A DNA stretch of 64,000 nt from positions 32,001 to 96,000 of IMG/VR virus record IMGVR_UViG_3300042894_003945. One strand, given 5' to 3'. The DNA comes from a virus. Position 1 is the first letter of the stretch; each line of letters opens with the position of its first letter. The notes beneath the pieces are model-generated. The model ran no database searches. It was not told the origin of the DNA and saw only the letters and a program-made list of their open reading frames with translations. Shown one piece after another: positions 1 through 64,000 of the stretch. Made by a program: the position numbers and the translations under genes.

Positions 1-1673
1 CCTTCTTTTTTTCTTGCTTCTTCCATTAGAGCAGCCATTCCTGCTGTATCATTTCTAGATCTAAGCAAGGCATACTGCTCTTCTAAAGCTTGTTTATTTT
101 GAAATCCTAATTTATTTAAAACCTCTTGCTCTCTAGCAGCTTTTGTTAACTCTTCTGCTGACATACCTATTGAAGCTGCTAATCTGTCTCTTTGAATAAC
201 ATTAAGATTTGTTAAACCATTCAGACCCCCCATTTGGTCCATTAACTCTTTAGCAGCTTCTACAGATTTACCATCCAAAGCTAACGCTCTAGCTTTTTCA
301 AAGTTGAACCTTTTACCTATTAACAACTCAGCTTCTAATTCTCCTGCTATAGATGTTTCAAAATCTAAAAGACTTTTAGAAATTTTTTGTGTTTGTTCTA
401 AAGATAATCCTAATTTATTTGCTTCTATTACTGCTTTAGCAATTAAATCCGGATTGTTTTTATACATTACAGATATTTCGGAATTGATTTTAGAAATATC
501 TGATATTATTTTTCTATATGATATTGCTGTCGTGTTTTGCTTTATTGCATTTTGTAAAATATCATCAGCTGATTTTCCAGATAACAAAGATATTTTTTGT
601 ATTCCTGCTGATTCTTCTTTAGAAAGTCCCATTTGTTTTGTTAACAAAATTTGACTTTGTACCATTTTAGAAGTAAATAAAGAGTTTGTCTCTAAAACTT
701 CCTGTAGCTCTGCTGTAGCAGCGACTTGGTTTTTTACTGATAAAAAAGCAGAATCTAGTCCCTTTACTATGTTTCTGTTTTCATTAGATATCTGTCTGAA
801 GTTATCTAATATTCCTATAGCTGAGTTTCTAGTAATACCTAAATTATTACTAATTTGTACTAGTTGCTTATCAAAATCAAAAGCTAATTTTACTAATGCT
901 TTTATAGCAGCTGCTACTGCGGCTATAGCAACTAAGATTAGAAACAAAGGGCTTTTTACCACTCGCATTATTTCACTTCCTAAAGCACTAAAACCCTCTC
1001 TACTGCTTACTTTAAACGCATCAGATATTTTCTTAAAGTCCATAAAGTCTTTTAAGAAAGGTATTCCAGTCATAGAACCAAATATCTTAGCCAATGCACT
1101 AGCTTTTAATTGAGCTTCTTTTACTTTAGCGTTCCCTTTATCTAATAAATCATTTAATTTTTTTAATTCTTCAGCATTTAATTCTCTTGCATTTTTCTCT
1201 TTCATTAAAACATAAAGAGCTTGTTCATCGGCAGTTACTTTTTTTCTTACTTTCTTATCTGTTGATTCAACTCTTTTCTCAATGTCTGCATACATAGTCT
1301 TTAGATCTTGTGCAGGCTTATTACTTTTTTGCAGAGATTTATTTATATCATTTTGTATTTTGTCTATATTAGTCTGTATAACTTGTGTCTCAATTGAATT
1401 TGCATTTATTCTGGATTGTATAATTTCCTGATCTATATATTCTCTGCCTATCTTGGACGCTAAATTTCTAGTATCGTCTAATGCGTGTTTTAAATCAGTA
1501 GAGAGTTCAAAAGATGTTTTTAATAAAGTAGAACTTTTTTTAAATTCTTTTGATAAATCTTTAACAGCGTCTACAGAAGTCAATACGTTAGCCCTAATCT
1601 TAGTTATTTCAGTAGCGACATCTCTAGCTCCCTTAAGTGTATCATCAAAAGACCCTGTTCCTGAATTGGTCAT
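1..1673 (-). CDS. Tape measure protein, N-terminal part (runs off the window start)
   Basis: Not in the ORF track because it is truncated. ATG at 1673 (MTNSGTGSFDDTLKGARDVATEITKIR...); the same frame is still open at the window edge (...LMEEARKKE). Helical A/K/E/L-rich sequence with segments such as IAGELEAELLIGKRFNFEKARALAL; lies directly after tube and chaperone genes. Confidence 0.75.
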   Translation of the reverse strand, partial: MTNSGTGSFDDTLKGARDVATEITKIRANVLTSVDAVKDLSKEFKKSSTLLKTSFELSTDLKHALDDTRNLASKIGREYIDQEIIQSRINANSIETQVIQTNIDKIQNDINKSLQKSNKPAQDLKTMYADIEKRVESTDKKVRKKVTADEQALYVLMKEKNARELNAEELKKLNDLLDKGNAKVKEAQLKASALAKIFGSMTGIPFLKDFMDFKKISDAFKVSSREGFSALGSEIMRVVKSPLFLILVAIAAVAAAIKALVKLAFDFDKQLVQISNNLGITRNSAIGILDNFRQISNENRNIVKGLDSAFLSVKNQVAATAELQEVLETNSLFTSKMVQSQILLTKQMGLSKEESAGIQKISLLSGKSADDILQNAIKQNTTAISYRKIISDISKINSEISVMYKNNPDLIAKAVIEANKLGLSLEQTQKISKSLLDFETSIAGELEAELLIGKRFNFEKARALALDGKSVEAAKELMDQMGGLNGLTNLNVIQRDRLAASIGMSAEELTKAAREQEVLNKLGFQNKQALEEQYALLRSRNDTAGMAALMEEARKKE

Positions 1674-1704
1674 CTTTAAGCTTTATATATAAATATTAAA
1701 GCCG

Positions 1705-1989
1705 CTATTTTTTACTAGCGGCTCTAGGGGATACGTAATCTGCCATATGTTCTTTTCTCTTGGCTAGGTCTTCCATGTTTAAGGTAGTACCTTTATTTTG
1801 TGCTTTTTCTATTTCATCATTATGTTTTTTAATGATATCAGATAGTTTTTTTATATTCATAAGCCTATATGATGCAGGCATATGGTAGGCTTGTTGATAA
1901 GATATTGCACCTTGGCTATTCATTGATAACCAAAGCAATTCATCAAACATATAATTTCTATACTCCGAACTCAGGCCAAAAAAAGTCAA
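1705..1989 (-). CDS. Tail assembly chaperone, downstream (GT-like) segment, probably reached by frameshift
   Basis: Overlaps the 3' end of the upstream gene across a T7 run; weak TTG start; directly precedes the tape measure gene. Confidence 0.6.
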   Translation of the reverse strand: MTFFGLSSEYRNYMFDELLWLSMNSQGAISYQQAYHMPASYRLMNIKKLSDIIKKHNDEIEKAQNKGTTLNMEDLAKRKEHMADYVSPRAASKK

Positions 1990-2722
1990 CAGTCATGGGT
2001 AGACTAAGGCCCTCCACAACCTCTCCATTAACAGTTGTAAAATCAAACTTCATTACTATGTCTGGGGTATTGTCTGCTATGTTTTTTCTAAGGCTTTGAG
2101 AATCCCTTATAGGCATTGTTTTGATAAAATCTCTAACTACTTTTTTATCTCTATCCCCATCCACCGCTACTATTGAATGTGCAAGTCTTACTGTAACGTC
2201 TGAAGAAAGGTTCTTATTTACCTTTTGTAACCCTCTTATCTCTGCATCAATAGCCATTTCATCCTTATGGGTAGCTATTTTATAAGTTATTAACTTACCT
2301 GACATAGGGAGCTGGTAATTAAATTCATTAACTCCTTTTTTAACTTTATCCCAATCTATCTCTTTTTCCTTTAATGTAGATAAATCTACCGTAACCTCTT
2401 CAGGTACTGTTGATCCTGCCGGAGTATATTTAAAAGGGTACTTGCTACCATATGCTAATATCCTAGCTCCTATCATGATAGCGTTTTTATCTCCTATAAG
2501 AAGATCATTGTAGTCAATTTTACTTGCTATAATAGCCTGTAAAAACTTGTCAATAACTACTCCTTGTTGAATAAAGTTTCTATTTGTTAAGATGTCTTCA
2601 TGCATTGCAGTAGGTAGGTATAACTCAACTTGTCCTGAACTTAGGGGGCTGCTTTCTGGGTAGAGGAACCCTTTTGAGGGAAGGTCTAAAGGTTGTGTCG
2701 GAACATTCATTAAATCTGCCAT
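1958..2722 (-). CDS. Tail assembly chaperone / T4 gp26-like baseplate hub assembly protein
   Basis: N-terminal LDLPSKGFLYP...MHEDILT and DLLIGDKNAIMIGARILAYG motifs resemble gp26-like proteins; ends FFWP; lies between tube and tape measure genes. Confidence 0.65.
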   Translation of the reverse strand: MADLMNVPTQPLDLPSKGFLYPESSPLSSGQVELYLPTAMHEDILTNRNFIQQGVVIDKFLQAIIASKIDYNDLLIGDKNAIMIGARILAYGSKYPFKYTPAGSTVPEEVTVDLSTLKEKEIDWDKVKKGVNEFNYQLPMSGKLITYKIATHKDEMAIDAEIRGLQKVNKNLSSDVTVRLAHSIVAVDGDRDKKVVRDFIKTMPIRDSQSLRKNIADNTPDIVMKFDFTTVNGEVVEGLSLPMTVDFFWPEFGV

Positions 2723-2766
2723 AAACTATATTTTGTATATATAAATATACGAATTTATTTTTTTAT

Positions 2767-2801
2767 AAAAAAGAAACCCACCTAATATCGGTGGGTCTTT
2801 T
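2767..2801 (-). terminator. Intrinsic terminator (possibly bidirectional)
   Basis: Stem ACCCACC/GGTGGGT (2776-2796) flanked by A- and T-tracts, downstream of the 208-aa gene. Confidence 0.75.
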
Positions 2802-2822
2802 GTATGGGTGTTTGGGGTATTT

Positions 2823-3449
2823 TTATTTAATCCAACCTTCTTTTAAAGAGTGTTGCAACATTACTCTAGCTAGCTTCTCTTCGTCTAATTCACCACTCTT
2901 CATTTTCCTTTTAAGATCTGCCATCTTTTGTGGGGTCATCTTAGCAGATATCTTTTCTACAGCTGCTGGTTCTTTAACCAACTTAGTCAAAGCCTTTTTA
3001 AACTTGCCTACATGCTTTTCAGCCTCTTTTTCTTCTTCAGCCTGTGCTTTCTCTTCAAGCATCATTTCATGGGCTGTAAGGGCTTCTAATGCAGCCTTAG
3101 CAGATTCCATTTGCTTCATTGCTTTTTCAGCAAGTCTTTGCTTCTTTGGATCTTCTTTAGCTTCTGCCATTGTCTTTAGCTTGTCTACTATTTCTGATAC
3201 TTGACCTGCTATGTCAGATGCTTTTACTTCGTTTTCTAGTACTTCTGTATTTGCTACTTCTTCTTCTGTTGCTTCTTTTTGCCCTTGCGTTTTAATCTCT
3301 ATAGTCTCTCCTGAAGGGGTTTTTTGTAACTCTTGTTGTTGTGCAGGAGTTAAAGTTTTCCCATCCTTAGTTACAAAAACTTTTTTTTCTTCTAATTCTT
3401 CTTTAATTATTTTCTTAATAAGACTATCAAGTTTTTGAATTTGCTTCAT
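2823..3449 (-). CDS. Charged helical protein, putative internal head protein
   Basis: E/K-rich 208 aa; N-terminus KLDSLIKKIIKEE resembles the (L/I)xE-ended leaders of other genes in the window; has its own upstream motif and terminator. Confidence 0.55.
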   Translation of the reverse strand: MKQIQKLDSLIKKIIKEELEEKKVFVTKDGKTLTPAQQQELQKTPSGETIEIKTQGQKEATEEEVANTEVLENEVKASDIAGQVSEIVDKLKTMAEAKEDPKKQRLAEKAMKQMESAKAALEALTAHEMMLEEKAQAEEEKEAEKHVGKFKKALTKLVKEPAAVEKISAKMTPQKMADLKRKMKSGELDEEKLARVMLQHSLKEGWIK

Positions 3450-3502
3450 TTTATAATGCGATTTGTGTATATAAATATCAAATTTAGTGTATAAATATCA
3501 GA

Positions 3503-4093
3503 TTAGAAACCTTCCTCAGTAAAAATCTTCTCAATTCTCTTAGGAAGTTTTTTATAATTCATATTAAATCTAGGAGACATAGCTTCTATAAGCTTTTTAT
3601 TACTGTAAGGACTGTTTTTGGTAGTACACCACCTCCTAGAAATCAACATATAGTTGTAAAAATGCACATATGAATTAGCTTTCTTGGTATAATTTTCAAT
3701 ATCAATAGGCAATTCAAAATCTTTTATTAGCTGAACAGACCTTTTTTCATTGTCTAACTCCAGATCTCTACAGTTTGCTATGTGTTTTTTTATATTTACT
3801 ACGCTATTTCCTTCTAACCAGTAATCTAGTAAAGCCATACTCTTCATACAGGCTTTCCATAAAGGAATCTGTTCTTTCCATTGAGTCAGGTGACAATACT
3901 CATGGACTAATATTTCTACAGAATCCTTCCTACCCATAGAACAAACTAAGGTAGGTACAGTTTCGTCAAAATATCCTGAGGCTTTTATAGAATTGGTGAC
4001 TTTTACATACTTTGTCTTCCTTAAATCGCATTTAACGCCTTCTTTTCGGCATTCTGCCTTAACAAAAGCGATAAAGTACTTAAGTTTATCCAT
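3503..4093 (-). CDS. Putative zinc metallopeptidase (HExxH)
   Basis: ILVHEYCHLTQW motif followed by a downstream Glu (DLELDNE). Confidence 0.6.
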   Translation of the reverse strand: MDKLKYFIAFVKAECRKEGVKCDLRKTKYVKVTNSIKASGYFDETVPTLVCSMGRKDSVEILVHEYCHLTQWKEQIPLWKACMKSMALLDYWLEGNSVVNIKKHIANCRDLELDNEKRSVQLIKDFELPIDIENYTKKANSYVHFYNYMLISRRWCTTKNSPYSNKKLIEAMSPRFNMNYKKLPKRIEKIFTEEGF

Positions 4094-4105
4094 AGTATAT
4101 ACATT

Positions 4106-4140
4106 AAAAAACCCGCCATAAATAAATATGACGGGTCTTT
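4106..4140 (-). terminator. Intrinsic terminator after tail tube gene, overlapping an ATATTTAT motif
   Basis: Minus-strand RNA ACCCGUCAUA-UUUAUU-UAUGGCGGGU followed by a U-tract. Confidence 0.75.
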
Positions 4141-4160
4141 CCTTTTTAAAGATATGTTAA

Positions 4161-4652
4161 TTAGAAGTTCAAGACCATTCCTGAGTTTCCTAATGTCATT
4201 TCTATTGTGGTGTAGGCGTCCAAAGACCAGTCCCAATCACCAAAAGAAGATACATTCTTAATGTAAGCCTTCTTGATTACCCACTCATTCACTATGTTTC
4301 CTACAGGATCGATAGCGTTGAAGGTAATGTCTTTCCAGTAGAAGTCACCGTAGCCAGCACGACCTGTTACAGTTTCGTAACCAAGTCTAGCCCATTCCAT
4401 AACTGCCTGCGCACCTGAAGGAGACACTGGGTTATAGAGACTAAGGGTTACATCATTCCATCTACGCTTAGCACGAAACTTCACGTATGAGTTGATGTTG
4501 TCGATGATAACTTCTCCATCATCGTATCCTATACCTCCTACCTTTTTGATCAGGTAGGAAGGGACTCCTTGTATATACATTATGAATCTATGTTGGAGGA
4601 TTGGTTCAAACAATGTGCCCAACATTTCATCGGGAGTACTAAGTATTGCCAT
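4161..4652 (-). CDS. gp19: Tail tube protein (T4 gp19-like)
   Basis: FEPILQHRF, W..VTLSLYNPVSPSGAQAVMEW and DPVGNIVNEW motifs; 163 aa; immediately after the sheath gene. Confidence 0.85.
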   Translation of the reverse strand: MAILSTPDEMLGTLFEPILQHRFIMYIQGVPSYLIKKVGGIGYDDGEVIIDNINSYVKFRAKRRWNDVTLSLYNPVSPSGAQAVMEWARLGYETVTGRAGYGDFYWKDITFNAIDPVGNIVNEWVIKKAYIKNVSSFGDWDWSLDAYTTIEMTLGNSGMVLNF

Positions 4653-4686
4653 TTTATTCTAGTTTATTCTATTAATAAATATTATA

Positions 4687-6945
4687 TTATCCGAAATTAA
4701 CCCCAGTAGCTGTGATATTGAATTCCAACAAGATGAATTCGATAGACTTCACAGGAGATACGTAGATCTTACCTACGAGTTGGTTACGATCGATTACATC
4801 ATTAGTATTCAAAGTATCATCAATCTGAATACGGAAGGCATACAAACCTTGACGAGATTGTACACTCTCCATGTAAGGAGTTATTGCTGAGATAAGATTA
4901 TTCCTAGTGGCAATAGTATTATTCTCAAACACATAGTTAAGAGCAACTCCGCTAATGTATTCACGTAAGTTGATTAACAATCTACGAACGTTGATACGAT
5001 TCAAAGCTGTATCTCTAACTTGTAGAGTCTTCTGACCCCAGATTACTACTCCGCTAGTTTGGAATTTAGCAATTGGGTTAACTCTACCATTGTAAAGAGC
5101 ATCTCTATCCGCCTTAGTCAGACGTATACGAGTGTCTATTGCTCCACCAAGACCTCCACGGTTAAGACCAGCAGGAGCAAACCACTCGGCAGCTACTCTG
5201 TCATTATATGCGTAAGCTTGTGGAACTATTACAGTTGGAGGAACGAATATATCTTTAGTGCTATTCAAATCCTTAACTTTAACCCAAGGATAGTAAGCAG
5301 CGCTGTAGCTAGAATCAAGACCAGCAGCAGTAGCTACCGCAGTAACAACTGTAGAGTTTAGACCTGTAAGATCACGGAGATATACCGCATCAGTACGCTC
5401 TTCGCACATATTCTCTGCAAGGAGTGTTACAGGCGAGTGATACTCTTCAATTACACCAGGCAAAGCCAACAAATCAAAGTTATACTCTTCTACATTAGAT
5501 AGAATGTCTATAGCTTTTTGATAAGATGCAGCTCCGGCAGCAGTTCCGCTAGATAAATTAAATCCAAACAAGTTAGATGCTGATATATCTTTTCCTTTCT
5601 TCTTTATAGTAGTGATGTTCATACCATCAGTACCACCTTGGAAAGGAAGCATAAATTTGTTATCTGCACCAGGCTTGGTGAAAGCTACGTTAGAACCAGT
5701 GCCAGCTCCTAGAGGAAGTGGGTTCAAATAGTTCCAGTTATCGCCATTAGAGTAATCAAATCCAGAGAATGAAACACTAGCAGCAGTGCTACTAAGCATT
5801 ACTGCAGCTGGTAAGAACTTACCACTAAATCCAGCAATTGGCTCATACAAAGCCTCATGTCCATTTGGATAAAGTTGAGGGAAGATAGCGCCATCAGCAA
5901 CTCCTTCAGCAAGTTCTACACGAATATAGTTAGATCTGCTATCAAAATCACCGTATTGAATAACTTTAGCAAGAGTTACGTTGTATTCAGAATACTTGTC
6001 TCCGATTGCTTTTGCTATATAATTAGGTGCATTTGGATCTAAAGAAACTCCTACAAATTGTTCGATTATAGATGGAGCCCTGTCAATATCATTCCACTGA
6101 CGTACTATGACATCAAATGTAGAATAATCTGCAGCTGTAGCTCCTTGACTAATGTTGTCTATACCAACTTTAATATCTTTGTTGGTTTTCAAACCATCAG
6201 ACCTGTGGTGGAACTTAAACAACTTAACTCCACTATCAGAAACAACCCATGGAGTAGATGCGTGATCATATCCTCCAGGATTAGAGCTAGTGAACTCACA
6301 GTTAGTAGCTGTGAATACTAATGAGTCGTTTATGCTTCCAGTATAAGAACCGTTAACAGCAAGCGCACTTCCTGTGATGTGGTTACTAAATAATAAATAA
6401 GGGAATACGGAACCAGTTTGATAGTTCTCATCTGTACCCAATACTTTAGATATATAAGTAGCAGAGGTTGGATTTAATGAAGCGCTGAAAGAAGAACTGA
6501 AAGCTCCACTTCCACTGTAGCCTATAAAAAATCCATTGAAAGCATTATAAGTGCCTCCTACGAAAGAAGCGGTACCTATACCTACTGCTGCAGTATCGTT
6601 CTTAGTTGGGTAAATTACACTAAGGATAGTGCTACCGCTAATTATAGCTGCTAAAGGTCTAGTATTAGTGTATATGTATCCACCATTACCAAGTATTCTA
6701 GTTACTTTTGCTGTATTTCCAGCTTGTAAGTAACTATAAACAGTTTGCGGAACATAGCTGTTTGCACCATCGGCACCAAACAACGCAGTAAATTGGCTGT
6801 AGCTAGTAACGTCTACTGGAACGAAAGCAGGGCCTTTTTCAGTAGGTCCTACTACAGCAAGGCCTGTTTGTTCAGTACCTTGAGAGTAGAAGCTCTGATC
6901 GTTTTCGTAGGCATAGACGCCAGCGGAAAGAATTTGTTCTGTCAT
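4687..6945 (-). CDS. gp18: Contractile tail sheath protein (T4 gp18-like)
   Basis: N-terminal SAGVYAYENDQS...GPTEKGPAFVP; C-terminal WFAPAGLNRG, WGQKTLQ, LNRINVRRLL, FENNT and EFILLEF motifs. Confidence 0.95.
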   Translation of the reverse strand: MTEQILSAGVYAYENDQSFYSQGTEQTGLAVVGPTEKGPAFVPVDVTSYSQFTALFGADGANSYVPQTVYSYLQAGNTAKVTRILGNGGYIYTNTRPLAAIISGSTILSVIYPTKNDTAAVGIGTASFVGGTYNAFNGFFIGYSGSGAFSSSFSASLNPTSATYISKVLGTDENYQTGSVFPYLLFSNHITGSALAVNGSYTGSINDSLVFTATNCEFTSSNPGGYDHASTPWVVSDSGVKLFKFHHRSDGLKTNKDIKVGIDNISQGATAADYSTFDVIVRQWNDIDRAPSIIEQFVGVSLDPNAPNYIAKAIGDKYSEYNVTLAKVIQYGDFDSRSNYIRVELAEGVADGAIFPQLYPNGHEALYEPIAGFSGKFLPAAVMLSSTAASVSFSGFDYSNGDNWNYLNPLPLGAGTGSNVAFTKPGADNKFMLPFQGGTDGMNITTIKKKGKDISASNLFGFNLSSGTAAGAASYQKAIDILSNVEEYNFDLLALPGVIEEYHSPVTLLAENMCEERTDAVYLRDLTGLNSTVVTAVATAAGLDSSYSAAYYPWVKVKDLNSTKDIFVPPTVIVPQAYAYNDRVAAEWFAPAGLNRGGLGGAIDTRIRLTKADRDALYNGRVNPIAKFQTSGVVIWGQKTLQVRDTALNRINVRRLLINLREYISGVALNYVFENNTIATRNNLISAITPYMESVQSRQGLYAFRIQIDDTLNTNDVIDRNQLVGKIYVSPVKSIEFILLEFNITATGVNFG

Positions 6946-7031
6946 TTTCTATAAGATTTGAAAAATATTGTGTATTGATACGTTAATAAATATCAATAAT
7001 TTTCAGCAAAAAAATGACAGAACAATATTTA

Positions 7032-7304
7032 TTAAACCGCTTCTATCTTGCCAGCAGCAAGATCTATAGTGCCTTCACCGTACTTTTTAAGAAGTTCCTG
7101 TGAAAGTTCGCTTTCTTTTTCTCTTAATTTAGAATAATCAGCAAATAACAAATCCTTTTCTTTCTTCAACTCATCTTCTTTCTTACTGAGAAGGTTTAGT
7201 TTAATCTCAATATCTCCGATAGAGTTTAGAGTTTTACCAAACATCTCATTTAAACTTCTTAGACTATCAATCTCTTCTTGAGTCAAATCTCTAACTTCTG
7301 CCAT
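7032..7304 (-). CDS. Small coiled-coil hypothetical protein
   Basis: 90 aa with heptad pattern, ending KYGEGTIDLAAG. Confidence 0.7.
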   Translation of the reverse strand: MAEVRDLTQEEIDSLRSLNEMFGKTLNSIGDIEIKLNLLSKKEDELKKEKDLLFADYSKLREKESELSQELLKKYGEGTIDLAAGKIEAV

Positions 7305-7314
7305 ATTATTTATT

Positions 7315-7548
7315 TTATATTTCCCATTTTTCTAGTGGACAAGCTTGTTTGCCTGGCAAAGGAGAGAATATTTTCTTCTCCAAAGGACATCCACACTTCC
7401 CACAATAATTATATTTCAGTATCTCACTTATCTTATTTTCCTCACAATCATTACAAGTAGATATCCTCTTTTCTGCCTTTTCCTTTTCTTCTTGAGAAGG
7501 ATTAGCTGCAGATATCCAGGCTGAAGCGATCTCAAGTAGCTTGTTCAC
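7315..7548 (-). CDS. Small Cys-rich metal-binding protein (DUF6171-like)
   Basis: RISTCNDC...CGKCGCPLEKK...CPLEKW pattern. Confidence 0.65.
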   Translation of the reverse strand: MNKLLEIASAWISAANPSQEEKEKAEKRISTCNDCEENKISEILKYNYCGKCGCPLEKKIFSPLPGKQACPLEKWEI

Positions 7549-7554
7549 TCTGTA

Positions 7555-7902
7555 TTATTTTTTAGTTACTGCCTTCTTTTTTGCAACAGTTTTCTTAGCT
7601 TTTGGTTTTGCTTTTGGCTTTGGCGCCTCTGCTTGTACTTCCATAGGTGCTGCTTCAGGAAGTTTTTCAAATAAAACCTCAAGAGCTGGTGATACTTCCA
7701 ACACGGATTCTGGTTGAAACCCGCCAAAAGACTTGTCAGTTTCGTACACAAAAGAACTGTCTACAAAAGAACTGGTAGCCTCTAATGGAGGTTCTACAGG
7801 ATTTGGTGCTACCTTAGGATCTTCTTTTTTCTTTGAGGATTTAAATACAAAAAACAATACTACTGCGATTATAGCAGGAATAAGAATTAATACTGGATTC
7901 AT
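7555..7902 (-). CDS. Membrane-anchored hypothetical protein with Lys/Ala-rich tail
   Basis: N-terminal hydrophobic helix (VLILIPAIIAVVLFFVF); C-terminal KPKAKPKAKK. Confidence 0.65.
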   Translation of the reverse strand: MNPVLILIPAIIAVVLFFVFKSSKKKEDPKVAPNPVEPPLEATSSFVDSSFVYETDKSFGGFQPESVLEVSPALEVLFEKLPEAAPMEVQAEAPKPKAKPKAKKTVAKKKAVTKK

Positions 7903-7997
7903 AAATTTATTTTTTTTCTACTAATAAATATATACAAATATATATTTTTTCTGTATAATTTATATATTTTTTATAAGAATTTTCTTTAAATTTAAAA

Positions 7998-8273
7998 TTA
8001 ATATTCATTAGTATCTAACCACTCTTGAAGTGGTACGTGGTCTCCATTATACAATTCTCTTCTTAAATCGTGTTCTAAACACTGTTCATAAGTAGGCATT
8101 TCTCCATTTGTTAATGGTTCAGAATGTCTTTGCCCTCTTATAAATTGGATAATATTTTCAAAACATCTAACATCATAAACAAAATTCATATACTCAAAAA
8201 GCACATCTTTTGTAAAATCTTCAGGTTGATATTCTGTTCTAATGTAAATAAAATCAGTTGTAGTGTAACTCAT
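7998..8273 (-). CDS. Hypothetical protein
   Basis: 91-aa ORF with ATG, co-oriented and closely packed with neighbours. Confidence 0.6.
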   Translation of the reverse strand: MSYTTTDFIYIRTEYQPEDFTKDVLFEYMNFVYDVRCFENIIQFIRGQRHSEPLTNGEMPTYEQCLEHDLRRELYNGDHVPLQEWLDTNEY

Positions 8274-8285
8274 ATTGTTATATTT

Positions 8286-9569
8286 TTAAATTATAAATGG
8301 ATGCCCGATTGTACCTTGCATAGGAAGTTTTGTAGCTCCGAACGCTAAATAACCCATCCATTCGTTTTCAGGACCACCAGAATCAATTTCAACGATTACT
8401 TGAAAGTTATTATATCCAAAAATATCCATATCTTGCCTTGCTTGTTCTGTACCAGTTGCACTTGGGTATGAGGATATACTATCGTATGATATAGCTAAAT
8501 CTATTTCTGAAGTTGCTAAGTTATCCTCATCTAAGACACCCATGGCTTGTCTAGTAGTTAAACCAGCGGCACTTCCTAATCCGATTCTATCTTGAACTGT
8601 AGCAGTACCTGCTGCTGATTGGGTTTTCATAGAACCCATAAATGATATACCTTTAAGATTGAAAGGAAGTCCAGTCACTGCTGCCGTTCTACCAGAATCT
8701 TGACGTATCGTATATGACCCTGCTTGCCAACCTCCACCTTTAATAGCCATATAGATAAATCTTCTATTTGTTGTACCTCTAGCTGTCCAGTTAAGTGTAA
8801 AAGTATCTGTACCAAAAGCAGACAATACAGCTCTAGCATTTGGGTTACCACCAGCTACAACTATCATGGCTAAACATTCAGTAGCACGAGCATAAGAATC
8901 TGTATCCATAGGATCAGCACCATCATCAGAGTTGCCTACTACAACTATGTTTTGTGCTGTAGCAGTTCCTGTTGCTGCACCTACACATAAACCTGAGTCA
9001 TTAACTTGTCCTGTATTTAACGCCGCTGTTGATTGTACACCAGCAAACATTACACATTGATTATCTCCTCTAGAATTAAAACCATTTGCAGTATAGTTTT
9101 GTGTTCCTGTTGCTGCTGGTTCTGCTATATCACCTATTGTTACTTGTTGAATATCATCTAAACCCCATGCTTCATAAAATATTGTTAAGTTTGCTGGTGT
9201 TGCGTCATCTACTATTAGAGTAAATCCATTTGCATCAATACTACTAATATCTAATCTACCGTCAACTGTACCAGCCCCGTCTACAGTAATACAAACACAG
9301 TTATCAGCAGCTACACTAGCGCAGTCTGCTGCGGCTGAGTTATCAGCACTAAATGTACCAACAGATCTTCTTATAGTTGGACTACTACAAAAACCAATAC
9401 CTCTTCTTTCAGATACTGTTTGAGTAAAAGAATCTGTAGCAGATTGGTGCCCCATCCAATAAAATCTAATCGCTTTAGGACTAAATCCTAAATTAGTAAC
9501 AACTTTAGTTGCATTTAAAGCATCACTTGTTAACCATTGAATTGCACCTTGTGCGTAACCAAATGCCAT
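8286..9569 (-). CDS. Putative virion/fibre-associated beta-rich protein with three internal repeats
   Basis: 427 aa, G/A/T/S-rich; repeated elements VTNLGFSPKAIRF / YTANGF / VTGLPFNLKGISF; starts 2 nt after the fibre gene stop. Confidence 0.6.
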   Translation of the reverse strand: MAFGYAQGAIQWLTSDALNATKVVTNLGFSPKAIRFYWMGHQSATDSFTQTVSERRGIGFCSSPTIRRSVGTFSADNSAAADCASVAADNCVCITVDGAGTVDGRLDISSIDANGFTLIVDDATPANLTIFYEAWGLDDIQQVTIGDIAEPAATGTQNYTANGFNSRGDNQCVMFAGVQSTAALNTGQVNDSGLCVGAATGTATAQNIVVVGNSDDGADPMDTDSYARATECLAMIVVAGGNPNARAVLSAFGTDTFTLNWTARGTTNRRFIYMAIKGGGWQAGSYTIRQDSGRTAAVTGLPFNLKGISFMGSMKTQSAAGTATVQDRIGLGSAAGLTTRQAMGVLDEDNLATSEIDLAISYDSISSYPSATGTEQARQDMDIFGYNNFQVIVEIDSGGPENEWMGYLAFGATKLPMQGTIGHPFII

Positions 9570-9571
9570 AA

Positions 9572-12500
9572 TTATGCTCTTGTATAAGTTATTCTAATTG
9601 CTAATAATTCAGCCACCGCCGCTAATGTATCACCACCTGCCGCACCATCTCTATAGCATCTAAATTGCACAAAATTACTAGCTGCTGGGGTACCCCCTAG
9701 TGTTATTGCCGCTGTTGCTGCAGATATATTCACGTCTCTCGTAGCCTGGTTAGCATCGGTAACTGTTTGAGCAGTACCAAAAGCTTGGTCTATCAAATCA
9801 GAATCAGCGTATGCTCTTCCTTGGAATCCCCAAACAACAGAGTTTGTTGATGCGTTATTTGACATCCAATAGAATACTGCAGTTATTGTACCACCATTAT
9901 AATCTGATGGCATAGGCATTGCCCAGTTTGCAAAGGTTTGTGAACCGTCTGCAAAGTTTATAGAGTAAAAGTTTACTGCATTTGTTGCTGTTGCTGTTAG
10001 TGTTGGAGATTGTGCACCAGCTGTAATTGAAGGCCAACCGCCACCAGCTGTTAATATAATTTGACCTGCTACAGATGCACCATTAGCTCCTGAAGTACCT
10101 GCTGAACCAGAAGAGCCACTAGTTCCTGGAGCTCCACTAGCTCCATTTGCACCAGAAGTGCCAGAAGAGCCACTAGTTCCTGGATCTCCACTAGCTCCAT
10201 TTGCACCAGAAGTGCCAGAAGAGCCACTAGTTCCTGGAGCTCCATTGGCACCATTGGCTCCACTTGTGCCTGAACTGCCAGATGTACCAGGAGCACCGTT
10301 TGCTCCATTAGCTCCTGAGGTTCCTGATGAACCTGAAGTTCCGTTAGCTCCATTAGCACCATTGGCCCCATTAGCTCCACTAGTACCAGATGAACCAGAG
10401 GTACCATTAGCTCCGTTAGCTCCGTTTGCACCACTAGTACCACTAGATCCGGAAGTACCATTAGCACCATTGGCACCATTGGCTCCACTTGTTCCGCTTG
10501 TTCCGCTGGTACCGTTAGCACCGTTAGCTCCTGAAGTACCACTAGATCCACTCGTGCCGTTAGCTCCGTTTGCTCCATTTGCACCGGAGGTGCCTGATGT
10601 ACCAGAAGTACCATTAGCTCCATTAGCTCCATTAGCTCCTGAGGTGCCTGATGTACCGGAGGTACCGGAGGTACCGTTAGCTCCGTTAGCTCCATTAGCT
10701 CCTGAGGTACCTGAAGAACCGCTGGTACCGTTAGCACCATTAGCTCCTGAAGTTCCTGAGGTTCCATTTGCACCGTTAGCTCCTGAAGTACCGGAGGTAC
10801 CAGAAGTACCATTAGCTCCGTTAGCTCCGGAAGTTCCTGAGGTTCCTGAGGTTCCATTTGCACCATTAGCACCAGAGGTGCCTGATGTGCCATTAGCTCC
10901 GTTAGCTCCTGAAGTACCAGAAGTTCCGGTTGAACCCGATGATCCTGATGTACCATTGGCGCCATTAGCCCCGCTAGTTCCAGAAGTGCCACTAGTTCCT
11001 GTTGAACCAGAGGTACCTGTACTACCTGATGTGCCTGATGTGCCATTGGCACCATTTGCACCAGATGTTCCAGAAGTACCAGATGTTCCACTAGTTCCTG
11101 ATGTATTTGTAGTGGTTGCTCTATAGTATAGTTGTCCGCTGTTTGTATCTACTACAACGTAGTTAAGTAAAGAGTTAGCAGATAAGTTTACACTTAAAGA
11201 CCCCGTTATGGAAACACTACCACTAATATCTAATAAAGTATTGATTCCAGTTTCCTTACCTATCCCTATTCTTGATTGTGATACATAGAATACTCTCTGT
11301 CCGAATTGTCCTATTCTAACTGTATTATCAGAGAATGCTTCTATTACTGGGAGACCAGCAGCTGTGTTTACTGAGAATAAAGATCCTGAAAGGGAATCTT
11401 CTATTTGGAATAATCTTCCAGATACTCCATCTACTGTAAATACACTAGATCCGGTACCGTTTATTGCTACGGATCCTGTGAACCTGTGGGTATCTGCTGC
11501 ACTATCTCCAAAAATATTACTTCCACTACTATAAATTACTGAAGAAGATACGGTTTGTACCACTAAAGTATTTGCCGTAATATTTCCTGTAGAGGTTATA
11601 TTTCCTGCTACGGATAAGGTAGAACCATCAAATGTTAAATTAGCTTCGGCATTTGCTGTGTTAGTTGTACCTAATGAAGTTAATATTCTGTTATCTACAG
11701 CGTTTGTTATAGTATTAAACCCTGTACCTGATGTACCAGAACTACCTGATGTTCCATTAGCTCCGTTAGCTCCTGAGGTTCCGGATGTGCCGGAAGTACC
11801 AGATGTTCCTGTACTGCCACTAGTTCCACTAGTCCCATTAGCCCCGTTTGCACCACTAGTCCCAGATGAACCAGAAGTACCGTTGGCACCGTTAGCACCA
11901 GAAGTACCGGAAGAACCTGAAGTACCTGTGCTTCCACTTGATCCAGAGGTGCCGTTAGCACCATTTGCTCCGCTAGTTCCTGATGAACCAGAGGTTCCTG
12001 TTGAACCACTAGTACCCGAGGTTCCAGAGGAGCCTGAAGTACCTGATGTACCAGAACTACCAGATGTTCCACTATTGCCAGATGTGCCTGATGAACCTGA
12101 TGTACCTGTGCTACCGCTTGTACCTGTAGTTCCAGAACTTCCAGAGGTTCCATTTGCACCATTAGCACCTGAAGTACCTGAGGAACCACTTGTGCCTGTA
12201 GAACCACTAGTTCCAGAACTGCCTGAAGTACCATTTGCTCCATTAGCCCCGCTAGTTCCAGACGATCCAGATGTACCTGTACTACCACTAGTTCCAGATG
12301 TACCTGTACTACCTGAAGAGCCAGATGTTCCAGTTGAGCCTGATGTTCCAGAAGTACCGCTAGATCCGTTAGCACCAGAAGTACCTGATGTTCCAGAAGT
12401 ACCTGCCGGAGTTAAAGCCCAAGAAGCTGTAGTTGCAAAAGAAGCGGATGTAGCAAATGATGCTGTTCCAAATAATGATCCTGTTAAAAAAGCAAAACTC

Positions 12501-12724
12501 CCAGAAACTACAATAGGTTCTCTGTTAAAAGTTCCCAACCTTATTATATTGTTTGAGAATGCTTCTAATATTGGAATGCCGGAGATATCCTTTACAGCAA
12601 ATAAAGACCCTGACAGATTATCTGTAACAGAAAAAAGTTGGCCTTGGGAACCTTGTACATCTAAAATAGTGGATCCAGACCCGTTTACTACGAGTCCTTT
12701 GCGGACTTTGAATTCATTTGCCAT
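9572..12724 (-). CDS. Collagen-like (Gly-X-Y; GTS/GSS/GAN) fibre protein, 1050 aa
   Basis: Two long Gly-X-Y blocks (~11723-12405 and ~10073-11100) separated by a beta-rich module shared with the 2865-aa gene; C-terminal globular domain. Confidence 0.8.
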   Translation of the reverse strand: MANEFKVRKGLVVNGSGSTILDVQGSQGQLFSVTDNLSGSLFAVKDISGIPILEAFSNNIIRLGTFNREPIVVSGSFAFLTGSLFGTASFATSASFATTASWALTPAGTSGTSGTSGANGSSGTSGTSGSTGTSGSSGSTGTSGTSGSTGTSGSSGTSGANGANGTSGSSGTSGSTGTSGSSGTSGANGANGTSGSSGTTGTSGSTGTSGSSGTSGNSGTSGSSGTSGTSGSSGTSGTSGSTGTSGSSGTSGANGANGTSGSSGSTGTSGSSGTSGANGANGTSGSSGTSGANGANGTSGTSGSTGTSGTSGTSGTSGANGANGTSGSSGTSGTGFNTITNAVDNRILTSLGTTNTANAEANLTFDGSTLSVAGNITSTGNITANTLVVQTVSSSVIYSSGSNIFGDSAADTHRFTGSVAINGTGSSVFTVDGVSGRLFQIEDSLSGSLFSVNTAAGLPVIEAFSDNTVRIGQFGQRVFYVSQSRIGIGKETGINTLLDISGSVSITGSLSVNLSANSLLNYVVVDTNSGQLYYRATTTNTSGTSGTSGTSGTSGANGANGTSGTSGSTGTSGSTGTSGTSGTSGANGANGTSGSSGSTGTSGTSGANGANGTSGTSGANGANGTSGTSGTSGANGANGTSGTSGTSGANGANGTSGTSGANGANGTSGSSGTSGANGANGANGTSGTSGTSGTSGANGANGANGTSGTSGTSGANGANGANGTSGSSGTSGANGANGTSGTSGTSGANGANGANGTSGSSGTSGANGANGANGTSGSSGTSGANGANGANGANGTSGSSGTSGANGANGAPGTSGSSGTSGANGANGAPGTSGSSGTSGANGASGDPGTSGSSGTSGANGASGAPGTSGSSGSAGTSGANGASVAGQIILTAGGGWPSITAGAQSPTLTATATNAVNFYSINFADGSQTFANWAMPMPSDYNGGTITAVFYWMSNNASTNSVVWGFQGRAYADSDLIDQAFGTAQTVTDANQATRDVNISAATAAITLGGTPAASNFVQFRCYRDGAAGGDTLAAVAELLAIRITYTRA
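10107..10244. repeat. 54-bp tandem repeat, ~2.5 near-identical copies
   Basis: ccagaagagccactagttcctgga(g/t)ctcca... starts at 10107, 10161 and 10215. Confidence 0.9.
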
Positions 12725-12775
12725 AGATATCTCCTTCTTTCATTATCCAAAAGGATCAGTAATAAATATAACAGA

Positions 12776-13033
12776 TTATGGTAATGGGTTAGGATCAGTC
12801 CACTCAGGAGTAGCTAATATTGCTAATATTTCTTCGTAGGTATAGGGACCTTCTTTAGTGGTTAAAGCCTCTACTGATGGTGGAATTGTTACTCCATCCC
12901 ACTTAACAAATGTTTTTGTCAGATCTACTGACTTTCTTACTGTGTCAGCTGATGTTTCTAATACTTCGTTGAAGTTAATTGTATCTAATTCAGATACATT
13001 AAAGATCATGAATTCTCTGTTTTCGTATGCCAT
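12776..13033 (-). CDS. Small hypothetical protein closing the LamG array
   Basis: 85 aa (ETSADTVRKSVDLTKTFVKW...YTYEEILAIL...EW); starts 3 nt after the last LamG gene. Confidence 0.7.
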   Translation of the reverse strand: MAYENREFMIFNVSELDTINFNEVLETSADTVRKSVDLTKTFVKWDGVTIPPSVEALTTKEGPYTYEEILAILATPEWTDPNPLP

Positions 13034-13036
13034 AGT

Positions 13037-13705
13037 TTATAAATTAAAGCGTGATTTTAAAGCGTTATAATTTTGAGTCATTTCTTCTGTTGATAATATC
13101 CTATTATACATGGCAACAAATGAAAATTCCGCCGTACTGAATTCTCCAACACTAGGAACCCAATTGAGATACGCCGCACCTATAGAAAGTCCTGCGGGTG
13201 TGTTTAAACCTCCATTATTAGGTCCTGCTGATAATGTATTGTTTACATAGAGTGAATATGTATCTAAAGAAGGATTTCCATTCCCTATATACATTCTCCA
13301 ATTAGTATCTGAACCTCCAGTTGGACTACCGGATGTTACCCATCCTGATATATAATAATTTGCAACGCTGTTACCCCAGTGTCCTAAAATAGAATTATTA
13401 TAATTGCAATTTATTATTCTATTTCTAACAGCACCACTATATCTAGCAGCACCAGTCCATGTAAAATTGGTGGCAATTCCTAAATCTATATTTGTGTTAG
13501 AAGTAATATAATCATCCACTCCATCAAATGATAATACGGGTGTTGGTGATGAGGTGTTATAACTAACTCCATTATACAATGTTCCATGATATCCATTTCC
13601 TGAAATATCGTATATAGTTGTCCCAGATCCAGGATATGAATTTTTATTAGCTACATCCCATAGTACTACTAATCCACTTGTCGATATGTTAGGTCCTGTA
13701 AACAT
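13037..13705 (-). CDS. LamG / concanavalin A-like lectin domain protein (paralog 6)
   Basis: GLVVLWDVANKNSYPGSG, FDGVDDY and YNRILSTEEMTQNYNALKSRF motifs. Confidence 0.85.
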   Translation of the reverse strand: MFTGPNISTSGLVVLWDVANKNSYPGSGTTIYDISGNGYHGTLYNGVSYNTSSPTPVLSFDGVDDYITSNTNIDLGIATNFTWTGAARYSGAVRNRIINCNYNNSILGHWGNSVANYYISGWVTSGSPTGGSDTNWRMYIGNGNPSLDTYSLYVNNTLSAGPNNGGLNTPAGLSIGAAYLNWVPSVGEFSTAEFSFVAMYNRILSTEEMTQNYNALKSRFNL

Positions 13706-14427
13706 TATAATCCGAATCTTGATTTTTGTGAGTTATAGTTTTGTAAAACCTCTATAGATGTTAAAGGTCTGTTATACACAACAACATTTCCCAACTTAAA
13801 TTGACAATAGCAATATCCACAATGTCTATGGTATCCGTTTATTGTGAAAGTTGATGCTATGGTAAACGTACTTTGTAGAGTAGTGGCAGAATTATATATA
13901 CCGTTTGTATAAGAAGTCATAGTGCCTGGATTGTTGTTGGCAAAAGTACACACCAAATTTAACCATGTATTTAAAGCGGATGTGCCAAAACCTAAAGAAG
14001 CCCCTGCTGGAGGGTTTGGTGCAATAGTAGGATCTTGATTGTAAATATACCAACTAGGAGCCCCATTTGATTGTAAACCAAACACATTCCAATATCCAGT
14101 AGACCAGTCTATAACACTTGTAGCTCCTGTGCAAGGGCATGAGTTGTTGGTCCACGTTTGAGCATTTACCCAAACTCCTACAGTAAAACCAGCATTACTA
14201 GAGCTGATTACTGTACTGGAGTAGCTTATGTCATCTACTCCGTCATAAGTTAAAATACCAGAGTTTGCTGAACTATATCCAACTCCATTATACAATGTTT
14301 GATTATATACATTAGAACCTATATCACTCCAAATAGTACCACTACCAGGATAAGATCTAGGATTAGCCGCATCTAGATTTAATATTAATCCACTAGTTAC
14401 TATATTTGATCCTCCTATAGTTGCCAT
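13705..14427 (-). CDS. LamG / concanavalin A-like lectin domain protein (paralog 5)
   Basis: GLILNLDAANPRSYPGSG, YDGVDD, FTVGVWV and YNRPLTSIEVLQNY motifs; TAATG stop/start overlap. Confidence 0.85.
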   Translation of the reverse strand: MATIGGSNIVTSGLILNLDAANPRSYPGSGTIWSDIGSNVYNQTLYNGVGYSSANSGILTYDGVDDISYSSTVISSSNAGFTVGVWVNAQTWTNNSCPCTGATSVIDWSTGYWNVFGLQSNGAPSWYIYNQDPTIAPNPPAGASLGFGTSALNTWLNLVCTFANNNPGTMTSYTNGIYNSATTLQSTFTIASTFTINGYHRHCGYCYCQFKLGNVVVYNRPLTSIEVLQNYNSQKSRFGL

Positions 14428-15122
14428 TATAAACCGAATCTTGCTTTTTGTGCGTTATAGTTTTGAAGTACTTCCGATGCTGAAAGGGAACGATTATATA
14501 TTTTAAGACTTGATATTCTACCATTAAAAAAATATGTCACAAATCCAGGATCTTTGTATGCTCCTAAAACAAATTCTGCAGCAGAAGTATTAGTAACTCC
14601 AGAATTTTCAGAAGGGGATAAAAGTTGACTATTAAAATATCGATATCTAGAACCTACTGAATTATTATAAGTTCCGGTGTACATATTCCATTCTGTTTTA
14701 TTTCTAGGGATACTTCCATCTTGGTCATTACTGTAGTAAGCATACATAAAATTAGTATTATTACCTGCTCTAAATCCAAAATAAAATCCTTGATTAGTAT
14801 TTTGAACACCACCACCAAACATAAGTTGAAAACTAAGATTATTAGCAGCTTTTGCTACAATTTCAACAGTGCTTGAATATATACTTTGTGCAATTGGCGG
14901 TGTTGAAGTTAGCGCAACATAATCGTTTACTCCGTCAAATACAATAGCACCGCCATCTGAAGAATCAAAAGTAGGACTGTTAGTTAAAATTCCATGATTT
15001 CCATTTCCACTTAAATCATACCACATATTTCCACTACCTGGATATGAATTTCTATCAGCAGCATCTAGTGATAACACTAGCCCGTTTGTTACTATTTTAC
15101 CAAATGCGAATTGTGTTGCCAT
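14427..15122 (-). CDS. LamG / concanavalin A-like lectin domain protein (paralog 4)
   Basis: GLVLSLDAADRNSYPGSG, FDGVNDY and FNGRISSLKIYNRSLSASEV motifs. Confidence 0.85.
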   Translation of the reverse strand: MATQFAFGKIVTNGLVLSLDAADRNSYPGSGNMWYDLSGNGNHGILTNSPTFDSSDGGAIVFDGVNDYVALTSTPPIAQSIYSSTVEIVAKAANNLSFQLMFGGGVQNTNQGFYFGFRAGNNTNFMYAYYSNDQDGSIPRNKTEWNMYTGTYNNSVGSRYRYFNSQLLSPSENSGVTNTSAAEFVLGAYKDPGFVTYFFNGRISSLKIYNRSLSASEVLQNYNAQKARFGL

Positions 15123-15126
15123 AACT

Positions 15127-16650
15127 TTATATATTGAATCGTGATTTTAATTGATTGTAGTTTTGACGAACTTCTGATGCTGAGAGGGCCCTATTATATA
15201 TCCTGACTATTGGTATATTTCCAGCAACAGTATAGTTATTATCCCCATGAAATCTGCCTATCCATAATTTATTTGCTCCTGTAGTAGTAGTATTTAATGG
15301 ATTAGCTGTTCCGATCTGTACTCCATCTATATAAAGAATAGCGCTTACTCCATTAGTATTAGATACTACTATATGATGATAATTTGAATTAGGATATGAT
15401 GAATTTGTAAAAAAATTAGCACCACTATCTCCTGTATTCCAATTTATAACATTATTATAAAAAAATATATTAGGTCCAGAACCATAATTATCACTATCTA
15501 ATGAAATAGGTATTTTTACATTATAATTTGATGACTGCATAACTAATTCTAAAGTACAACTAGGTCCTAATGTTATATTAGCATTTATGTAGTCGTCTGT
15601 TCCATCAAAAGTCGCCTGTGCATTTGAATCAAATGATACGTTAGCCATACTAATACTATTGGCATTTCTAGATATATCGAGTAGAGAATTTGTAGCTAAT
15701 CTAGTACCAGTTGTAAACTGTGTAGCATGGGATTTTTGTTCAACTTGAATATTAGCTATATCTACAATCATATTCCCAGCAGATGGAAACCAATATGAAA
15801 TTAGATAGTTATGAGTAGGAGTAAATGTGTAGCTATTCCTTACCCACTGTCCTACAGCTCCCCAAGTTGCATTCATTCCAAAATAACTATATCCTGCTGG
15901 ACCTCCGTAGTTATAGTTATTAAACCCGATATAATTACCCACTGCACTAGGTGTTACTGCTCTAGCATAGAAAGAAACTGTTACAGGAGACCCAATAGTA
16001 ACAAAAGGATCTACTCCATAAGCCATTCCATCAGTTACTCCATCAGGCCTAATCCAATTTAACCTAATACAATCCGTTTTTATTCGAGGATTTGCAGTAT
16101 CATATCCATTTGGAACAATTTCTTTAATAAGTCCAGAATTTGGTAGATGTGGATATCCCCACCACATCGTTGGAAAACTAGATGCGTTAATTGAAATCCT
16201 TTGATCTAAAGCTATACTATTCCATACTACTGGATATCCTGTAGAAGGGTTTACGTATCCTTGAGATCCATCTTGTGAACTATTATACTGATGCAATGAA
16301 AACTCTGTATTGCTTATTTTTTTGACAAAATAAGTTGTACCAGCTGATAAACCACCACCTGTTGTTTCAGGCATCACTGCATCATAAGTTCTTAAAGGAT
16401 GTGATGTTGTTGTTGTTACAATATTATTAGTAACGCTAGATATTGTTCCTATACTAAAATAAGCACCTCCATTATATTGATTTGTATTATATGTACTCCA
16501 AGCATTTCCATAGGTAGGTAAAGCATTTATTGTTGCTGTAGGAAGTGCATTGGTAGTAGGCTCTCCTTTGTATGAATTGCTATCTCCTGTGTCATATATA
16601 AACACTAAGTTTTCATCTCCTATTATATTTGGTCCTCCTGATATTCCCAT
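15127..16650 (-). CDS. LamG domain protein with large internal insertion (paralog 3)
   Basis: LamG-type N-terminus (LVFIYDTGDSNSY) and C-terminus (FDGTDDY...YNRALSASEVRQNY) separated by ~290 extra residues. Confidence 0.8.
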   Translation of the reverse strand: MGISGGPNIIGDENLVFIYDTGDSNSYKGEPTTNALPTATINALPTYGNAWSTYNTNQYNGGAYFSIGTISSVTNNIVTTTTSHPLRTYDAVMPETTGGGLSAGTTYFVKKISNTEFSLHQYNSSQDGSQGYVNPSTGYPVVWNSIALDQRISINASSFPTMWWGYPHLPNSGLIKEIVPNGYDTANPRIKTDCIRLNWIRPDGVTDGMAYGVDPFVTIGSPVTVSFYARAVTPSAVGNYIGFNNYNYGGPAGYSYFGMNATWGAVGQWVRNSYTFTPTHNYLISYWFPSAGNMIVDIANIQVEQKSHATQFTTGTRLATNSLLDISRNANSISMANVSFDSNAQATFDGTDDYINANITLGPSCTLELVMQSSNYNVKIPISLDSDNYGSGPNIFFYNNVINWNTGDSGANFFTNSSYPNSNYHHIVVSNTNGVSAILYIDGVQIGTANPLNTTTTGANKLWIGRFHGDNNYTVAGNIPIVRIYNRALSASEVRQNYNQLKSRFNI

Positions 16651-16652
16651 AG

Positions 16653-17378
16653 TTATAAGCCGAAGCGTGATTTTTGTGCGTTATAGTTTTGTAGACACTC
16701 TGCGTCTGTTAAATATCTATTATATACTACAATATTATTGACGTCTCCCCAATATTGAGAAGCGTTTGATGGGTTTGTTTGTGCTCCATTATTGTAAGCT
16801 CCTATTGAACAAAACCCATGTTTAAATCTTGCATTAGAACTATTATTAGATCCTAATATAGTTCCTGGAGCATCATTTATACTAAAACTATAATAGGGTT
16901 CGGAAGAAGCATAATATCTCCAAATTAGCATGTTCCACCTAGTAGTACCATATCCAGGTAAAGATTGTTGACTGTACCCAGAGCTATTAAACCCAGTTCC
17001 ATTAGTATTGTCATACATCCCTATTAACCATCCTCCAGATTGTATTATTATTTGATGGTCCCCGCCCGAACTTAACCCTCTCAAAAGTGTTCTCCAATTT
17101 GAAGCGCTGTTTAGAACTCTAGTCCAACATATAACAGTAACGTTTCCAGAAACTATAACATCAGAATCTACTTTTTTTGCACAACCATAAGACCCATTAA
17201 AATCCATATACTTTGGTCCTGATGAATTAAAAGCAGTTGAGTTGATATCAAAATGATTATTATTGCCACTTAAATCGTACCATTTAGTACCGCTGCCAGG
17301 ATATGAATTTGTATCCGCTGCGTCTAGTGATAATATTAATCCGTTTGTTGATACTATAGGTCCATTTGCAAATCCCAT
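16653..17378 (-). CDS. LamG / concanavalin A-like lectin domain protein (paralog 2)
   Basis: GLILSLDAADTNSYPGSG...YNRYLTDAECLQNYNAQKSRFGL. Confidence 0.85.
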   Translation of the reverse strand: MGFANGPIVSTNGLILSLDAADTNSYPGSGTKWYDLSGNNNHFDINSTAFNSSGPKYMDFNGSYGCAKKVDSDVIVSGNVTVICWTRVLNSASNWRTLLRGLSSGGDHQIIIQSGGWLIGMYDNTNGTGFNSSGYSQQSLPGYGTTRWNMLIWRYYASSEPYYSFSINDAPGTILGSNNSSNARFKHGFCSIGAYNNGAQTNPSNASQYWGDVNNIVVYNRYLTDAECLQNYNAQKSRFGL

Positions 17379-17388
17379 ACTCTATCAT

Positions 17389-18051
17389 TTATAAATTAAA
17401 ACGTGATTTAGTTCCGTTGTAGTTTTGTGCTACTTCTGAGAAATTAAGGACGCGATTGTATACTTTATAGGAGTAGATTCTACAATTAAAAGTTGCTCCT
17501 AGTTGCCTATTATTTTGATATCTTAAAGTAGCACTATATGTTGTATTGGATATTAAAGAAGAATTTATATAAACTATTGTATTTTTTGTAGAATCATCAA
17601 ACGTTATAACTATATTATATGTACTATTTACAGTATGTCCTAAATTACTAAGGACTATATCTGTACCTCTATGATTTGCTATCAATATATTATTGCCACT
17701 ATTTGTATTATTATATCTACACAACATATTTTGATTAAATGATGCTAAAATATAATTGTATCTTTCTGTAGCTGTATTTGTATCAAAAGTTAAAGGAGAA
17801 TATGTAATATCTATTGTAAAAGTAGTTAAAGTTGGAGTAGAATGTAATATATAATCATCTATTCCATCAAGTACAAAATTTCCTCCATTAATAGAATTAA
17901 AAGCAGGTCCGTTAGTTAAAGAACCACTATTATTATTTCCTGATAGATCAGACCAAGTAGTTCCGCTACCAGGATACGACTTAGTATTCGCCGCATCCAG
18001 TGCTAGTACTAAACCATCAGTTACAATATTTGCTCCTCTGTAAAATCCCAT
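17389..18051 (-). CDS. LamG / concanavalin A-like lectin domain protein (paralog 1)
   Basis: GLVLALDAANTKSYPGSG, LDGIDDY and YNRVLNFSEVAQNY motifs. Confidence 0.85.
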   Translation of the reverse strand: MGFYRGANIVTDGLVLALDAANTKSYPGSGTTWSDLSGNNNSGSLTNGPAFNSINGGNFVLDGIDDYILHSTPTLTTFTIDITYSPLTFDTNTATERYNYILASFNQNMLCRYNNTNSGNNILIANHRGTDIVLSNLGHTVNSTYNIVITFDDSTKNTIVYINSSLISNTTYSATLRYQNNRQLGATFNCRIYSYKVYNRVLNFSEVAQNYNGTKSRFNL

Positions 18052-18052
18052 A

Positions 18053-21000
18053 TTATAACAATCTTACAAGTGATTTAATAGTCCATAGTGTGTTTGATGC
18101 AGATGCTTGTAACTGTACACTGTTAGAAGTCAACGCTGCCTGTAGTATTATACCTGAAGTACTTCCGTTTACATCTGCTGTGTAGTTTTCAAACCATTCT
18201 ATAGATCCTCCTCCCCAAGTAGAGTACAATGTACCAGCTCTAGCTATAGATCCGCTATACGCTACGTAGTCAAAGAATGCTGCTCTATATGAACCTGTAA
18301 GTTGACTGGCTATTACTTGGTAACCTCCTACAGCTGGTGCTGAAGATGTTGTGTTGAACTCCGCAAGTCCTAAATCAAACGAGCCTGATACTGATAATCC
18401 GTTAGTGAAATTACCGGAACCAGACACATCCAGACTAAATTGTGGATTGGGTTGGTTAATACCTATACGGCCATTTGCAGAACCTGAGAATGGATTTCCT
18501 GTTGTTGTTGAGTAGGAACCTGTTCCAAATATTAATCCACCTAAATTGATACTATCTTGTCTTCCACTATTTAATGTAATATTAGTACCAATAATGATAT
18601 TATTGGATTTAATACTTGAAGCAGCATCAGTAGCTACGTTATCTCCTACTCGATATCCGATTAATGTAGAAAAAGATGCACTCCTTGCAAAGAAGCCAGC
18701 TCTATATCCAAAAATGTTTGAGTTACTTGCGTTTGTTGCACCACCACCAGCAATATATCCAAAGAAATTTGAATTATTAGCGTTTGCTGCATTACTACCA
18801 GCACTATATCCAAAGAAATTTGAATTATCAGCGTTTGTTGAATTACCACCAGCAGAATTTCCAAAAAAGTTTGAGCTACTTGCGTTTGTTGAACTAGCAC
18901 CAGCACTAGTTCCTAAAAATATACTATTAGTAACACTATTATTAGTTCCAGCAGCAGGACTAACAGAACGTAATGTAGTTCCTGTTACTGTAATTGGAAA
19001 AGATGAACTAACAGCATTTTGAGCCCAACTAGCAGTTCCAAATAATGAACCTGTCAGACTGTTTATAGTTGCTGGACCTGTTACTGTAAAGCTTCCAGTT
19101 ATTTTTACACTACCTGTAAACTCATGATTATCTACAACGCTGTCTCCAAACACATTACTTCCGCTACTGTATATTACAGAAGATGATACTGTTTGGACTA
19201 CTAAAGTATTGGCTGTAATGTTTCCTGTGGAAGATATGTTACCTGTTACAGTAAGAGTACTACCATCAAATGTTAAGTTAGCCTCAGCATTCGCTGTATT
19301 AGTTGTACCCAATGAAGTAAGTACTCTGTTGTCAACAGCATTAGTTATAGTATTGAAGCCTGTTCCAGAAGTACCTGATGTACCTGCCGATCCACTAGTA
19401 CCTGCAGCACCAGAAGATCCTGCACTTCCTGATGTACCAGAAGAGCCCGAAGACCCACTAGTACCGGTAGAACCTGATGTACCGGAAGATCCTGTTGATC
19501 CGCTGCTACCAGAGGTTCCTGTACTTCCACTAGATCCGCTTGTACCTGTAGAACCAGAACTGCCAGATGTACCAGTGGAACCAGATGATCCTGTACTACC
19601 AGATGAACCGGAAGTACCAGTTGATCCGCTAGAACCTGAAGAACCGCTTGTTCCACTGTTACCAGAAGTTCCGTTTGCTCCATTTGCACCAGAAGTGCCA
19701 GAAGAGCCACTAGTTCCAGTAGATCCTGATGATCCGCTAGATCCTGTAGAGCCAGAGCTACCTGATGTACCTGTACTACCACTAGACCCGCTAGTTCCAG
19801 TAGATCCTGATGATCCGCTTGTACCAGTTGATCCTGATGAACCAGAAGAACCACCACTTCCAGAAGAACCTGATGTTCCAGTCGATCCACTAGACCCAGA
19901 AGATCCAGATGTACCAGAGGTGCCACTAGATCCTGCTGCAGCTACCCAAGTAGATCCGTTATATCTATAAATGTTATTATCTGCTGTATTGTAGTATAAC
20001 TGTCCAGCAGCCGTTCCTGTTGGGTTAGAAGCTGCCGTTGGGAGTCTGAAAGATCCTGTGATTCTTACGCTACCAGTGAAATCGTGAGTATCCACTACGC
20101 TATCACCAAATATGTTACTACCGCTGGTGTAAAGTACGGAAGACGTGACAGTTTGAACAATTAAAGTTTGTGCAGTTATTGTTCCTGCTACAGTAAAGTT
20201 AGTTGCGTAAGATGATGTTAGAGAGTTTATAGCCCAACTAGCAGTGCCATGTAATGAGGCAGATACAGCTGTTGCATTTACAGTTCCAGCTCCATTTATG
20301 TCATTACCGTTCATGGACAAATCCCCAGACATAGCCCTAGTACCGTCAACTAAAAGGTACTGGGGATGGTCATCTGATAATAGTCCTAATAAGTTTCCAT
20401 GTAAAGTAACTATTCCTGTTCTAGATGGAGATGCAAAACCAAGTCTAGGTCTTTCATCGATTATAGATTGAATGCTAGCACTGGCAGGAGTTACAACAAT
20501 AGAAGCAAATAAAGCAAACTGTTCTGTTACAAAACTTGGAGGTGTAGGAAGTGATCCTGCCTCTGCTGCTTCGAGATTGTCATAAAGGTCTTGACCATAA
20601 ACAAGGAAATATCTTGTTGTAGGAAGACCAATCATGTATAATGAGTGCTTAGCGTATTTTCCAGATGGTATTGCTTGCAATGTACCAAAACTAGCACTAT
20701 CATACAAAGCATTACTTGCAGTAGTTTGATTTGCTACTCTAGTAAATCCAGATCCACCTACTCCAGTACCTACTGATCCACTTCTATAAAGTGCATCAAA
20801 AGTTATAGGAGCTGCTCCTGTAGTAGTTATTCTATGTTCAGAGAAGAAATAAATTGCAGAAGTAACATCTAGGCTTCTAGGAGTGCCTCCTTCTGTAGTT
20901 ATGCCGCCGGATTGGAATATAGGTCCTAAAGCGTCTCTAAATAATCTATCTACATAGTTAGCATAGTGGTGTGCATCTAAAGGTGTTCTGTCTATATAAA

Positions 21001-24000
21001 CTATAGAAGTTGAGTCTGTAATAACTCTTCCTAAAGGAACATTAAATCTAGAGTTAGGTTCAGTTGCAGAAGATGTTAATATACCAGAGCCATTATAATA
21101 AACATATCTATCGGAGGATGTTGGTAATGTTATTTGTCTAGATGCTGCAGTTGTTCCTCTAGTGTTAATTTTATACAGGTTGTGGTTAGAATATCCGCCC
21201 GTACTCATTACATATCCTACAGATTCTGCTACTTGAACAGTTAATACACTAGCTGTTGTTAGCGCACCGCCATCAATAATACCCATTGTACTAGCAAAGG
21301 ATACTAGATCGCCAATTTCTGTTCTAACAGCTGATGGTTCTCTGACCCAATCAATGCCTCCATAAAGAATAACTGATGCAGTTCCTATTCCTGCACCTCC
21401 GCTAGGAATTAAACTTATATTTCCAGTTGGATTTGCAAATATACTAGCAGATACTGTTTGTGCGTTTAAAGATCCCCTAACTGTGAAATTATCAGCAGAG
21501 GATGCTGTTACTGCATGAGAAGCAGAAGTAGCATTTAAAGGAGTTCCGTTTATCCAAACTCCTCCATCATAAATTAATGCTTGCCCATTAGTTGGTGTTG
21601 TAATAGTTACATCAGATAAATCCTCTAATGTTTGAGCTACAGCTCCTCCACCAGATGATCCTCCTGCTATATTTCTAAATATACCGCCATCAATTATTCG
21701 GTTATTAGCTGTATCTGTTAAACTATTTGTTTGTCCTTTTAAAACTAAATATCCAATAAATAGCAATGAGTGAGCTGTAAATTCACCTTCAACAAATGAA
21801 TCTGTTGATAAGTATTGTAAGGCGTTTAATAAAGTAGTGTACGTATTTTGTCCATAATAAACAACAACTCTACCTGTTACTGGGTTTGCAAATACTCTTT
21901 GGATTTGCCATTCACTAGAAGCCATTGTGCTTAGTACCCCAGTACCGTCATCCCAGTAATCAGGATCTACTGTTGTATAAAAAGCACCTCCATTATTGTC
22001 TAAATAAATGCCAGATCCTGATCTCCAAGCTCTAGCAATAGATGCTGTTACAAATCCGGCTGCTTCATAATGAGAAACACTATTCGGGTCTTGATTGTAG
22101 AAACCTCCTAAAGTATAGGCTATACCACTCCCAAATCCAAAGCTTAAAGACCCTGTTTGTGGAGTAATTGAAAATCCGCTTACTTTAATAGGACCAAATG
22201 CCCTTATAAAGTCGTTTTGTTGTGTATCACAATCATAAGTAGTTTGAACGTTACTACCATAACCCGTAATAGATACATAGTTAGGGTGGGTAACTCTACC
22301 TAATGGTATTGCTTGTTCATACTGTGTTTGATTAAACCAACCAGTTTGTTGATATATAGTTCCTGTATTATCAACATATAGGTAGGTATTTTGGGAAGAC
22401 GTTATATACTGGGCAGATGCTGTATAATCATTCCAATTAACGTATGTTAGTATAGGATTGATTTCAGATCCACTAGAAGCGTTCATATTATTAATAATAC
22501 CGCTACCTTTCTTTACATAAATTATACTTCCGCTATATGAAATTCCACCTCCATATAAAATACCGCTAGATACACCACCTTCAAGCCACTTAAATTTAAT
22601 TAAGTTACCATCTTGACGGTAATATAAATCATATCCTGTAGCTGTATTTGATGCTGAAGTAAATAAATAAGATGCTGTAAAATTATTAGGTCCTGGGTCT
22701 TGACCTGGGTCTAATCTTAGGTGCCCTTGTAAAGTGAAGTTTGCACTAGCGTTAGCCGATCCAGATATAACTACACTACCTGATAATACAGTATTTCCTA
22801 TTAAGGTATTATTACCTATTTGAATAGTAGATCCGCTAGTTAACAGGCTTCCTGTAACAGTTTGAGTGCCTATAAACACATTACTTCCTATAGAAGTCAG
22901 ACTTCCAGACATGATAGTGCTACCAGTAACACTAAAAGTACTTCCACTATATACTAAATTAGAAGAAGCCGTAGCAGCATTTGCTGTGCCATCTGATAAT
23001 ACTACCCTACCTAATCCTGCGTTGCTTATGGTATTAAATCCAGTTCCAGAAGTACCTGATGATCCTGAAGATCCACTTGAGCCACTAGATCCCGAACTAC
23101 CGCTAGATCCTGATGAACCAGAAGTTCCAGAAGTGCCTGTGCTACCACTAGACCCACCTAAGCCCGAGCTACCACTACTTCCTGTTAAACCGGATGAGCC
23201 AGAACTTCCGCTAGATCCTGAGGTTCCAGATGATCCTGAAGTTCCAGTTGAACCAGAGCTTCCTGATGTTCCGGTAGAACCAGAAGATCCACTAGTGCCA
23301 GTAGAACCGCTACTTCCTGATGTCCCCGTACTACCGCTGCTTCCACTAGAACCAGAAGAACCCGCACTACCCGATGTACCAGTAGAACCGCTAGAACCAG
23401 ATGATCCACTAGTTCCTGATGATCCACTGCTTCCTGTAGTGCCGCTAGAACCAGATGATCCGCCAGTTCCTGATGAACCAGAGGTTCCAGTTGAACCAGA
23501 AGAACCTGAAGTTCCGGATGATCCAGAGCTTCCTGAAGTTCCTGTATAACCTGAGCTACCTGATGTACCAGTAGATCCTGATGAACCAGAAGTTCCAGAA
23601 GACCCGCTAGTGCCTGATGATCCGTTTTCCCCCGAAGTTCCTGAGGTTCCTGATGTGGCGGCTGCAAATGAAGTACCATTTATAGATAAAGATCCTGATA
23701 TACTGACAGATCCTGTAAATTCATGAGTGTTAGTAATTATGCTCCCAAAGTGAGTAGATCCTGTTACAAATTCTACACTAGAAGTTATAGTCTGTACTAT
23801 AAGAGTCTGTGCGCTAATAGTATCAGTTACTATAAGAGATCCTGTTATATTAGTGCTGCCAGATATATTAATTGTTCCATTTCCTGCTATTAATAATGCA
23901 GACGCTGTGGCTGCGTTTGTGGTGCCATCTGATAGTAAGACCCTTCCAATTACCGGATCATGTATTGTATTAAAGCCTGTTCCGGATGTTCCGGAGCTGC

Positions 24001-26413
24001 CGGACGATCCTGATGAACCGCTAGTTCCTGAATTGCCACTAGTTCCGGTTGAACCGCTACTGCCTGAAGTTCCTGTGCTACCAGAACTGCCGCTAGATCC
24101 TGTAGATCCAGATGAACCAGATGATCCACTAGTGCCAGATGTACCTGATTCACCAGATGAACCGCTAGTTCCAGAGCTGCCAGATTCACCTGCTGTACCA
24201 CTTGATCCACTCGTACCTGAGCTACCTGACTCACCTGAGGTGCCCGAAGAACCTGAAGTTCCCGATTCTCCACTTGTACCCGAACTGCCTGATGTACCTG
24301 AGGTTCCGCTTGAGCCACTAGTACCAGCCTCACCGCTTGTGCCTGATGAACCAGAAGATCCAGAAGTTCCGGCTTCACCTGAGGTTCCGCTTGAGCCACT
24401 AGTACCAGCCTCACCGCTTGTACCGCTAGACCCTGATGATCCACTTGTACCACTTGATCCGGAAGTTCCTGATTCTCCACTTGTACCTGAAGATCCTGTT
24501 GTGCCTGATGAACCTGAAGTTCCTGTAGAACCTGAAGTTCCACTTGAGCCACTAGTACCAGACTCTCCCGACGTGCCGCTAGATCCACTAGTGCCAGATT
24601 CTCCTGATGTTCCAGAAGAGCCTGATGTGCCAGAAGACCCGCTAGTGCCGCTAGAGCCAGAGGAACCTGATTCTCCACTTGTACCTGAAGAGCCTGATGA
24701 ACCTGATGTACCCGACTCACCTGATGTTCCAGATGATCCTGAGCTACCGTCTATACCAGACGATCCACTAGTACCTGACGTACCTGTAGATCCACTGCTT
24801 CCTGATGTTCCTGTAGAACCAGATGAACCTGAGGTACCTGAAGTTCCATCAGTGCCACTAGACCCTGAGGATCCACTTGTACCACTTGTACCACTAGTAG
24901 CCGCAGTAAATGAGGTTCCATTTATAATTAATGACCCTGTTATATCGACAGATCCTGTAAATTGGTGTGTATCGCTTAGTGCATCTCCAAATATGTTACT
25001 TCCACTACTATAAATTATAGATGAACTTATAGTCTGTACTACTAATGTTTGAGCAGTTATTGTTTCTGTGACAGTCAGAGACCCCGTTATAGCAGTATTT
25101 CCTGATATGTTAAAAGATCCATTAGAATATATTAAATTGGCAGATGCTGTAGCAGCATTTGTAGAGCCATCCGATAATAACACTCTGCCTTGAGCGGGGC
25201 TATCTATGGTATTAAATCCAGTTCCAGAAGTACCTGATGATCCTGAAGATCCACTTGAACCGGAAGTTCCAGAAGTTCCATTTGATCCATTAGAGCCAGA
25301 TACACCAGAAGATCCACTACTTCCCGTAGAGCCGCTTGATCCTGCTGAACCAGACTCACCTGAGCTGCCTGATGAACCAGAAGTTCCTGTAGAACCAGAA
25401 GATCCTGAAGTACCCGTACTACCTGAAGTACCAGATGAGCCAGACGTACCAGTTGAACCAGAGCTACCACTAGTGCCAGACGAACCAGAAGTTCCGGTTG
25501 AACCGCTACTGCCTGAAGTTCCTGTGCTACCAGATGAGCCAGAAGTGCCTGTAGAACCGCTAGAACCTGAAGTTCCATCTGAACCAGATGAGCCAGAAGT
25601 GCCTGAGCTTCCAGAGGAACCTGAAGTACCGGAAGTACCGGTTGAGCCCGAAGTACCTGAGCTTCCGCTTGAACCCGAAGTACCTGCGCTACCAGAAGAT
25701 CCTTCCATACCAGAAGTGCCAGACGAACCAGAGGTTCCTGTTGAACCCGATGAGCCTGTTGAACCTGAACTACCAGATGAACCAGAGGTTCCACTTGAAC
25801 CTGAAGTACCTGAGCTACCAGAAGTGCCTGTTGATCCAGACGTTCCGCTTGAACCACTAGTACCAGTTGAACCAGAGCTACCACTACTTCCACTAGAACC
25901 TGAAGTGCCACTTGTACCAGAGGTTCCAGAAGTGCCAGAAGTACCGCTAGTTCCTGATGTTGCAGTTGTAAATGAGGCGCCGTTTATAGATAAGGATCCA
26001 GTAATATTTACCGATCCTGTAAATTGGTGTGTATTAGTTAATTCTGTACCAAATATAGTAGATCCCGTAACAAATTCTGTACTAGATGTAATAACTTGGG
26101 CTACAATTGTTTGAGCTGTTAATGTACCTCTTACTGTAAAATTATCTGCTGAAGATGCTGTTAAAGCATTTATTGCCCAACTAGATGTACCATATAATGA
26201 TCCTGTTATACTACCATTTACAATTAATGAACCTGATATAGTTTGATTACCATCAAAATTATTTGATCCACTAATCTTAGCGCTGCCTGAAATTATATCT
26301 TCATAATCTATTGTATTCCACACACGGTATTGTGGATCATAGACTGGAACATGTCTATCACTAGGAGCATTTATATTAATTTCTACTGGTTTTCTACCGT
26401 TTAATTTAGACAT
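18053..26413 (-). CDS. Giant collagen-like fibre/adhesin protein, 2786 aa
   Basis: Four Gly-X-Y blocks (~25220-25960, 23980-24895, 23040-23655, 19360-19935); repeated TAQTLVVQT...THxFTGS modules; two paralogous ~300-aa domains; DDHPQY fibre motif; 17-aa SNFFG repeats near the C-terminus. Confidence 0.8.
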   Translation of the reverse strand: MSKLNGRKPVEININAPSDRHVPVYDPQYRVWNTIDYEDIISGSAKISGSNNFDGNQTISGSLIVNGSITGSLYGTSSWAINALTASSADNFTVRGTLTAQTIVAQVITSSTEFVTGSTIFGTELTNTHQFTGSVNITGSLSINGASFTTATSGTSGTSGTSGTSGTSGTSGSSGSSGSSGSTGTSGSSGTSGSTGTSGSSGTSGSSGTSGSSGSSGSTGSSGSTGTSGSSGTSGMEGSSGSAGTSGSSGSSGTSGSTGTSGTSGSSGSSGTSGSSGSDGTSGSSGSTGTSGSSGSTGTSGSSGSTGTSGSSGTSGSSGSTGTSGSSGTSGSTGTSGSSGSTGTSGSSGSSGESGSAGSSGSTGSSGSSGVSGSNGSNGTSGTSGSSGSSGSSGTSGTGFNTIDSPAQGRVLLSDGSTNAATASANLIYSNGSFNISGNTAITGSLTVTETITAQTLVVQTISSSIIYSSGSNIFGDALSDTHQFTGSVDITGSLIINGTSFTAATSGTSGTSGSSGSSGTDGTSGTSGSSGSTGTSGSSGSTGTSGTSGSSGIDGSSGSSGTSGESGTSGSSGSSGTSGESGSSGSSGTSGSSGTSGSSGTSGESGTSGSSGTSGESGTSGSSGTSGSTGTSGSSGTTGSSGTSGESGTSGSSGTSGSSGSSGTSGEAGTSGSSGTSGEAGTSGSSGSSGTSGEAGTSGSSGTSGTSGSSGTSGESGTSGSSGTSGESGSSGTSGSSGTAGESGSSGTSGSSGESGTSGTSGSSGSSGSTGSSGSSGSTGTSGSSGSTGTSGNSGTSGSSGSSGSSGTSGTGFNTIHDPVIGRVLLSDGTTNAATASALLIAGNGTINISGSTNITGSLIVTDTISAQTLIVQTITSSVEFVTGSTHFGSIITNTHEFTGSVSISGSLSINGTSFAAATSGTSGTSGENGSSGTSGSSGTSGSSGSTGTSGSSGYTGTSGSSGSSGTSGSSGSTGTSGSSGTGGSSGSSGTTGSSGSSGTSGSSGSSGSTGTSGSAGSSGSSGSSGSTGTSGSSGSTGTSGSSGSTGTSGSSGSTGTSGSSGTSGSSGSSGSSGLTGSSGSSGLGGSSGSTGTSGTSGSSGSSGSSGSSGSSGSSGSSGTSGTGFNTISNAGLGRVVLSDGTANAATASSNLVYSGSTFSVTGSTIMSGSLTSIGSNVFIGTQTVTGSLLTSGSTIQIGNNTLIGNTVLSGSVVISGSANASANFTLQGHLRLDPGQDPGPNNFTASYLFTSASNTATGYDLYYRQDGNLIKFKWLEGGVSSGILYGGGISYSGSIIYVKKGSGIINNMNASSGSEINPILTYVNWNDYTASAQYITSSQNTYLYVDNTGTIYQQTGWFNQTQYEQAIPLGRVTHPNYVSITGYGSNVQTTYDCDTQQNDFIRAFGPIKVSGFSITPQTGSLSFGFGSGIAYTLGGFYNQDPNSVSHYEAAGFVTASIARAWRSGSGIYLDNNGGAFYTTVDPDYWDDGTGVLSTMASSEWQIQRVFANPVTGRVVVYYGQNTYTTLLNALQYLSTDSFVEGEFTAHSLLFIGYLVLKGQTNSLTDTANNRIIDGGIFRNIAGGSSGGGAVAQTLEDLSDVTITTPTNGQALIYDGGVWINGTPLNATSASHAVTASSADNFTVRGSLNAQTVSASIFANPTGNISLIPSGGAGIGTASVILYGGIDWVREPSAVRTEIGDLVSFASTMGIIDGGALTTASVLTVQVAESVGYVMSTGGYSNHNLYKINTRGTTAASRQITLPTSSDRYVYYNGSGILTSSATEPNSRFNVPLGRVITDSTSIVYIDRTPLDAHHYANYVDRLFRDALGPIFQSGGITTEGGTPRSLDVTSAIYFFSEHRITTTGAAPITFDALYRSGSVGTGVGGSGFTRVANQTTASNALYDSASFGTLQAIPSGKYAKHSLYMIGLPTTRYFLVYGQDLYDNLEAAEAGSLPTPPSFVTEQFALFASIVVTPASASIQSIIDERPRLGFASPSRTGIVTLHGNLLGLLSDDHPQYLLVDGTRAMSGDLSMNGNDINGAGTVNATAVSASLHGTASWAINSLTSSYATNFTVAGTITAQTLIVQTVTSSVLYTSGSNIFGDSVVDTHDFTGSVRITGSFRLPTAASNPTGTAAGQLYYNTADNNIYRYNGSTWVAAAGSSGTSGTSGSSGSSGSTGTSGSSGSGGSSGSSGSTGTSGSSGSTGTSGSSGSTGTSGSSGSTGSSGSSGSTGTSGSSGTSGANGANGTSGNSGTSGSSGSSGSTGTSGSSGSTGSSGSTGTSGSSGSTGTSGSSGSTGTSGSSGSTGSSGTSGSTGTSGSSGSSGTSGSAGSSGAAGTSGSAGTSGTSGTGFNTITNAVDNRVLTSLGTTNTANAEANLTFDGSTLTVTGNISSTGNITANTLVVQTVSSSVIYSSGSNVFGDSVVDNHEFTGSVKITGSFTVTGPATINSLTGSLFGTASWAQNAVSSSFPITVTGTTLRSVSPAAGTNNSVTNSIFLGTSAGASSTNASSSNFFGNSAGGNSTNADNSNFFGYSAGSNAANANNSNFFGYIAGGGATNASNSNIFGYRAGFFARSASFSTLIGYRVGDNVATDAASSIKSNNIIIGTNITLNSGRQDSINLGGLIFGTGSYSTTTGNPFSGSANGRIGINQPNPQFSLDVSGSGNFTNGLSVSGSFDLGLAEFNTTSSAPAVGGYQVIASQLTGSYRAAFFDYVAYSGSIARAGTLYSTWGGGSIEWFENYTADVNGSTSGIILQAALTSNSVQLQASASNTLWTIKSLVRLL
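18640..18930 (-). repeat. 51-bp / 17-aa repeat (SNFFGxxAGxxxTNAxN), 5-6 copies
   Basis: Visible in translation; resembles beta-roll repeats of trimeric adhesins. Confidence 0.8.
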
Positions 26414-26421
26414 GTCTTATA

Positions 26422-26769
26422 TTAGCTATTTGCGTTTTCAAGAACAGATAGTACAGCATGAAGCTTATCTGCTTGGTTTGTAGTGATATAAAAAGCATCG
26501 TTTTTTTCTAAAACTAATTTACCACTTAGTGGGTTTAAAGATTCAAATGGAGGTATATACCCATTATTTAATACTGTAAATAATTGTACACTACCGCTTT
26601 TTTGAACTTGTATACTTGCGCTTTGAATGCTACCTGTTGTTACATTAGTAATTTGACAAGAAAGTATAATAGTAGAAATATCTAAATTCTCTTGATATAT
26701 AAGATTACTACCACTAGCTAATGACACTGATACTAATCTAAATCTATTTAAAGGTAACTGATCTGCCAT
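26422..26769 (-). CDS. Small virion structural protein (beta-sandwich)
   Basis: 115 aa; PLNRFR...GKLVLEKND...LSVLE pattern; between two fibre genes. Confidence 0.65.
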   Translation of the reverse strand: MADQLPLNRFRLVSVSLASGSNLIYQENLDISTIILSCQITNVTTGSIQSASIQVQKSGSVQLFTVLNNGYIPPFESLNPLSGKLVLEKNDAFYITTNQADKLHAVLSVLENANS

Positions 26770-26779
26770 ATTCTATGTT

Positions 26780-28867
26780 TTAATTCGTTTCTAATGCTAA
26801 ATTTATCGGCGTTATTTGAGCTGTAACTGATTTATAAAATGTCCTACCTTCTATAGTTCCTGTTGCTTGCCTAATTACAAAATCATTACCAGCAAAAAAA
26901 TCTCCCGTTTCGTCTCCTGATGTATGAAATACACGTCCACGATTTTCTTCTACTACTCTTAAAGCTACATTTGTTTCTCCAACGCCTCCTTGATTTATAG
27001 GTAGCGCTAAAAAATTCACTCCAGCACCAGCATATGAAAAGTCATGAGATGTTGAAGTAATAAGTGAGCCAAACTCAACTAGTAAGTCAGCCCCCGCTTG
27101 ATTTACAACCACTCTTTGTACTACGTCTATTACCACATCTAGCATCTGTCCCACTTTTTGTTTACCTGCTAATGTTACACCACTAAATATAGTGTCTGGA
27201 TCATTAACAATATACTCTTTAATATATTGATATGATTTAATAAAATCTCCTGCTAGTGACCCACTACTATTAGATATTAAAGGAAATACGGTTATAGCTC
27301 CTTCAATAAAGTTTGATCCAGTTACTATAGGTAAAGTATATAAACTGCCTGATGATACGTCTTGTCCTTTAAATAATCCTGATGCAAATTGAGAGGTTCT
27401 GGCACAAGTGGGTACTAACAAGTCATCAGAAATTGCATCTATTAGTAACCCACTATCTTTAATTGTTGACGCATAATTTGCACCACTTCCACTTATATAT
27501 GTTGTGTTATAACTACCTGATAAAGCTAATTTGTTTATCATATAGTTTTGTATACTTGTCTTTTGTGATCTTATTATTAATGATCCACTTACATCTATAG
27601 AAGAGCTAATTGCAGATATATTAGGTTTTACTAACATTCTCACCCCTTTTGATCTTAAACCATAATCACCAAACGTAGTATTAGAGTTTAATAAAGACGC
27701 CTGACCTCCTTCAATACAATACACTCCCACTCTACTAAAGTTAGTAAAGAAAGATACTAATTGAGCGTATCCCCTGCCTCTTACACAAATACCTATTCCA
27801 TTAAATGCTACCTGAGTATATGCATCTACAATCATTGATTTAAGGGGGGAGTATCCGTCTAATACAGAATCGTCTACAATCATACCACCAGGACCGTTGC
27901 CAACTAATGGGTTTGGAGGATTAGATCCTGAATCTAAAGGCGCATAAAATTTATCTGCCGGTGTGTAAATTGCAGAACAATTTTGAATATATGGAGAAGT
28001 TATAATACTTGCACTTGGAGCAAAAGCAAAAAAGAAACCATTTCTTGGATCCTCTAAATTATCAATAGTTGAACCCTCTAATCTTAATCCATAACAATAT
28101 GTACCATTGTTCATTAAAAATAAATTAGACCCACTTGTTGCTGAAGTTGGTCTAACAACAACGCTTCTTAAATCATCTCCTATAATAGATGTGCTTGAGG
28201 GAACAATAATAGGGGCTTCTTCTACATAATACCCAGTTTTTACATGAATACTTTGTCTATAAAGTGGGAATCCGGAATTAGCAGCTAATGAAGCCGATGC
28301 TGCGGTAATTGCAGCTTTGATAGTTCTAAATGGAGTAGACAGAGTTTTACCGTCATTTGTATCTAAGCCATCTTCTGCTACGTAATATACTTTTTCAATA
28401 ACACCAACATTTGCTAGCTTGCTACCATCCCCAGTAAATCCAGCTGATGCTGTTATAGAAGTAGCTATTAGGCTTTCTCTAACAACAAAGGTATCAGCAG
28501 AAGATGCTGTTTCAGCTAAGGTTGCATTTTGTGCCTGTACTACATTGTTAATATTGTAGTTTTCTGTATCTCCGTCCCCTTTAATTAATTGAATAGTGTC
28601 TGGAAATACCTGTATAGCTGTTACAAATGCGTTAGGGGTGTTAGATGCGGTTAGTGCATTTATTGCCCAACTAGCAGTTCCAAACAATGATCCTGTTATA
28701 TCAGTGCTGTACCCTATTTCTACTACCTGATCTCCGGAACTAGATGTAGTTCTCATGAATAACTTACCATCGTAAGTATTCATTGCGATTTCACCAAAGT
28801 CTAGTTGTGCTACAGTAGGTTTCGCACCAGGAATAGCACTCCTGCGAAGTTTTAATTTTTGGGCCAT
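26780..28867 (-). CDS. Tail fibre/spike protein: Mtd-N-like N-terminus plus pectin-lyase-like beta-helix
   Basis: KLRRSAIPGAKPT..L.FGEIAMNTYDGKLF N-terminus; YYVAEDGLDTNDG...PFRTIKAA, GYYVEEAPI, SIIGDDLRSVVVRP and SPYIQNCS motifs. Confidence 0.75.
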   Translation of the reverse strand: MAQKLKLRRSAIPGAKPTVAQLDFGEIAMNTYDGKLFMRTTSSSGDQVVEIGYSTDITGSLFGTASWAINALTASNTPNAFVTAIQVFPDTIQLIKGDGDTENYNINNVVQAQNATLAETASSADTFVVRESLIATSITASAGFTGDGSKLANVGVIEKVYYVAEDGLDTNDGKTLSTPFRTIKAAITAASASLAANSGFPLYRQSIHVKTGYYVEEAPIIVPSSTSIIGDDLRSVVVRPTSATSGSNLFLMNNGTYCYGLRLEGSTIDNLEDPRNGFFFAFAPSASIITSPYIQNCSAIYTPADKFYAPLDSGSNPPNPLVGNGPGGMIVDDSVLDGYSPLKSMIVDAYTQVAFNGIGICVRGRGYAQLVSFFTNFSRVGVYCIEGGQASLLNSNTTFGDYGLRSKGVRMLVKPNISAISSSIDVSGSLIIRSQKTSIQNYMINKLALSGSYNTTYISGSGANYASTIKDSGLLIDAISDDLLVPTCARTSQFASGLFKGQDVSSGSLYTLPIVTGSNFIEGAITVFPLISNSSGSLAGDFIKSYQYIKEYIVNDPDTIFSGVTLAGKQKVGQMLDVVIDVVQRVVVNQAGADLLVEFGSLITSTSHDFSYAGAGVNFLALPINQGGVGETNVALRVVEENRGRVFHTSGDETGDFFAGNDFVIRQATGTIEGRTFYKSVTAQITPINLALETN

Positions 28868-28933
28868 ATGTATGGAACGGTTCTAGTATATACTAAACAG
28901 CTTTCGCTGACCTATATAGGCGTATATAAATAT
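28865..28933 (-). promoter_or_regulatory. ATATTTAT motif followed by a multi-hairpin 5' leader that includes the start codon
   Basis: Inverted repeats CCTATATAGG (28911-28920), CAGC-GAAA-GCTG (28898-28909), TAGTATATACTA (28884-28895) and CATACATATG (28865-28874). Confidence 0.55.
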
Positions 28934-28952
28934 CAAAGGTTCCTTACATATT

Positions 28953-31034
28953 TTACAGAAAATCAGATATTTTATCTATAACTTTTGAGGATGTTATAGT
29001 CTTAGTACACTCAAAATGTCTAGGAGTGTCTTTGTGTCTGGGACACCAGTTCCAATCTCCAGCATCTAATTGATCTGTATTGAAACACCCTTGACAGATG
29101 TTTGGTTCTGGGGATATTCTTATGCAATCTTCAAACTCTGTTTTAGGGTCTGTAAATCCAGAAATTAAACAAGTTTTAGTTCCCACAGCCCAAGATAGCC
29201 AGCTCAAACCGCTACTTATTCCTATAAACATGGCAGATCTTTGTAGTGTGTGTATAACAGTTTCAATATTGTTATCTAAAAGATACTCTATTCCTTTTGG
29301 ATGTTTATTTCCCATATACCCATCCTCCTCTTTGGATAGTAAACAAACTCTATATCCTTTAGATTTCAAATAATCTACCAATTCTTGCCAGCCATTAGGG
29401 TTATTCCAGTATTTTGTTTGTGCTGTCCCGTGTATAGCTATGCTGACTATCTTTTCTTTTTCAACATTTTTATTAAGTTTTATAGAAGGTTTTGCCTCTT
29501 TAAACTCTAAACCCAGTATATCAGAAGCAGTTTTTTGTAGAGATTGGTTTTTAAAATCAAAAGGATTCTTATCAAAGTCAACCTTCCCTTCACTTTTATA
29601 GAACCAGCCAATTGTGTACATAGCATACAAGTCGTGTACGGTATCTCCAGGTTTTACAAATTCTATTTCTGGATAATCTTCTTTAAAAAAGTGGTTCCAA
29701 AAAGTAGAACAGATAACTTTACAGTTATGCTTTTTTCTAAATTCTTCTACGTACTCAAACCAAGATAGAGTATCCCCTAAAGCCTTGGAATCCAGTGCTA
29801 TATAAACTCTTCTGTCTGTTAAATCCATTTTATATTCGTAAGAATTTACCCCATCATCTACAAAGATGTTCCAATCATTATAGTACTTGCTGGAAGTTCT
29901 TATCCAGTGGTTCTTTCTTATTGTGTCTTTATGTACAGTTTGTCCAGTTTTTTGATCTATAAACTGGACAGTATATTCTCTGTCAGGCCCTCCTACTATT
30001 TCAAAAAACGCACCGTCTATAAAATTTATATTGAATTTTGGCGCATTTTCTTTAGAAGGTATAGACAATTTTTCAGTAGAATTGTACCCTGATATTAATT
30101 GATCTTTTAAACTCATATCATATTTCTTTAATAAATCTTTTACTCTATTGGTCCAAGACAAATCAACTGCTTGTAGTCTGGCTTTCTTGGAATAAGAACT
30201 GTACGCTATGGGGTCTAAAACCTTACTAAGAGCTTCTATACCCTCCTCCAAACTCCTGTTAACCTTTATCATTCCAGACAAGTCTGCGTTATCTTCGTAG
30301 GTTCCCACTATAGGCAGTCCTGAAGCTAGGGCCTCTAGCAAAGTTAAATTAGGATGCCCCGCTTCTAGTTTTGAAAAATGTAAGAATACACTATGGGAAT
30401 TGTATAAATCCCTTAACTCTTCTTCGGACAAATTATAAAGTATAGTTGAATTTTTATACTCTATTGGAAATTTTTTAAAGTATACTTGATTATTTTGCGG
30501 TCCTGCTATCGTTATAGGAAGATCAAAATACTTAGCTAATTCTATAGCATACCCAAAGCCTTTCCTGTCCTCAGATTGATCGTGTATAAATCCATTATTA
30601 GCAACGCACAGAAGTTTATGCGTTTTCCAATCTCTTTTAGGAGTAAAATACTCCGTATTAACCCCATGAGAGAAATATTCCGGTATGTTTCCAAAATAAT
30701 CAACCAAGTATTTTGCGGGGACGAATGCTTTTTTAGCGTTTTTTATCGCAAGCATGTTTTCTTTGAATGCCTGAGAGTCCTTACCATACAGATATGCGTG
30801 GTGGTCATGCATAGTAAAGTAATAAGGAATGCCTCTTTCGTGAGCCATTATAGCCAAATTAGCAACGTGTATATGCACTACGTCATAATCACTTACTTCA
30901 TCTAGGTATTGTATCTTAGAATCATGTCCTAACTCAAGTAAAGCGTTGTGAGTTTCCCATATTATCTTTTCTACGGCTCCCCAACCATTAGGAGGTATAG
31001 GAATAAGCCCAGGAGTGACATTTATTATTTTCAT
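28953..31034 (-). CDS. Fusion of GT4 glycosyltransferase and TibC/Aah-like (BAHT family) protein O-glycosyltransferase
   Basis: N-half: PPNGWGAVE, RKG and EAGHPNLTLLEALASGLPIV. C-half: INFIDGAFFEI...YYNDW, SKALGDT, KYWNNPNGW, FIGISSGLSWLSW, LISGFT and four Cys in CQGC...CPRH...FECTK (iron-finger pattern). Confidence 0.85.
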   Translation of the reverse strand: MKIINVTPGLIPIPPNGWGAVEKIIWETHNALLELGHDSKIQYLDEVSDYDVVHIHVANLAIMAHERGIPYYFTMHDHHAYLYGKDSQAFKENMLAIKNAKKAFVPAKYLVDYFGNIPEYFSHGVNTEYFTPKRDWKTHKLLCVANNGFIHDQSEDRKGFGYAIELAKYFDLPITIAGPQNNQVYFKKFPIEYKNSTILYNLSEEELRDLYNSHSVFLHFSKLEAGHPNLTLLEALASGLPIVGTYEDNADLSGMIKVNRSLEEGIEALSKVLDPIAYSSYSKKARLQAVDLSWTNRVKDLLKKYDMSLKDQLISGYNSTEKLSIPSKENAPKFNINFIDGAFFEIVGGPDREYTVQFIDQKTGQTVHKDTIRKNHWIRTSSKYYNDWNIFVDDGVNSYEYKMDLTDRRVYIALDSKALGDTLSWFEYVEEFRKKHNCKVICSTFWNHFFKEDYPEIEFVKPGDTVHDLYAMYTIGWFYKSEGKVDFDKNPFDFKNQSLQKTASDILGLEFKEAKPSIKLNKNVEKEKIVSIAIHGTAQTKYWNNPNGWQELVDYLKSKGYRVCLLSKEEDGYMGNKHPKGIEYLLDNNIETVIHTLQRSAMFIGISSGLSWLSWAVGTKTCLISGFTDPKTEFEDCIRISPEPNICQGCFNTDQLDAGDWNWCPRHKDTPRHFECTKTITSSKVIDKISDFL

Positions 31035-31960
31035 GGTCTTTTAGCGTATATGAACCCAGAATTACTATTTTCATCAGAGTCTCTATACTCTGCAATGTAT
31101 CCTTCCTTTTCTAATTTATGGAACAGAGGTTTAGGATCTCCATGAAACTCTAGAAAAATTTGATTTATTTTTTTATAATAGTAGCTAGACAACGCATTTA
31201 AAACTTCATACTCTGCACCTTCTATATCTAACTTTAAAAGATTTATGTTATTTTCTAACATGAAAAAAGTAGACAATGAAAAAGACTCTATGAATATGGT
31301 ATGGGTCTCTGTCTGTTTATTATACTTATTTATTGTGCTAGAGACTGAACTCCCCAGTGAAAGATCAAAAAGGACAATATCTGTTCTATCGGATAAGGCT
31401 TTATTTAGACATATAACATTTGGATCATCTATAAAATTTTTTTCTAAACAATCAAAAGCTGACGGGTCTGGTTCTACACTGTATATTCTTTTTGCGCCTT
31501 TAGTTTTTGCAAAAGCGGTAAAAAATCCAACATTAGCTCCTGCATCTAAAATAACTCCTGAGAAATCTATTCCTCTACAAAGATCGGAATAAAAAAAATC
31601 TACATATGACGGACCCACCATATCATTATTAGGTGTTATAAATGGAAGTTTTATAGGGGCCGATGTTTTATTTAAATAAAAACTTGTAGACTGCAATAAT
31701 CTTTTATTGGACCCATATACTTTAAAATTGAACCCAGGATACGCTGGATTATTTAAAATTACCTTCATTAACTTTTCTTCTAAAGGAACTAACCAACCTG
31801 AAAAATCTGAGTTAATTTCTATATCTTCCCATAAAAAATAAACACAACCAACATGAACATCAGAAACTGTTATACTTGCCTTAAAAGTATTTTTTGTTTT
31901 TGATTTAAAAGTAAACTGAGCTGTCTTTTTATCAAAAGATATGTCTAATATACTATCCAT
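31031..31960 (-). CDS. FkbM-family SAM methyltransferase with N-terminal beta domain
   Basis: ILDAGANVG, SVEP, LLKLDIEGAE and LEFH motifs. Confidence 0.9.
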   Translation of the reverse strand: MDSILDISFDKKTAQFTFKSKTKNTFKASITVSDVHVGCVYFLWEDIEINSDFSGWLVPLEEKLMKVILNNPAYPGFNFKVYGSNKRLLQSTSFYLNKTSAPIKLPFITPNNDMVGPSYVDFFYSDLCRGIDFSGVILDAGANVGFFTAFAKTKGAKRIYSVEPDPSAFDCLEKNFIDDPNVICLNKALSDRTDIVLFDLSLGSSVSSTINKYNKQTETHTIFIESFSLSTFFMLENNINLLKLDIEGAEYEVLNALSSYYYKKINQIFLEFHGDPKPLFHKLEKEGYIAEYRDSDENSNSGFIYAKRP

Positions 31961-32786
31961 TTTGCTGAATTTTTAGTAAATAATCTACTGCTTCCTCCAT
32001 ATCATTTTTTTCCTTGAATCCATGATATAACAGAACACTATCTGAATCGTGTATATATTCCCAGTCTGTTCCGAAAGCGTCATAACTATTTCCTCCGTAT
32101 TTACCTTTTGCTTTAGACTCTTCTACTTTTTTTATAGTATCTATTCTGTGTGTGTTTACAAAACCAAATCCTAAATTTTTAGTTGCACCCCTTTTCCACA
32201 AACAAATATTAAAAGGTGTCTCATCTGCGTAAGGAAAGTATATGCGTTGTCTGTCTAACAAGTATTTGTTTTTACAAAAAGCAACATACTCTTCAAAAAA
32301 ATCTCTGCAGTTTTCATTAAAAGTATAAAAACAAGACCAAACATATCTTTGAGATCTTTCAGGAACATTGCAATATTTCATCAATGCAGTTTCATCAAAT
32401 ATAGTTTTTACCCCATCTGTTTCTTCCCACATAAATGGATAATCAAAAGGCCCATAACTAGCAAGAGGATGTGATTCACTATGTTTTATTTTACTAAAAT
32501 CAAAGTTAGAAGAGAATAAAACATCGGTATCAGTAAAAACATAGTCTTCTCCTGGAAATATGTTCATGGTAAACAAAGACAGCTCTGCTTTGTAATAGTG
32601 AAATCTAGGGTACAATCCATTATACGGTATTTGTATTGTCTGTAAATTCTTAAAAGAAAACTTAGTTTTAAAACCTATAGTATAATAAACAATTTTTACA
32701 TCAGGAGTTATTTTATTAGTTAACGATCTTATACAAGATATTGCCTGATATTCACAATTTTTATCGCTATATAGTATTAAAATCAT
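31953..32786 (-). CDS. Putative GT-A fold glycosyltransferase
   Basis: YYKAEL, DxD motif (VFTDTDVLF), DET motif and a late His (LYHG); operonic with GT and MT genes. Confidence 0.7.
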   Translation of the reverse strand: MILILYSDKNCEYQAISCIRSLTNKITPDVKIVYYTIGFKTKFSFKNLQTIQIPYNGLYPRFHYYKAELSLFTMNIFPGEDYVFTDTDVLFSSNFDFSKIKHSESHPLASYGPFDYPFMWEETDGVKTIFDETALMKYCNVPERSQRYVWSCFYTFNENCRDFFEEYVAFCKNKYLLDRQRIYFPYADETPFNICLWKRGATKNLGFGFVNTHRIDTIKKVEESKAKGKYGGNSYDAFGTDWEYIHDSDSVLLYHGFKEKNDMEEAVDYLLKIQQNG

Positions 32787-32787
32787 A

Positions 32788-35349
32788 TTACAAAGGTTTA
32801 AAAGTATACCACTGTCTCCAATAAGGCTCCTCTGTTGTTTCGTATAGTTTTAGATTTTTTTCTTCTGTAAACTCATTTACAGCTTTTCTAACTCCAAACT
32901 TACCTGCATATTCTTTCTTATCTCCTACTGTTAACCAGATGTCTCCATCATGTGGTATGTAGTCGTCTCCACAAAACAATCCTCCTTTTTTAATCTTAGG
33001 CCACCAAGCGTTCAAATCTTTAACCACGCCTTCATAAGAGTGATCAGCGTCTATGTATATAAAATCAAAGTACTCATCAGGGAACATATCTGAGGATTTA
33101 ACGCTATCCATTCTTATTATATGCGCTCTATCCTGCCAAGGTTTTATATTTTTACAAGTCTCAATTAAACAATCATAATGATATTTATCTTCCTGACCAT
33201 TCATGTCTATATAATCTTCTAAATGCCTCCAGGCATCTATTAAATAAAGAGTACCCTTAGGCCATCTCTCTAATATAAGTTTAGAATAGTCTCCCCTTAA
33301 TACCCCAATTTCTACTCCTCTTCCGTCTGGAAACATTTTATTTACTAGAGAAGCTAAGTCCCTTTTGTTAGGTGCTAGATTGGTGTCTAGTAAACGTTCT
33401 ATTTTCTCATTAGTTATCATATTTTCCAGAGGCGTTTTGCTTGCAAATATAAACCCTCCTATAGAGTGCATATCTCTCACTTCTAAGCTATATCCCGCGC
33501 TTGTTAATTTGTTTTTTAGGTCCTCTACATCTTTATAAGATCTACCCGCAATAAGATGATACTCAACTAATATGCTGTCAATAATGTTAAAATCATCTGC
33601 GTCTAATGATTCAAACAATGGGTACTCTCCAGTTTCTATATCTACTTTTAGTAAATCTACTTTTTCTATTTTGTTTTCTTTAATAAAAGATTTGAAACTA
33701 GTAGATTTTACTTTATAAGAAGATCTAAGAGATCCATACTGTGCAGCTGATGATATAGTGGAATTTTCTTGGTCTACAAAAAACTCCATTTCTCCATCTT
33801 TATCAGACATAGCTTTGTCTACAATACAAATTCTATCATCATTTTTATAAGAGTTATTTAGTATTTCAAGTGCTTTTTCATTGGGTTCTACAGCATATAT
33901 CTTTTTAAATTCGACTGTGTTTTTGATATACTCTATCCACAATCCTATATTTGCTCCAACGTCCACAATAACGTTGTAATCTTTCCACAGTAGGTATTTA
34001 TCATATATCTTATCTACAAAAAACTCTACATAGTTTATATAAGTAGGCTCAGTAAAGTTTTTTATTTCTAAGACAGGTTTTTTTATAAAAACATGCTTTA
34101 TCCTTATTTCTTTATGGAATATAGACTCATTGTTTTTATAAAATTCTACCCTTAACCCTCCAAAGGTTGGATCTTTTTCAAAGTCTATGTAAGACTTTGG
34201 AGTGGGAAGGATCCAGTATTCTATGTTAGGATAAAAATCTTTATACTCAGTTGACCACAAAACAGCATGAGAATCTATATCTTTTATAGAAACATGCACA
34301 TCTTTATGAAAATCTTTTGAACTGAAGTAAACTTTATTATCTGAACTCGTATACCACACTTCGAAAACAGCGTTTTCATTCATATTTAAAGTTTTTAAAA
34401 TAGTATTGCAGTTTTTTTCTTTATCTACGGTATCTAAGTATGATATATTATTGAACTTATCAAAATAGTTTAAATAAACGTCTAAGTTATATATTAAAGA
34501 AGGAGCGTTCCAGCTAATAGCCTCTCTTATGACAAGAGGCATAGTCTCTTTGTCTGTTGCGTGTCCTCTAGAAGTAAACAAAAACAAGTCGGCTATTTGA
34601 TAAAAATTATCAACATCTCTCCTCTCTCCCCACCATTTACAATTTGAAGGGAAATCTTTCATTAAAGGCTCCCAATAATGTTTAAAATTGTCAGCTTGAT
34701 TACCAATAAAATGAAATTGGATTGGGTAATCTTTCAAGAATCTAGCATATTCTATAACTTCAGCTTGATTCTTTCTAGGAGTGAATAAACCTACGGTTAT
34801 TACATGTTTTTTATTAGGATCAAGACCACGTTCTTTTAGTAAGTCTTCTCTAGATTTTGTTTTTTCTTTATATTCTATAGGATACTCAACAAGTTCGCAG
34901 GGTATGTTTAATTTTTTATATTCATTTATCTGATATTGGCTTACCATCATAAACTTATCAGGAAAATGTACTTTATTAGAAACATTGTAGCTAGAATCGT
35001 GCGATGTTTCTACAATTACGTACTCTCTATTACTATTATATAGCTTAGATGCTACTTCATGAGGCATAAACATCTCAGGTATTTCCTGTAGATGTACTAC
35101 GTCAGGCTTAAACTCCTCAATTATTTTAAAAAGATGATGCCTGTCTTCATCAAGAGTGATAAGATTTTTACCTAGTAGTTCAAAAATTCTATTTCTTTGT
35201 ACAACAAGCTTACCTCCAGTTACATTATCCCATTCTATACACCAAATTTCAAAGTCATTTTTAAGAACTTCTATCTGTTTGTACAAATATTGAGGCATCC
35301 CCCCAGTAGATAAATGGGGGGCTATAAATAATAACTTCTTTTTACCCAT
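32788..35349 (-). CDS. Multi-domain enzyme: GT4 glycosyltransferase + FkbM methyltransferase + class I SAM methyltransferase (Methyltransf_24-like)
   Basis: PHLSTGGMPQY, GLFTPRKNQ and ETMPLVIREA (GT4); VDVGANIG and KVDIE (FkbM); GVEIGV and IYIDADHSY...GGLFCGDDY. ATG at 35349 preferred over TTG at 35352. Confidence 0.88.
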   Translation of the reverse strand: MGKKKLLFIAPHLSTGGMPQYLYKQIEVLKNDFEIWCIEWDNVTGGKLVVQRNRIFELLGKNLITLDEDRHHLFKIIEEFKPDVVHLQEIPEMFMPHEVASKLYNSNREYVIVETSHDSSYNVSNKVHFPDKFMMVSQYQINEYKKLNIPCELVEYPIEYKEKTKSREDLLKERGLDPNKKHVITVGLFTPRKNQAEVIEYARFLKDYPIQFHFIGNQADNFKHYWEPLMKDFPSNCKWWGERRDVDNFYQIADLFLFTSRGHATDKETMPLVIREAISWNAPSLIYNLDVYLNYFDKFNNISYLDTVDKEKNCNTILKTLNMNENAVFEVWYTSSDNKVYFSSKDFHKDVHVSIKDIDSHAVLWSTEYKDFYPNIEYWILPTPKSYIDFEKDPTFGGLRVEFYKNNESIFHKEIRIKHVFIKKPVLEIKNFTEPTYINYVEFFVDKIYDKYLLWKDYNVIVDVGANIGLWIEYIKNTVEFKKIYAVEPNEKALEILNNSYKNDDRICIVDKAMSDKDGEMEFFVDQENSTISSAAQYGSLRSSYKVKSTSFKSFIKENKIEKVDLLKVDIETGEYPLFESLDADDFNIIDSILVEYHLIAGRSYKDVEDLKNKLTSAGYSLEVRDMHSIGGFIFASKTPLENMITNEKIERLLDTNLAPNKRDLASLVNKMFPDGRGVEIGVLRGDYSKLILERWPKGTLYLIDAWRHLEDYIDMNGQEDKYHYDCLIETCKNIKPWQDRAHIIRMDSVKSSDMFPDEYFDFIYIDADHSYEGVVKDLNAWWPKIKKGGLFCGDDYIPHDGDIWLTVGDKKEYAGKFGVRKAVNEFTEEKNLKLYETTEEPYWRQWYTFKPL

Positions 35350-35367
35350 CAAAACTTAATTTACAGA

Positions 35368-35399
35368 CAAATATAAGAAACTATTCTGCTTCTACCAAA
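35368..35399 (-). promoter_or_regulatory. Bacteroidetes primary-sigma promoter (-33 TTTG / -7 TAnnTTTG) upstream of the glycosylation operon
   Basis: Minus strand: TTTG (35399-35396), 20-nt spacer, TATATTTG (35375-35368), ending 18 nt before the ATG. Confidence 0.65.
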
Positions 35400-35563
35400 G
35401 AAGATTTATATTTTCTTCCTGTAGGGTCTGCGGCTTGTAGTTCAGCTGCTTTGTCGTCTGCTTCCTGTTTTGTAGAATAAATATATTCGGGGTCTTCTGG
35501 GTTTAATTTTGATACCCAAATCTGATCTACATTAGGAATAAATTGCATGATTACTTTATACAT
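35381..35563 (-). CDS. Small hypothetical protein
   Basis: 60 aa with ATG, co-oriented. Confidence 0.6.
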   Translation of the reverse strand: MYKVIMQFIPNVDQIWVSKLNPEDPEYIYSTKQEADDKAAELQAADPTGRKYKSSLVEAE

Positions 35564-35584
35564 ATGATTTATTTTTTATTAACT

Positions 35585-36394
35585 TTAAGTATTAATATAT
35601 ACGCAATAGTCAAGGGAGGTCTCAAATATTTCATTATACTTACTGTAATCATTTTCTCCAAGAGCCACTAAATATACGTCAGTATTTCCCGTTACAACAA
35701 ATGAAAATCCCCCTCCACTATCAAGAATAGTTCCACAATACCTACCCACATTATCAGCATAACTACATACCGCAGAGGTAATATTTGCAGTAAATAATAT
35801 AGGAACATTATAACTATAGGATAACATTCCTATATATAGCGATCTTCCTCCATTAACATTGCTAATAGTACCTAAATAATTACAGTTTTTACTAGATATA
35901 TTACCTCCTATTAAATTATTAGCTGCTGTATATGGAGGTCCTAACCAATAGTAAGCTCTTGCAGCACTTTCTACTACGGGGCCACCAGGTCCTGCTGCAT
36001 TTACGGTTTGCGTAATATTTCCGGTAAAAGAAGCGAATACATTTACAGTATAAGTAGGACCTGGTGTAGGGGTTGGGGGAGTTGTTGGTGTCGGTGTAAC
36101 TGTTGGTATGTTAGTTGGTGTAGGGGTTGGGGTGTTAGGAGAAGAACAAGTCCCTAGATTTGTTATTATTATATTAGTTTGTTCAGTTACGCTACAAGCG
36201 CATATTTCTACTAAATTTCCTCCACTAACAGGTATAGTTCTAGAAATACCTCTACAGTCTGAGTAGCTAACAGTTCTAGGACTGCCTCCTACATTTTCTA
36301 TTGAGTATGAATCACAAGGGCATGGGGTTGGGGTAGGTGTTGGTGTAGGTGTTGGGCCAACAGGACAGTTAACAGTAAAAGTAAAAACAGACAT
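35585..36394 (-). CDS. Pro/Thr-rich (PTPTPT) Cys-containing putative virion surface protein
   Basis: Two PT-repeat linkers flanking a small Cys-rich module. Confidence 0.65.
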   Translation of the reverse strand: MSVFTFTVNCPVGPTPTPTPTPTPCPCDSYSIENVGGSPRTVSYSDCRGISRTIPVSGGNLVEICACSVTEQTNIIITNLGTCSSPNTPTPTPTNIPTVTPTPTTPPTPTPGPTYTVNVFASFTGNITQTVNAAGPGGPVVESAARAYYWLGPPYTAANNLIGGNISSKNCNYLGTISNVNGGRSLYIGMLSYSYNVPILFTANITSAVCSYADNVGRYCGTILDSGGGFSFVVTGNTDVYLVALGENDYSKYNEIFETSLDYCVYINT

Positions 36395-36404
36395 ATTATA
36401 TTTT

Positions 36405-36998
36405 TTATAAAATATTTTCTAATCCATTATATGTAACTATGTGTAACACATCCGAAGTTCCCACTAAAGTATAGCTGTGTGTGTTGGTAGTATTTGATGT
36501 GTATCCAGAAAACAAAAACCCACTTAGCAGCTCCCCAAAAGTATTAAAAGGGTATATATTGTATATTCTATAATACCCATACCCAAAAGGTCCAAAAGGC
36601 TCAGACCCGCTTCTAGTAGGGCATACTACAGTTATAACAACAACATCACCCACATTCCCACTTACGGAGATTCTGTTATAAGATCTTCTATCATCTGATA
36701 AAGATGATAATGCATCTCCAAAACTAGTTCCTGAACAAGATCCATTTTGGGTGTGATTGTAGCTATAAAACTCAGATAAAGAATACTGAGCTGTTCTGTC
36801 TGGTTTAGTAGTTGAGTTTTGGTTTATGCCTGCATATCCGGAGAGCAAGTTAGATTTACTATCAAAATTTCCTTTAGAAAGTCTCGACAAACTATAGTTA
36901 AACGCCTTCCCTGACTGCGTAGTTTCAAATGATATTTGAGTGCTAGCGGCGTAGGCACTAGAGCTTATTGATATTTGACCACTACTAGGCAGTGCCAT
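36405..36998 (-). CDS. Small fibre-associated protein (MALPSSGQIS-type)
   Basis: Likely start ATG 36998 (MALPSSGQISIS...SLSEFYSYNH), an N-terminus typical of genes following chaperone-containing tail fibres. Confidence 0.6.
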   Translation of the reverse strand: MALPSSGQISISSSAYAASTQISFETTQSGKAFNYSLSRLSKGNFDSKSNLLSGYAGINQNSTTKPDRTAQYSLSEFYSYNHTQNGSCSGTSFGDALSSLSDDRRSYNRISVSGNVGDVVVITVVCPTRSGSEPFGPFGYGYYRIYNIYPFNTFGELLSGFLFSGYTSNTTNTHSYTLVGTSDVLHIVTYNGLENIL

Positions 36999-37012
36999 AA
37001 CTTTATAATTTA

Positions 37013-37369
37013 TTAAAGATTTAAATAGGACCCAGAAATTAACCAAGGAGCTTGTTCAACTAAAATAGGAGGATTAATTTGATTGTCTATTTGTTGAGCT
37101 ACGTTAGCTTCATGCTGCGCCATTTGGCTTAGACCCATAGAAGCAGTCATCCAGTTATAAACTATGTCGTAAGTTAATTCATTAAATGGAGTAAATGCTG
37201 AACCTGATTCATAACTTACAGGTTGAACTCCTATAACTGAAGATTGGTAAGATCCAGTAGTTCCATAAAGTTGCCAGTGCACTAAGAAGACTACATTATC
37301 TTCTCCTGATGCTGTTGGATATGCTTCTAAAGGGTTAAAATTCCAGCGGTAATTAATTTCTAGTGGCAT
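37013..37369 (-). CDS. Tail fibre assembly/accessory protein
   Basis: NVVFLVHW...FTPFNELT...VYNW...QINPP...PW pattern; TAATG-coupled to the fibre gene. Confidence 0.65.
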   Translation of the reverse strand: MPLEINYRWNFNPLEAYPTASGEDNVVFLVHWQLYGTTGSYQSSVIGVQPVSYESGSAFTPFNELTYDIVYNWMTASMGLSQMAQHEANVAQQIDNQINPPILVEQAPWLISGSYLNL

Positions 37370-40300
37370 TATTTTTTGTTTTTTATAAGTTCGTGTAATT
37401 CTTTTATAGCCTCTATCAAAACAGGTATTAATCTTTCGTATTTTACAGTTAAGTAATCTTCCCCTGATTTAGAACCTCCGTTATCATCCATATCAAATGG
37501 GGCTCTTTCAATAGCTTCCGGAAACTCTTTTTGTATTTCTTGTGCTATCAATCCTAATTTTTGCTTTGCATCGGTAGCCGCTTTTAATTGCAAAGCTAAT
37601 TCATTTGGTTCATAGTAATAGCCCCCTAGCCTGCTTATTTTTTCTAAAGCACTTTCTATAGGTCTTACATTAGTTTTTAATCTTTTATCAGAGTAATATG
37701 CTATCACATCTCCACCAAAATACCCAGTTCCCAAACTTTGAATATCTCCAGTATTGTATATTTTACCAGTTACATGAAGAGGGTATGAAGGGTTAGTTGT
37801 CTTTATACCTACATTACCGTTATTGTATATAGTTATTGGGTCGTTATTATAACTTGGTATAGGTCTACATTTAAAACCAGTCATGTACAGAACATCTGTA
37901 CCTGTTGTGTAGTTAGCAATGAAACCAACACTTATGTACCTACCTGACGGGCTATGGTCTTTTGATCCTCCGTATGGACCAACTACAAATTTATATTTAT
38001 ACCAAGTTCCTACTGTTAAAGTTGATTGATCAACAGAAAAAGGATAATGCCAATCTGTACCGTCACCAGAAATAACATTTCCACTACTATCGTAATTAGA
38101 AACTACCATATATGTAGTTGCTGCACTCACTGCTGTTTGTCTTTTAAGCCAAAATTCTACTTCATAGTTTTGAGTTTTATCAAGACGTATTTTAGGTCCT
38201 CTAGTCCAAACGTAAGAAGATACCGATATTACTTCCGTGCCTACGGGAGATGTAGTATCTGTAGTATATGTTATGCTAGACTCGCTTCCTTGAGTGAAAA
38301 TACTCCACCCTCTTAAGAAAGTGCCTCCATAATATCTTGAATCAATATCTTGAGCCTCGTCATGCATTCCTATAGCACCTGCTACATCTAATGCATAAGA
38401 TGGACTTAGGGTATTTATACCTGCTCTATTATTGGTTCCATCTAATGCTAAAACTATATCACTATTACTACCTCCGGCAGCAAAAAAATATAGATTATTT
38501 CCGTTAGCTTGAATATAGCTAGTTGTTGAGGTATTTGATAATGCTAAATCTGTATAAGATAAAGAAGATTGTGCTCTAATAACAGAACCGGCTCCAGTTA
38601 TATCTAATTTAAAAGTAGGAGAAGTATTTCCAATACCTACAAGATCTCCAGAAACAGTTACAGTTTCTGAATTATTAGAATATAAATGGAGTTTACTTCC
38701 TACTCCACTTTGATATCCTATGTACATGTCTTTATCAATACCGCTTAAAGAATTTCTAAGCACTCTAAAATTTGCATATTGATCTGCTGTTGCTAAGTCT
38801 ATTCCTTCTTCTCCTGCTGTGCCACCAATTACTAATTTAGCAGTTGTAGGATTAACGTTTCTTATACCAACATTTGCTGCTACAGGATTTAAAGATATGT
38901 TTCTATACGCAGCACTATCTCCTGCCTGTAAAGAAGCATATTGAGATCCACTAATAAATGTCATATATAAATAACCATTATTAGCATTGTTAGCTTGAAT
39001 ACGAATACCGGTGGCAAAAGATTCTCCATCTGTTCTGACATTTAATACAACACCAGTAGTTCCAGCTACATCTAATTTACCAAGTGTAGAAGTTGTACCT
39101 ATGCCTACATTTCCTAAGATGTAGTAAGCATCTGCGCCGTTTCTTGCAAAGTTGTGAGCATTGGTATTTGATATAGTAGCTGTTACGTTGGCAAAGGCGC
39201 TTGCTTCAAATCCTACTGCCCAAGTACCATTTGCCCAAGTTGTTGACAATCCAGAATATCCTATTCCTACTTCATCAATAAATACTTGTGGATAACTCCA
39301 TGTACTTGCTAGTTCTCCTATGTACACAACCATATTAGTTCCGTCATATCCAAAACGAACAGTATAGTTTCTATCTACTCCTGCGTCTCCTTCTATATAT
39401 GCAAAAGTATTAACCCAAGAAGGACTAGGAGCATAATTATATCCTCCAAAATGAACTGTAAATGAAGTATTTGAATTGTAATCATAAACTCTAGCTTTTA
39501 CAGTATGCATTGTATTAGTATATCCAACTGGATATGTAATTTTTATTGCGCCTGTAACTACACTAGTTGCAGTATTATAATATCCACCTCTAGGTTTAAC
39601 TATACGAAATGGAGCTGTAGAATCTACAATGGTATAGTCGGTAGCTACTGTTCCTGCAACATCAAGTTTGTATGTAGGAGTTGTATAACCAATACCAACA
39701 TTACCTGCGTTTGTAGCAAACATAACTGGTGTTGTACCAGAGTTGCTGTCAAGACGAAGAACATATTTATCGTTACCCGTATCAGTGGTACGAATTGCTA
39801 CTCCATATCCATCCGCATTCAAACTATTAAAAAATGCAATAGCGTTACCCCCAGCGTCTTTTTCTACGTGTAATGGATTGCCTGGACTTGTAGTACCTAT
39901 ACCAACATTTGTACCGTTATCAAATATTTGACTAATTCCTAAAGTAGTTGCATTAGTAAATTTAGACACATAATTAGTAGTACCACCACTTATAGTTCCA
40001 GCTCCAGATGTACCTGATGAGCCACTAGTACCAGAACTGCCAGAAGTTCCTGAAGATCCACTGCTTCCTGTTGATCCAGAAGAGCCAGAAGATCCTCTAG
40101 ATCCTGAAGATCCTGAAGATCCTGTACTACCTGAGCTACCGCTAGTACCTGTAGAGCCAGATGAGCCAGTAGATCCGCTTGTTCCTGTAGAACCTGATGA
40201 GCCTGATGAACCTGTACTTCCTGAACTACCTGAGGTACCCGTACTACCACTGCTACCAGACGTTCCAGTAGACCCTGAGCTGCCACTAGTGCCAGTAGAG

Positions 40301-43300
40301 CCGGAGGAGCCGCTAGTTCCTGTGGAGCCAGATGAGCCTGTACTACCAGAAGTACCAGTAGAACCACTAGTACCCGTAGAGCCACTAGACCCTGCTGATC
40401 CGCTACTTCCTGAAGTTCCTGTTGATCCTGATGTGCCAGTAGATCCTGAACTTCCTGTGCTTCCTGAAGAACCAGAGGTACCAGTAGAGCCGCTTGTACC
40501 AGTTGAACCGCTAGAACCTGCTGATCCGCTAGTGCCTGTACTACCAGATGTTCCTGTTGAACCAGACGTACCTGTACTGCCACTAGTACCAGTAGATCCT
40601 GATGTCCCAGTTGAGCCTGATGAACCAGAAGAGCCCGATGTACCTGAGGTACCTGATGTATTTGTAGTAGACGACCTGAAGAAGAACTGCCCACTACCTG
40701 TGTCTACTACAACGTAGTTAAGAAGTGCGTTAGAAGTTAATCCTACGCTTAAAGATCCCGTTACAGACACGCTGCCACTGATATCAAGTAGACTGTTTAT
40801 TCCAGTTTCTTTGCCTATTCCTATTCTTGATTGGGACACATACAAAACCCTTTGTCCAAACTGCCCTATTCTAACTGTATTATCAGAAAACGCTTCTATT
40901 ATTGGAAGCCCTGCTGCTGTATTTACTGAAAATAGTGACCCAGAAAGAGAATCATCTATTTGGAAAAGTCTTCCAGAAATACCATCTACTGCAAATACAT
41001 TCGACCCAGTGCCTCTTATTGCTACAGACCCTGTAAATTGATGGATATCTGCTGCACTATCTCCAAAAATATTACTTCCACTACTATAAATTATAGAGGA
41101 AGATACGGTCTGAACTACTAAGGTATTCGCTGTAATATTTCCCGTTGCTATTAAGCCACCATTAAGACTTAATGTAGAACCATCAAATGTTAAATTTGCT
41201 TCTGCGTTAGCAGTATTTGTAGTTCCTAAAGAAGTTAATATCCTATTATCTACAGGATTAGTTATAGTATTGAACCCAGTTCCTGAAGTGCCAGAAGATC
41301 CACTTGTACCACTTGAACCAGACGTTCCTGTACTACCTGATGAACCAGAAGTTCCCGTAGATCCACTACTTCCACTTGTACCAGTGCTTCCAGAACTGCC
41401 AGATGTGCCTGTACTTCCGCTAGAACCACTAGTACCAGTAGAACCTGATGAACCGCTTGTACCTGTGCTACCACTAGACCCACTAGTACCAGTAGATCCT
41501 GATGAACCGCTTGTGCCAGTTGAACCGCTAGTACCTGTAGATCCACTAGAACCAGAAGATCCAGATGTTCCTGTGCTACCAGACGTACCAGTTGAACCAC
41601 TAGATCCTGTGCTGCCTGAAGAGCCTGATGACCCGCTAGTACCTGTAGATCCGCTTGTACCAGTACTACCACTAGACCCTGAAGAGCCTCTACTACCTGA
41701 GGAACCGCTTGATCCTGATGTTCCAGAAGAACCTGATGATCCGCTAGTCCCATTTGCTCCACTTGTACCACTAGACCCTGAAGTTCCTGATGAACCTGAT
41801 GAGCCAGATGTACCTGTGCTACCTGATGAGCCAGAAGAACCCGAACTACCACTAGTGCCAGTCGATCCGCTAGTACCACTACTACCGCTTGATCCTGATG
41901 TGCCTGATGATCCAGATGTACCTGAAGAACCTGTTGAACCAGACGTACCAGTACTACCGCTAGTACCAGTAGATCCAGATGATCCACTACTACCGCTTGT
42001 ACCAGTTGAACCAGATGTGCCTGTTGATCCGCTTGATCCACTCGATCCTGTACTACCTGAAGAACCTGATGATCCTCTACTACCAGAAGATCCTGAAGAA
42101 CCACTTGTACCTGAAGAGCCTGATGTGCCTGTGGAACCACTAGATCCAGATGAACCAGATGAACCGTTTGCTCCAGATGAACCAGAAGAACCACTTGTAC
42201 CAGTAGAACCTGATGAACCAGTAGAACCTGATGATCCCGTGCTGCCGGAACTACCTGATGATCCCGTGCTGCCGGAACTACCAGAAGATCCCGTTGAGCC
42301 AGAAGATCCAGATGTGCCAGTTGATCCAGATGAACCAGAAGTGCCTGTGGAACCACTAGATCCAGAAGTTCCAGTGCTTCCACTACTTCCAGAGCTTCCT
42401 GATGATCCAGAAGTACCAGAGGAACCGTCAGCTCCATTAGCCCTATAAAATACATTACCCGCCTGATCTACTACTAAAAACAGATTTGCGCTAGCACTTA
42501 TTGGTATATTTCTTAAGCTTAAAGAGCCTGTAATTCTAACGCTACCTGTAAACGTGTGGGTATCTAGAATGCTATCTCCAAATATGTTACTGCCACTGCT
42601 ATAAACTACTGATGAGCTTACAGTCTGGACAACTAAAGTTCTTGCAGTTATATCCCCAGTAGCTGTTAAATTACCAGTTAAATTTAATGTAGAGCCATCA
42701 AAAGTTAAATTTGCCTCTGCATTTGCAGTATTAGTTGTACCAAGAGAAGTTAATATTCTATTGTCTGCTGGATTCGTTATTGTATTAAATCCGGTTCCTG
42801 AAGTTCCTGATGAGCCCGAACTACCTGACGATCCACTAGTACCGGTGCTTCCGCTAGATCCACTAGTACCAGTAGAACCTGATGAGCCAGAGGATCCTGT
42901 AGAGCCTGAACTACCCGATGTTCCAGTACTTCCACTAGATCCACTAGTTCCAGTTGATCCTGATGATCCACTAGATCCAGAAGTTCCAGATGAACCAGAA
43001 GATCCAGAAGTTCCACCAGACCCACTACTTCCAGATGTGCCAGTACTACCAGATGTTCCTGTAGAACCTGATGAGCCAGATGTTCCTGAAGTGCCACTTG
43101 AACCTGAGGAACCTGAAGTTCCTGCGGATCCAGATGTACCTGAAGTTCCTGTACTTCCGCTAGACCCGCTTGTACCTGTTGATCCTGATGAGCCACTAGA
43201 ACCGGATGTACCAGCAGATCCGGAAGATCCTGTTGATCCAGATGACCCGCTTGTACCTGTTGAGCCGGAAGATCCTGCTGTACCAGTAGAACCACTAGAA

Positions 43301-45966
43301 CCAGACGTTCCTGTACTTCCACTAGAACCTGAAGTACCTGTTGAACCAGAGCTTCCCGATGTTCCTGTTGAACCACTAGACCCAGAACTGCCTGAAGAAC
43401 CGCTGGTTCCGCTAGTTCCTGAAGTACTTCCTACAGCTACTCCAACTTGTTTAGCATTTATTATAAGTGACGGTGCTAAAGGAATTAGAGGGCTAGTTTG
43501 GGCCCCAAGGGTAGTAACTTGTACATGATCACTTGGTGCAGAAAATACAAATTCTACATACTCATTAGCAACGCTAGAGGTTACTATATAGGACACGTAA
43601 GGAAGCTGGTAAGAGCTATTGGCTACTAATGATATGGTAGAGTTGCTACCAGACACATTAATTCCATTTTGTCTCATCCATATGCTAACATCTACTTGAG
43701 AACCTCCCTGAGTTTTTTGTATTTGCCCAGAATAAGCTACTTCGTATATTCCTGGATAAGCAAATGTAATTCTTGAGCCTCCTTGTACAGTAATACCATA
43801 AGAATATACTGTATTATTGTATGTCCATACTGTAGGAGTGTTAGATGCGCTAACATTCTGAGTAGTAGTATCTATAAAACTTCCTACCCAGTTTGCTATA
43901 CCGGCCCCACTAGATCCAGGAGCTCCATTTATTCCAGAGGTACCTGATGATCCACTTGAACCAGATGACCCTGAACTGCCACTAGTACCAGAAGTACCTG
44001 TTGAGCCAGAAGAGCCGCTTGAGCCTGAAGATCCTGATGAACCTGTGCTACCGCTAGATCCACTTGTGCCTGTAGATCCAGAACTACCGCTTGTACCTGT
44101 ACTGCCACTTGATCCACTTGTACCAGTTGATCCTGATGAACCAGTAGAACCACTAGATCCAGTTGAACCAGAGCTACCAGAGGTGCCTGTGGAACCGCTA
44201 GTCCCAGATGTACCTGAAGATCCAGAGCTGCCAGAAGATCCTGATGTGCCACTTGACCCTGTAGATCCACTGCTACCTGAAGAACCTGTTGAACCAGACG
44301 TACCAGTACTACCAGATGTGCCAGTAGACCCTGATGAACCACTAGATCCAGTTGAGCCACTAGATCCGCTTGTACCTGTGCTACCACTAGATCCACTTGT
44401 TCCAGTACTACCAGAGGAGCCAGAGCTACCGGAACTTCCGCTTGATCCTGAAGAACCTGTTGAACCGCTAGACCCTGTTGATCCTGATGATCCACTTGAA
44501 CCAGATGAACCAGAGCTACCAGATGTACCACTAGTTCCAGAGGTAGCAGTTGTAAATGAAGTACCGTTTATTATTAAAGATCCAGATATATTTACACTAC
44601 CTGTAAACTCGTGAGTATTCTCTACAACCGTACCAAAATGTGTTGATCCAGTTACAAACTCTACACTAGAAGTAATAGTCTGTACTACTATTGTTTGAGC
44701 AGTCAAAGTTCCTCTAACTATAAAGTTATCGGCAGATGATGCTGTTAATGCTAAAGATGCAGTTTGTATACTATCAAACCCATAAGGACCATACACATTT
44801 GACGAACTTACAAAAGAAGCAGTAGCTACTACGGAAGGAACTAATGCTGAAGAAGCTGTGTAATATAGCTGTCCTGTTGAACTGTCAACTAATACTACAT
44901 TATTCTGTGGAGATTGTGTCAGTCCTGGGAAAAAGACAGAAGTTGACGATCTTAAACTTCCAGAAATAGTTGCAGATCCTGATACATTTAACAGGCCAGA
45001 CAAATAATTTGATACTCCGTAGTAATTTTTAACTTTAGCAGTTGGATCTCCAATATTATATAATGCATCTCCTATAGGTAAAAAATGTCCAGTTCCTAAA
45101 GCATTATATGTGCCCGAAATTAACCATCTATTAGCACTGCTTGTACCAAGATGTATCTGCCCTCCTGGGCCAAATGCACTTAAAGTCAAATCTCTACTGC
45201 CACCACCATCGCCTGATGCTTGTATAACAGTTGAGTAAGGGCTTCCTCCAGCAAAAACTGATAATTTTTGATATCCAGCGTCCCCCGGATTATTTACAAC
45301 AAATATATCTATGTTTCCATTTCCGCTTGCAGGGTTTTTTAAATTTTGAACATGTAGAGTTGTTAACCTTGATGAGCCAGTTGCATCTATAGTGTAATTT
45401 GAACTAGAGCCTGATATTACAAGGCTGCCTGTTATTTTAAATATACCACTTGATGTATCGTAAAAAAGATTTGCGGAAGCTATAGCTCTATTAGTACTTC
45501 CATCCGATAATAAAACTCTCCCTTGTAGTGGGTTTATTACTGTTTCAAATCCTGTGCCTGATGTACCACTAGTTCCAGAAGAACCTGCTGTGCCTGATGT
45601 ACCGCTAGATCCGTTAGCTCCAGAAGATCCTACGCCTCCTGATAAAGTGTATTGAAATTGTCCTGTTGTCGGATTTACTACGACAAAATAGGAAGCACTT
45701 GAAGTAAGAGGGAGGTAGTTATTATAAATAGCCCCTGATACGTTTAGAGATCCTGTAATAGTTTGATCTCCCCTAAAAATATTAGATCCAGTAGTAGCTA
45801 AAGATGCAGATTTAGAAGAAAATATAGGATCATTTTCTGGGAAAGAACCTGAAAACGAACCAGTAAAAGATCCTGAAATAGACCCTGCAATTATAGTATC
45901 GTATACCGTTATTGTATTAAATGTAGCATTCGAACCTTCCCTAGGTATCTGGATCCATGTCGCCAT
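37369..45966 (-). CDS. Giant collagen-like tail fibre, 2865 aa, with C-terminal intramolecular chaperone (peptidase S74)
   Basis: Four long Gly-X-Y blocks (~43905-44540, 42792-43425, 41275-42440, 40000-40660); BclA-C/C1q-like domain (~43440-43900); GNVGIGT repeats; terminal YSDKRLKTN...GLIAQEI...YERLIPVLIEAIKEL. Confidence 0.85.
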   Translation of the reverse strand: MATWIQIPREGSNATFNTITVYDTIIAGSISGSFTGSFSGSFPENDPIFSSKSASLATTGSNIFRGDQTITGSLNVSGAIYNNYLPLTSSASYFVVVNPTTGQFQYTLSGGVGSSGANGSSGTSGTAGSSGTSGTSGTGFETVINPLQGRVLLSDGSTNRAIASANLFYDTSSGIFKITGSLVISGSSSNYTIDATGSSRLTTLHVQNLKNPASGNGNIDIFVVNNPGDAGYQKLSVFAGGSPYSTVIQASGDGGGSRDLTLSAFGPGGQIHLGTSSANRWLISGTYNALGTGHFLPIGDALYNIGDPTAKVKNYYGVSNYLSGLLNVSGSATISGSLRSSTSVFFPGLTQSPQNNVVLVDSSTGQLYYTASSALVPSVVATASFVSSSNVYGPYGFDSIQTASLALTASSADNFIVRGTLTAQTIVVQTITSSVEFVTGSTHFGTVVENTHEFTGSVNISGSLIINGTSFTTATSGTSGTSGSSGSSGSSGSSGSTGSSGSTGSSGSSGSSGSSGSSGSTGTSGSSGSTGTSGSSGSTGSSGSSGSTGTSGSTGTSGSTGSSGSSGSTGSSGTSGSSGSSGSSGTSGTSGSTGTSGSSGSTGSSGSTGSSGSTGTSGSSGSTGTSGSSGSTGTSGSSGSTGSSGSSGSSGSSGSTGTSGTSGSSGSSGSSGSSGTSGINGAPGSSGAGIANWVGSFIDTTTQNVSASNTPTVWTYNNTVYSYGITVQGGSRITFAYPGIYEVAYSGQIQKTQGGSQVDVSIWMRQNGINVSGSNSTISLVANSSYQLPYVSYIVTSSVANEYVEFVFSAPSDHVQVTTLGAQTSPLIPLAPSLIINAKQVGVAVGSTSGTSGTSGSSGSSGSSGSTGTSGSSGSTGTSGSSGSTGTSGSSGSTGTAGSSGSTGTSGSSGSTGSSGSAGTSGSSGSSGSTGTSGSSGSTGTSGTSGSAGTSGSSGSSGTSGTSGSSGSTGTSGSTGTSGSSGSGGTSGSSGSSGTSGSSGSSGSTGTSGSSGSTGTSGSSGSTGSSGSSGSTGTSGSSGSTGTSGSSGSSGSSGTSGTGFNTITNPADNRILTSLGTTNTANAEANLTFDGSTLNLTGNLTATGDITARTLVVQTVSSSVVYSSGSNIFGDSILDTHTFTGSVRITGSLSLRNIPISASANLFLVVDQAGNVFYRANGADGSSGTSGSSGSSGSSGSTGTSGSSGSTGTSGSSGSTGTSGSSGSTGSSGSSGSTGSSGSSGSTGSSGSTGSSGSTGTSGSSGSSGANGSSGSSGSSGSTGTSGSSGTSGSSGSSGSRGSSGSSGSTGSSGSSGSTGTSGSTGTSGSSGSSGSTGTSGSTGTSGSTGSSGTSGSSGTSGSSGSSGTSGSTGTSGSSGSSGSSGSTGTSGSSGSSGTSGSSGTSGANGTSGSSGSSGTSGSSGSSGSRGSSGSSGSTGTSGSTGTSGSSGSSGSTGSSGSTGTSGSTGTSGSSGSSGSTGTSGSTGTSGSSGSTGTSGSSGSTGTSGSSGSTGTSGSSGSTGTSGSSGSTGTSGSSGSTGTSGSSGSTGTSGSSGTSGSSGTSGTGFNTITNPVDNRILTSLGTTNTANAEANLTFDGSTLSLNGGLIATGNITANTLVVQTVSSSIIYSSGSNIFGDSAADIHQFTGSVAIRGTGSNVFAVDGISGRLFQIDDSLSGSLFSVNTAAGLPIIEAFSDNTVRIGQFGQRVLYVSQSRIGIGKETGINSLLDISGSVSVTGSLSVGLTSNALLNYVVVDTGSGQFFFRSSTTNTSGTSGTSGSSGSSGSTGTSGSTGTSGSTGTSGSTGTSGSTGTSGSAGSSGSTGTSGSTGTSGSSGSTGSSGSTGTSGSTGTSGSSGSAGSSGSTGTSGSTGTSGSTGSSGSTGTSGSSGSTGTSGSSGSTGTSGSSGSTGTSGSSGSTGSSGSSGSTGTSGSTGSSGSTGTSGSSGSTGSSGSSGSRGSSGSSGSTGSSGSSGTSGSSGTSGSSGTSGAGTISGGTTNYVSKFTNATTLGISQIFDNGTNVGIGTTSPGNPLHVEKDAGGNAIAFFNSLNADGYGVAIRTTDTGNDKYVLRLDSNSGTTPVMFATNAGNVGIGYTTPTYKLDVAGTVATDYTIVDSTAPFRIVKPRGGYYNTATSVVTGAIKITYPVGYTNTMHTVKARVYDYNSNTSFTVHFGGYNYAPSPSWVNTFAYIEGDAGVDRNYTVRFGYDGTNMVVYIGELASTWSYPQVFIDEVGIGYSGLSTTWANGTWAVGFEASAFANVTATISNTNAHNFARNGADAYYILGNVGIGTTSTLGKLDVAGTTGVVLNVRTDGESFATGIRIQANNANNGYLYMTFISGSQYASLQAGDSAAYRNISLNPVAANVGIRNVNPTTAKLVIGGTAGEEGIDLATADQYANFRVLRNSLSGIDKDMYIGYQSGVGSKLHLYSNNSETVTVSGDLVGIGNTSPTFKLDITGAGSVIRAQSSLSYTDLALSNTSTTSYIQANGNNLYFFAAGGSNSDIVLALDGTNNRAGINTLSPSYALDVAGAIGMHDEAQDIDSRYYGGTFLRGWSIFTQGSESSITYTTDTTSPVGTEVISVSSYVWTRGPKIRLDKTQNYEVEFWLKRQTAVSAATTYMVVSNYDSSGNVISGDGTDWHYPFSVDQSTLTVGTWYKYKFVVGPYGGSKDHSPSGRYISVGFIANYTTGTDVLYMTGFKCRPIPSYNNDPITIYNNGNVGIKTTNPSYPLHVTGKIYNTGDIQSLGTGYFGGDVIAYYSDKRLKTNVRPIESALEKISRLGGYYYEPNELALQLKAATDAKQKLGLIAQEIQKEFPEAIERAPFDMDDNGGSKSGEDYLTVKYERLIPVLIEAIKELHELIKNKK

Positions 45967-46020
45967 CTAAGCTTTTGATTTTTATTATAAACTACCGTTA
46001 AATATAAATATCAACAAGCC

Positions 46021-46272
46021 TTAAAAAGACTCATCTCCCAGATCTACTGTTGCATTACTTCCTGTGTCTGCGAAAGTTCCTAGACCCTGTATAAATACAG
46101 ATCCGCTGTATCCTGCTGTAGACGCAACCACATGTTGAGAGCCGCTTACTACTATGGCAGGTATAGAAGAGGTCTGGACAAATGTTGTTTGTCCAAAAAC
46201 TGTCAATGATCCTGTCAATACAAAATTTCCTGATAGTTCTTTACTTATTTGCTTAGATCTAATTAATGCCAT
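46021..46272 (-). CDS. Small virion protein rich in [ST]GS
   Basis: Likely start MALIRSKQI at 46272; four [ST]GS motifs in ~83 aa. Confidence 0.6.
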   Translation of the reverse strand: MALIRSKQISKELSGNFVLTGSLTVFGQTTFVQTSSIPAIVVSGSQHVVASTAGYSGSVFIQGLGTFADTGSNATVDLGDESF

Positions 46273-46273
46273 T

Positions 46274-47527
46274 TTATACAAATTTACCTACAGCTATTAT
46301 CTCATCTTGAGTATCTAAAACATACCCTAAAGTACCTGTATCTATAGTCAAAACGGTATTAAGTCCTGACTCTACAAAAGAAATTATATGAGTTGAATCA
46401 ACATATACTCCATTTACAAAAAACTTAAAATCAGAAACAGATGTAGCCGGTAAACCTGATCCTATTGGAGGCTGTTTAAAGGCTGTGTTTAAGAATGTAG
46501 CTGTGCTAGTTGTTGTAGAAGCTGCATCTGCTTTCTTTGTTTCTGATGTATTTAAATACAATAATATATCGGTAGTTGTTGTTGTGTTTGTTATATTAGT
46601 CACGTTTACTCCTTCAGGTATATAAGATGTCAATGCTTTCTTAGGCTTATTAGGCGCTTTAAACGTAACATTTTCTACATCTTGACTAGATGCTTCCATA
46701 GTGAATAAAACTTGCGCTTTAGACCTATATTTAAGCGCATTTGCAGCCAAGTGCTTTCCAATATTACTAGGAGTTAAGTATCCATTCATTGTTAGAGTGA
46801 ACGTACTTACAAATCTTCTGTCAGACCCATCTGTAATTTCGTTAGTTATAGGAAAACTATCTACTCTAGCTTTAAAAAGAAATTTACCAGGCTCTCCCCA
46901 ATAAGAATCAGCTCTAAAACTTATATCTTCAATTACTTTATTTATATCTTCGTAAAAAGAAGTGTAGATAGTACACGTGTAGGTCAAGGTATAGTAGTCA
47001 GGAACCACTACATTATAAAATTCTTTTACAGGAACTCTATTTGTAAGCACTGCAAAGTTATCATATTGGTTTTTTGTGGTATATTTTTTTTCATAAGTTT
47101 GAAATATATTTACAGTATTTCCGTCTAACTTATGACTTAAGTTTCTATTTCTCTCTAAATTATCTCTTCTTATAGTAATAATAGGCAGCATTATTCTACC
47201 TTCCTTATCTCTATAAACCCCATCTTTTTGTGCTGTTTTCCATCTTTCGGCATCAGCAAATATTACAGGGATGTTTTGTTTTGTCCCTTCATTTATAACA
47301 TACGGTCTAATAACTTCCTGATAATAATACAATATAGCACTATCTATGTCTTCTAAACCTACAGATACATCTTTAAATTCTTCTCCCCTCATTGACACAT
47401 CTTCCCCTCTTTTATACTCATGTATAGGAGGTTTTTGGACGTTGTCGTAGTTGGGAGTTATTAGACTGTTTAAAATCTCTGCCTCAGTCTTAGGTACATT
47501 TTTTATGACTCTTTTTTGTAAAGGCAT
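46274..47527 (-). CDS. Tail completion / sheath terminator-like protein (gp15-like) with C-terminal extension
   Basis: GLEDIDSAI, IPVIFADAERW, LPIITIRR and PDYYTLTY motifs; follows the neck genes. Confidence 0.6.
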   Translation of the reverse strand: MPLQKRVIKNVPKTEAEILNSLITPNYDNVQKPPIHEYKRGEDVSMRGEEFKDVSVGLEDIDSAILYYYQEVIRPYVINEGTKQNIPVIFADAERWKTAQKDGVYRDKEGRIMLPIITIRRDNLERNRNLSHKLDGNTVNIFQTYEKKYTTKNQYDNFAVLTNRVPVKEFYNVVVPDYYTLTYTCTIYTSFYEDINKVIEDISFRADSYWGEPGKFLFKARVDSFPITNEITDGSDRRFVSTFTLTMNGYLTPSNIGKHLAANALKYRSKAQVLFTMEASSQDVENVTFKAPNKPKKALTSYIPEGVNVTNITNTTTTTDILLYLNTSETKKADAASTTTSTATFLNTAFKQPPIGSGLPATSVSDFKFFVNGVYVDSTHIISFVESGLNTVLTIDTGTLGYVLDTQDEIIAVGKFV

Positions 47528-47528
47528 A

Positions 47529-48017
47529 TTATGTAGATTTTATAATATTTAACTTATTTACACCAGTAAGATGCGTCTTACATTTTATAGACCAAGACTC
47601 ACCATACTTTTCTAAATCAGATTCAAGAGAGTATTCAGGATTTTTACCCATTACAAATTGATTTTCTATTACTAGATCAACTTCATAATAAGCCTCTTTC
47701 AAATATATTATATCCCCTACTTCCATAATTAAATTTATATCTATAAGATCCTCTCTCAAAAATCTAAATTCTGCCATTTGTCCTATTGACTTTCCGAAAG
47801 ATTGGTCCTCTGATACCTGATCATCTATTGCGTAAAAACAAGCTATTAATATAGGCTGATCATACATTTTATTTTTAGACTCTCCGTATATGTTGTATTT
47901 AGTTTCTGATAAAGACAGTTTATAATACAGTATTTCCTCAGCGACTATTCTATTTACTACTTGTCTGCTGTGGTGTCTAAAAAATGATCTTGCTCTCGGT
48001 CCTCCGTAAAGTGCCAT
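47529..48017 (-). CDS. Neck / head-closure protein (gp14-like)
   Basis: NIYGES and EVGDIIY...YYEV motifs; position next to the gp13-like gene. Confidence 0.6.
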   Translation of the reverse strand: MALYGGPRARSFFRHHSRQVVNRIVAEEILYYKLSLSETKYNIYGESKNKMYDQPILIACFYAIDDQVSEDQSFGKSIGQMAEFRFLREDLIDINLIMEVGDIIYLKEAYYEVDLVIENQFVMGKNPEYSLESDLEKYGESWSIKCKTHLTGVNKLNIIKST

Positions 48018-48412
48018 TAATCAGTTTTTACAAGGGTGTCTAATTTGGGAGATGCCGCAACTATGCCTGGAATATTATTTAGACCTTTTTCTTTATCAGA
48101 CCTTACCATAGCATGCTTTATAAAATTTACATGCTTTCTAGGATCTTTATTAGTTATAAATTTAACTTCTACAGTACTGTATTCGTAGTCCTTTAGAGTT
48201 CTGTTTATTTTATCCAGTCTTTCGTCTCCTCTCAAATCTACAATAGTTACTGTAGGAATGCCTCTAACTCTTTCAACCGCCTGTACTCTATTTATTTTTC
48301 TTTTAAATTTTACAAGAAAAACACAAGAGTAGCTATGAAATATTTTTTTTATAGACTCTTTTCTCTTAAATCTATAGTCACGATCTTCTAATATGATATC
48401 AATTAGTTTCAC
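48017..48412 (-). CDS. Hypothetical protein with LxE-type leader
   Basis: N-terminus MKLIDIILED; overlaps both neighbours by 1 nt. Confidence 0.6.
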   Translation of the reverse strand: MKLIDIILEDRDYRFKRKESIKKIFHSYSCVFLVKFKRKINRVQAVERVRGIPTVTIVDLRGDERLDKINRTLKDYEYSTVEVKFITNKDPRKHVNFIKHAMVRSDKEKGLNNIPGIVAASPKLDTLVKTD

Positions 48413-49578
48413 TATGCTATTATTATTGGCATTGGGAAATTTATAAAAGTCTCTCTCATCGTACTAGCTTCTTGAGATTTTTTCTCAAGTTGTTTTTGAC
48501 GAGATGTGTCATCTAGTGTCCCTCTTAATTGTTCTACCAAAGCAGTTTTTTCTGCGTTTGCTTGATCAATTAATGTTTGTCCATTAATAGTAACTTCTGC
48601 TCCTGGAACAGGTATCTGGCTGTATACGCCTCGTATATTACCTAATGTTTCTTTTGTTACAGCTAGAGCATAATCAAATATCCATTTTTTAAATATGTCG
48701 TTTATTTGATTATAATTAATGTTATTATAAGGAACGTTACTTACGTTTGTTATCAATCCATTAGAAGGGTTTCTGTATACAGCACTCCTTTCTGATTTTT
48801 TAATGTATGTAAAAAACAATCTTTTATCAAAAGTAGGTATTGGGAATATTTTAAGCCTGTTATTTATAAGCTCAAAACTATAACCAGACTTTCTTATCTG
48901 ATCATTAAACTCAATTGCTTGTATCTTTAAAACATCAAAGTATACAGGCATCAACATAAAGTTAATTCCAGGAGAAAATTGTCCAAATCCAAATGTCTCC
49001 ATTAATGATTGAAGTCCTGTACCAGTTCCAGCATATGGATCAAAGTATCTTACTATCGCTGGAGGTGCTTCATAGAATATTCTTTTAATTTCTATGCTAT
49101 CTCCAGGAGCTAATGATGCAGAAGCGCTAGCCCATGCGTTTAGATCGTAATGTTGTTTACCAGATATTAGGTCTATAGACCCAGAGTAGTAGTTTATATT
49201 ACCTCCACTAGCAACTTCGCTACCATAATCAGCAGCTATTCTAAACATGTTATCAAAATTCGGTTGAATTAGAGTCGTGTTTAGTGCGCTACCTGTTGTA
49301 TTTCCTTCTAGAGATAGGTAGTTCTCCCTTATTTTATACTCATATAGCTCCTTTCCATAAACAGCTACAGCATCTTCTAAAGAAGCATAGAAATTGATGT
49401 CTTGAAGTTCAATTTCCATAATTGGATAGCCTAATCTTCTAGCAGCAAACTTTACAAATTTTTGACCATCTACCTGAAATTCAGAATCGTTGTCAAAAAA
49501 TCCAAAAGGTGTGTTTCCTGATACCGGAAGTAATGCTACATTAGCATCATAATATTGTATTTCTACTTGGCCAGCCAT
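48412..49578 (-). CDS. Neck / head-tail adaptor protein (gp13-like)
   Basis: RRLGYPIMEIEL, WIFDYALAVTKETLGNIRG and IPVPGAEVTING motifs. Confidence 0.8.
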   Translation of the reverse strand: MAGQVEIQYYDANVALLPVSGNTPFGFFDNDSEFQVDGQKFVKFAARRLGYPIMEIELQDINFYASLEDAVAVYGKELYEYKIRENYLSLEGNTTGSALNTTLIQPNFDNMFRIAADYGSEVASGGNINYYSGSIDLISGKQHYDLNAWASASASLAPGDSIEIKRIFYEAPPAIVRYFDPYAGTGTGLQSLMETFGFGQFSPGINFMLMPVYFDVLKIQAIEFNDQIRKSGYSFELINNRLKIFPIPTFDKRLFFTYIKKSERSAVYRNPSNGLITNVSNVPYNNINYNQINDIFKKWIFDYALAVTKETLGNIRGVYSQIPVPGAEVTINGQTLIDQANAEKTALVEQLRGTLDDTSRQKQLEKKSQEASTMRETFINFPMPIIIA

Positions 49579-49605
49579 TATAATTCTTTATAAATATAAA
49601 TATTA

Positions 49606-50295
49606 CTAACTCCTGTATTGTTCAAATACAGAAAGCATAGGATCAACTATAGGATGTCTATGATTAGTTTGTAAGGTTATAATACTAAATCCCGGTATGT
49701 CTTTCATATGTTTACAAACAAAATCAAACCCTGAATCTTTTTTATTTCTTAAATCTATCTGGGCTGAGTCTCCACATATGATTATTTTAGAACCTAAACA
49801 CAGTCTTCCCATTATTAATTCTAACTGATTTTCAGAACAGTTTTGTGCTTCGTCTATTATAACTATGCAGTTAGTAAAATTAAATCCTCTTAAAAATCCT
49901 ACCGGGATTATTTCTATGAGTCCTTCTGTAACTATCTTTTCTATTTTTTCTTTACCGCATAATCTAAACATGTTGTCGTAAACAGGTGCAGTAAAGGGCG
50001 CCATTTTTTCTTCTTTGGTACCAGGTAGAAATCCTATCTGTTCTCCCGCTGTTATGGCTGGTCTTGCTATTATAATCTTCTCTACATCTTTTTTAAACAG
50101 CATATCTAAGGCTACTTGTGCAGCTAATAACGACTTACCGCTACCTGCTTTACCTCTTATTACTGCTATATCACTGTTTATTATTTTATCTTTGGCATTC
50201 TTTTGTTCCTCGTTTAAAGATATATTAAACTTTATAGGATTCTTTGGAACTCTCTTTGACTTAAAAACCTGATCGCTGTGATGATTAGATGACAT
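49606..50295 (-). CDS. phoH: PhoH-like ATPase
   Basis: GKAGSGKS, ARP...GFLPG, FLRG, IIDEAQN, GDSAQID and RHP motifs. Confidence 0.95.
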   Translation of the reverse strand: MSSNHHSDQVFKSKRVPKNPIKFNISLNEEQKNAKDKIINSDIAVIRGKAGSGKSLLAAQVALDMLFKKDVEKIIIARPAITAGEQIGFLPGTKEEKMAPFTAPVYDNMFRLCGKEKIEKIVTEGLIEIIPVGFLRGFNFTNCIVIIDEAQNCSENQLELIMGRLCLGSKIIICGDSAQIDLRNKKDSGFDFVCKHMKDIPGFSIITLQTNHRHPIVDPMLSVFEQYRS

Positions 50296-50325
50296 AAACG
50301 CTTTTATATAAATATTTTAAAGTAA

Positions 50326-50354
50326 ATAAAAAAGCCGGGACGAACCCGGCTTTC
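50326..50354 (-). terminator. Intrinsic terminator after the major capsid gene
   Basis: Minus strand AAAGCCGGG-TTCGT-CCCGGCTTT followed by a T-tract. Confidence 0.9.
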
Positions 50355-50372
50355 TTAATATTTAGATTCTCA

Positions 50373-52013
50373 TTAGAATCCGCTGTTGAGGTCAGCAACT
50401 TCAACTTTACCGAAGAATTCGGAACGCAACATTTTCTTAGCGTACCTGGTCATAAGACCTTTTCTTGGTGTGAAAGTTTCTGGATCATACAACAATGGAG
50501 TCATGATCAATGGAATGTAAGGGGCAAATACCGCACCTGTTTCCAAGAACTGGCTACCTTTGTAAGCCAATAGGATGGTGTTCTCATTCATGTATGGGTT
50601 AACATACACTTTGTAACGGCTATTCAATTGACCAGCTTTGTGTGAACCCATTGCAAATTCTTCTTTGCTACCATCGGTATCAGCGGCATAGCCAGGGATA
50701 GATTCGATGATTGTAGCGATAGAAGGTCCGCACATAAGTACGTTAGCTTGACCACGCAAAGTCTTTTGGTGGATCTTACGAGCTACACCTTGGATCTTAG
50801 TACCAAGAGTGGCGAACCACTGACCTTGAGTGTTATAGTAACCACCTGCACCAGCAGTTTGTTGAGACCAAGTACCTGCTACTCTGTTGTAGAAAGTGTT
50901 GGCAGCAGCTGACCAGTAATCAGTGGTGTTAGCGTTTTGGATCAACATGTCGATGATTTCGAGGTCGATCTCAAGAGAGATATATTCTGACAGAGTAGAA
51001 GTCAACTCAGCTTCAGCATCAAGAGACTGGTATGCATTCAGGTCTTGGCTGAATTCAGGAGTCCACTTTGCTTTTAACTTTCTAGTTTTAGCAACTACAG
51101 CCTCAGAACGAAGTTCAACGTTGATCTCAGGGATAGCGTTAGAACCAGTCAAAGGAGATGATGCTGCATCTTCGAAGTCACCACGGCTGTTGTCAGCAGG
51201 TTGCTTCTGATAGAATACTACGCCAGAACCAGAACCCAAGTTCAATTGACCAGCAGAGCCAGATACAATGAAAGAAAGGGTATCGTTAGAAGCGTAAGAA
51301 GTAAATTCAGCAAACAAGTTGCTTTCGTTTACACCACTACCAGTTACGATGAAACCACGTACAGCGTTGATGTCGAGGTTAGTCAAAGAACCGCTAGCAG
51401 AAGTTACTGACAACTTACGAAGTCTACCAGCAGCAGCAGATGCACTGTAGATAGAGTTGAAGTTAACGTCAGCAGCAGATGCTGTTGTGATAGTGTAGTT
51501 TACAGATGCAGAGTAGTTGTTGATTGAGTAACCAAAACGACCTGCGCCGTAAAGACCACCAGAAGGATCAACATCTTTTACATTTGTAGTACCGTACATG
51601 CTGTCACCAGATGTGAAACGGTTTTGTTGAGCTGTACCAGGACGGTTGTTACCATACTTGAATTCTAAGAAGAATACAAGACCAGCAGGTAAAGTCATTG
51701 GTTGTACGCTAACGAACTCTTTAGAAGAGATTTCAGCGAAGATTTTACGAACCAATGGAAGAGCTACACCAGCCCATTGCTCGCCAGCACCTACGGTGAA
51801 TGTTCCACCAGTACCAGTTTGTGATTGTTCTACGAGAAGCTGCTTAGCTTGGTTCTCAAGGATGATAGACATCCTTTCTCTACCATAGGCCTGGTTCTTA
51901 AGGTCGTTACCTTCAAGAAGACCCGTAGCTTCCCACTTCTTTACTAACCTTTGCGCCTCAGTCATCTGAGATGCGTACGGGTTAGAACTTTCGAGGAGAG
52001 ATTGTACGTTCAT
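50373..52013 (-). CDS. gp23: Major capsid protein (T4 gp23-like)
   Basis: KKWEATGLLEG, LPLVRK, VSVQPMTLPAGLVF, AKTRKLKAKWTPE..QDL, EIDLEI, APYIPL and FTPRKGLMTRY motifs. Confidence 0.97.
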   Translation of the reverse strand: MNVQSLLESSNPYASQMTEAQRLVKKWEATGLLEGNDLKNQAYGRERMSIILENQAKQLLVEQSQTGTGGTFTVGAGEQWAGVALPLVRKIFAEISSKEFVSVQPMTLPAGLVFFLEFKYGNNRPGTAQQNRFTSGDSMYGTTNVKDVDPSGGLYGAGRFGYSINNYSASVNYTITTASAADVNFNSIYSASAAAGRLRKLSVTSASGSLTNLDINAVRGFIVTGSGVNESNLFAEFTSYASNDTLSFIVSGSAGQLNLGSGSGVVFYQKQPADNSRGDFEDAASSPLTGSNAIPEINVELRSEAVVAKTRKLKAKWTPEFSQDLNAYQSLDAEAELTSTLSEYISLEIDLEIIDMLIQNANTTDYWSAAANTFYNRVAGTWSQQTAGAGGYYNTQGQWFATLGTKIQGVARKIHQKTLRGQANVLMCGPSIATIIESIPGYAADTDGSKEEFAMGSHKAGQLNSRYKVYVNPYMNENTILLAYKGSQFLETGAVFAPYIPLIMTPLLYDPETFTPRKGLMTRYAKKMLRSEFFGKVEVADLNSGF

Positions 52014-52038
52014 TTTTTGTTTTTTTTATTTTGTTTTT

Positions 52039-53226
52039 TTATTTGATAATACCAGCGAGTTTCTGCCACCTAGATACTTGCGCATCAGCATCAGTAATCA
52101 CGCCTTCATTTATAACACGCTTAGTTGAGGTACCGGCTGCCTTAGAAGCAAATCCCATAGACTCTTTAAGACCTACTTTAGTATTGTCGTTCTTAACGCT
52201 GAAAGCTTGATCTAAAGATTCATGTACAATTTTAGCTTCTTTAGTTGTGCTAGCTTTGTCAAATGCGCTAATAACTTTTAATTTTTGTTGTTCAGAAAGA
52301 TTGTACTTACGTAAAATCTTATTTAAGTAAAGAAGTTTAGCGTTGATCAAGTTAGTTTCGTTAACTTTTTGAGCTAACTCAGCAGCTTGACGCTTAATTT
52401 CCTGTAGTTCTTCACTATCATTCTTTTTATCCATCATACCTTTTTCTTCCTTCTTTTCTTCAAGCCCCTTTGCTTTAGCTGCGCTTTGTGCAATTGATTG
52501 AAGCTTTTTGAAAATATCAGGATGTTTTTGTTCAAGGTAATCTGATAATTTAGCGATGCCAGCGCCTGCAGCTCCTAATGCTGCGCCGCCTGCTAATCCC
52601 TGTAAAATATCCATCATTGTAGAAGCGTCTTCTTTTACTACTTCCTCATCATCAGCTTCTTCTTCCATATTGTAGCCTTCATCGTCACCACCATCTTCCA
52701 TTTCAGCAAGAAGTGCAGCGATGTCGATTTCTTCGTCTACTGATTTTTCATTATCATCGTCTCCATTTTCTTCCTCAGAATCATCATCGTCAGAATGGCT
52801 TTTCTTACCTTCTTTTTGTGGCTCCATGTCATCATCACCCTCGTCTTCAACTTCCATTACTTCCTTCTTTTCATCATCGTCATCACTGTCATCACCTTTT
52901 TCACCTTTTTCAAGTTCAGCTATGATTTCATCAAGATCGAAAGCTTCGTCAGCGTCACCTTCTATGTCTCCTTCAGCTTCTTCTTCCATACCGTAGCCTT
53001 CGTCATCACCTTCTTTTTCATGCTTTTCCTCTTCCATTTTATTATCATCATCAGAATCTTCGTACTCTTCTTCAAGATCGTCAGCTTCTTCTGATAAACG
53101 AGCGGCAAGCATTGCCTTAACTTTAGAATCAAAAGCTTCGTTTAAACTAGCTTTTGCATTCTCAATAGCCATTTTTTTGATAGCATCCGCTTCTGCGATT
53201 GCTTCTTTGAGCAAATTTGTGTTCAT
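52039..53226 (-). CDS. Prohead scaffold/core protein (gp22-like)
   Basis: LLKEAIAEA..K..AIENAK N-terminus, highly acidic middle, NLINAKLLY and C-terminal RWQKLAGI; between protease and MCP. Confidence 0.85.
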   Translation of the reverse strand: MNTNLLKEAIAEADAIKKMAIENAKASLNEAFDSKVKAMLAARLSEEADDLEEEYEDSDDDNKMEEEKHEKEGDDEGYGMEEEAEGDIEGDADEAFDLDEIIAELEKGEKGDDSDDDDEKKEVMEVEDEGDDDMEPQKEGKKSHSDDDDSEEENGDDDNEKSVDEEIDIAALLAEMEDGGDDEGYNMEEEADDEEVVKEDASTMMDILQGLAGGAALGAAGAGIAKLSDYLEQKHPDIFKKLQSIAQSAAKAKGLEEKKEEKGMMDKKNDSEELQEIKRQAAELAQKVNETNLINAKLLYLNKILRKYNLSEQQKLKVISAFDKASTTKEAKIVHESLDQAFSVKNDNTKVGLKESMGFASKAAGTSTKRVINEGVITDADAQVSRWQKLAGIIK

Positions 53227-53384
53227 TTTTCCTTAAATTTTTTTTTGGATTTACGCCTATTAAAGAGGTGTAATAGATTTCTTTTTATTCAACTCTTTAT
53301 AAGAAAAAGAGTATTAGGCGAATATGTCTACAATAAATATATAAAAAAAGTAAAAAAAATATATTTTATATAAATTTTTTACTC

Positions 53385-53993
53385 TTAGCAATGACAAACC
53401 CCTGTATTATTACAGATAAGGTCTTTTATAATAGTATCTATATTCTGAAAAGATTGTGTCATTTCGTATCCTTCTTTCAAGGTTAAATTAGCCCCTTGTG
53501 TAGATTCAAAAGATACTAAATCAAATGTCAACAATTTAAAATCGTCATTAACTACTACAGTTCCATCGTGAGATTCTTGAACACTTCCCATACCTCTAGA
53601 GCTAATCCCTACTGGAATTCCTCTACGAAGTAGCCCTGCAGCGATTCTACCTGCTGGGAACTCATCTCCATCTAAAATCTCAATATCTCCCATAACATCA
53701 TCTCCTTTCCAGTAAATGTTTACTATATTATGAGATACGTTTTTAAGGTTAACCACATTAGAATCGCTATGATCTAGCTCCCCTAAAGCACGGTTTTGCT
53801 TAACCATGTTGCTGTTATACTCTTCTATTTCTTTGCGCAGTACTCCTTCAGGATACACCCTACCATTCCTATTTTTAGCATTAGCCCTTTGTATGACTAC
53901 ATTCTTAATAATCATCTTCTCACCAGGCTTGTAAGCCTCAGTAAGCTTTATAGGACTTATATCTAACTTATAATATTCTGTAAGTACTTGCAT
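53385..53993 (-). CDS. gp21: Prohead protease (T4 gp21-like)
   Basis: NRNGRVYP, ALGELDH, VSH, GISSRGMGS and FDLVS motifs. Confidence 0.95.
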   Translation of the reverse strand: MQVLTEYYKLDISPIKLTEAYKPGEKMIIKNVVIQRANAKNRNGRVYPEGVLRKEIEEYNSNMVKQNRALGELDHSDSNVVNLKNVSHNIVNIYWKGDDVMGDIEILDGDEFPAGRIAAGLLRRGIPVGISSRGMGSVQESHDGTVVVNDDFKLLTFDLVSFESTQGANLTLKEGYEMTQSFQNIDTIIKDLICNNTGVCHC

Positions 53994-54004
53994 GTTATAT
54001 ATAA

Positions 54005-57000
54005 TTATCTATATTTGTTCATTTGTCTATCGGATATTACCTGTAGTGCTTGTAGTATTTTACTTTTAGGATCTATATCTTTTCTAGCTCCTTTTTCTGA
54101 GGCTTTTTGTATAAACTTTACTATTGTTTTTTCTACGTGACCTAAATTAGGATTTTTTTGTATTCCTTTAGACAATGTTCTATCTCTCATGTAATCACTA
54201 GCTAACTCTTCAGCATTTTTAAGCTGCTGGTCCATTGGGACATTGTCATCAAACATAGAGTCTATTTCTTTTTCGTCAGCCTCAGCCACTCTACCGCCTC
54301 TCATAGTCAATGTATTTGGTTCAAAAGGACGTGCCATTTGAGATCCTAATGGACTATCAGCCATATCATTTAAATCGTCAGGACGAGCTATTTCGTAGCC
54401 TTTAGGAGCATAAGAGTTAAATATGGCAACTCCTTCATCTCCTAACTCATGAACAAGCTTATTTACAATAGAATGTTTTTCTGTTCCGTTATACCTTACA
54501 TAAGGATCTTTGTTATCTTGAAATCCCCATTCGTATTTTTTCATGTATTCTTCAAGACGCTTTTTTTTTACTTCAGGACCTTGTGCGCCCATATATTGGT
54601 CTATACCTGCTTCTTGAAGAGCTTTTCTAATACGTGTACGGATATACGCCTCTAGTTTAGACTCTGTTGCTGGGCTTGGGAATACTCTATCTAAAACTCC
54701 TTTAAGAGGTTCTTTAATATCATTTATTTTTCTAGGAGATCCAAATTGATCACTATTATCTGGGTTATATACCCCTGTTACATTTCCACTCTTTGTACCA
54801 GTAAATGTAGCTTGAGAATTGTCATCTAGAGTAATAACTAATTCATTTTTTTCTTTATTAAAAGTAGCCTTTACAGCATTTCCTGTAACCTGCGCCACTT
54901 TGTCCAAATCATTTGGGTCTGATTCTATGACAAAAGATATTTGTGTTTTTAACTTAGCTTCGTCTTCTTTGGAAAGTTCTTCTTTTACATTTTTTTCTGA
55001 TACGTCACTTTTTCTAGTTAGATTTATTCCGTATTTAGGTAGATTTATTTTACTAACAGTAATATAATTAGTAGAACCCAAACTATTCTTAAGATCATCT
55101 GCTTCTTTTTCTGTAGGAAATCCTTTAATAACACGTTTATCAGCTTTATTTACTACAAAGTACAAAGCTGGTCCTCCTTTTTCTGATTTTACAGGTTCAT
55201 TTAATGGAACGGGGCTGTTTACTTTTAAAACTCCTTTTACAGTATCGTATATTGTGTTTCCAGTGTCTTTAGATATGCCTCTTTTTTTCTCCATTTCAAA
55301 ATCAAATGAAGGTTGTTTTTGAGCCCCGGCGTCTATTTTAAAATCAGGAACAAGTTTTTTAATCCTACTTAAAGGCATGATTAAATCTTCGCTTTTTTTG
55401 TCTCCTATTTTAAAATTAACGCTATACACTTTATCCCCAGGTTGCACCTTTCCTACTAATGCCGCTACGTCTTTTGGATTTGTAGGATCAAAATAAGAAT
55501 CATCGGCTGTTCTAACTTTCTTTTCTCCTGAAAGGCTTCTATACCCTCTTAGTTTCTTTTCTGCATCTTGTGTTTTAGGTTCTTCCCCTTTAGTAGGTTT
55601 ATTTTTTTTATACTCTTCTTCCGGTACTATAGACTCCACTCCACTTAATTTTGGAGTTCTTGAAAGTCTTTCAATATTCTCAGCTTGTCTTTTATCTAAA
55701 AACACTTTGTATATTCCAGGTGCATATTTAGACACTTTACCTGAATCATACCTTTTTGCTAGATCAAGTGCAGGTGCAGTAAAATTTCCTTCATCATCAG
55801 TAGCAAGAGTTACTGCGTAGTATTGTTTTTCCCTTTTTTGTATATCTTCAGATATTCTTTGGCTGCTTTTCATTTGTTTCATTTTATCGTACGCGTATTT
55901 AATTCTATTATATAAATCTGGATTTTCTGTAAAACCCTTTATATAATTTTTTATATCTTCTATTATCCTGTCTGTATCTTTTTCACTAACGCTGAGATCT
56001 AAAATAGATTTTAAAAAATCTATCATTTTATTATAATACTTTTTATGAGATAATTTTTTATCTTCTTCATCTCTGGTATCGTCTACAGAATCAGAGTAGT
56101 TTTGTATTATATTCCTTAGTGTAGATACATTATTTCGATCAGTTATAAAACTATCAACTTTGCCTTTTGTCTTACTGTCAGTTTTTTTTGTAGGAACAGC
56201 AGGTTTTTCTTTTTTCACATCAGCACTTGCCGATTTTTTTGGATCTTCAGTCGCACTACCATCCTCACTTCCAGAATAATAATATTTCTCAAAAGAGCTA
56301 TAAAGTTTTGGCCTTTCTAATGTAGTTTCTAGACTGTTAAGTACTGAATCTTCAAAATCCTCATTACCCTCTGCTTCTATTTTTACAAACTTTTTTATTT
56401 CGTCAGAAAGATTTTTTCTAACTTCTTCTTCTTTTTTAGAAGCTTTTACTCTTTCTTCTTGTGAGGCATTTAAATTATATTTAGTTGCAAAATTTACTAT
56501 AAGACTCTTTATATACTTTTGTATTTCTGGTCTTAGGAAAAATTCAGCAATTTTTAATTTTTCTGGTTTTGCGGCCGTAGGGTCTTTTCTTTTAAGTTTT
56601 TTATTCCTTTCTATATCTTCTAAATAAGTTAGATAATCCATTAAAGATGTGTTTCTAACTCCTATCCCTTTTTCATATATATCTTTAAGAGGTACCAACT
56701 CCAGTTTATGTTCGTCTGATAAATTTTTATTGGTTTTCTCTAGTTGATCTTTTGATAAGTAAATAAAATTTTTAGTTGCAAACTTTTTAACAACATCAGA
56801 ACCTTTTGCACCTCTATTATATTCTTTAGTTGACGTATAGTATATATCTTTGCTATGCTCTGGTTGATCACTTGGTACTATAGAAGCTGCTATTTTATAA
56901 TTATTTTTTAAACTGTCATATTCTGACTTTGTTAGTTTTCTATATATTACGTAGTAATGTCTTTTTTGACTATCAACTATATTTTTAAAAGCTATTTCGT

Positions 57001-64000: not shown

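What the first reader, a model, noticed from the sequence alone, without database searches (positions are those of the whole stretch)
9572..45966. Candidate phage virion O-glycosylation system: TibC/Aah-like protein glycosyltransferase operon embedded among giant Ser/Thr collagen-like fibres
Seen: a four-gene operon (28953-35349) encodes two GT4 domains, one GT-A-like domain, three SAM methyltransferase domains and a domain with the LGD motif and CxxC...CPRH...FEC pattern. It sits between fibre genes carrying roughly 7.5 kb (estimated by eye) of (GTS/GSS/GST/GAN)n repeats. Established: TibC/Aah (BAHT family) enzymes O-heptosylate Ser residues on repetitive autotransporter adhesins and have a four-Cys iron finger; FkbM-type enzymes commonly O-methylate sugars. 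Inference: the BAHT-like domain primes Ser/Thr, the other GTs extend, and the methyltransferases cap the glycan, giving heavily glycosylated fibres (shielding, host-glycan mimicry or helix stabilisation). No sugar-nucleotide synthesis genes are in the window, so the donor sugar is unknown and may not be heptose.
Basis: partly seen in the sequence, partly recalled or inferred. Interest (0 to 1): 0.9.

Follow-up and report, generated by a model that had tools for sequence, protein, structure and literature searches.

The report
Phage TibC-like fibre glycosylation cassette
A freshwater T4-like phage carries, between the genes for its giant proline-free Gly-Ser/Thr collagen-like fibres, a four-gene sugar-transfer cassette whose key enzyme is a true relative of TibC, the E. 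coli enzyme that sugar-coats adhesins, so the phage probably sugar-coats its own fibres, although no sugar has been observed.

Summary
Three minus-strand fibre genes hold 859 Gly-X-Y triplets (7.7 kb), with X and Y almost only Ser or Thr. They flank four coupled genes with four glycosyltransferase and three methyltransferase domains. The C-terminal domain of 28953-31034 is a genuine BAHT: TIGR04414 scores 300.9 bits against a cut-off of 200, and TibC matches at E 1.7e-54. The catalytic Asp, three of four donor-binding residues and all four iron-finger Cys are kept. The adenine-contact Arg is Val.

- BAHT-bearing viral records of 50 kb or more carry Gly-Ser/Thr-Ser/Thr tracts in 19 of 23 cases.
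- BAHT-free capsid relatives do so in 1 of 11.
- In 19 of 80 bacterial BAHT loci a (GSS/GTS)n gene lies within 3 kb of the BAHT gene.
- About half of the phage loci place split HldE-like heptose-activation genes beside the BAHT gene.

The most likely reading is phage self-glycosylation of its fibres (about 0.65). The acceptor, the sugar and the order of steps are inferred.

My searches of the held library found no paper on this. This scan has reported the same pairing before on other DNA: 208 notes in at least 158 genomes.

The parts
37369..45966 (-). Giant fibre 3, 2865 aa. It has five Gly-Ser/Thr-Ser/Thr tracts at 45550-45639, 43900-44538, 42790-43419, 41275-42435 and 39997-40653. A C-terminal Peptidase_S74 intramolecular chaperone lies at 37513-37692. 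Proposed glycan acceptor.
   Evidence: Pfam Collagen 443.2 bits and Peptidase_S74 48.2 bits. Coordinates.
46003..46010 (-). Promoter-like motif, TATTTATA on the gene strand, 37 nt upstream of the fibre 3 start. No further intergenic copy occurs until 28925, so the cassette is probably transcribed with fibre 3 (inference).
   Evidence: 21 matches against 11.6 expected, and 0 of 100 shuffles reach 21. Of the 16 plus-strand copies, 13 lie within 65 nt upstream of 10 minus-strand gene starts.
35381..35563 (-). Small 60-aa ORF directly upstream of the cassette. Function unknown.
   Evidence: Read from the sequence.
32788..35349 (-). Three-domain enzyme: GT4-family glycosyltransferase (about 34390-34875), FkbM methyltransferase (about 33487-33972) and Methyltransf_24 (about 32959-33315). 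Its N-terminal GT is the conserved partner of phage BAHTs.
   Evidence: Pfam and NCBIfam. A homologue of the N-terminal GT lies upstream of BAHT in 66 of 69 viral loci that have at least 2.5 kb of upstream sequence. Methyltransf_24 occurs in 48 of 80 loci.
31953..32786 (-). GT-A fold glycosyltransferase (GT6/GT8-like, retaining type) with a D86-x-D88 motif.
   Evidence: No HMM hit. The family has 140 representatives. AlphaFold pLDDT is 92.8. Foldseek top hits are alpha-1,3-galactosyltransferase, ABO transferases and BoGT6a. The Atlas lead is GT8.
31031..31960 (-). FkbM-family SAM methyltransferase with a 130-aa N-terminal domain of unknown fold.
   Evidence: TIGR01444 92.8 bits against a cut-off of 37.7. 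PF05050 60.3 bits.
30135..31034 (-). N-terminal GT4-type (GT-B) glycosyltransferase domain of the fusion protein 28953-31034.
   Evidence: Weak Pfam GT1/GT4 hits just below the cut-offs, and phrog_33732 glycosyltransferase at E 4e-12. The fusion with BAHT occurs in 22 of 82 ORFs.
28965..30038 (-). BAHT (TibC/Aah-type protein O-heptosyltransferase) domain, aa 333-690. Key residues are D421, T537, K541, W612, C647, C650, C664 and C676. V593 replaces Arg-286 and S607 matches Ser-294 of AAH.
   Evidence: TIGR04414 300.9 bits against 200 and 302.8 bits. TibC 4rap matches at E 1.7e-54 over residues 27-380 of 406. Residue map.
26780..28867 (-). Tail fibre protein without a collagen-like tract. It has its own promoter-like motif at 28925-28932.
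   Evidence: phrog_17885 tail fiber protein at E 5.7e-53. Motif.
18053..26413 (-). Giant fibre 2, 2786 aa. It has four tracts at 25217-25954, 23975-24892, 23039-23650 and 19358-19933. Proposed acceptor.
   Evidence: Pfam Collagen 394.2 bits.
9572..12724 (-). Fibre 1, 1050 aa. It has two tracts at 11720-12403 and 10073-11098, richer in Gly-Ala-Asn. Proposed acceptor.
   Evidence: Pfam Collagen 264.8 bits.

Best explanation
The cassette is a cytoplasmic, late-expressed system that O-glycosylates the phage's own fibre proteins before they assemble.

Proposed mechanism:
1. The BAHT domain transfers a heptose from an NDP-heptose to Ser residues of the (Gly-Ser/Thr-Ser/Thr)n tracts. The donor is probably made by the host in this phage.
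2. The GT4-family domain of 32788-35349, the conserved phage partner of BAHT, extends the glycan. In this lineage the fused GT4 domain and the GT-A enzyme extend it as well.
3. The Methyltransf_24 domain and the two FkbM domains O-methylate the sugars.

The product would be long fibres with a dense glycan coat. The tracts have almost no Pro or charged residues, so the glycan may be what stiffens or hydrates them.

Shown: the identity of the domains, the gene order, and the co-occurrence and adjacency statistics. Inferred: the acceptor, the sugar, the order of steps and the benefit to the phage.
For: 1. True BAHT. TIGR04414 scores 300.9 bits against a cut-off of 200, while WaaC-type models score about 24. 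TibC matches at E 1.7e-54 over nearly its full length. D110, T226, K230, W305 and the four Cys are invariant in 59 unique viral homologues, apart from one Ser at T226.

2. Position. The cassette sits inside the structural module between fibre genes. Terminase, portal, protease, capsid and sheath are identified. The genes overlap or abut. No promoter-like motif lies between the fibre 3 start and the cassette. The nearest relative, L002, has the same fibre-cassette-fibre order.

3. Co-occurrence, using a six-triplet DNA pattern whose reversed control gave 0 matches everywhere.
- BAHT-bearing viral records have the pattern in 24 of 66 cases. Of those at least 50 kb long, 16 of 20 have it. Of those at least 90% complete, 5 of 5 have it.
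- Among 38 capsid relatives of this phage, 4 of 4 with a full BAHT have it. Of 32 without a BAHT, 4 have it, and all four are 21-42% complete fragments. None of 2 with a truncated BAHT-like gene has it.
- Pooled at 50 kb or more, the counts are 19 of 23 against 1 of 11 (Fisher p = 7e-5).

4. Independent evidence from bacteria. In 19 of 80 genome loci a (G-S/T-S/T) run of five or more triplets lies 122-2757 bp from the BAHT gene, within 393 kb examined. Only 1 locus has such a run further out, in 635 kb examined. These runs are small lipoprotein-like or secreted proteins with (GSS)n or (GTS)n tails. The surrounding genes are ordinary chromosomal ones: thymidylate synthase, pyrophosphatase, alkaline phosphatase and a sigma-54 activator. 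They fall in several BAHT clades.

5. Heptose supply. A cytidylyltransferase-like gene and a PfkB kinase gene follow the BAHT gene directly in 41 and 37 of 80 viral loci. Together they resemble a split HldE.

6. Match to known specificity. TibC modifies Ser, not Thr, and modifies free peptides (PMC4358343). Ser fills 70.9% of Y positions here.

7. The four cassette proteins have no membrane-like segment. The highest 19-residue Kyte-Doolittle mean is 1.34.

8. The isolate Microcystis phage Mel-JY01 has the same pairing. A BAHT forms the C-terminus of a 1226-aa protein, with 606 aa of Gly-Thr/Ser-Ser tracts 2.6 kb upstream on the same strand.
Against: - No glycan has been observed on any of these fibres, and nothing here tests enzyme activity.
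- Within 10 kb of the BAHT gene, only 10 of 80 viral loci have S/T tracts of at least 30 aa. In the largest phage lineage the immediate neighbour is a giant intein-bearing tail fibre without such tracts.
- Four BAHT-bearing records of at least 50 kb lack the pattern. Their CheckV completeness is 39%, 49%, 62% and 70%.
- The control set is one capsid lineage, and the records are related. The Fisher values therefore overstate independence.
[quoted passage not shown] It is Val or Thr in 58 of 59 viral sequences. The donor, or even the activity, may differ.
- Known BAHT substrates are beta-helical autotransporters, not Gly-X-Y tracts.
- The record encodes no heptose pathway gene. The host is unknown, so donor supply is unverified.
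- 36% of X positions and 16% of Y positions are Thr, which TibC did not modify.
Confidence: 0.65

Rival explanations
1. The BAHT does glycosylate protein, but its acceptor is not the Gly-X-Y tracts. It could be the repeated beta-structured modules between the tracts, which are rich in SGS, TGS and GSL. It could be the tract-free tail fibre 26780-28867, another virion protein or a host surface protein. On this reading the tracts co-occur with BAHT only because both belong to the same kind of large aquatic phage.
For: - Known BAHT substrates are beta-helical repeats, with the acceptor Ser on a loop (PMC4358343).
- The fibres contain recurring non-collagen modules after each tract.
- In the largest BAHT-bearing phage lineage the gene next to the cassette is a tract-free giant tail fibre.
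- Only 10 of 80 viral loci have S/T tracts within 10 kb.
Against: - In bacteria the (GSS/GTS)n gene sits 122-2757 bp from the BAHT gene in 19 of 80 loci and almost never further out. Those proteins share only the tract with the phage fibres.
- BAHT-free capsid relatives that are at least 90% complete lack the tracts in 4 of 4 cases.
- TibC modifies short free peptides, so a folded beta-helix is not required.
Confidence: 0.17
2. The cassette remodels the host envelope (LPS core, O-chain or a surface glycan) during infection, for example to block superinfection. This is the reading proposed for glycosyltransferases in the host-recognition cluster of pelagimyophages.
For: - PMC7029224 (passages) reports many glycosyltransferases and rfaE among tail-fibre genes of SAR11 myophages. 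It reads them as O-chain modification.
- GT9 relatives (WaaC/WaaF) act on LPS.
- GT4, GT-A and FkbM domains are common in polysaccharide pathways.
Against: - The domain scores 300.9 bits on the protein-specific BAHT model against 24.5 on the LPS heptosyltransferase I model. It keeps the iron finger, which the TibC paper ties to dodecamer assembly and TibA substrate recognition (PMC4358343, passages).
- I noted no flippase, polymerase, ligase or polyprenyl-phosphate transferase among the window proteins scanned, but not all genes were scanned.
- This reading does not explain the linkage to (GSS/GTS)n genes in phages and bacteria.
Confidence: 0.1
3. The glycosyltransferases and methyltransferases hypermodify phage DNA.
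For: The PHROG label 'DNA methyltransferase' attaches to the Methyltransf_24 domain (phrog_2675). Phage GTs that glycosylate DNA are known (cited in PMC12619734).
Against: - BAHT, FkbM and Methyltransf_24 are sugar or small-molecule enzymes by family.
- The genes lie in the late structural block, not in the replication module.
- This reading gives no explanation for the tract linkage.
Confidence: 0.02

Closest known systems
TibC-TibA and AAH-AIDA-I of E. coli (bacterial autotransporter heptosyltransferases, BAHT; TIGR04414; PDB 4rap/4rb4)
   Same: The enzyme family and nearly full-length architecture are shared: N-terminal barrel region, GT-B core, thumb and four-Cys iron finger. The catalytic Asp, the beta-phosphate Thr and Lys and the heptose-binding Trp are kept. 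The acceptors are Ser-rich and repetitive. The window enzyme has Ser at the stereoselectivity position, as AAH does.
   Different: - It is encoded by a phage, and no autotransporter is present (PF03797 absent).
- The proposed acceptor is a Gly-X-Y tract of a virion fibre rather than a beta-helix.
- Arg-286 is replaced by Val.
- The enzyme is fused to a GT4 domain and accompanied by further GTs and three methyltransferases. This implies a longer, methylated glycan rather than single heptoses.
- The phage sequences, together with some rows from bacterial genome assemblies, form a well-supported sub-clade (100% local support, branch length 0.52).
Mycobacteriophage virion glycosylation (Freeman et al. 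2023; known to me only through its description in PMC12619734; the paper itself is not held)
   Same: Phage-encoded glycosyltransferases modify the phage's own structural proteins.
   Different: That system puts glycans on the C-termini of capsid and tail-tube subunits of actinobacteriophages, as PMC12619734 describes. Here the enzyme family is BAHT, the targets are fibres with thousands of candidate sites, and the hosts are probably Gram-negative or cyanobacterial. I made no sequence comparison with those enzymes.
BclA-type glycosylated collagen-like filaments of Bacillus and Clostridioides spores
   Same: Both are prokaryotic Gly-X-Y proteins with hydroxy-amino acids in the Y position that are glycosylated. 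The glycan is thought to help hydration and stability (PMC8968730, passages).
   Different: Bacterial collagen-like regions typically have Pro at X and Thr at Y (same review). Here X and Y are Ser or Thr with almost no Pro. The enzymes are unrelated to BAHT as far as I recall, and I did not test this.
Glycosyltransferase clusters in the host-recognition cluster of pelagimyophages (PMC7029224)
   Same: In both cases T4-like aquatic phages carry many GTs, and sometimes rfaE, interleaved with tail-fibre genes, and collagen repeats occur in structural proteins.
   Different: That paper reads the GTs as host O-chain modification. It mentions heptose only in a reference title, as far as the passages I saw show. 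This phage is not a pelagimyophage: its capsid protein is nearest to Flavobacterium phage vB_FspM_immuto (53.7%) and Microcystis phage Mel-JY01 (51.7%).
Virus-encoded NDP-heptose biosynthetic enzymes (commentary PMC11573728)
   Same: Viruses encode a heptose kinase and nucleotidyltransferase, and their purpose is stated to be unknown. Here such genes sit directly beside the BAHT gene in about half of the phage loci.
   Different: This window's genome record has none. The phage enzymes end in GFSTT or DDFSTT, not in the GRSTT (STTR5) motif that the commentary links to CTP/UTP promiscuity.

Membership tests
BAHT (TibC/Aah protein O-heptosyltransferases) | Scores above the curated cut-off of the equivalog model TIGR04414 and better than on LPS heptosyltransferase models | tested here: met
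   300.9 bits against a cut-off of 200. TIGR02193 (WaaC type) scores 24.5 bits against a cut-off of 185.3. A genome search gave 302.8 bits.
BAHT (TibC/Aah protein O-heptosyltransferases) | Catalytic base Asp-110 in the LGD motif | tested here: met
   D421 aligns with D110. It is invariant in 59 of 59 viral sequences and 78 of 79 genome sequences.
BAHT (TibC/Aah protein O-heptosyltransferases) | Donor-binding residues Thr-226, Lys-230 and Trp-305 | tested here: met
   T537, K541 and W612. Residue roles are taken from PMC4358343, section 11.
BAHT (TibC/Aah protein O-heptosyltransferases) | Adenine-contact Arg-286. [quoted passage not shown] | tested here: not met
   The window enzyme has V593. 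The viral column holds V 47, T 11 and R 1 of 59. Arg is present in 56 of 79 genome homologues, all at 46% identity or less to the query (all but one at 40% or less), whereas every homologue at 47% or more lacks it. I therefore file this as a member of the family with an altered nucleotide pocket, not as a proven ADP-heptose user.
BAHT (TibC/Aah protein O-heptosyltransferases) | Four-Cys iron finger (Cys-339, 342, 358, 370) | tested here: met
   C647, C650, C664 and C676, invariant in 59 of 59 viral sequences. Iron binding itself cannot be tested here.
BAHT (TibC/Aah protein O-heptosyltransferases) | Ring-shaped dodecamer built through the thumb (Phe-265, Val-266, Phe-368) and back-to-back dimers | not testable with these tools
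   F674 aligns with Phe-368. The thumb tip is Y573-M574 in place of F-V. The N-terminal GT4 fusion may or may not be compatible with a ring.
BAHT (TibC/Aah protein O-heptosyltransferases) | Acceptor is the passenger domain of an autotransporter adhesin | tested here: not met
   No PF03797 autotransporter domain occurs in the 136,878-base record. The linked repetitive proteins are Gly-Ser/Thr tracts.
BAHT (TibC/Aah protein O-heptosyltransferases) | Transfers heptose to Ser | not testable with these tools
   This needs an enzyme assay or mass spectrometry.
Collagen triple-helix repeat proteins (PF01391) | Uninterrupted Gly-X-Y repeats that score above the Pfam cut-off | tested here: met
   264.8, 394.2 and 443.2 bits against 27.2. 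The longest run is 387 aa.
Collagen triple-helix repeat proteins (PF01391) | Forms a stable triple helix, usually with Pro, charged or polar stabilising residues | tested here: inconclusive
   There are 5 Pro and 23 charged residues in 1718 X/Y positions. Stability rules are taken from PMC8968730. Whether a helix forms is not testable here.
GT-A fold glycosyltransferases (GT6/GT8-like) | Rossmann-like GT-A fold with a DxD motif | tested here: met
   The model of 31953-32786 has pLDDT 92.8. Foldseek matches alpha-1,3-GalT, GTA/GTB and BoGT6a at E 1e-7 and TM 0.45-0.53 with 8-16% identity. D86 and D88 are invariant in 26 sequences. Assignment to a CAZy family is not settled.
FkbM-family methyltransferases (TIGR01444) | Scores above the curated cut-off | tested here: met
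   92.8 bits (31031-31960) and 79.4 bits (32788-35352) against 37.7.

The most novel reading that the evidence does not exclude
BAHT enzymes have a second, widespread and undescribed class of substrates: proline-free (Gly-Ser/Thr-Ser)n tracts. In bacteria these are tails of small lipoproteins encoded next to the enzyme. In large aquatic phages they are half-micrometre-scale virion fibres. The phage clade has rebuilt its nucleotide pocket (Arg-286 to Val or Thr), travels with its own heptose kinase and nucleotidyltransferase, and has gained a dedicated extending GT and O-methyltransferase. This would be the missing purpose of virus-encoded NDP-heptose synthesis. It would also make heavily heptosylated, methylated 'sugar-collagen' fibres a common feature of freshwater and marine phage particles.
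Probability: 0.4. Interest if true: 0.8.

Novelty: new variant of a known kind. Interest (0 to 1): 0.7.

Why it matters
Protein O-heptosylation by BAHTs is known only as a virulence trait of autotransporter adhesins. Phage self-glycosylation is established only for mycobacteriophage capsids and tail tubes.

If the reading is right, several things follow:
- A large and abundant set of aquatic phages coat their host-recognition fibres with phage-specified glycans. The family has 384 viral stretches and 4788 protein clusters at E 1e-10 or better. This very cassette recurs in 18 runs from 16 studies besides the two possible source runs, mostly lake-water or freshwater metagenomes.
- This would change how fibre-host recognition, particle stickiness and grazing or immune recognition are modelled.
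- It would give a function to virus-encoded heptose-activation genes, which a recent commentary calls unexplained (PMC11573728).
- It would offer a natural enzyme-plus-tag pair, (GSS/GTS)n, for glyco-engineering.
- It would revise the published reading of tail-fibre-linked GT clusters as host LPS modifiers (PMC7029224).

An isolate with the same pairing, Microcystis phage Mel-JY01, makes the idea directly testable.

Tried and rejected
1. I asked whether the 130-aa domains before the two FkbM domains are copies of the TibC N-terminal barrel, which might hint at a mixed enzyme ring. hhalign of 55 BAHT barrels against 15 pre-FkbM domains gave probability 1.6%. Rejected.

2. The sequence profile of the 31953-32786 family against PDB gave only chance-level hits at E 0.27 or worse. 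The fold search was needed.

3. I looked for the STTR5 (GRSTT) motif in the phage nucleotidyltransferase-like proteins. None of 21 unique sequences has it, and 7 have G-F/I-STT. This gives no basis for calling the donor CDP- or UDP-heptose.

4. Expression: no RNA holder was listed for the cassette.

5. I did not use complex prediction. Enzyme with substrate is a case that the tool's own text advises against.

6. Neighbourhood-only co-occurrence (within 10 kb) was weak at 10 of 80 loci. I therefore moved to whole-record searches.

7. With the generic Gly-X-Y pattern, the reversed control equals the pattern, so that control is void. The call serves only to show that some BAHT-free relatives have other collagen types (G070 is Pro-rich). 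The composition of the tracts in G071 (452 matches, BAHT-free, 81% complete) is unresolved.

8. Literature searches:
- tibc + phage + heptosyltransferase gave 6 papers, none on phage enzymes.
- O-heptosyltransferase + phage gave 1 irrelevant paper.
- heptosyltransferase + tail fiber + glycosylation + virion gave 0.
- Mel-JY01 gave 0.
- These cover only the held library.

9. What I saw of each paper:
- PMC4358343: passages and sections 11 and 12 in full.
- PMC7029224, PMC11573728, PMC8968730 and PMC12619734: passages only.
- PMC12801897: a reference-list passage only.
- Freeman 2023: nothing seen (not held).

10. Recalled and not checked here: the name 'strand-loop-strand' motif work on Aah; stabilisation of collagen by glycosylated Thr in a vent-worm cuticle; the rhamnose/anthrose glycan of BclA. 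None of these is used as evidence.

Full report
**What is there**

The window is bases 32001-96000 of a 136,878-base viral contig that CheckV rates about 80% complete. Every gene of 100 aa or more that looks real is on the minus strand. PHROG profiles identify the following:
- large terminase, 60701-62293
- portal, 58805-60658
- prohead protease, 53385-53993
- major head protein, 50373-52013
- PhoH, 49606-50295
- head-tail adaptor, 48412-49578
- tail fibre, 26780-28867
- tail sheath, 4687-6945

The finding therefore lies inside the structural block of a myovirus. By capsid protein, the nearest isolates are Flavobacterium phage vB_FspM_immuto (53.7%), Microcystis phage Mel-JY01 (51.7%) and, far off, Rhodothermus phage RM378. 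Besides the two possible source runs, 18 runs from 16 studies hold part or all of the cassette DNA, 14 of them at least half of its sampled words. Most are lake-water or freshwater metagenomes.

**The fibres**

Three genes encode 1050, 2786 and 2865 residues: 9572-12724, 18053-26413 and 37369-45966. They hold eleven uninterrupted Gly-X-Y runs, the longest 387 aa, for 2577 aa or 7.7 kb in all. Over the 859 triplets:
- X is Ser 52.5%, Thr 36.2% and Ala 8.3%.
- Y is Ser 70.9%, Thr 16.4% and Asn 7.5%.
- The 1718 X/Y positions hold only 5 Pro and 23 charged residues.

Pfam's Collagen model scores 264.8 to 443.2 bits. The third fibre ends in the Peptidase_S74 chaperone domain. According to a review of prokaryotic collagens, such helices are normally stabilised by Pro at X, Thr at Y and charged or polar hydration networks, and BclA is glycosylated (PMC8968730, passages). 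These tracts are an extreme case with almost nothing but hydroxyl side chains.

**The cassette**

Four genes overlap or abut.

*28953-31034* joins a GT4-type domain to a domain (aa 333-690) that scores 300.9 bits on TIGR04414. That model is the curated equivalog for 'autotransporter strand-loop-strand O-heptosyltransferase', with a cut-off of 200. The LPS heptosyltransferase I model scores 24.5. The domain aligns with residues 27-380 of the 406-residue TibC crystal chain at E 1.7e-54.

I mapped the residues that the TibC paper defines (PMC4358343, section 11 read in full) through that alignment:

| TibC residue | Role | Window enzyme |
|---|---|---|
| Asp-110 | catalytic base | D421 |
| Thr-226, Lys-230 | beta-phosphate binding | T537, K541 |
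| Trp-305 | heptose O4 binding | W612 |
| Cys-339, 342, 358, 370 | iron finger | C647, C650, C664, C676 |
| Phe-368 | thumb contact | F674 |
| Arg-286 | adenine N1 contact | V593 |
| Pro-300 | stereoselectivity | S607 |

Position S607 is Ser, as in AAH, which accepts both heptose epimers (section 12). Positions were verified.

*The other genes:*
- 31031-31960 is an FkbM methyltransferase.
- 32788-35349 holds a GT4-family domain, a second FkbM and a Methyltransf_24 domain.
- 31953-32786 matched no profile library. Its family of 140 representatives gave a confident model (pLDDT 92.8). The best structural matches are retaining GT-A enzymes: alpha-1,3-galactosyltransferase, ABO transferases and BoGT6a, at E about 1e-7. 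A D-x-D motif is invariant.

None of the four proteins has a membrane-like segment.

**Transcription context (inference)**

The octamer that reads TATTTATA on the gene strand is over-represented: 21 copies against 11.6 expected, with 0 of 100 shuffles reaching 21. It lies within 65 nt upstream of ten gene starts, including fibre 3 (46003) and the tail fibre after the cassette (28925). No intergenic copy occurs in between. The cassette is thus probably read through from the fibre 3 promoter.

**Family and phylogeny**

BAHT homologues are common in viral data. There are 384 stretches in IMG/VR and 4788 protein clusters at E 1e-10 or better.

In a FastTree of 58 unique viral and 79 bacterial-genome sequences, all 58 viral rows and 33 genome rows form one clade with 100% local support on a branch of length 0.52. 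This clade nests among classical bacterial BAHTs. The window's enzyme is sister to L002. FastTree and long branches limit what can be said about deeper order.

The Arg-286 column splits the family:
- Arg is present in 56 of 79 genome sequences, all at 46% identity or less to the query (all but one at 40% or less). Every homologue at 47% identity or more lacks it.
- The column holds Val, Thr, Ile, Leu or Met in 58 of 59 viral sequences and in the 23 other genome rows.

**The conserved phage module**

- A homologue of the N-terminal GT of 32788-35349 lies upstream of the BAHT gene in 66 of the 69 viral loci that have at least 2.5 kb of upstream sequence. The Methyltransf_24 domain occurs in 48 of 80 loci.
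- The fused GT4 occurs in 16 of 80 loci, the separate FkbM in 14 of 80 and the GT-A in 6 of 80. These are lineage additions.
- In the largest lineage the order is: giant intein-bearing tail fibre with a gp53-like C-terminus, then GT plus Methyltransf_24, then BAHT, then a cytidylyltransferase-like protein, then a PfkB kinase.
- The last two genes resemble a split HldE. They occur in 41 and 37 of 80 loci. This supports a heptose donor.
- A commentary states that the purpose of virus-encoded heptose enzymes is unknown (PMC11573728).
- This window's record has none of these genes, so the donor would come from the host or from the missing fifth of the genome.

**The co-occurrence test**

Within 10 kb of the BAHT gene, only 10 of 80 viral loci have S/T tracts of at least 30 aa. 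I therefore searched whole records with a six-triplet degenerate DNA pattern. Its reversed control found nothing anywhere.

*BAHT-bearing records.* Of the 80, 66 were held and searched and 14 were not.
- 24 of 66 have the pattern.
- 16 of 20 records of at least 50 kb have it.
- 5 of 5 records at least 90% complete have it.

*Control: 38 capsid relatives of this phage of at least 30 kb*.
- 4 of 4 with a full BAHT have the pattern.
- 0 of 2 with a truncated BAHT-like gene have it. Those genes score 176-178 bits and their matches end before the iron finger.
- 4 of 32 without a BAHT have it, and all four are 21-42% complete.

Three of those four are close relatives, with capsid identity of 84-99%. 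Their contigs end 6-10 kb beyond the capsid gene on the fibre side, whereas the BAHT gene lies about 19 kb out in this window. They are most simply truncated (inference from the coordinates).

BAHT-free relatives of at least 50 kb have the pattern in 1 of 11 cases, and those at least 90% complete in 0 of 4. Pooled at 50 kb or more, the counts are 19 of 23 against 1 of 11 (Fisher p = 7e-5).

*Caveats.* The records are related, the control is a single lineage, and four sizeable BAHT-bearing records lack the pattern.

Some BAHT-free relatives have other collagen types, for example Pro-rich ones in G070. Where tracts lie near a BAHT gene, X and Y are dominated by Thr and Ser. In the L050, L058 and L059 lineage they are mixed with Pro- and Gln-containing triplets.

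**Independent support from bacteria**

Of 80 BAHT loci from bacterial genomes, 19 have a run of five or more G-S/T-S/T triplets 122-2757 bp from the BAHT gene, within 393 kb of sequence in that range. Only one locus has such a run further out, in 635 kb.

The genes encode small proteins of 150-530 aa, several with a signal peptide or lipobox. They carry a (GSS)n or (GTS)n tail, and in several the tail ends in an acidic tip. Their neighbours are ordinary chromosomal genes: thymidylate synthase, pyrophosphatase, alkaline phosphatase and a sigma-54 activator.

The loci fall in several BAHT clades:
- seven of the eight rows of a gammaproteobacterial clade that keeps Arg-286
- Bordetella sputigena
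- a Methylococcales/Burkholderiaceae clade
- others

The extending GT is mostly absent from these loci, occurring in 7 of 80. What the phage fibres and these bacterial proteins share is only the tract, which points to the tract as the acceptor. It also means the tract need not be a collagen helix.

**Fit to known specificity**

TibC modified Ser but not Thr, and it modified free synthetic peptides (PMC4358343, passages). Ser dominates the Y position here.

**An isolate**

Microcystis phage Mel-JY01 (PP395634) has a 1226-aa protein annotated 'methyltransferase FkbM'. Its C-terminus is a BAHT with 48.7% identity to the window enzyme. On the same strand, 606 aa of Gly-Thr/Ser-Ser tracts lie at 14-2176, and further matches lie at 9446-9670. 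The deposited annotation calls opposite-strand ORFs there. No paper on this phage is in the held library.

**Verdict**

The most likely mechanism is BAHT-initiated O-glycosylation of Ser in the fibre tracts, extended by the partner GTs and O-methylated (confidence about 0.65). What the glycan does (stiffening, hydration, shielding or recognition) is open.

The rivals are another protein acceptor (0.17), host envelope remodelling as proposed for pelagimyophage GT clusters (PMC7029224; 0.10) and DNA modification (0.02).

Against the literature I could search, phage BAHTs and Gly-Ser/Thr tracts as BAHT acceptors are undescribed. Within this scan the same pairing has been reported many times on other DNA, in 208 notes from at least 158 genomes, with follow-ups reaching the same reading. 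I reached mine before reading those notes, and they are not independent evidence.

Noticed in passing
window, plus-strand copies at 1688, 2740, 3470, 3490, 28925, 46003, 49589, 49595, 50307, 58794, 60686, 63932: A promoter-like octamer, TATTTATA on the gene strand, sits within 65 nt upstream of ten minus-strand gene starts (21 copies against 11.6 expected). It is probably the late promoter of this phage group and differs from the T4 late-promoter orientation.
   Followed up: partly
L242 (GenBank PP395634, Microcystis phage Mel-JY01) 1-2298 and 4750-8430: The deposited annotation calls two minus-strand 'hypothetical proteins' where the plus strand encodes 606 aa of Gly-Thr/Ser-Ser tracts. It labels a 1226-aa multi-enzyme protein ending in a BAHT simply 'methyltransferase FkbM'.
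   Followed up: partly
L056:2-6979 and L029:1-6798: Giant tail-fibre proteins (over 2200 aa) next to the BAHT cassette of a jumbo-phage lineage contain Hint/intein domains and a gp53-like C-terminus.
   Followed up: no
records G056 and G058 (loci L183, L188): Two 128-140 kb capsid relatives carry a 360-aa BAHT-like gene that matches only model positions 31-315 (176-178 bits), so it lacks the iron-finger part. These two genomes lack S/T tracts.
   Followed up: no
L113:11172-11783, L113:12125-12586, L109:11261-11887, L122:7793-8473, L090:11172-12053: Bacterial chromosomes encode, next to a BAHT gene, small secreted or lipoprotein-like proteins, four of the five with a lipobox and one with only a signal peptide. 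One of them (L113:11172-11783) has a carboxypeptidase-regulatory-like domain. All have a (GSS)n or (GTS)n tail, in four of the five ending in an acidic tip such as DDDD. In the gammaproteobacterial loci a DUF6502 gene precedes the BAHT gene.
   Followed up: partly
window 13037-18051: Six adjacent genes of 220-507 aa between fibres 1 and 2. The three that were scanned hit the same PHROGs (24074, 8510 'virion structural protein'). All six are Asn/Ser/Gly-rich and look like a paralogous family of small fibre or baseplate proteins.
   Followed up: no
window 35381-35563: An unannotated 60-aa ORF lies between 35585-36394 and the cassette. The cassette's first gene probably starts at the ATG at 35349.
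   Followed up: no
window 10158-11126(+), 23853-25013(+), 41270-42448(+) and others: Long shadow ORFs on the opposite strand and in other frames run across the repeat tracts. Gene callers may pick them, as seems to have happened in Mel-JY01.
   Followed up: no
G000:C1:9397-9603 (outside the window): A further Glycos_transf_1 domain in a 482-aa frame lies upstream of the window. This is consistent with the scan's note of a second large GT/methyltransferase operon in this genome.
   Followed up: no
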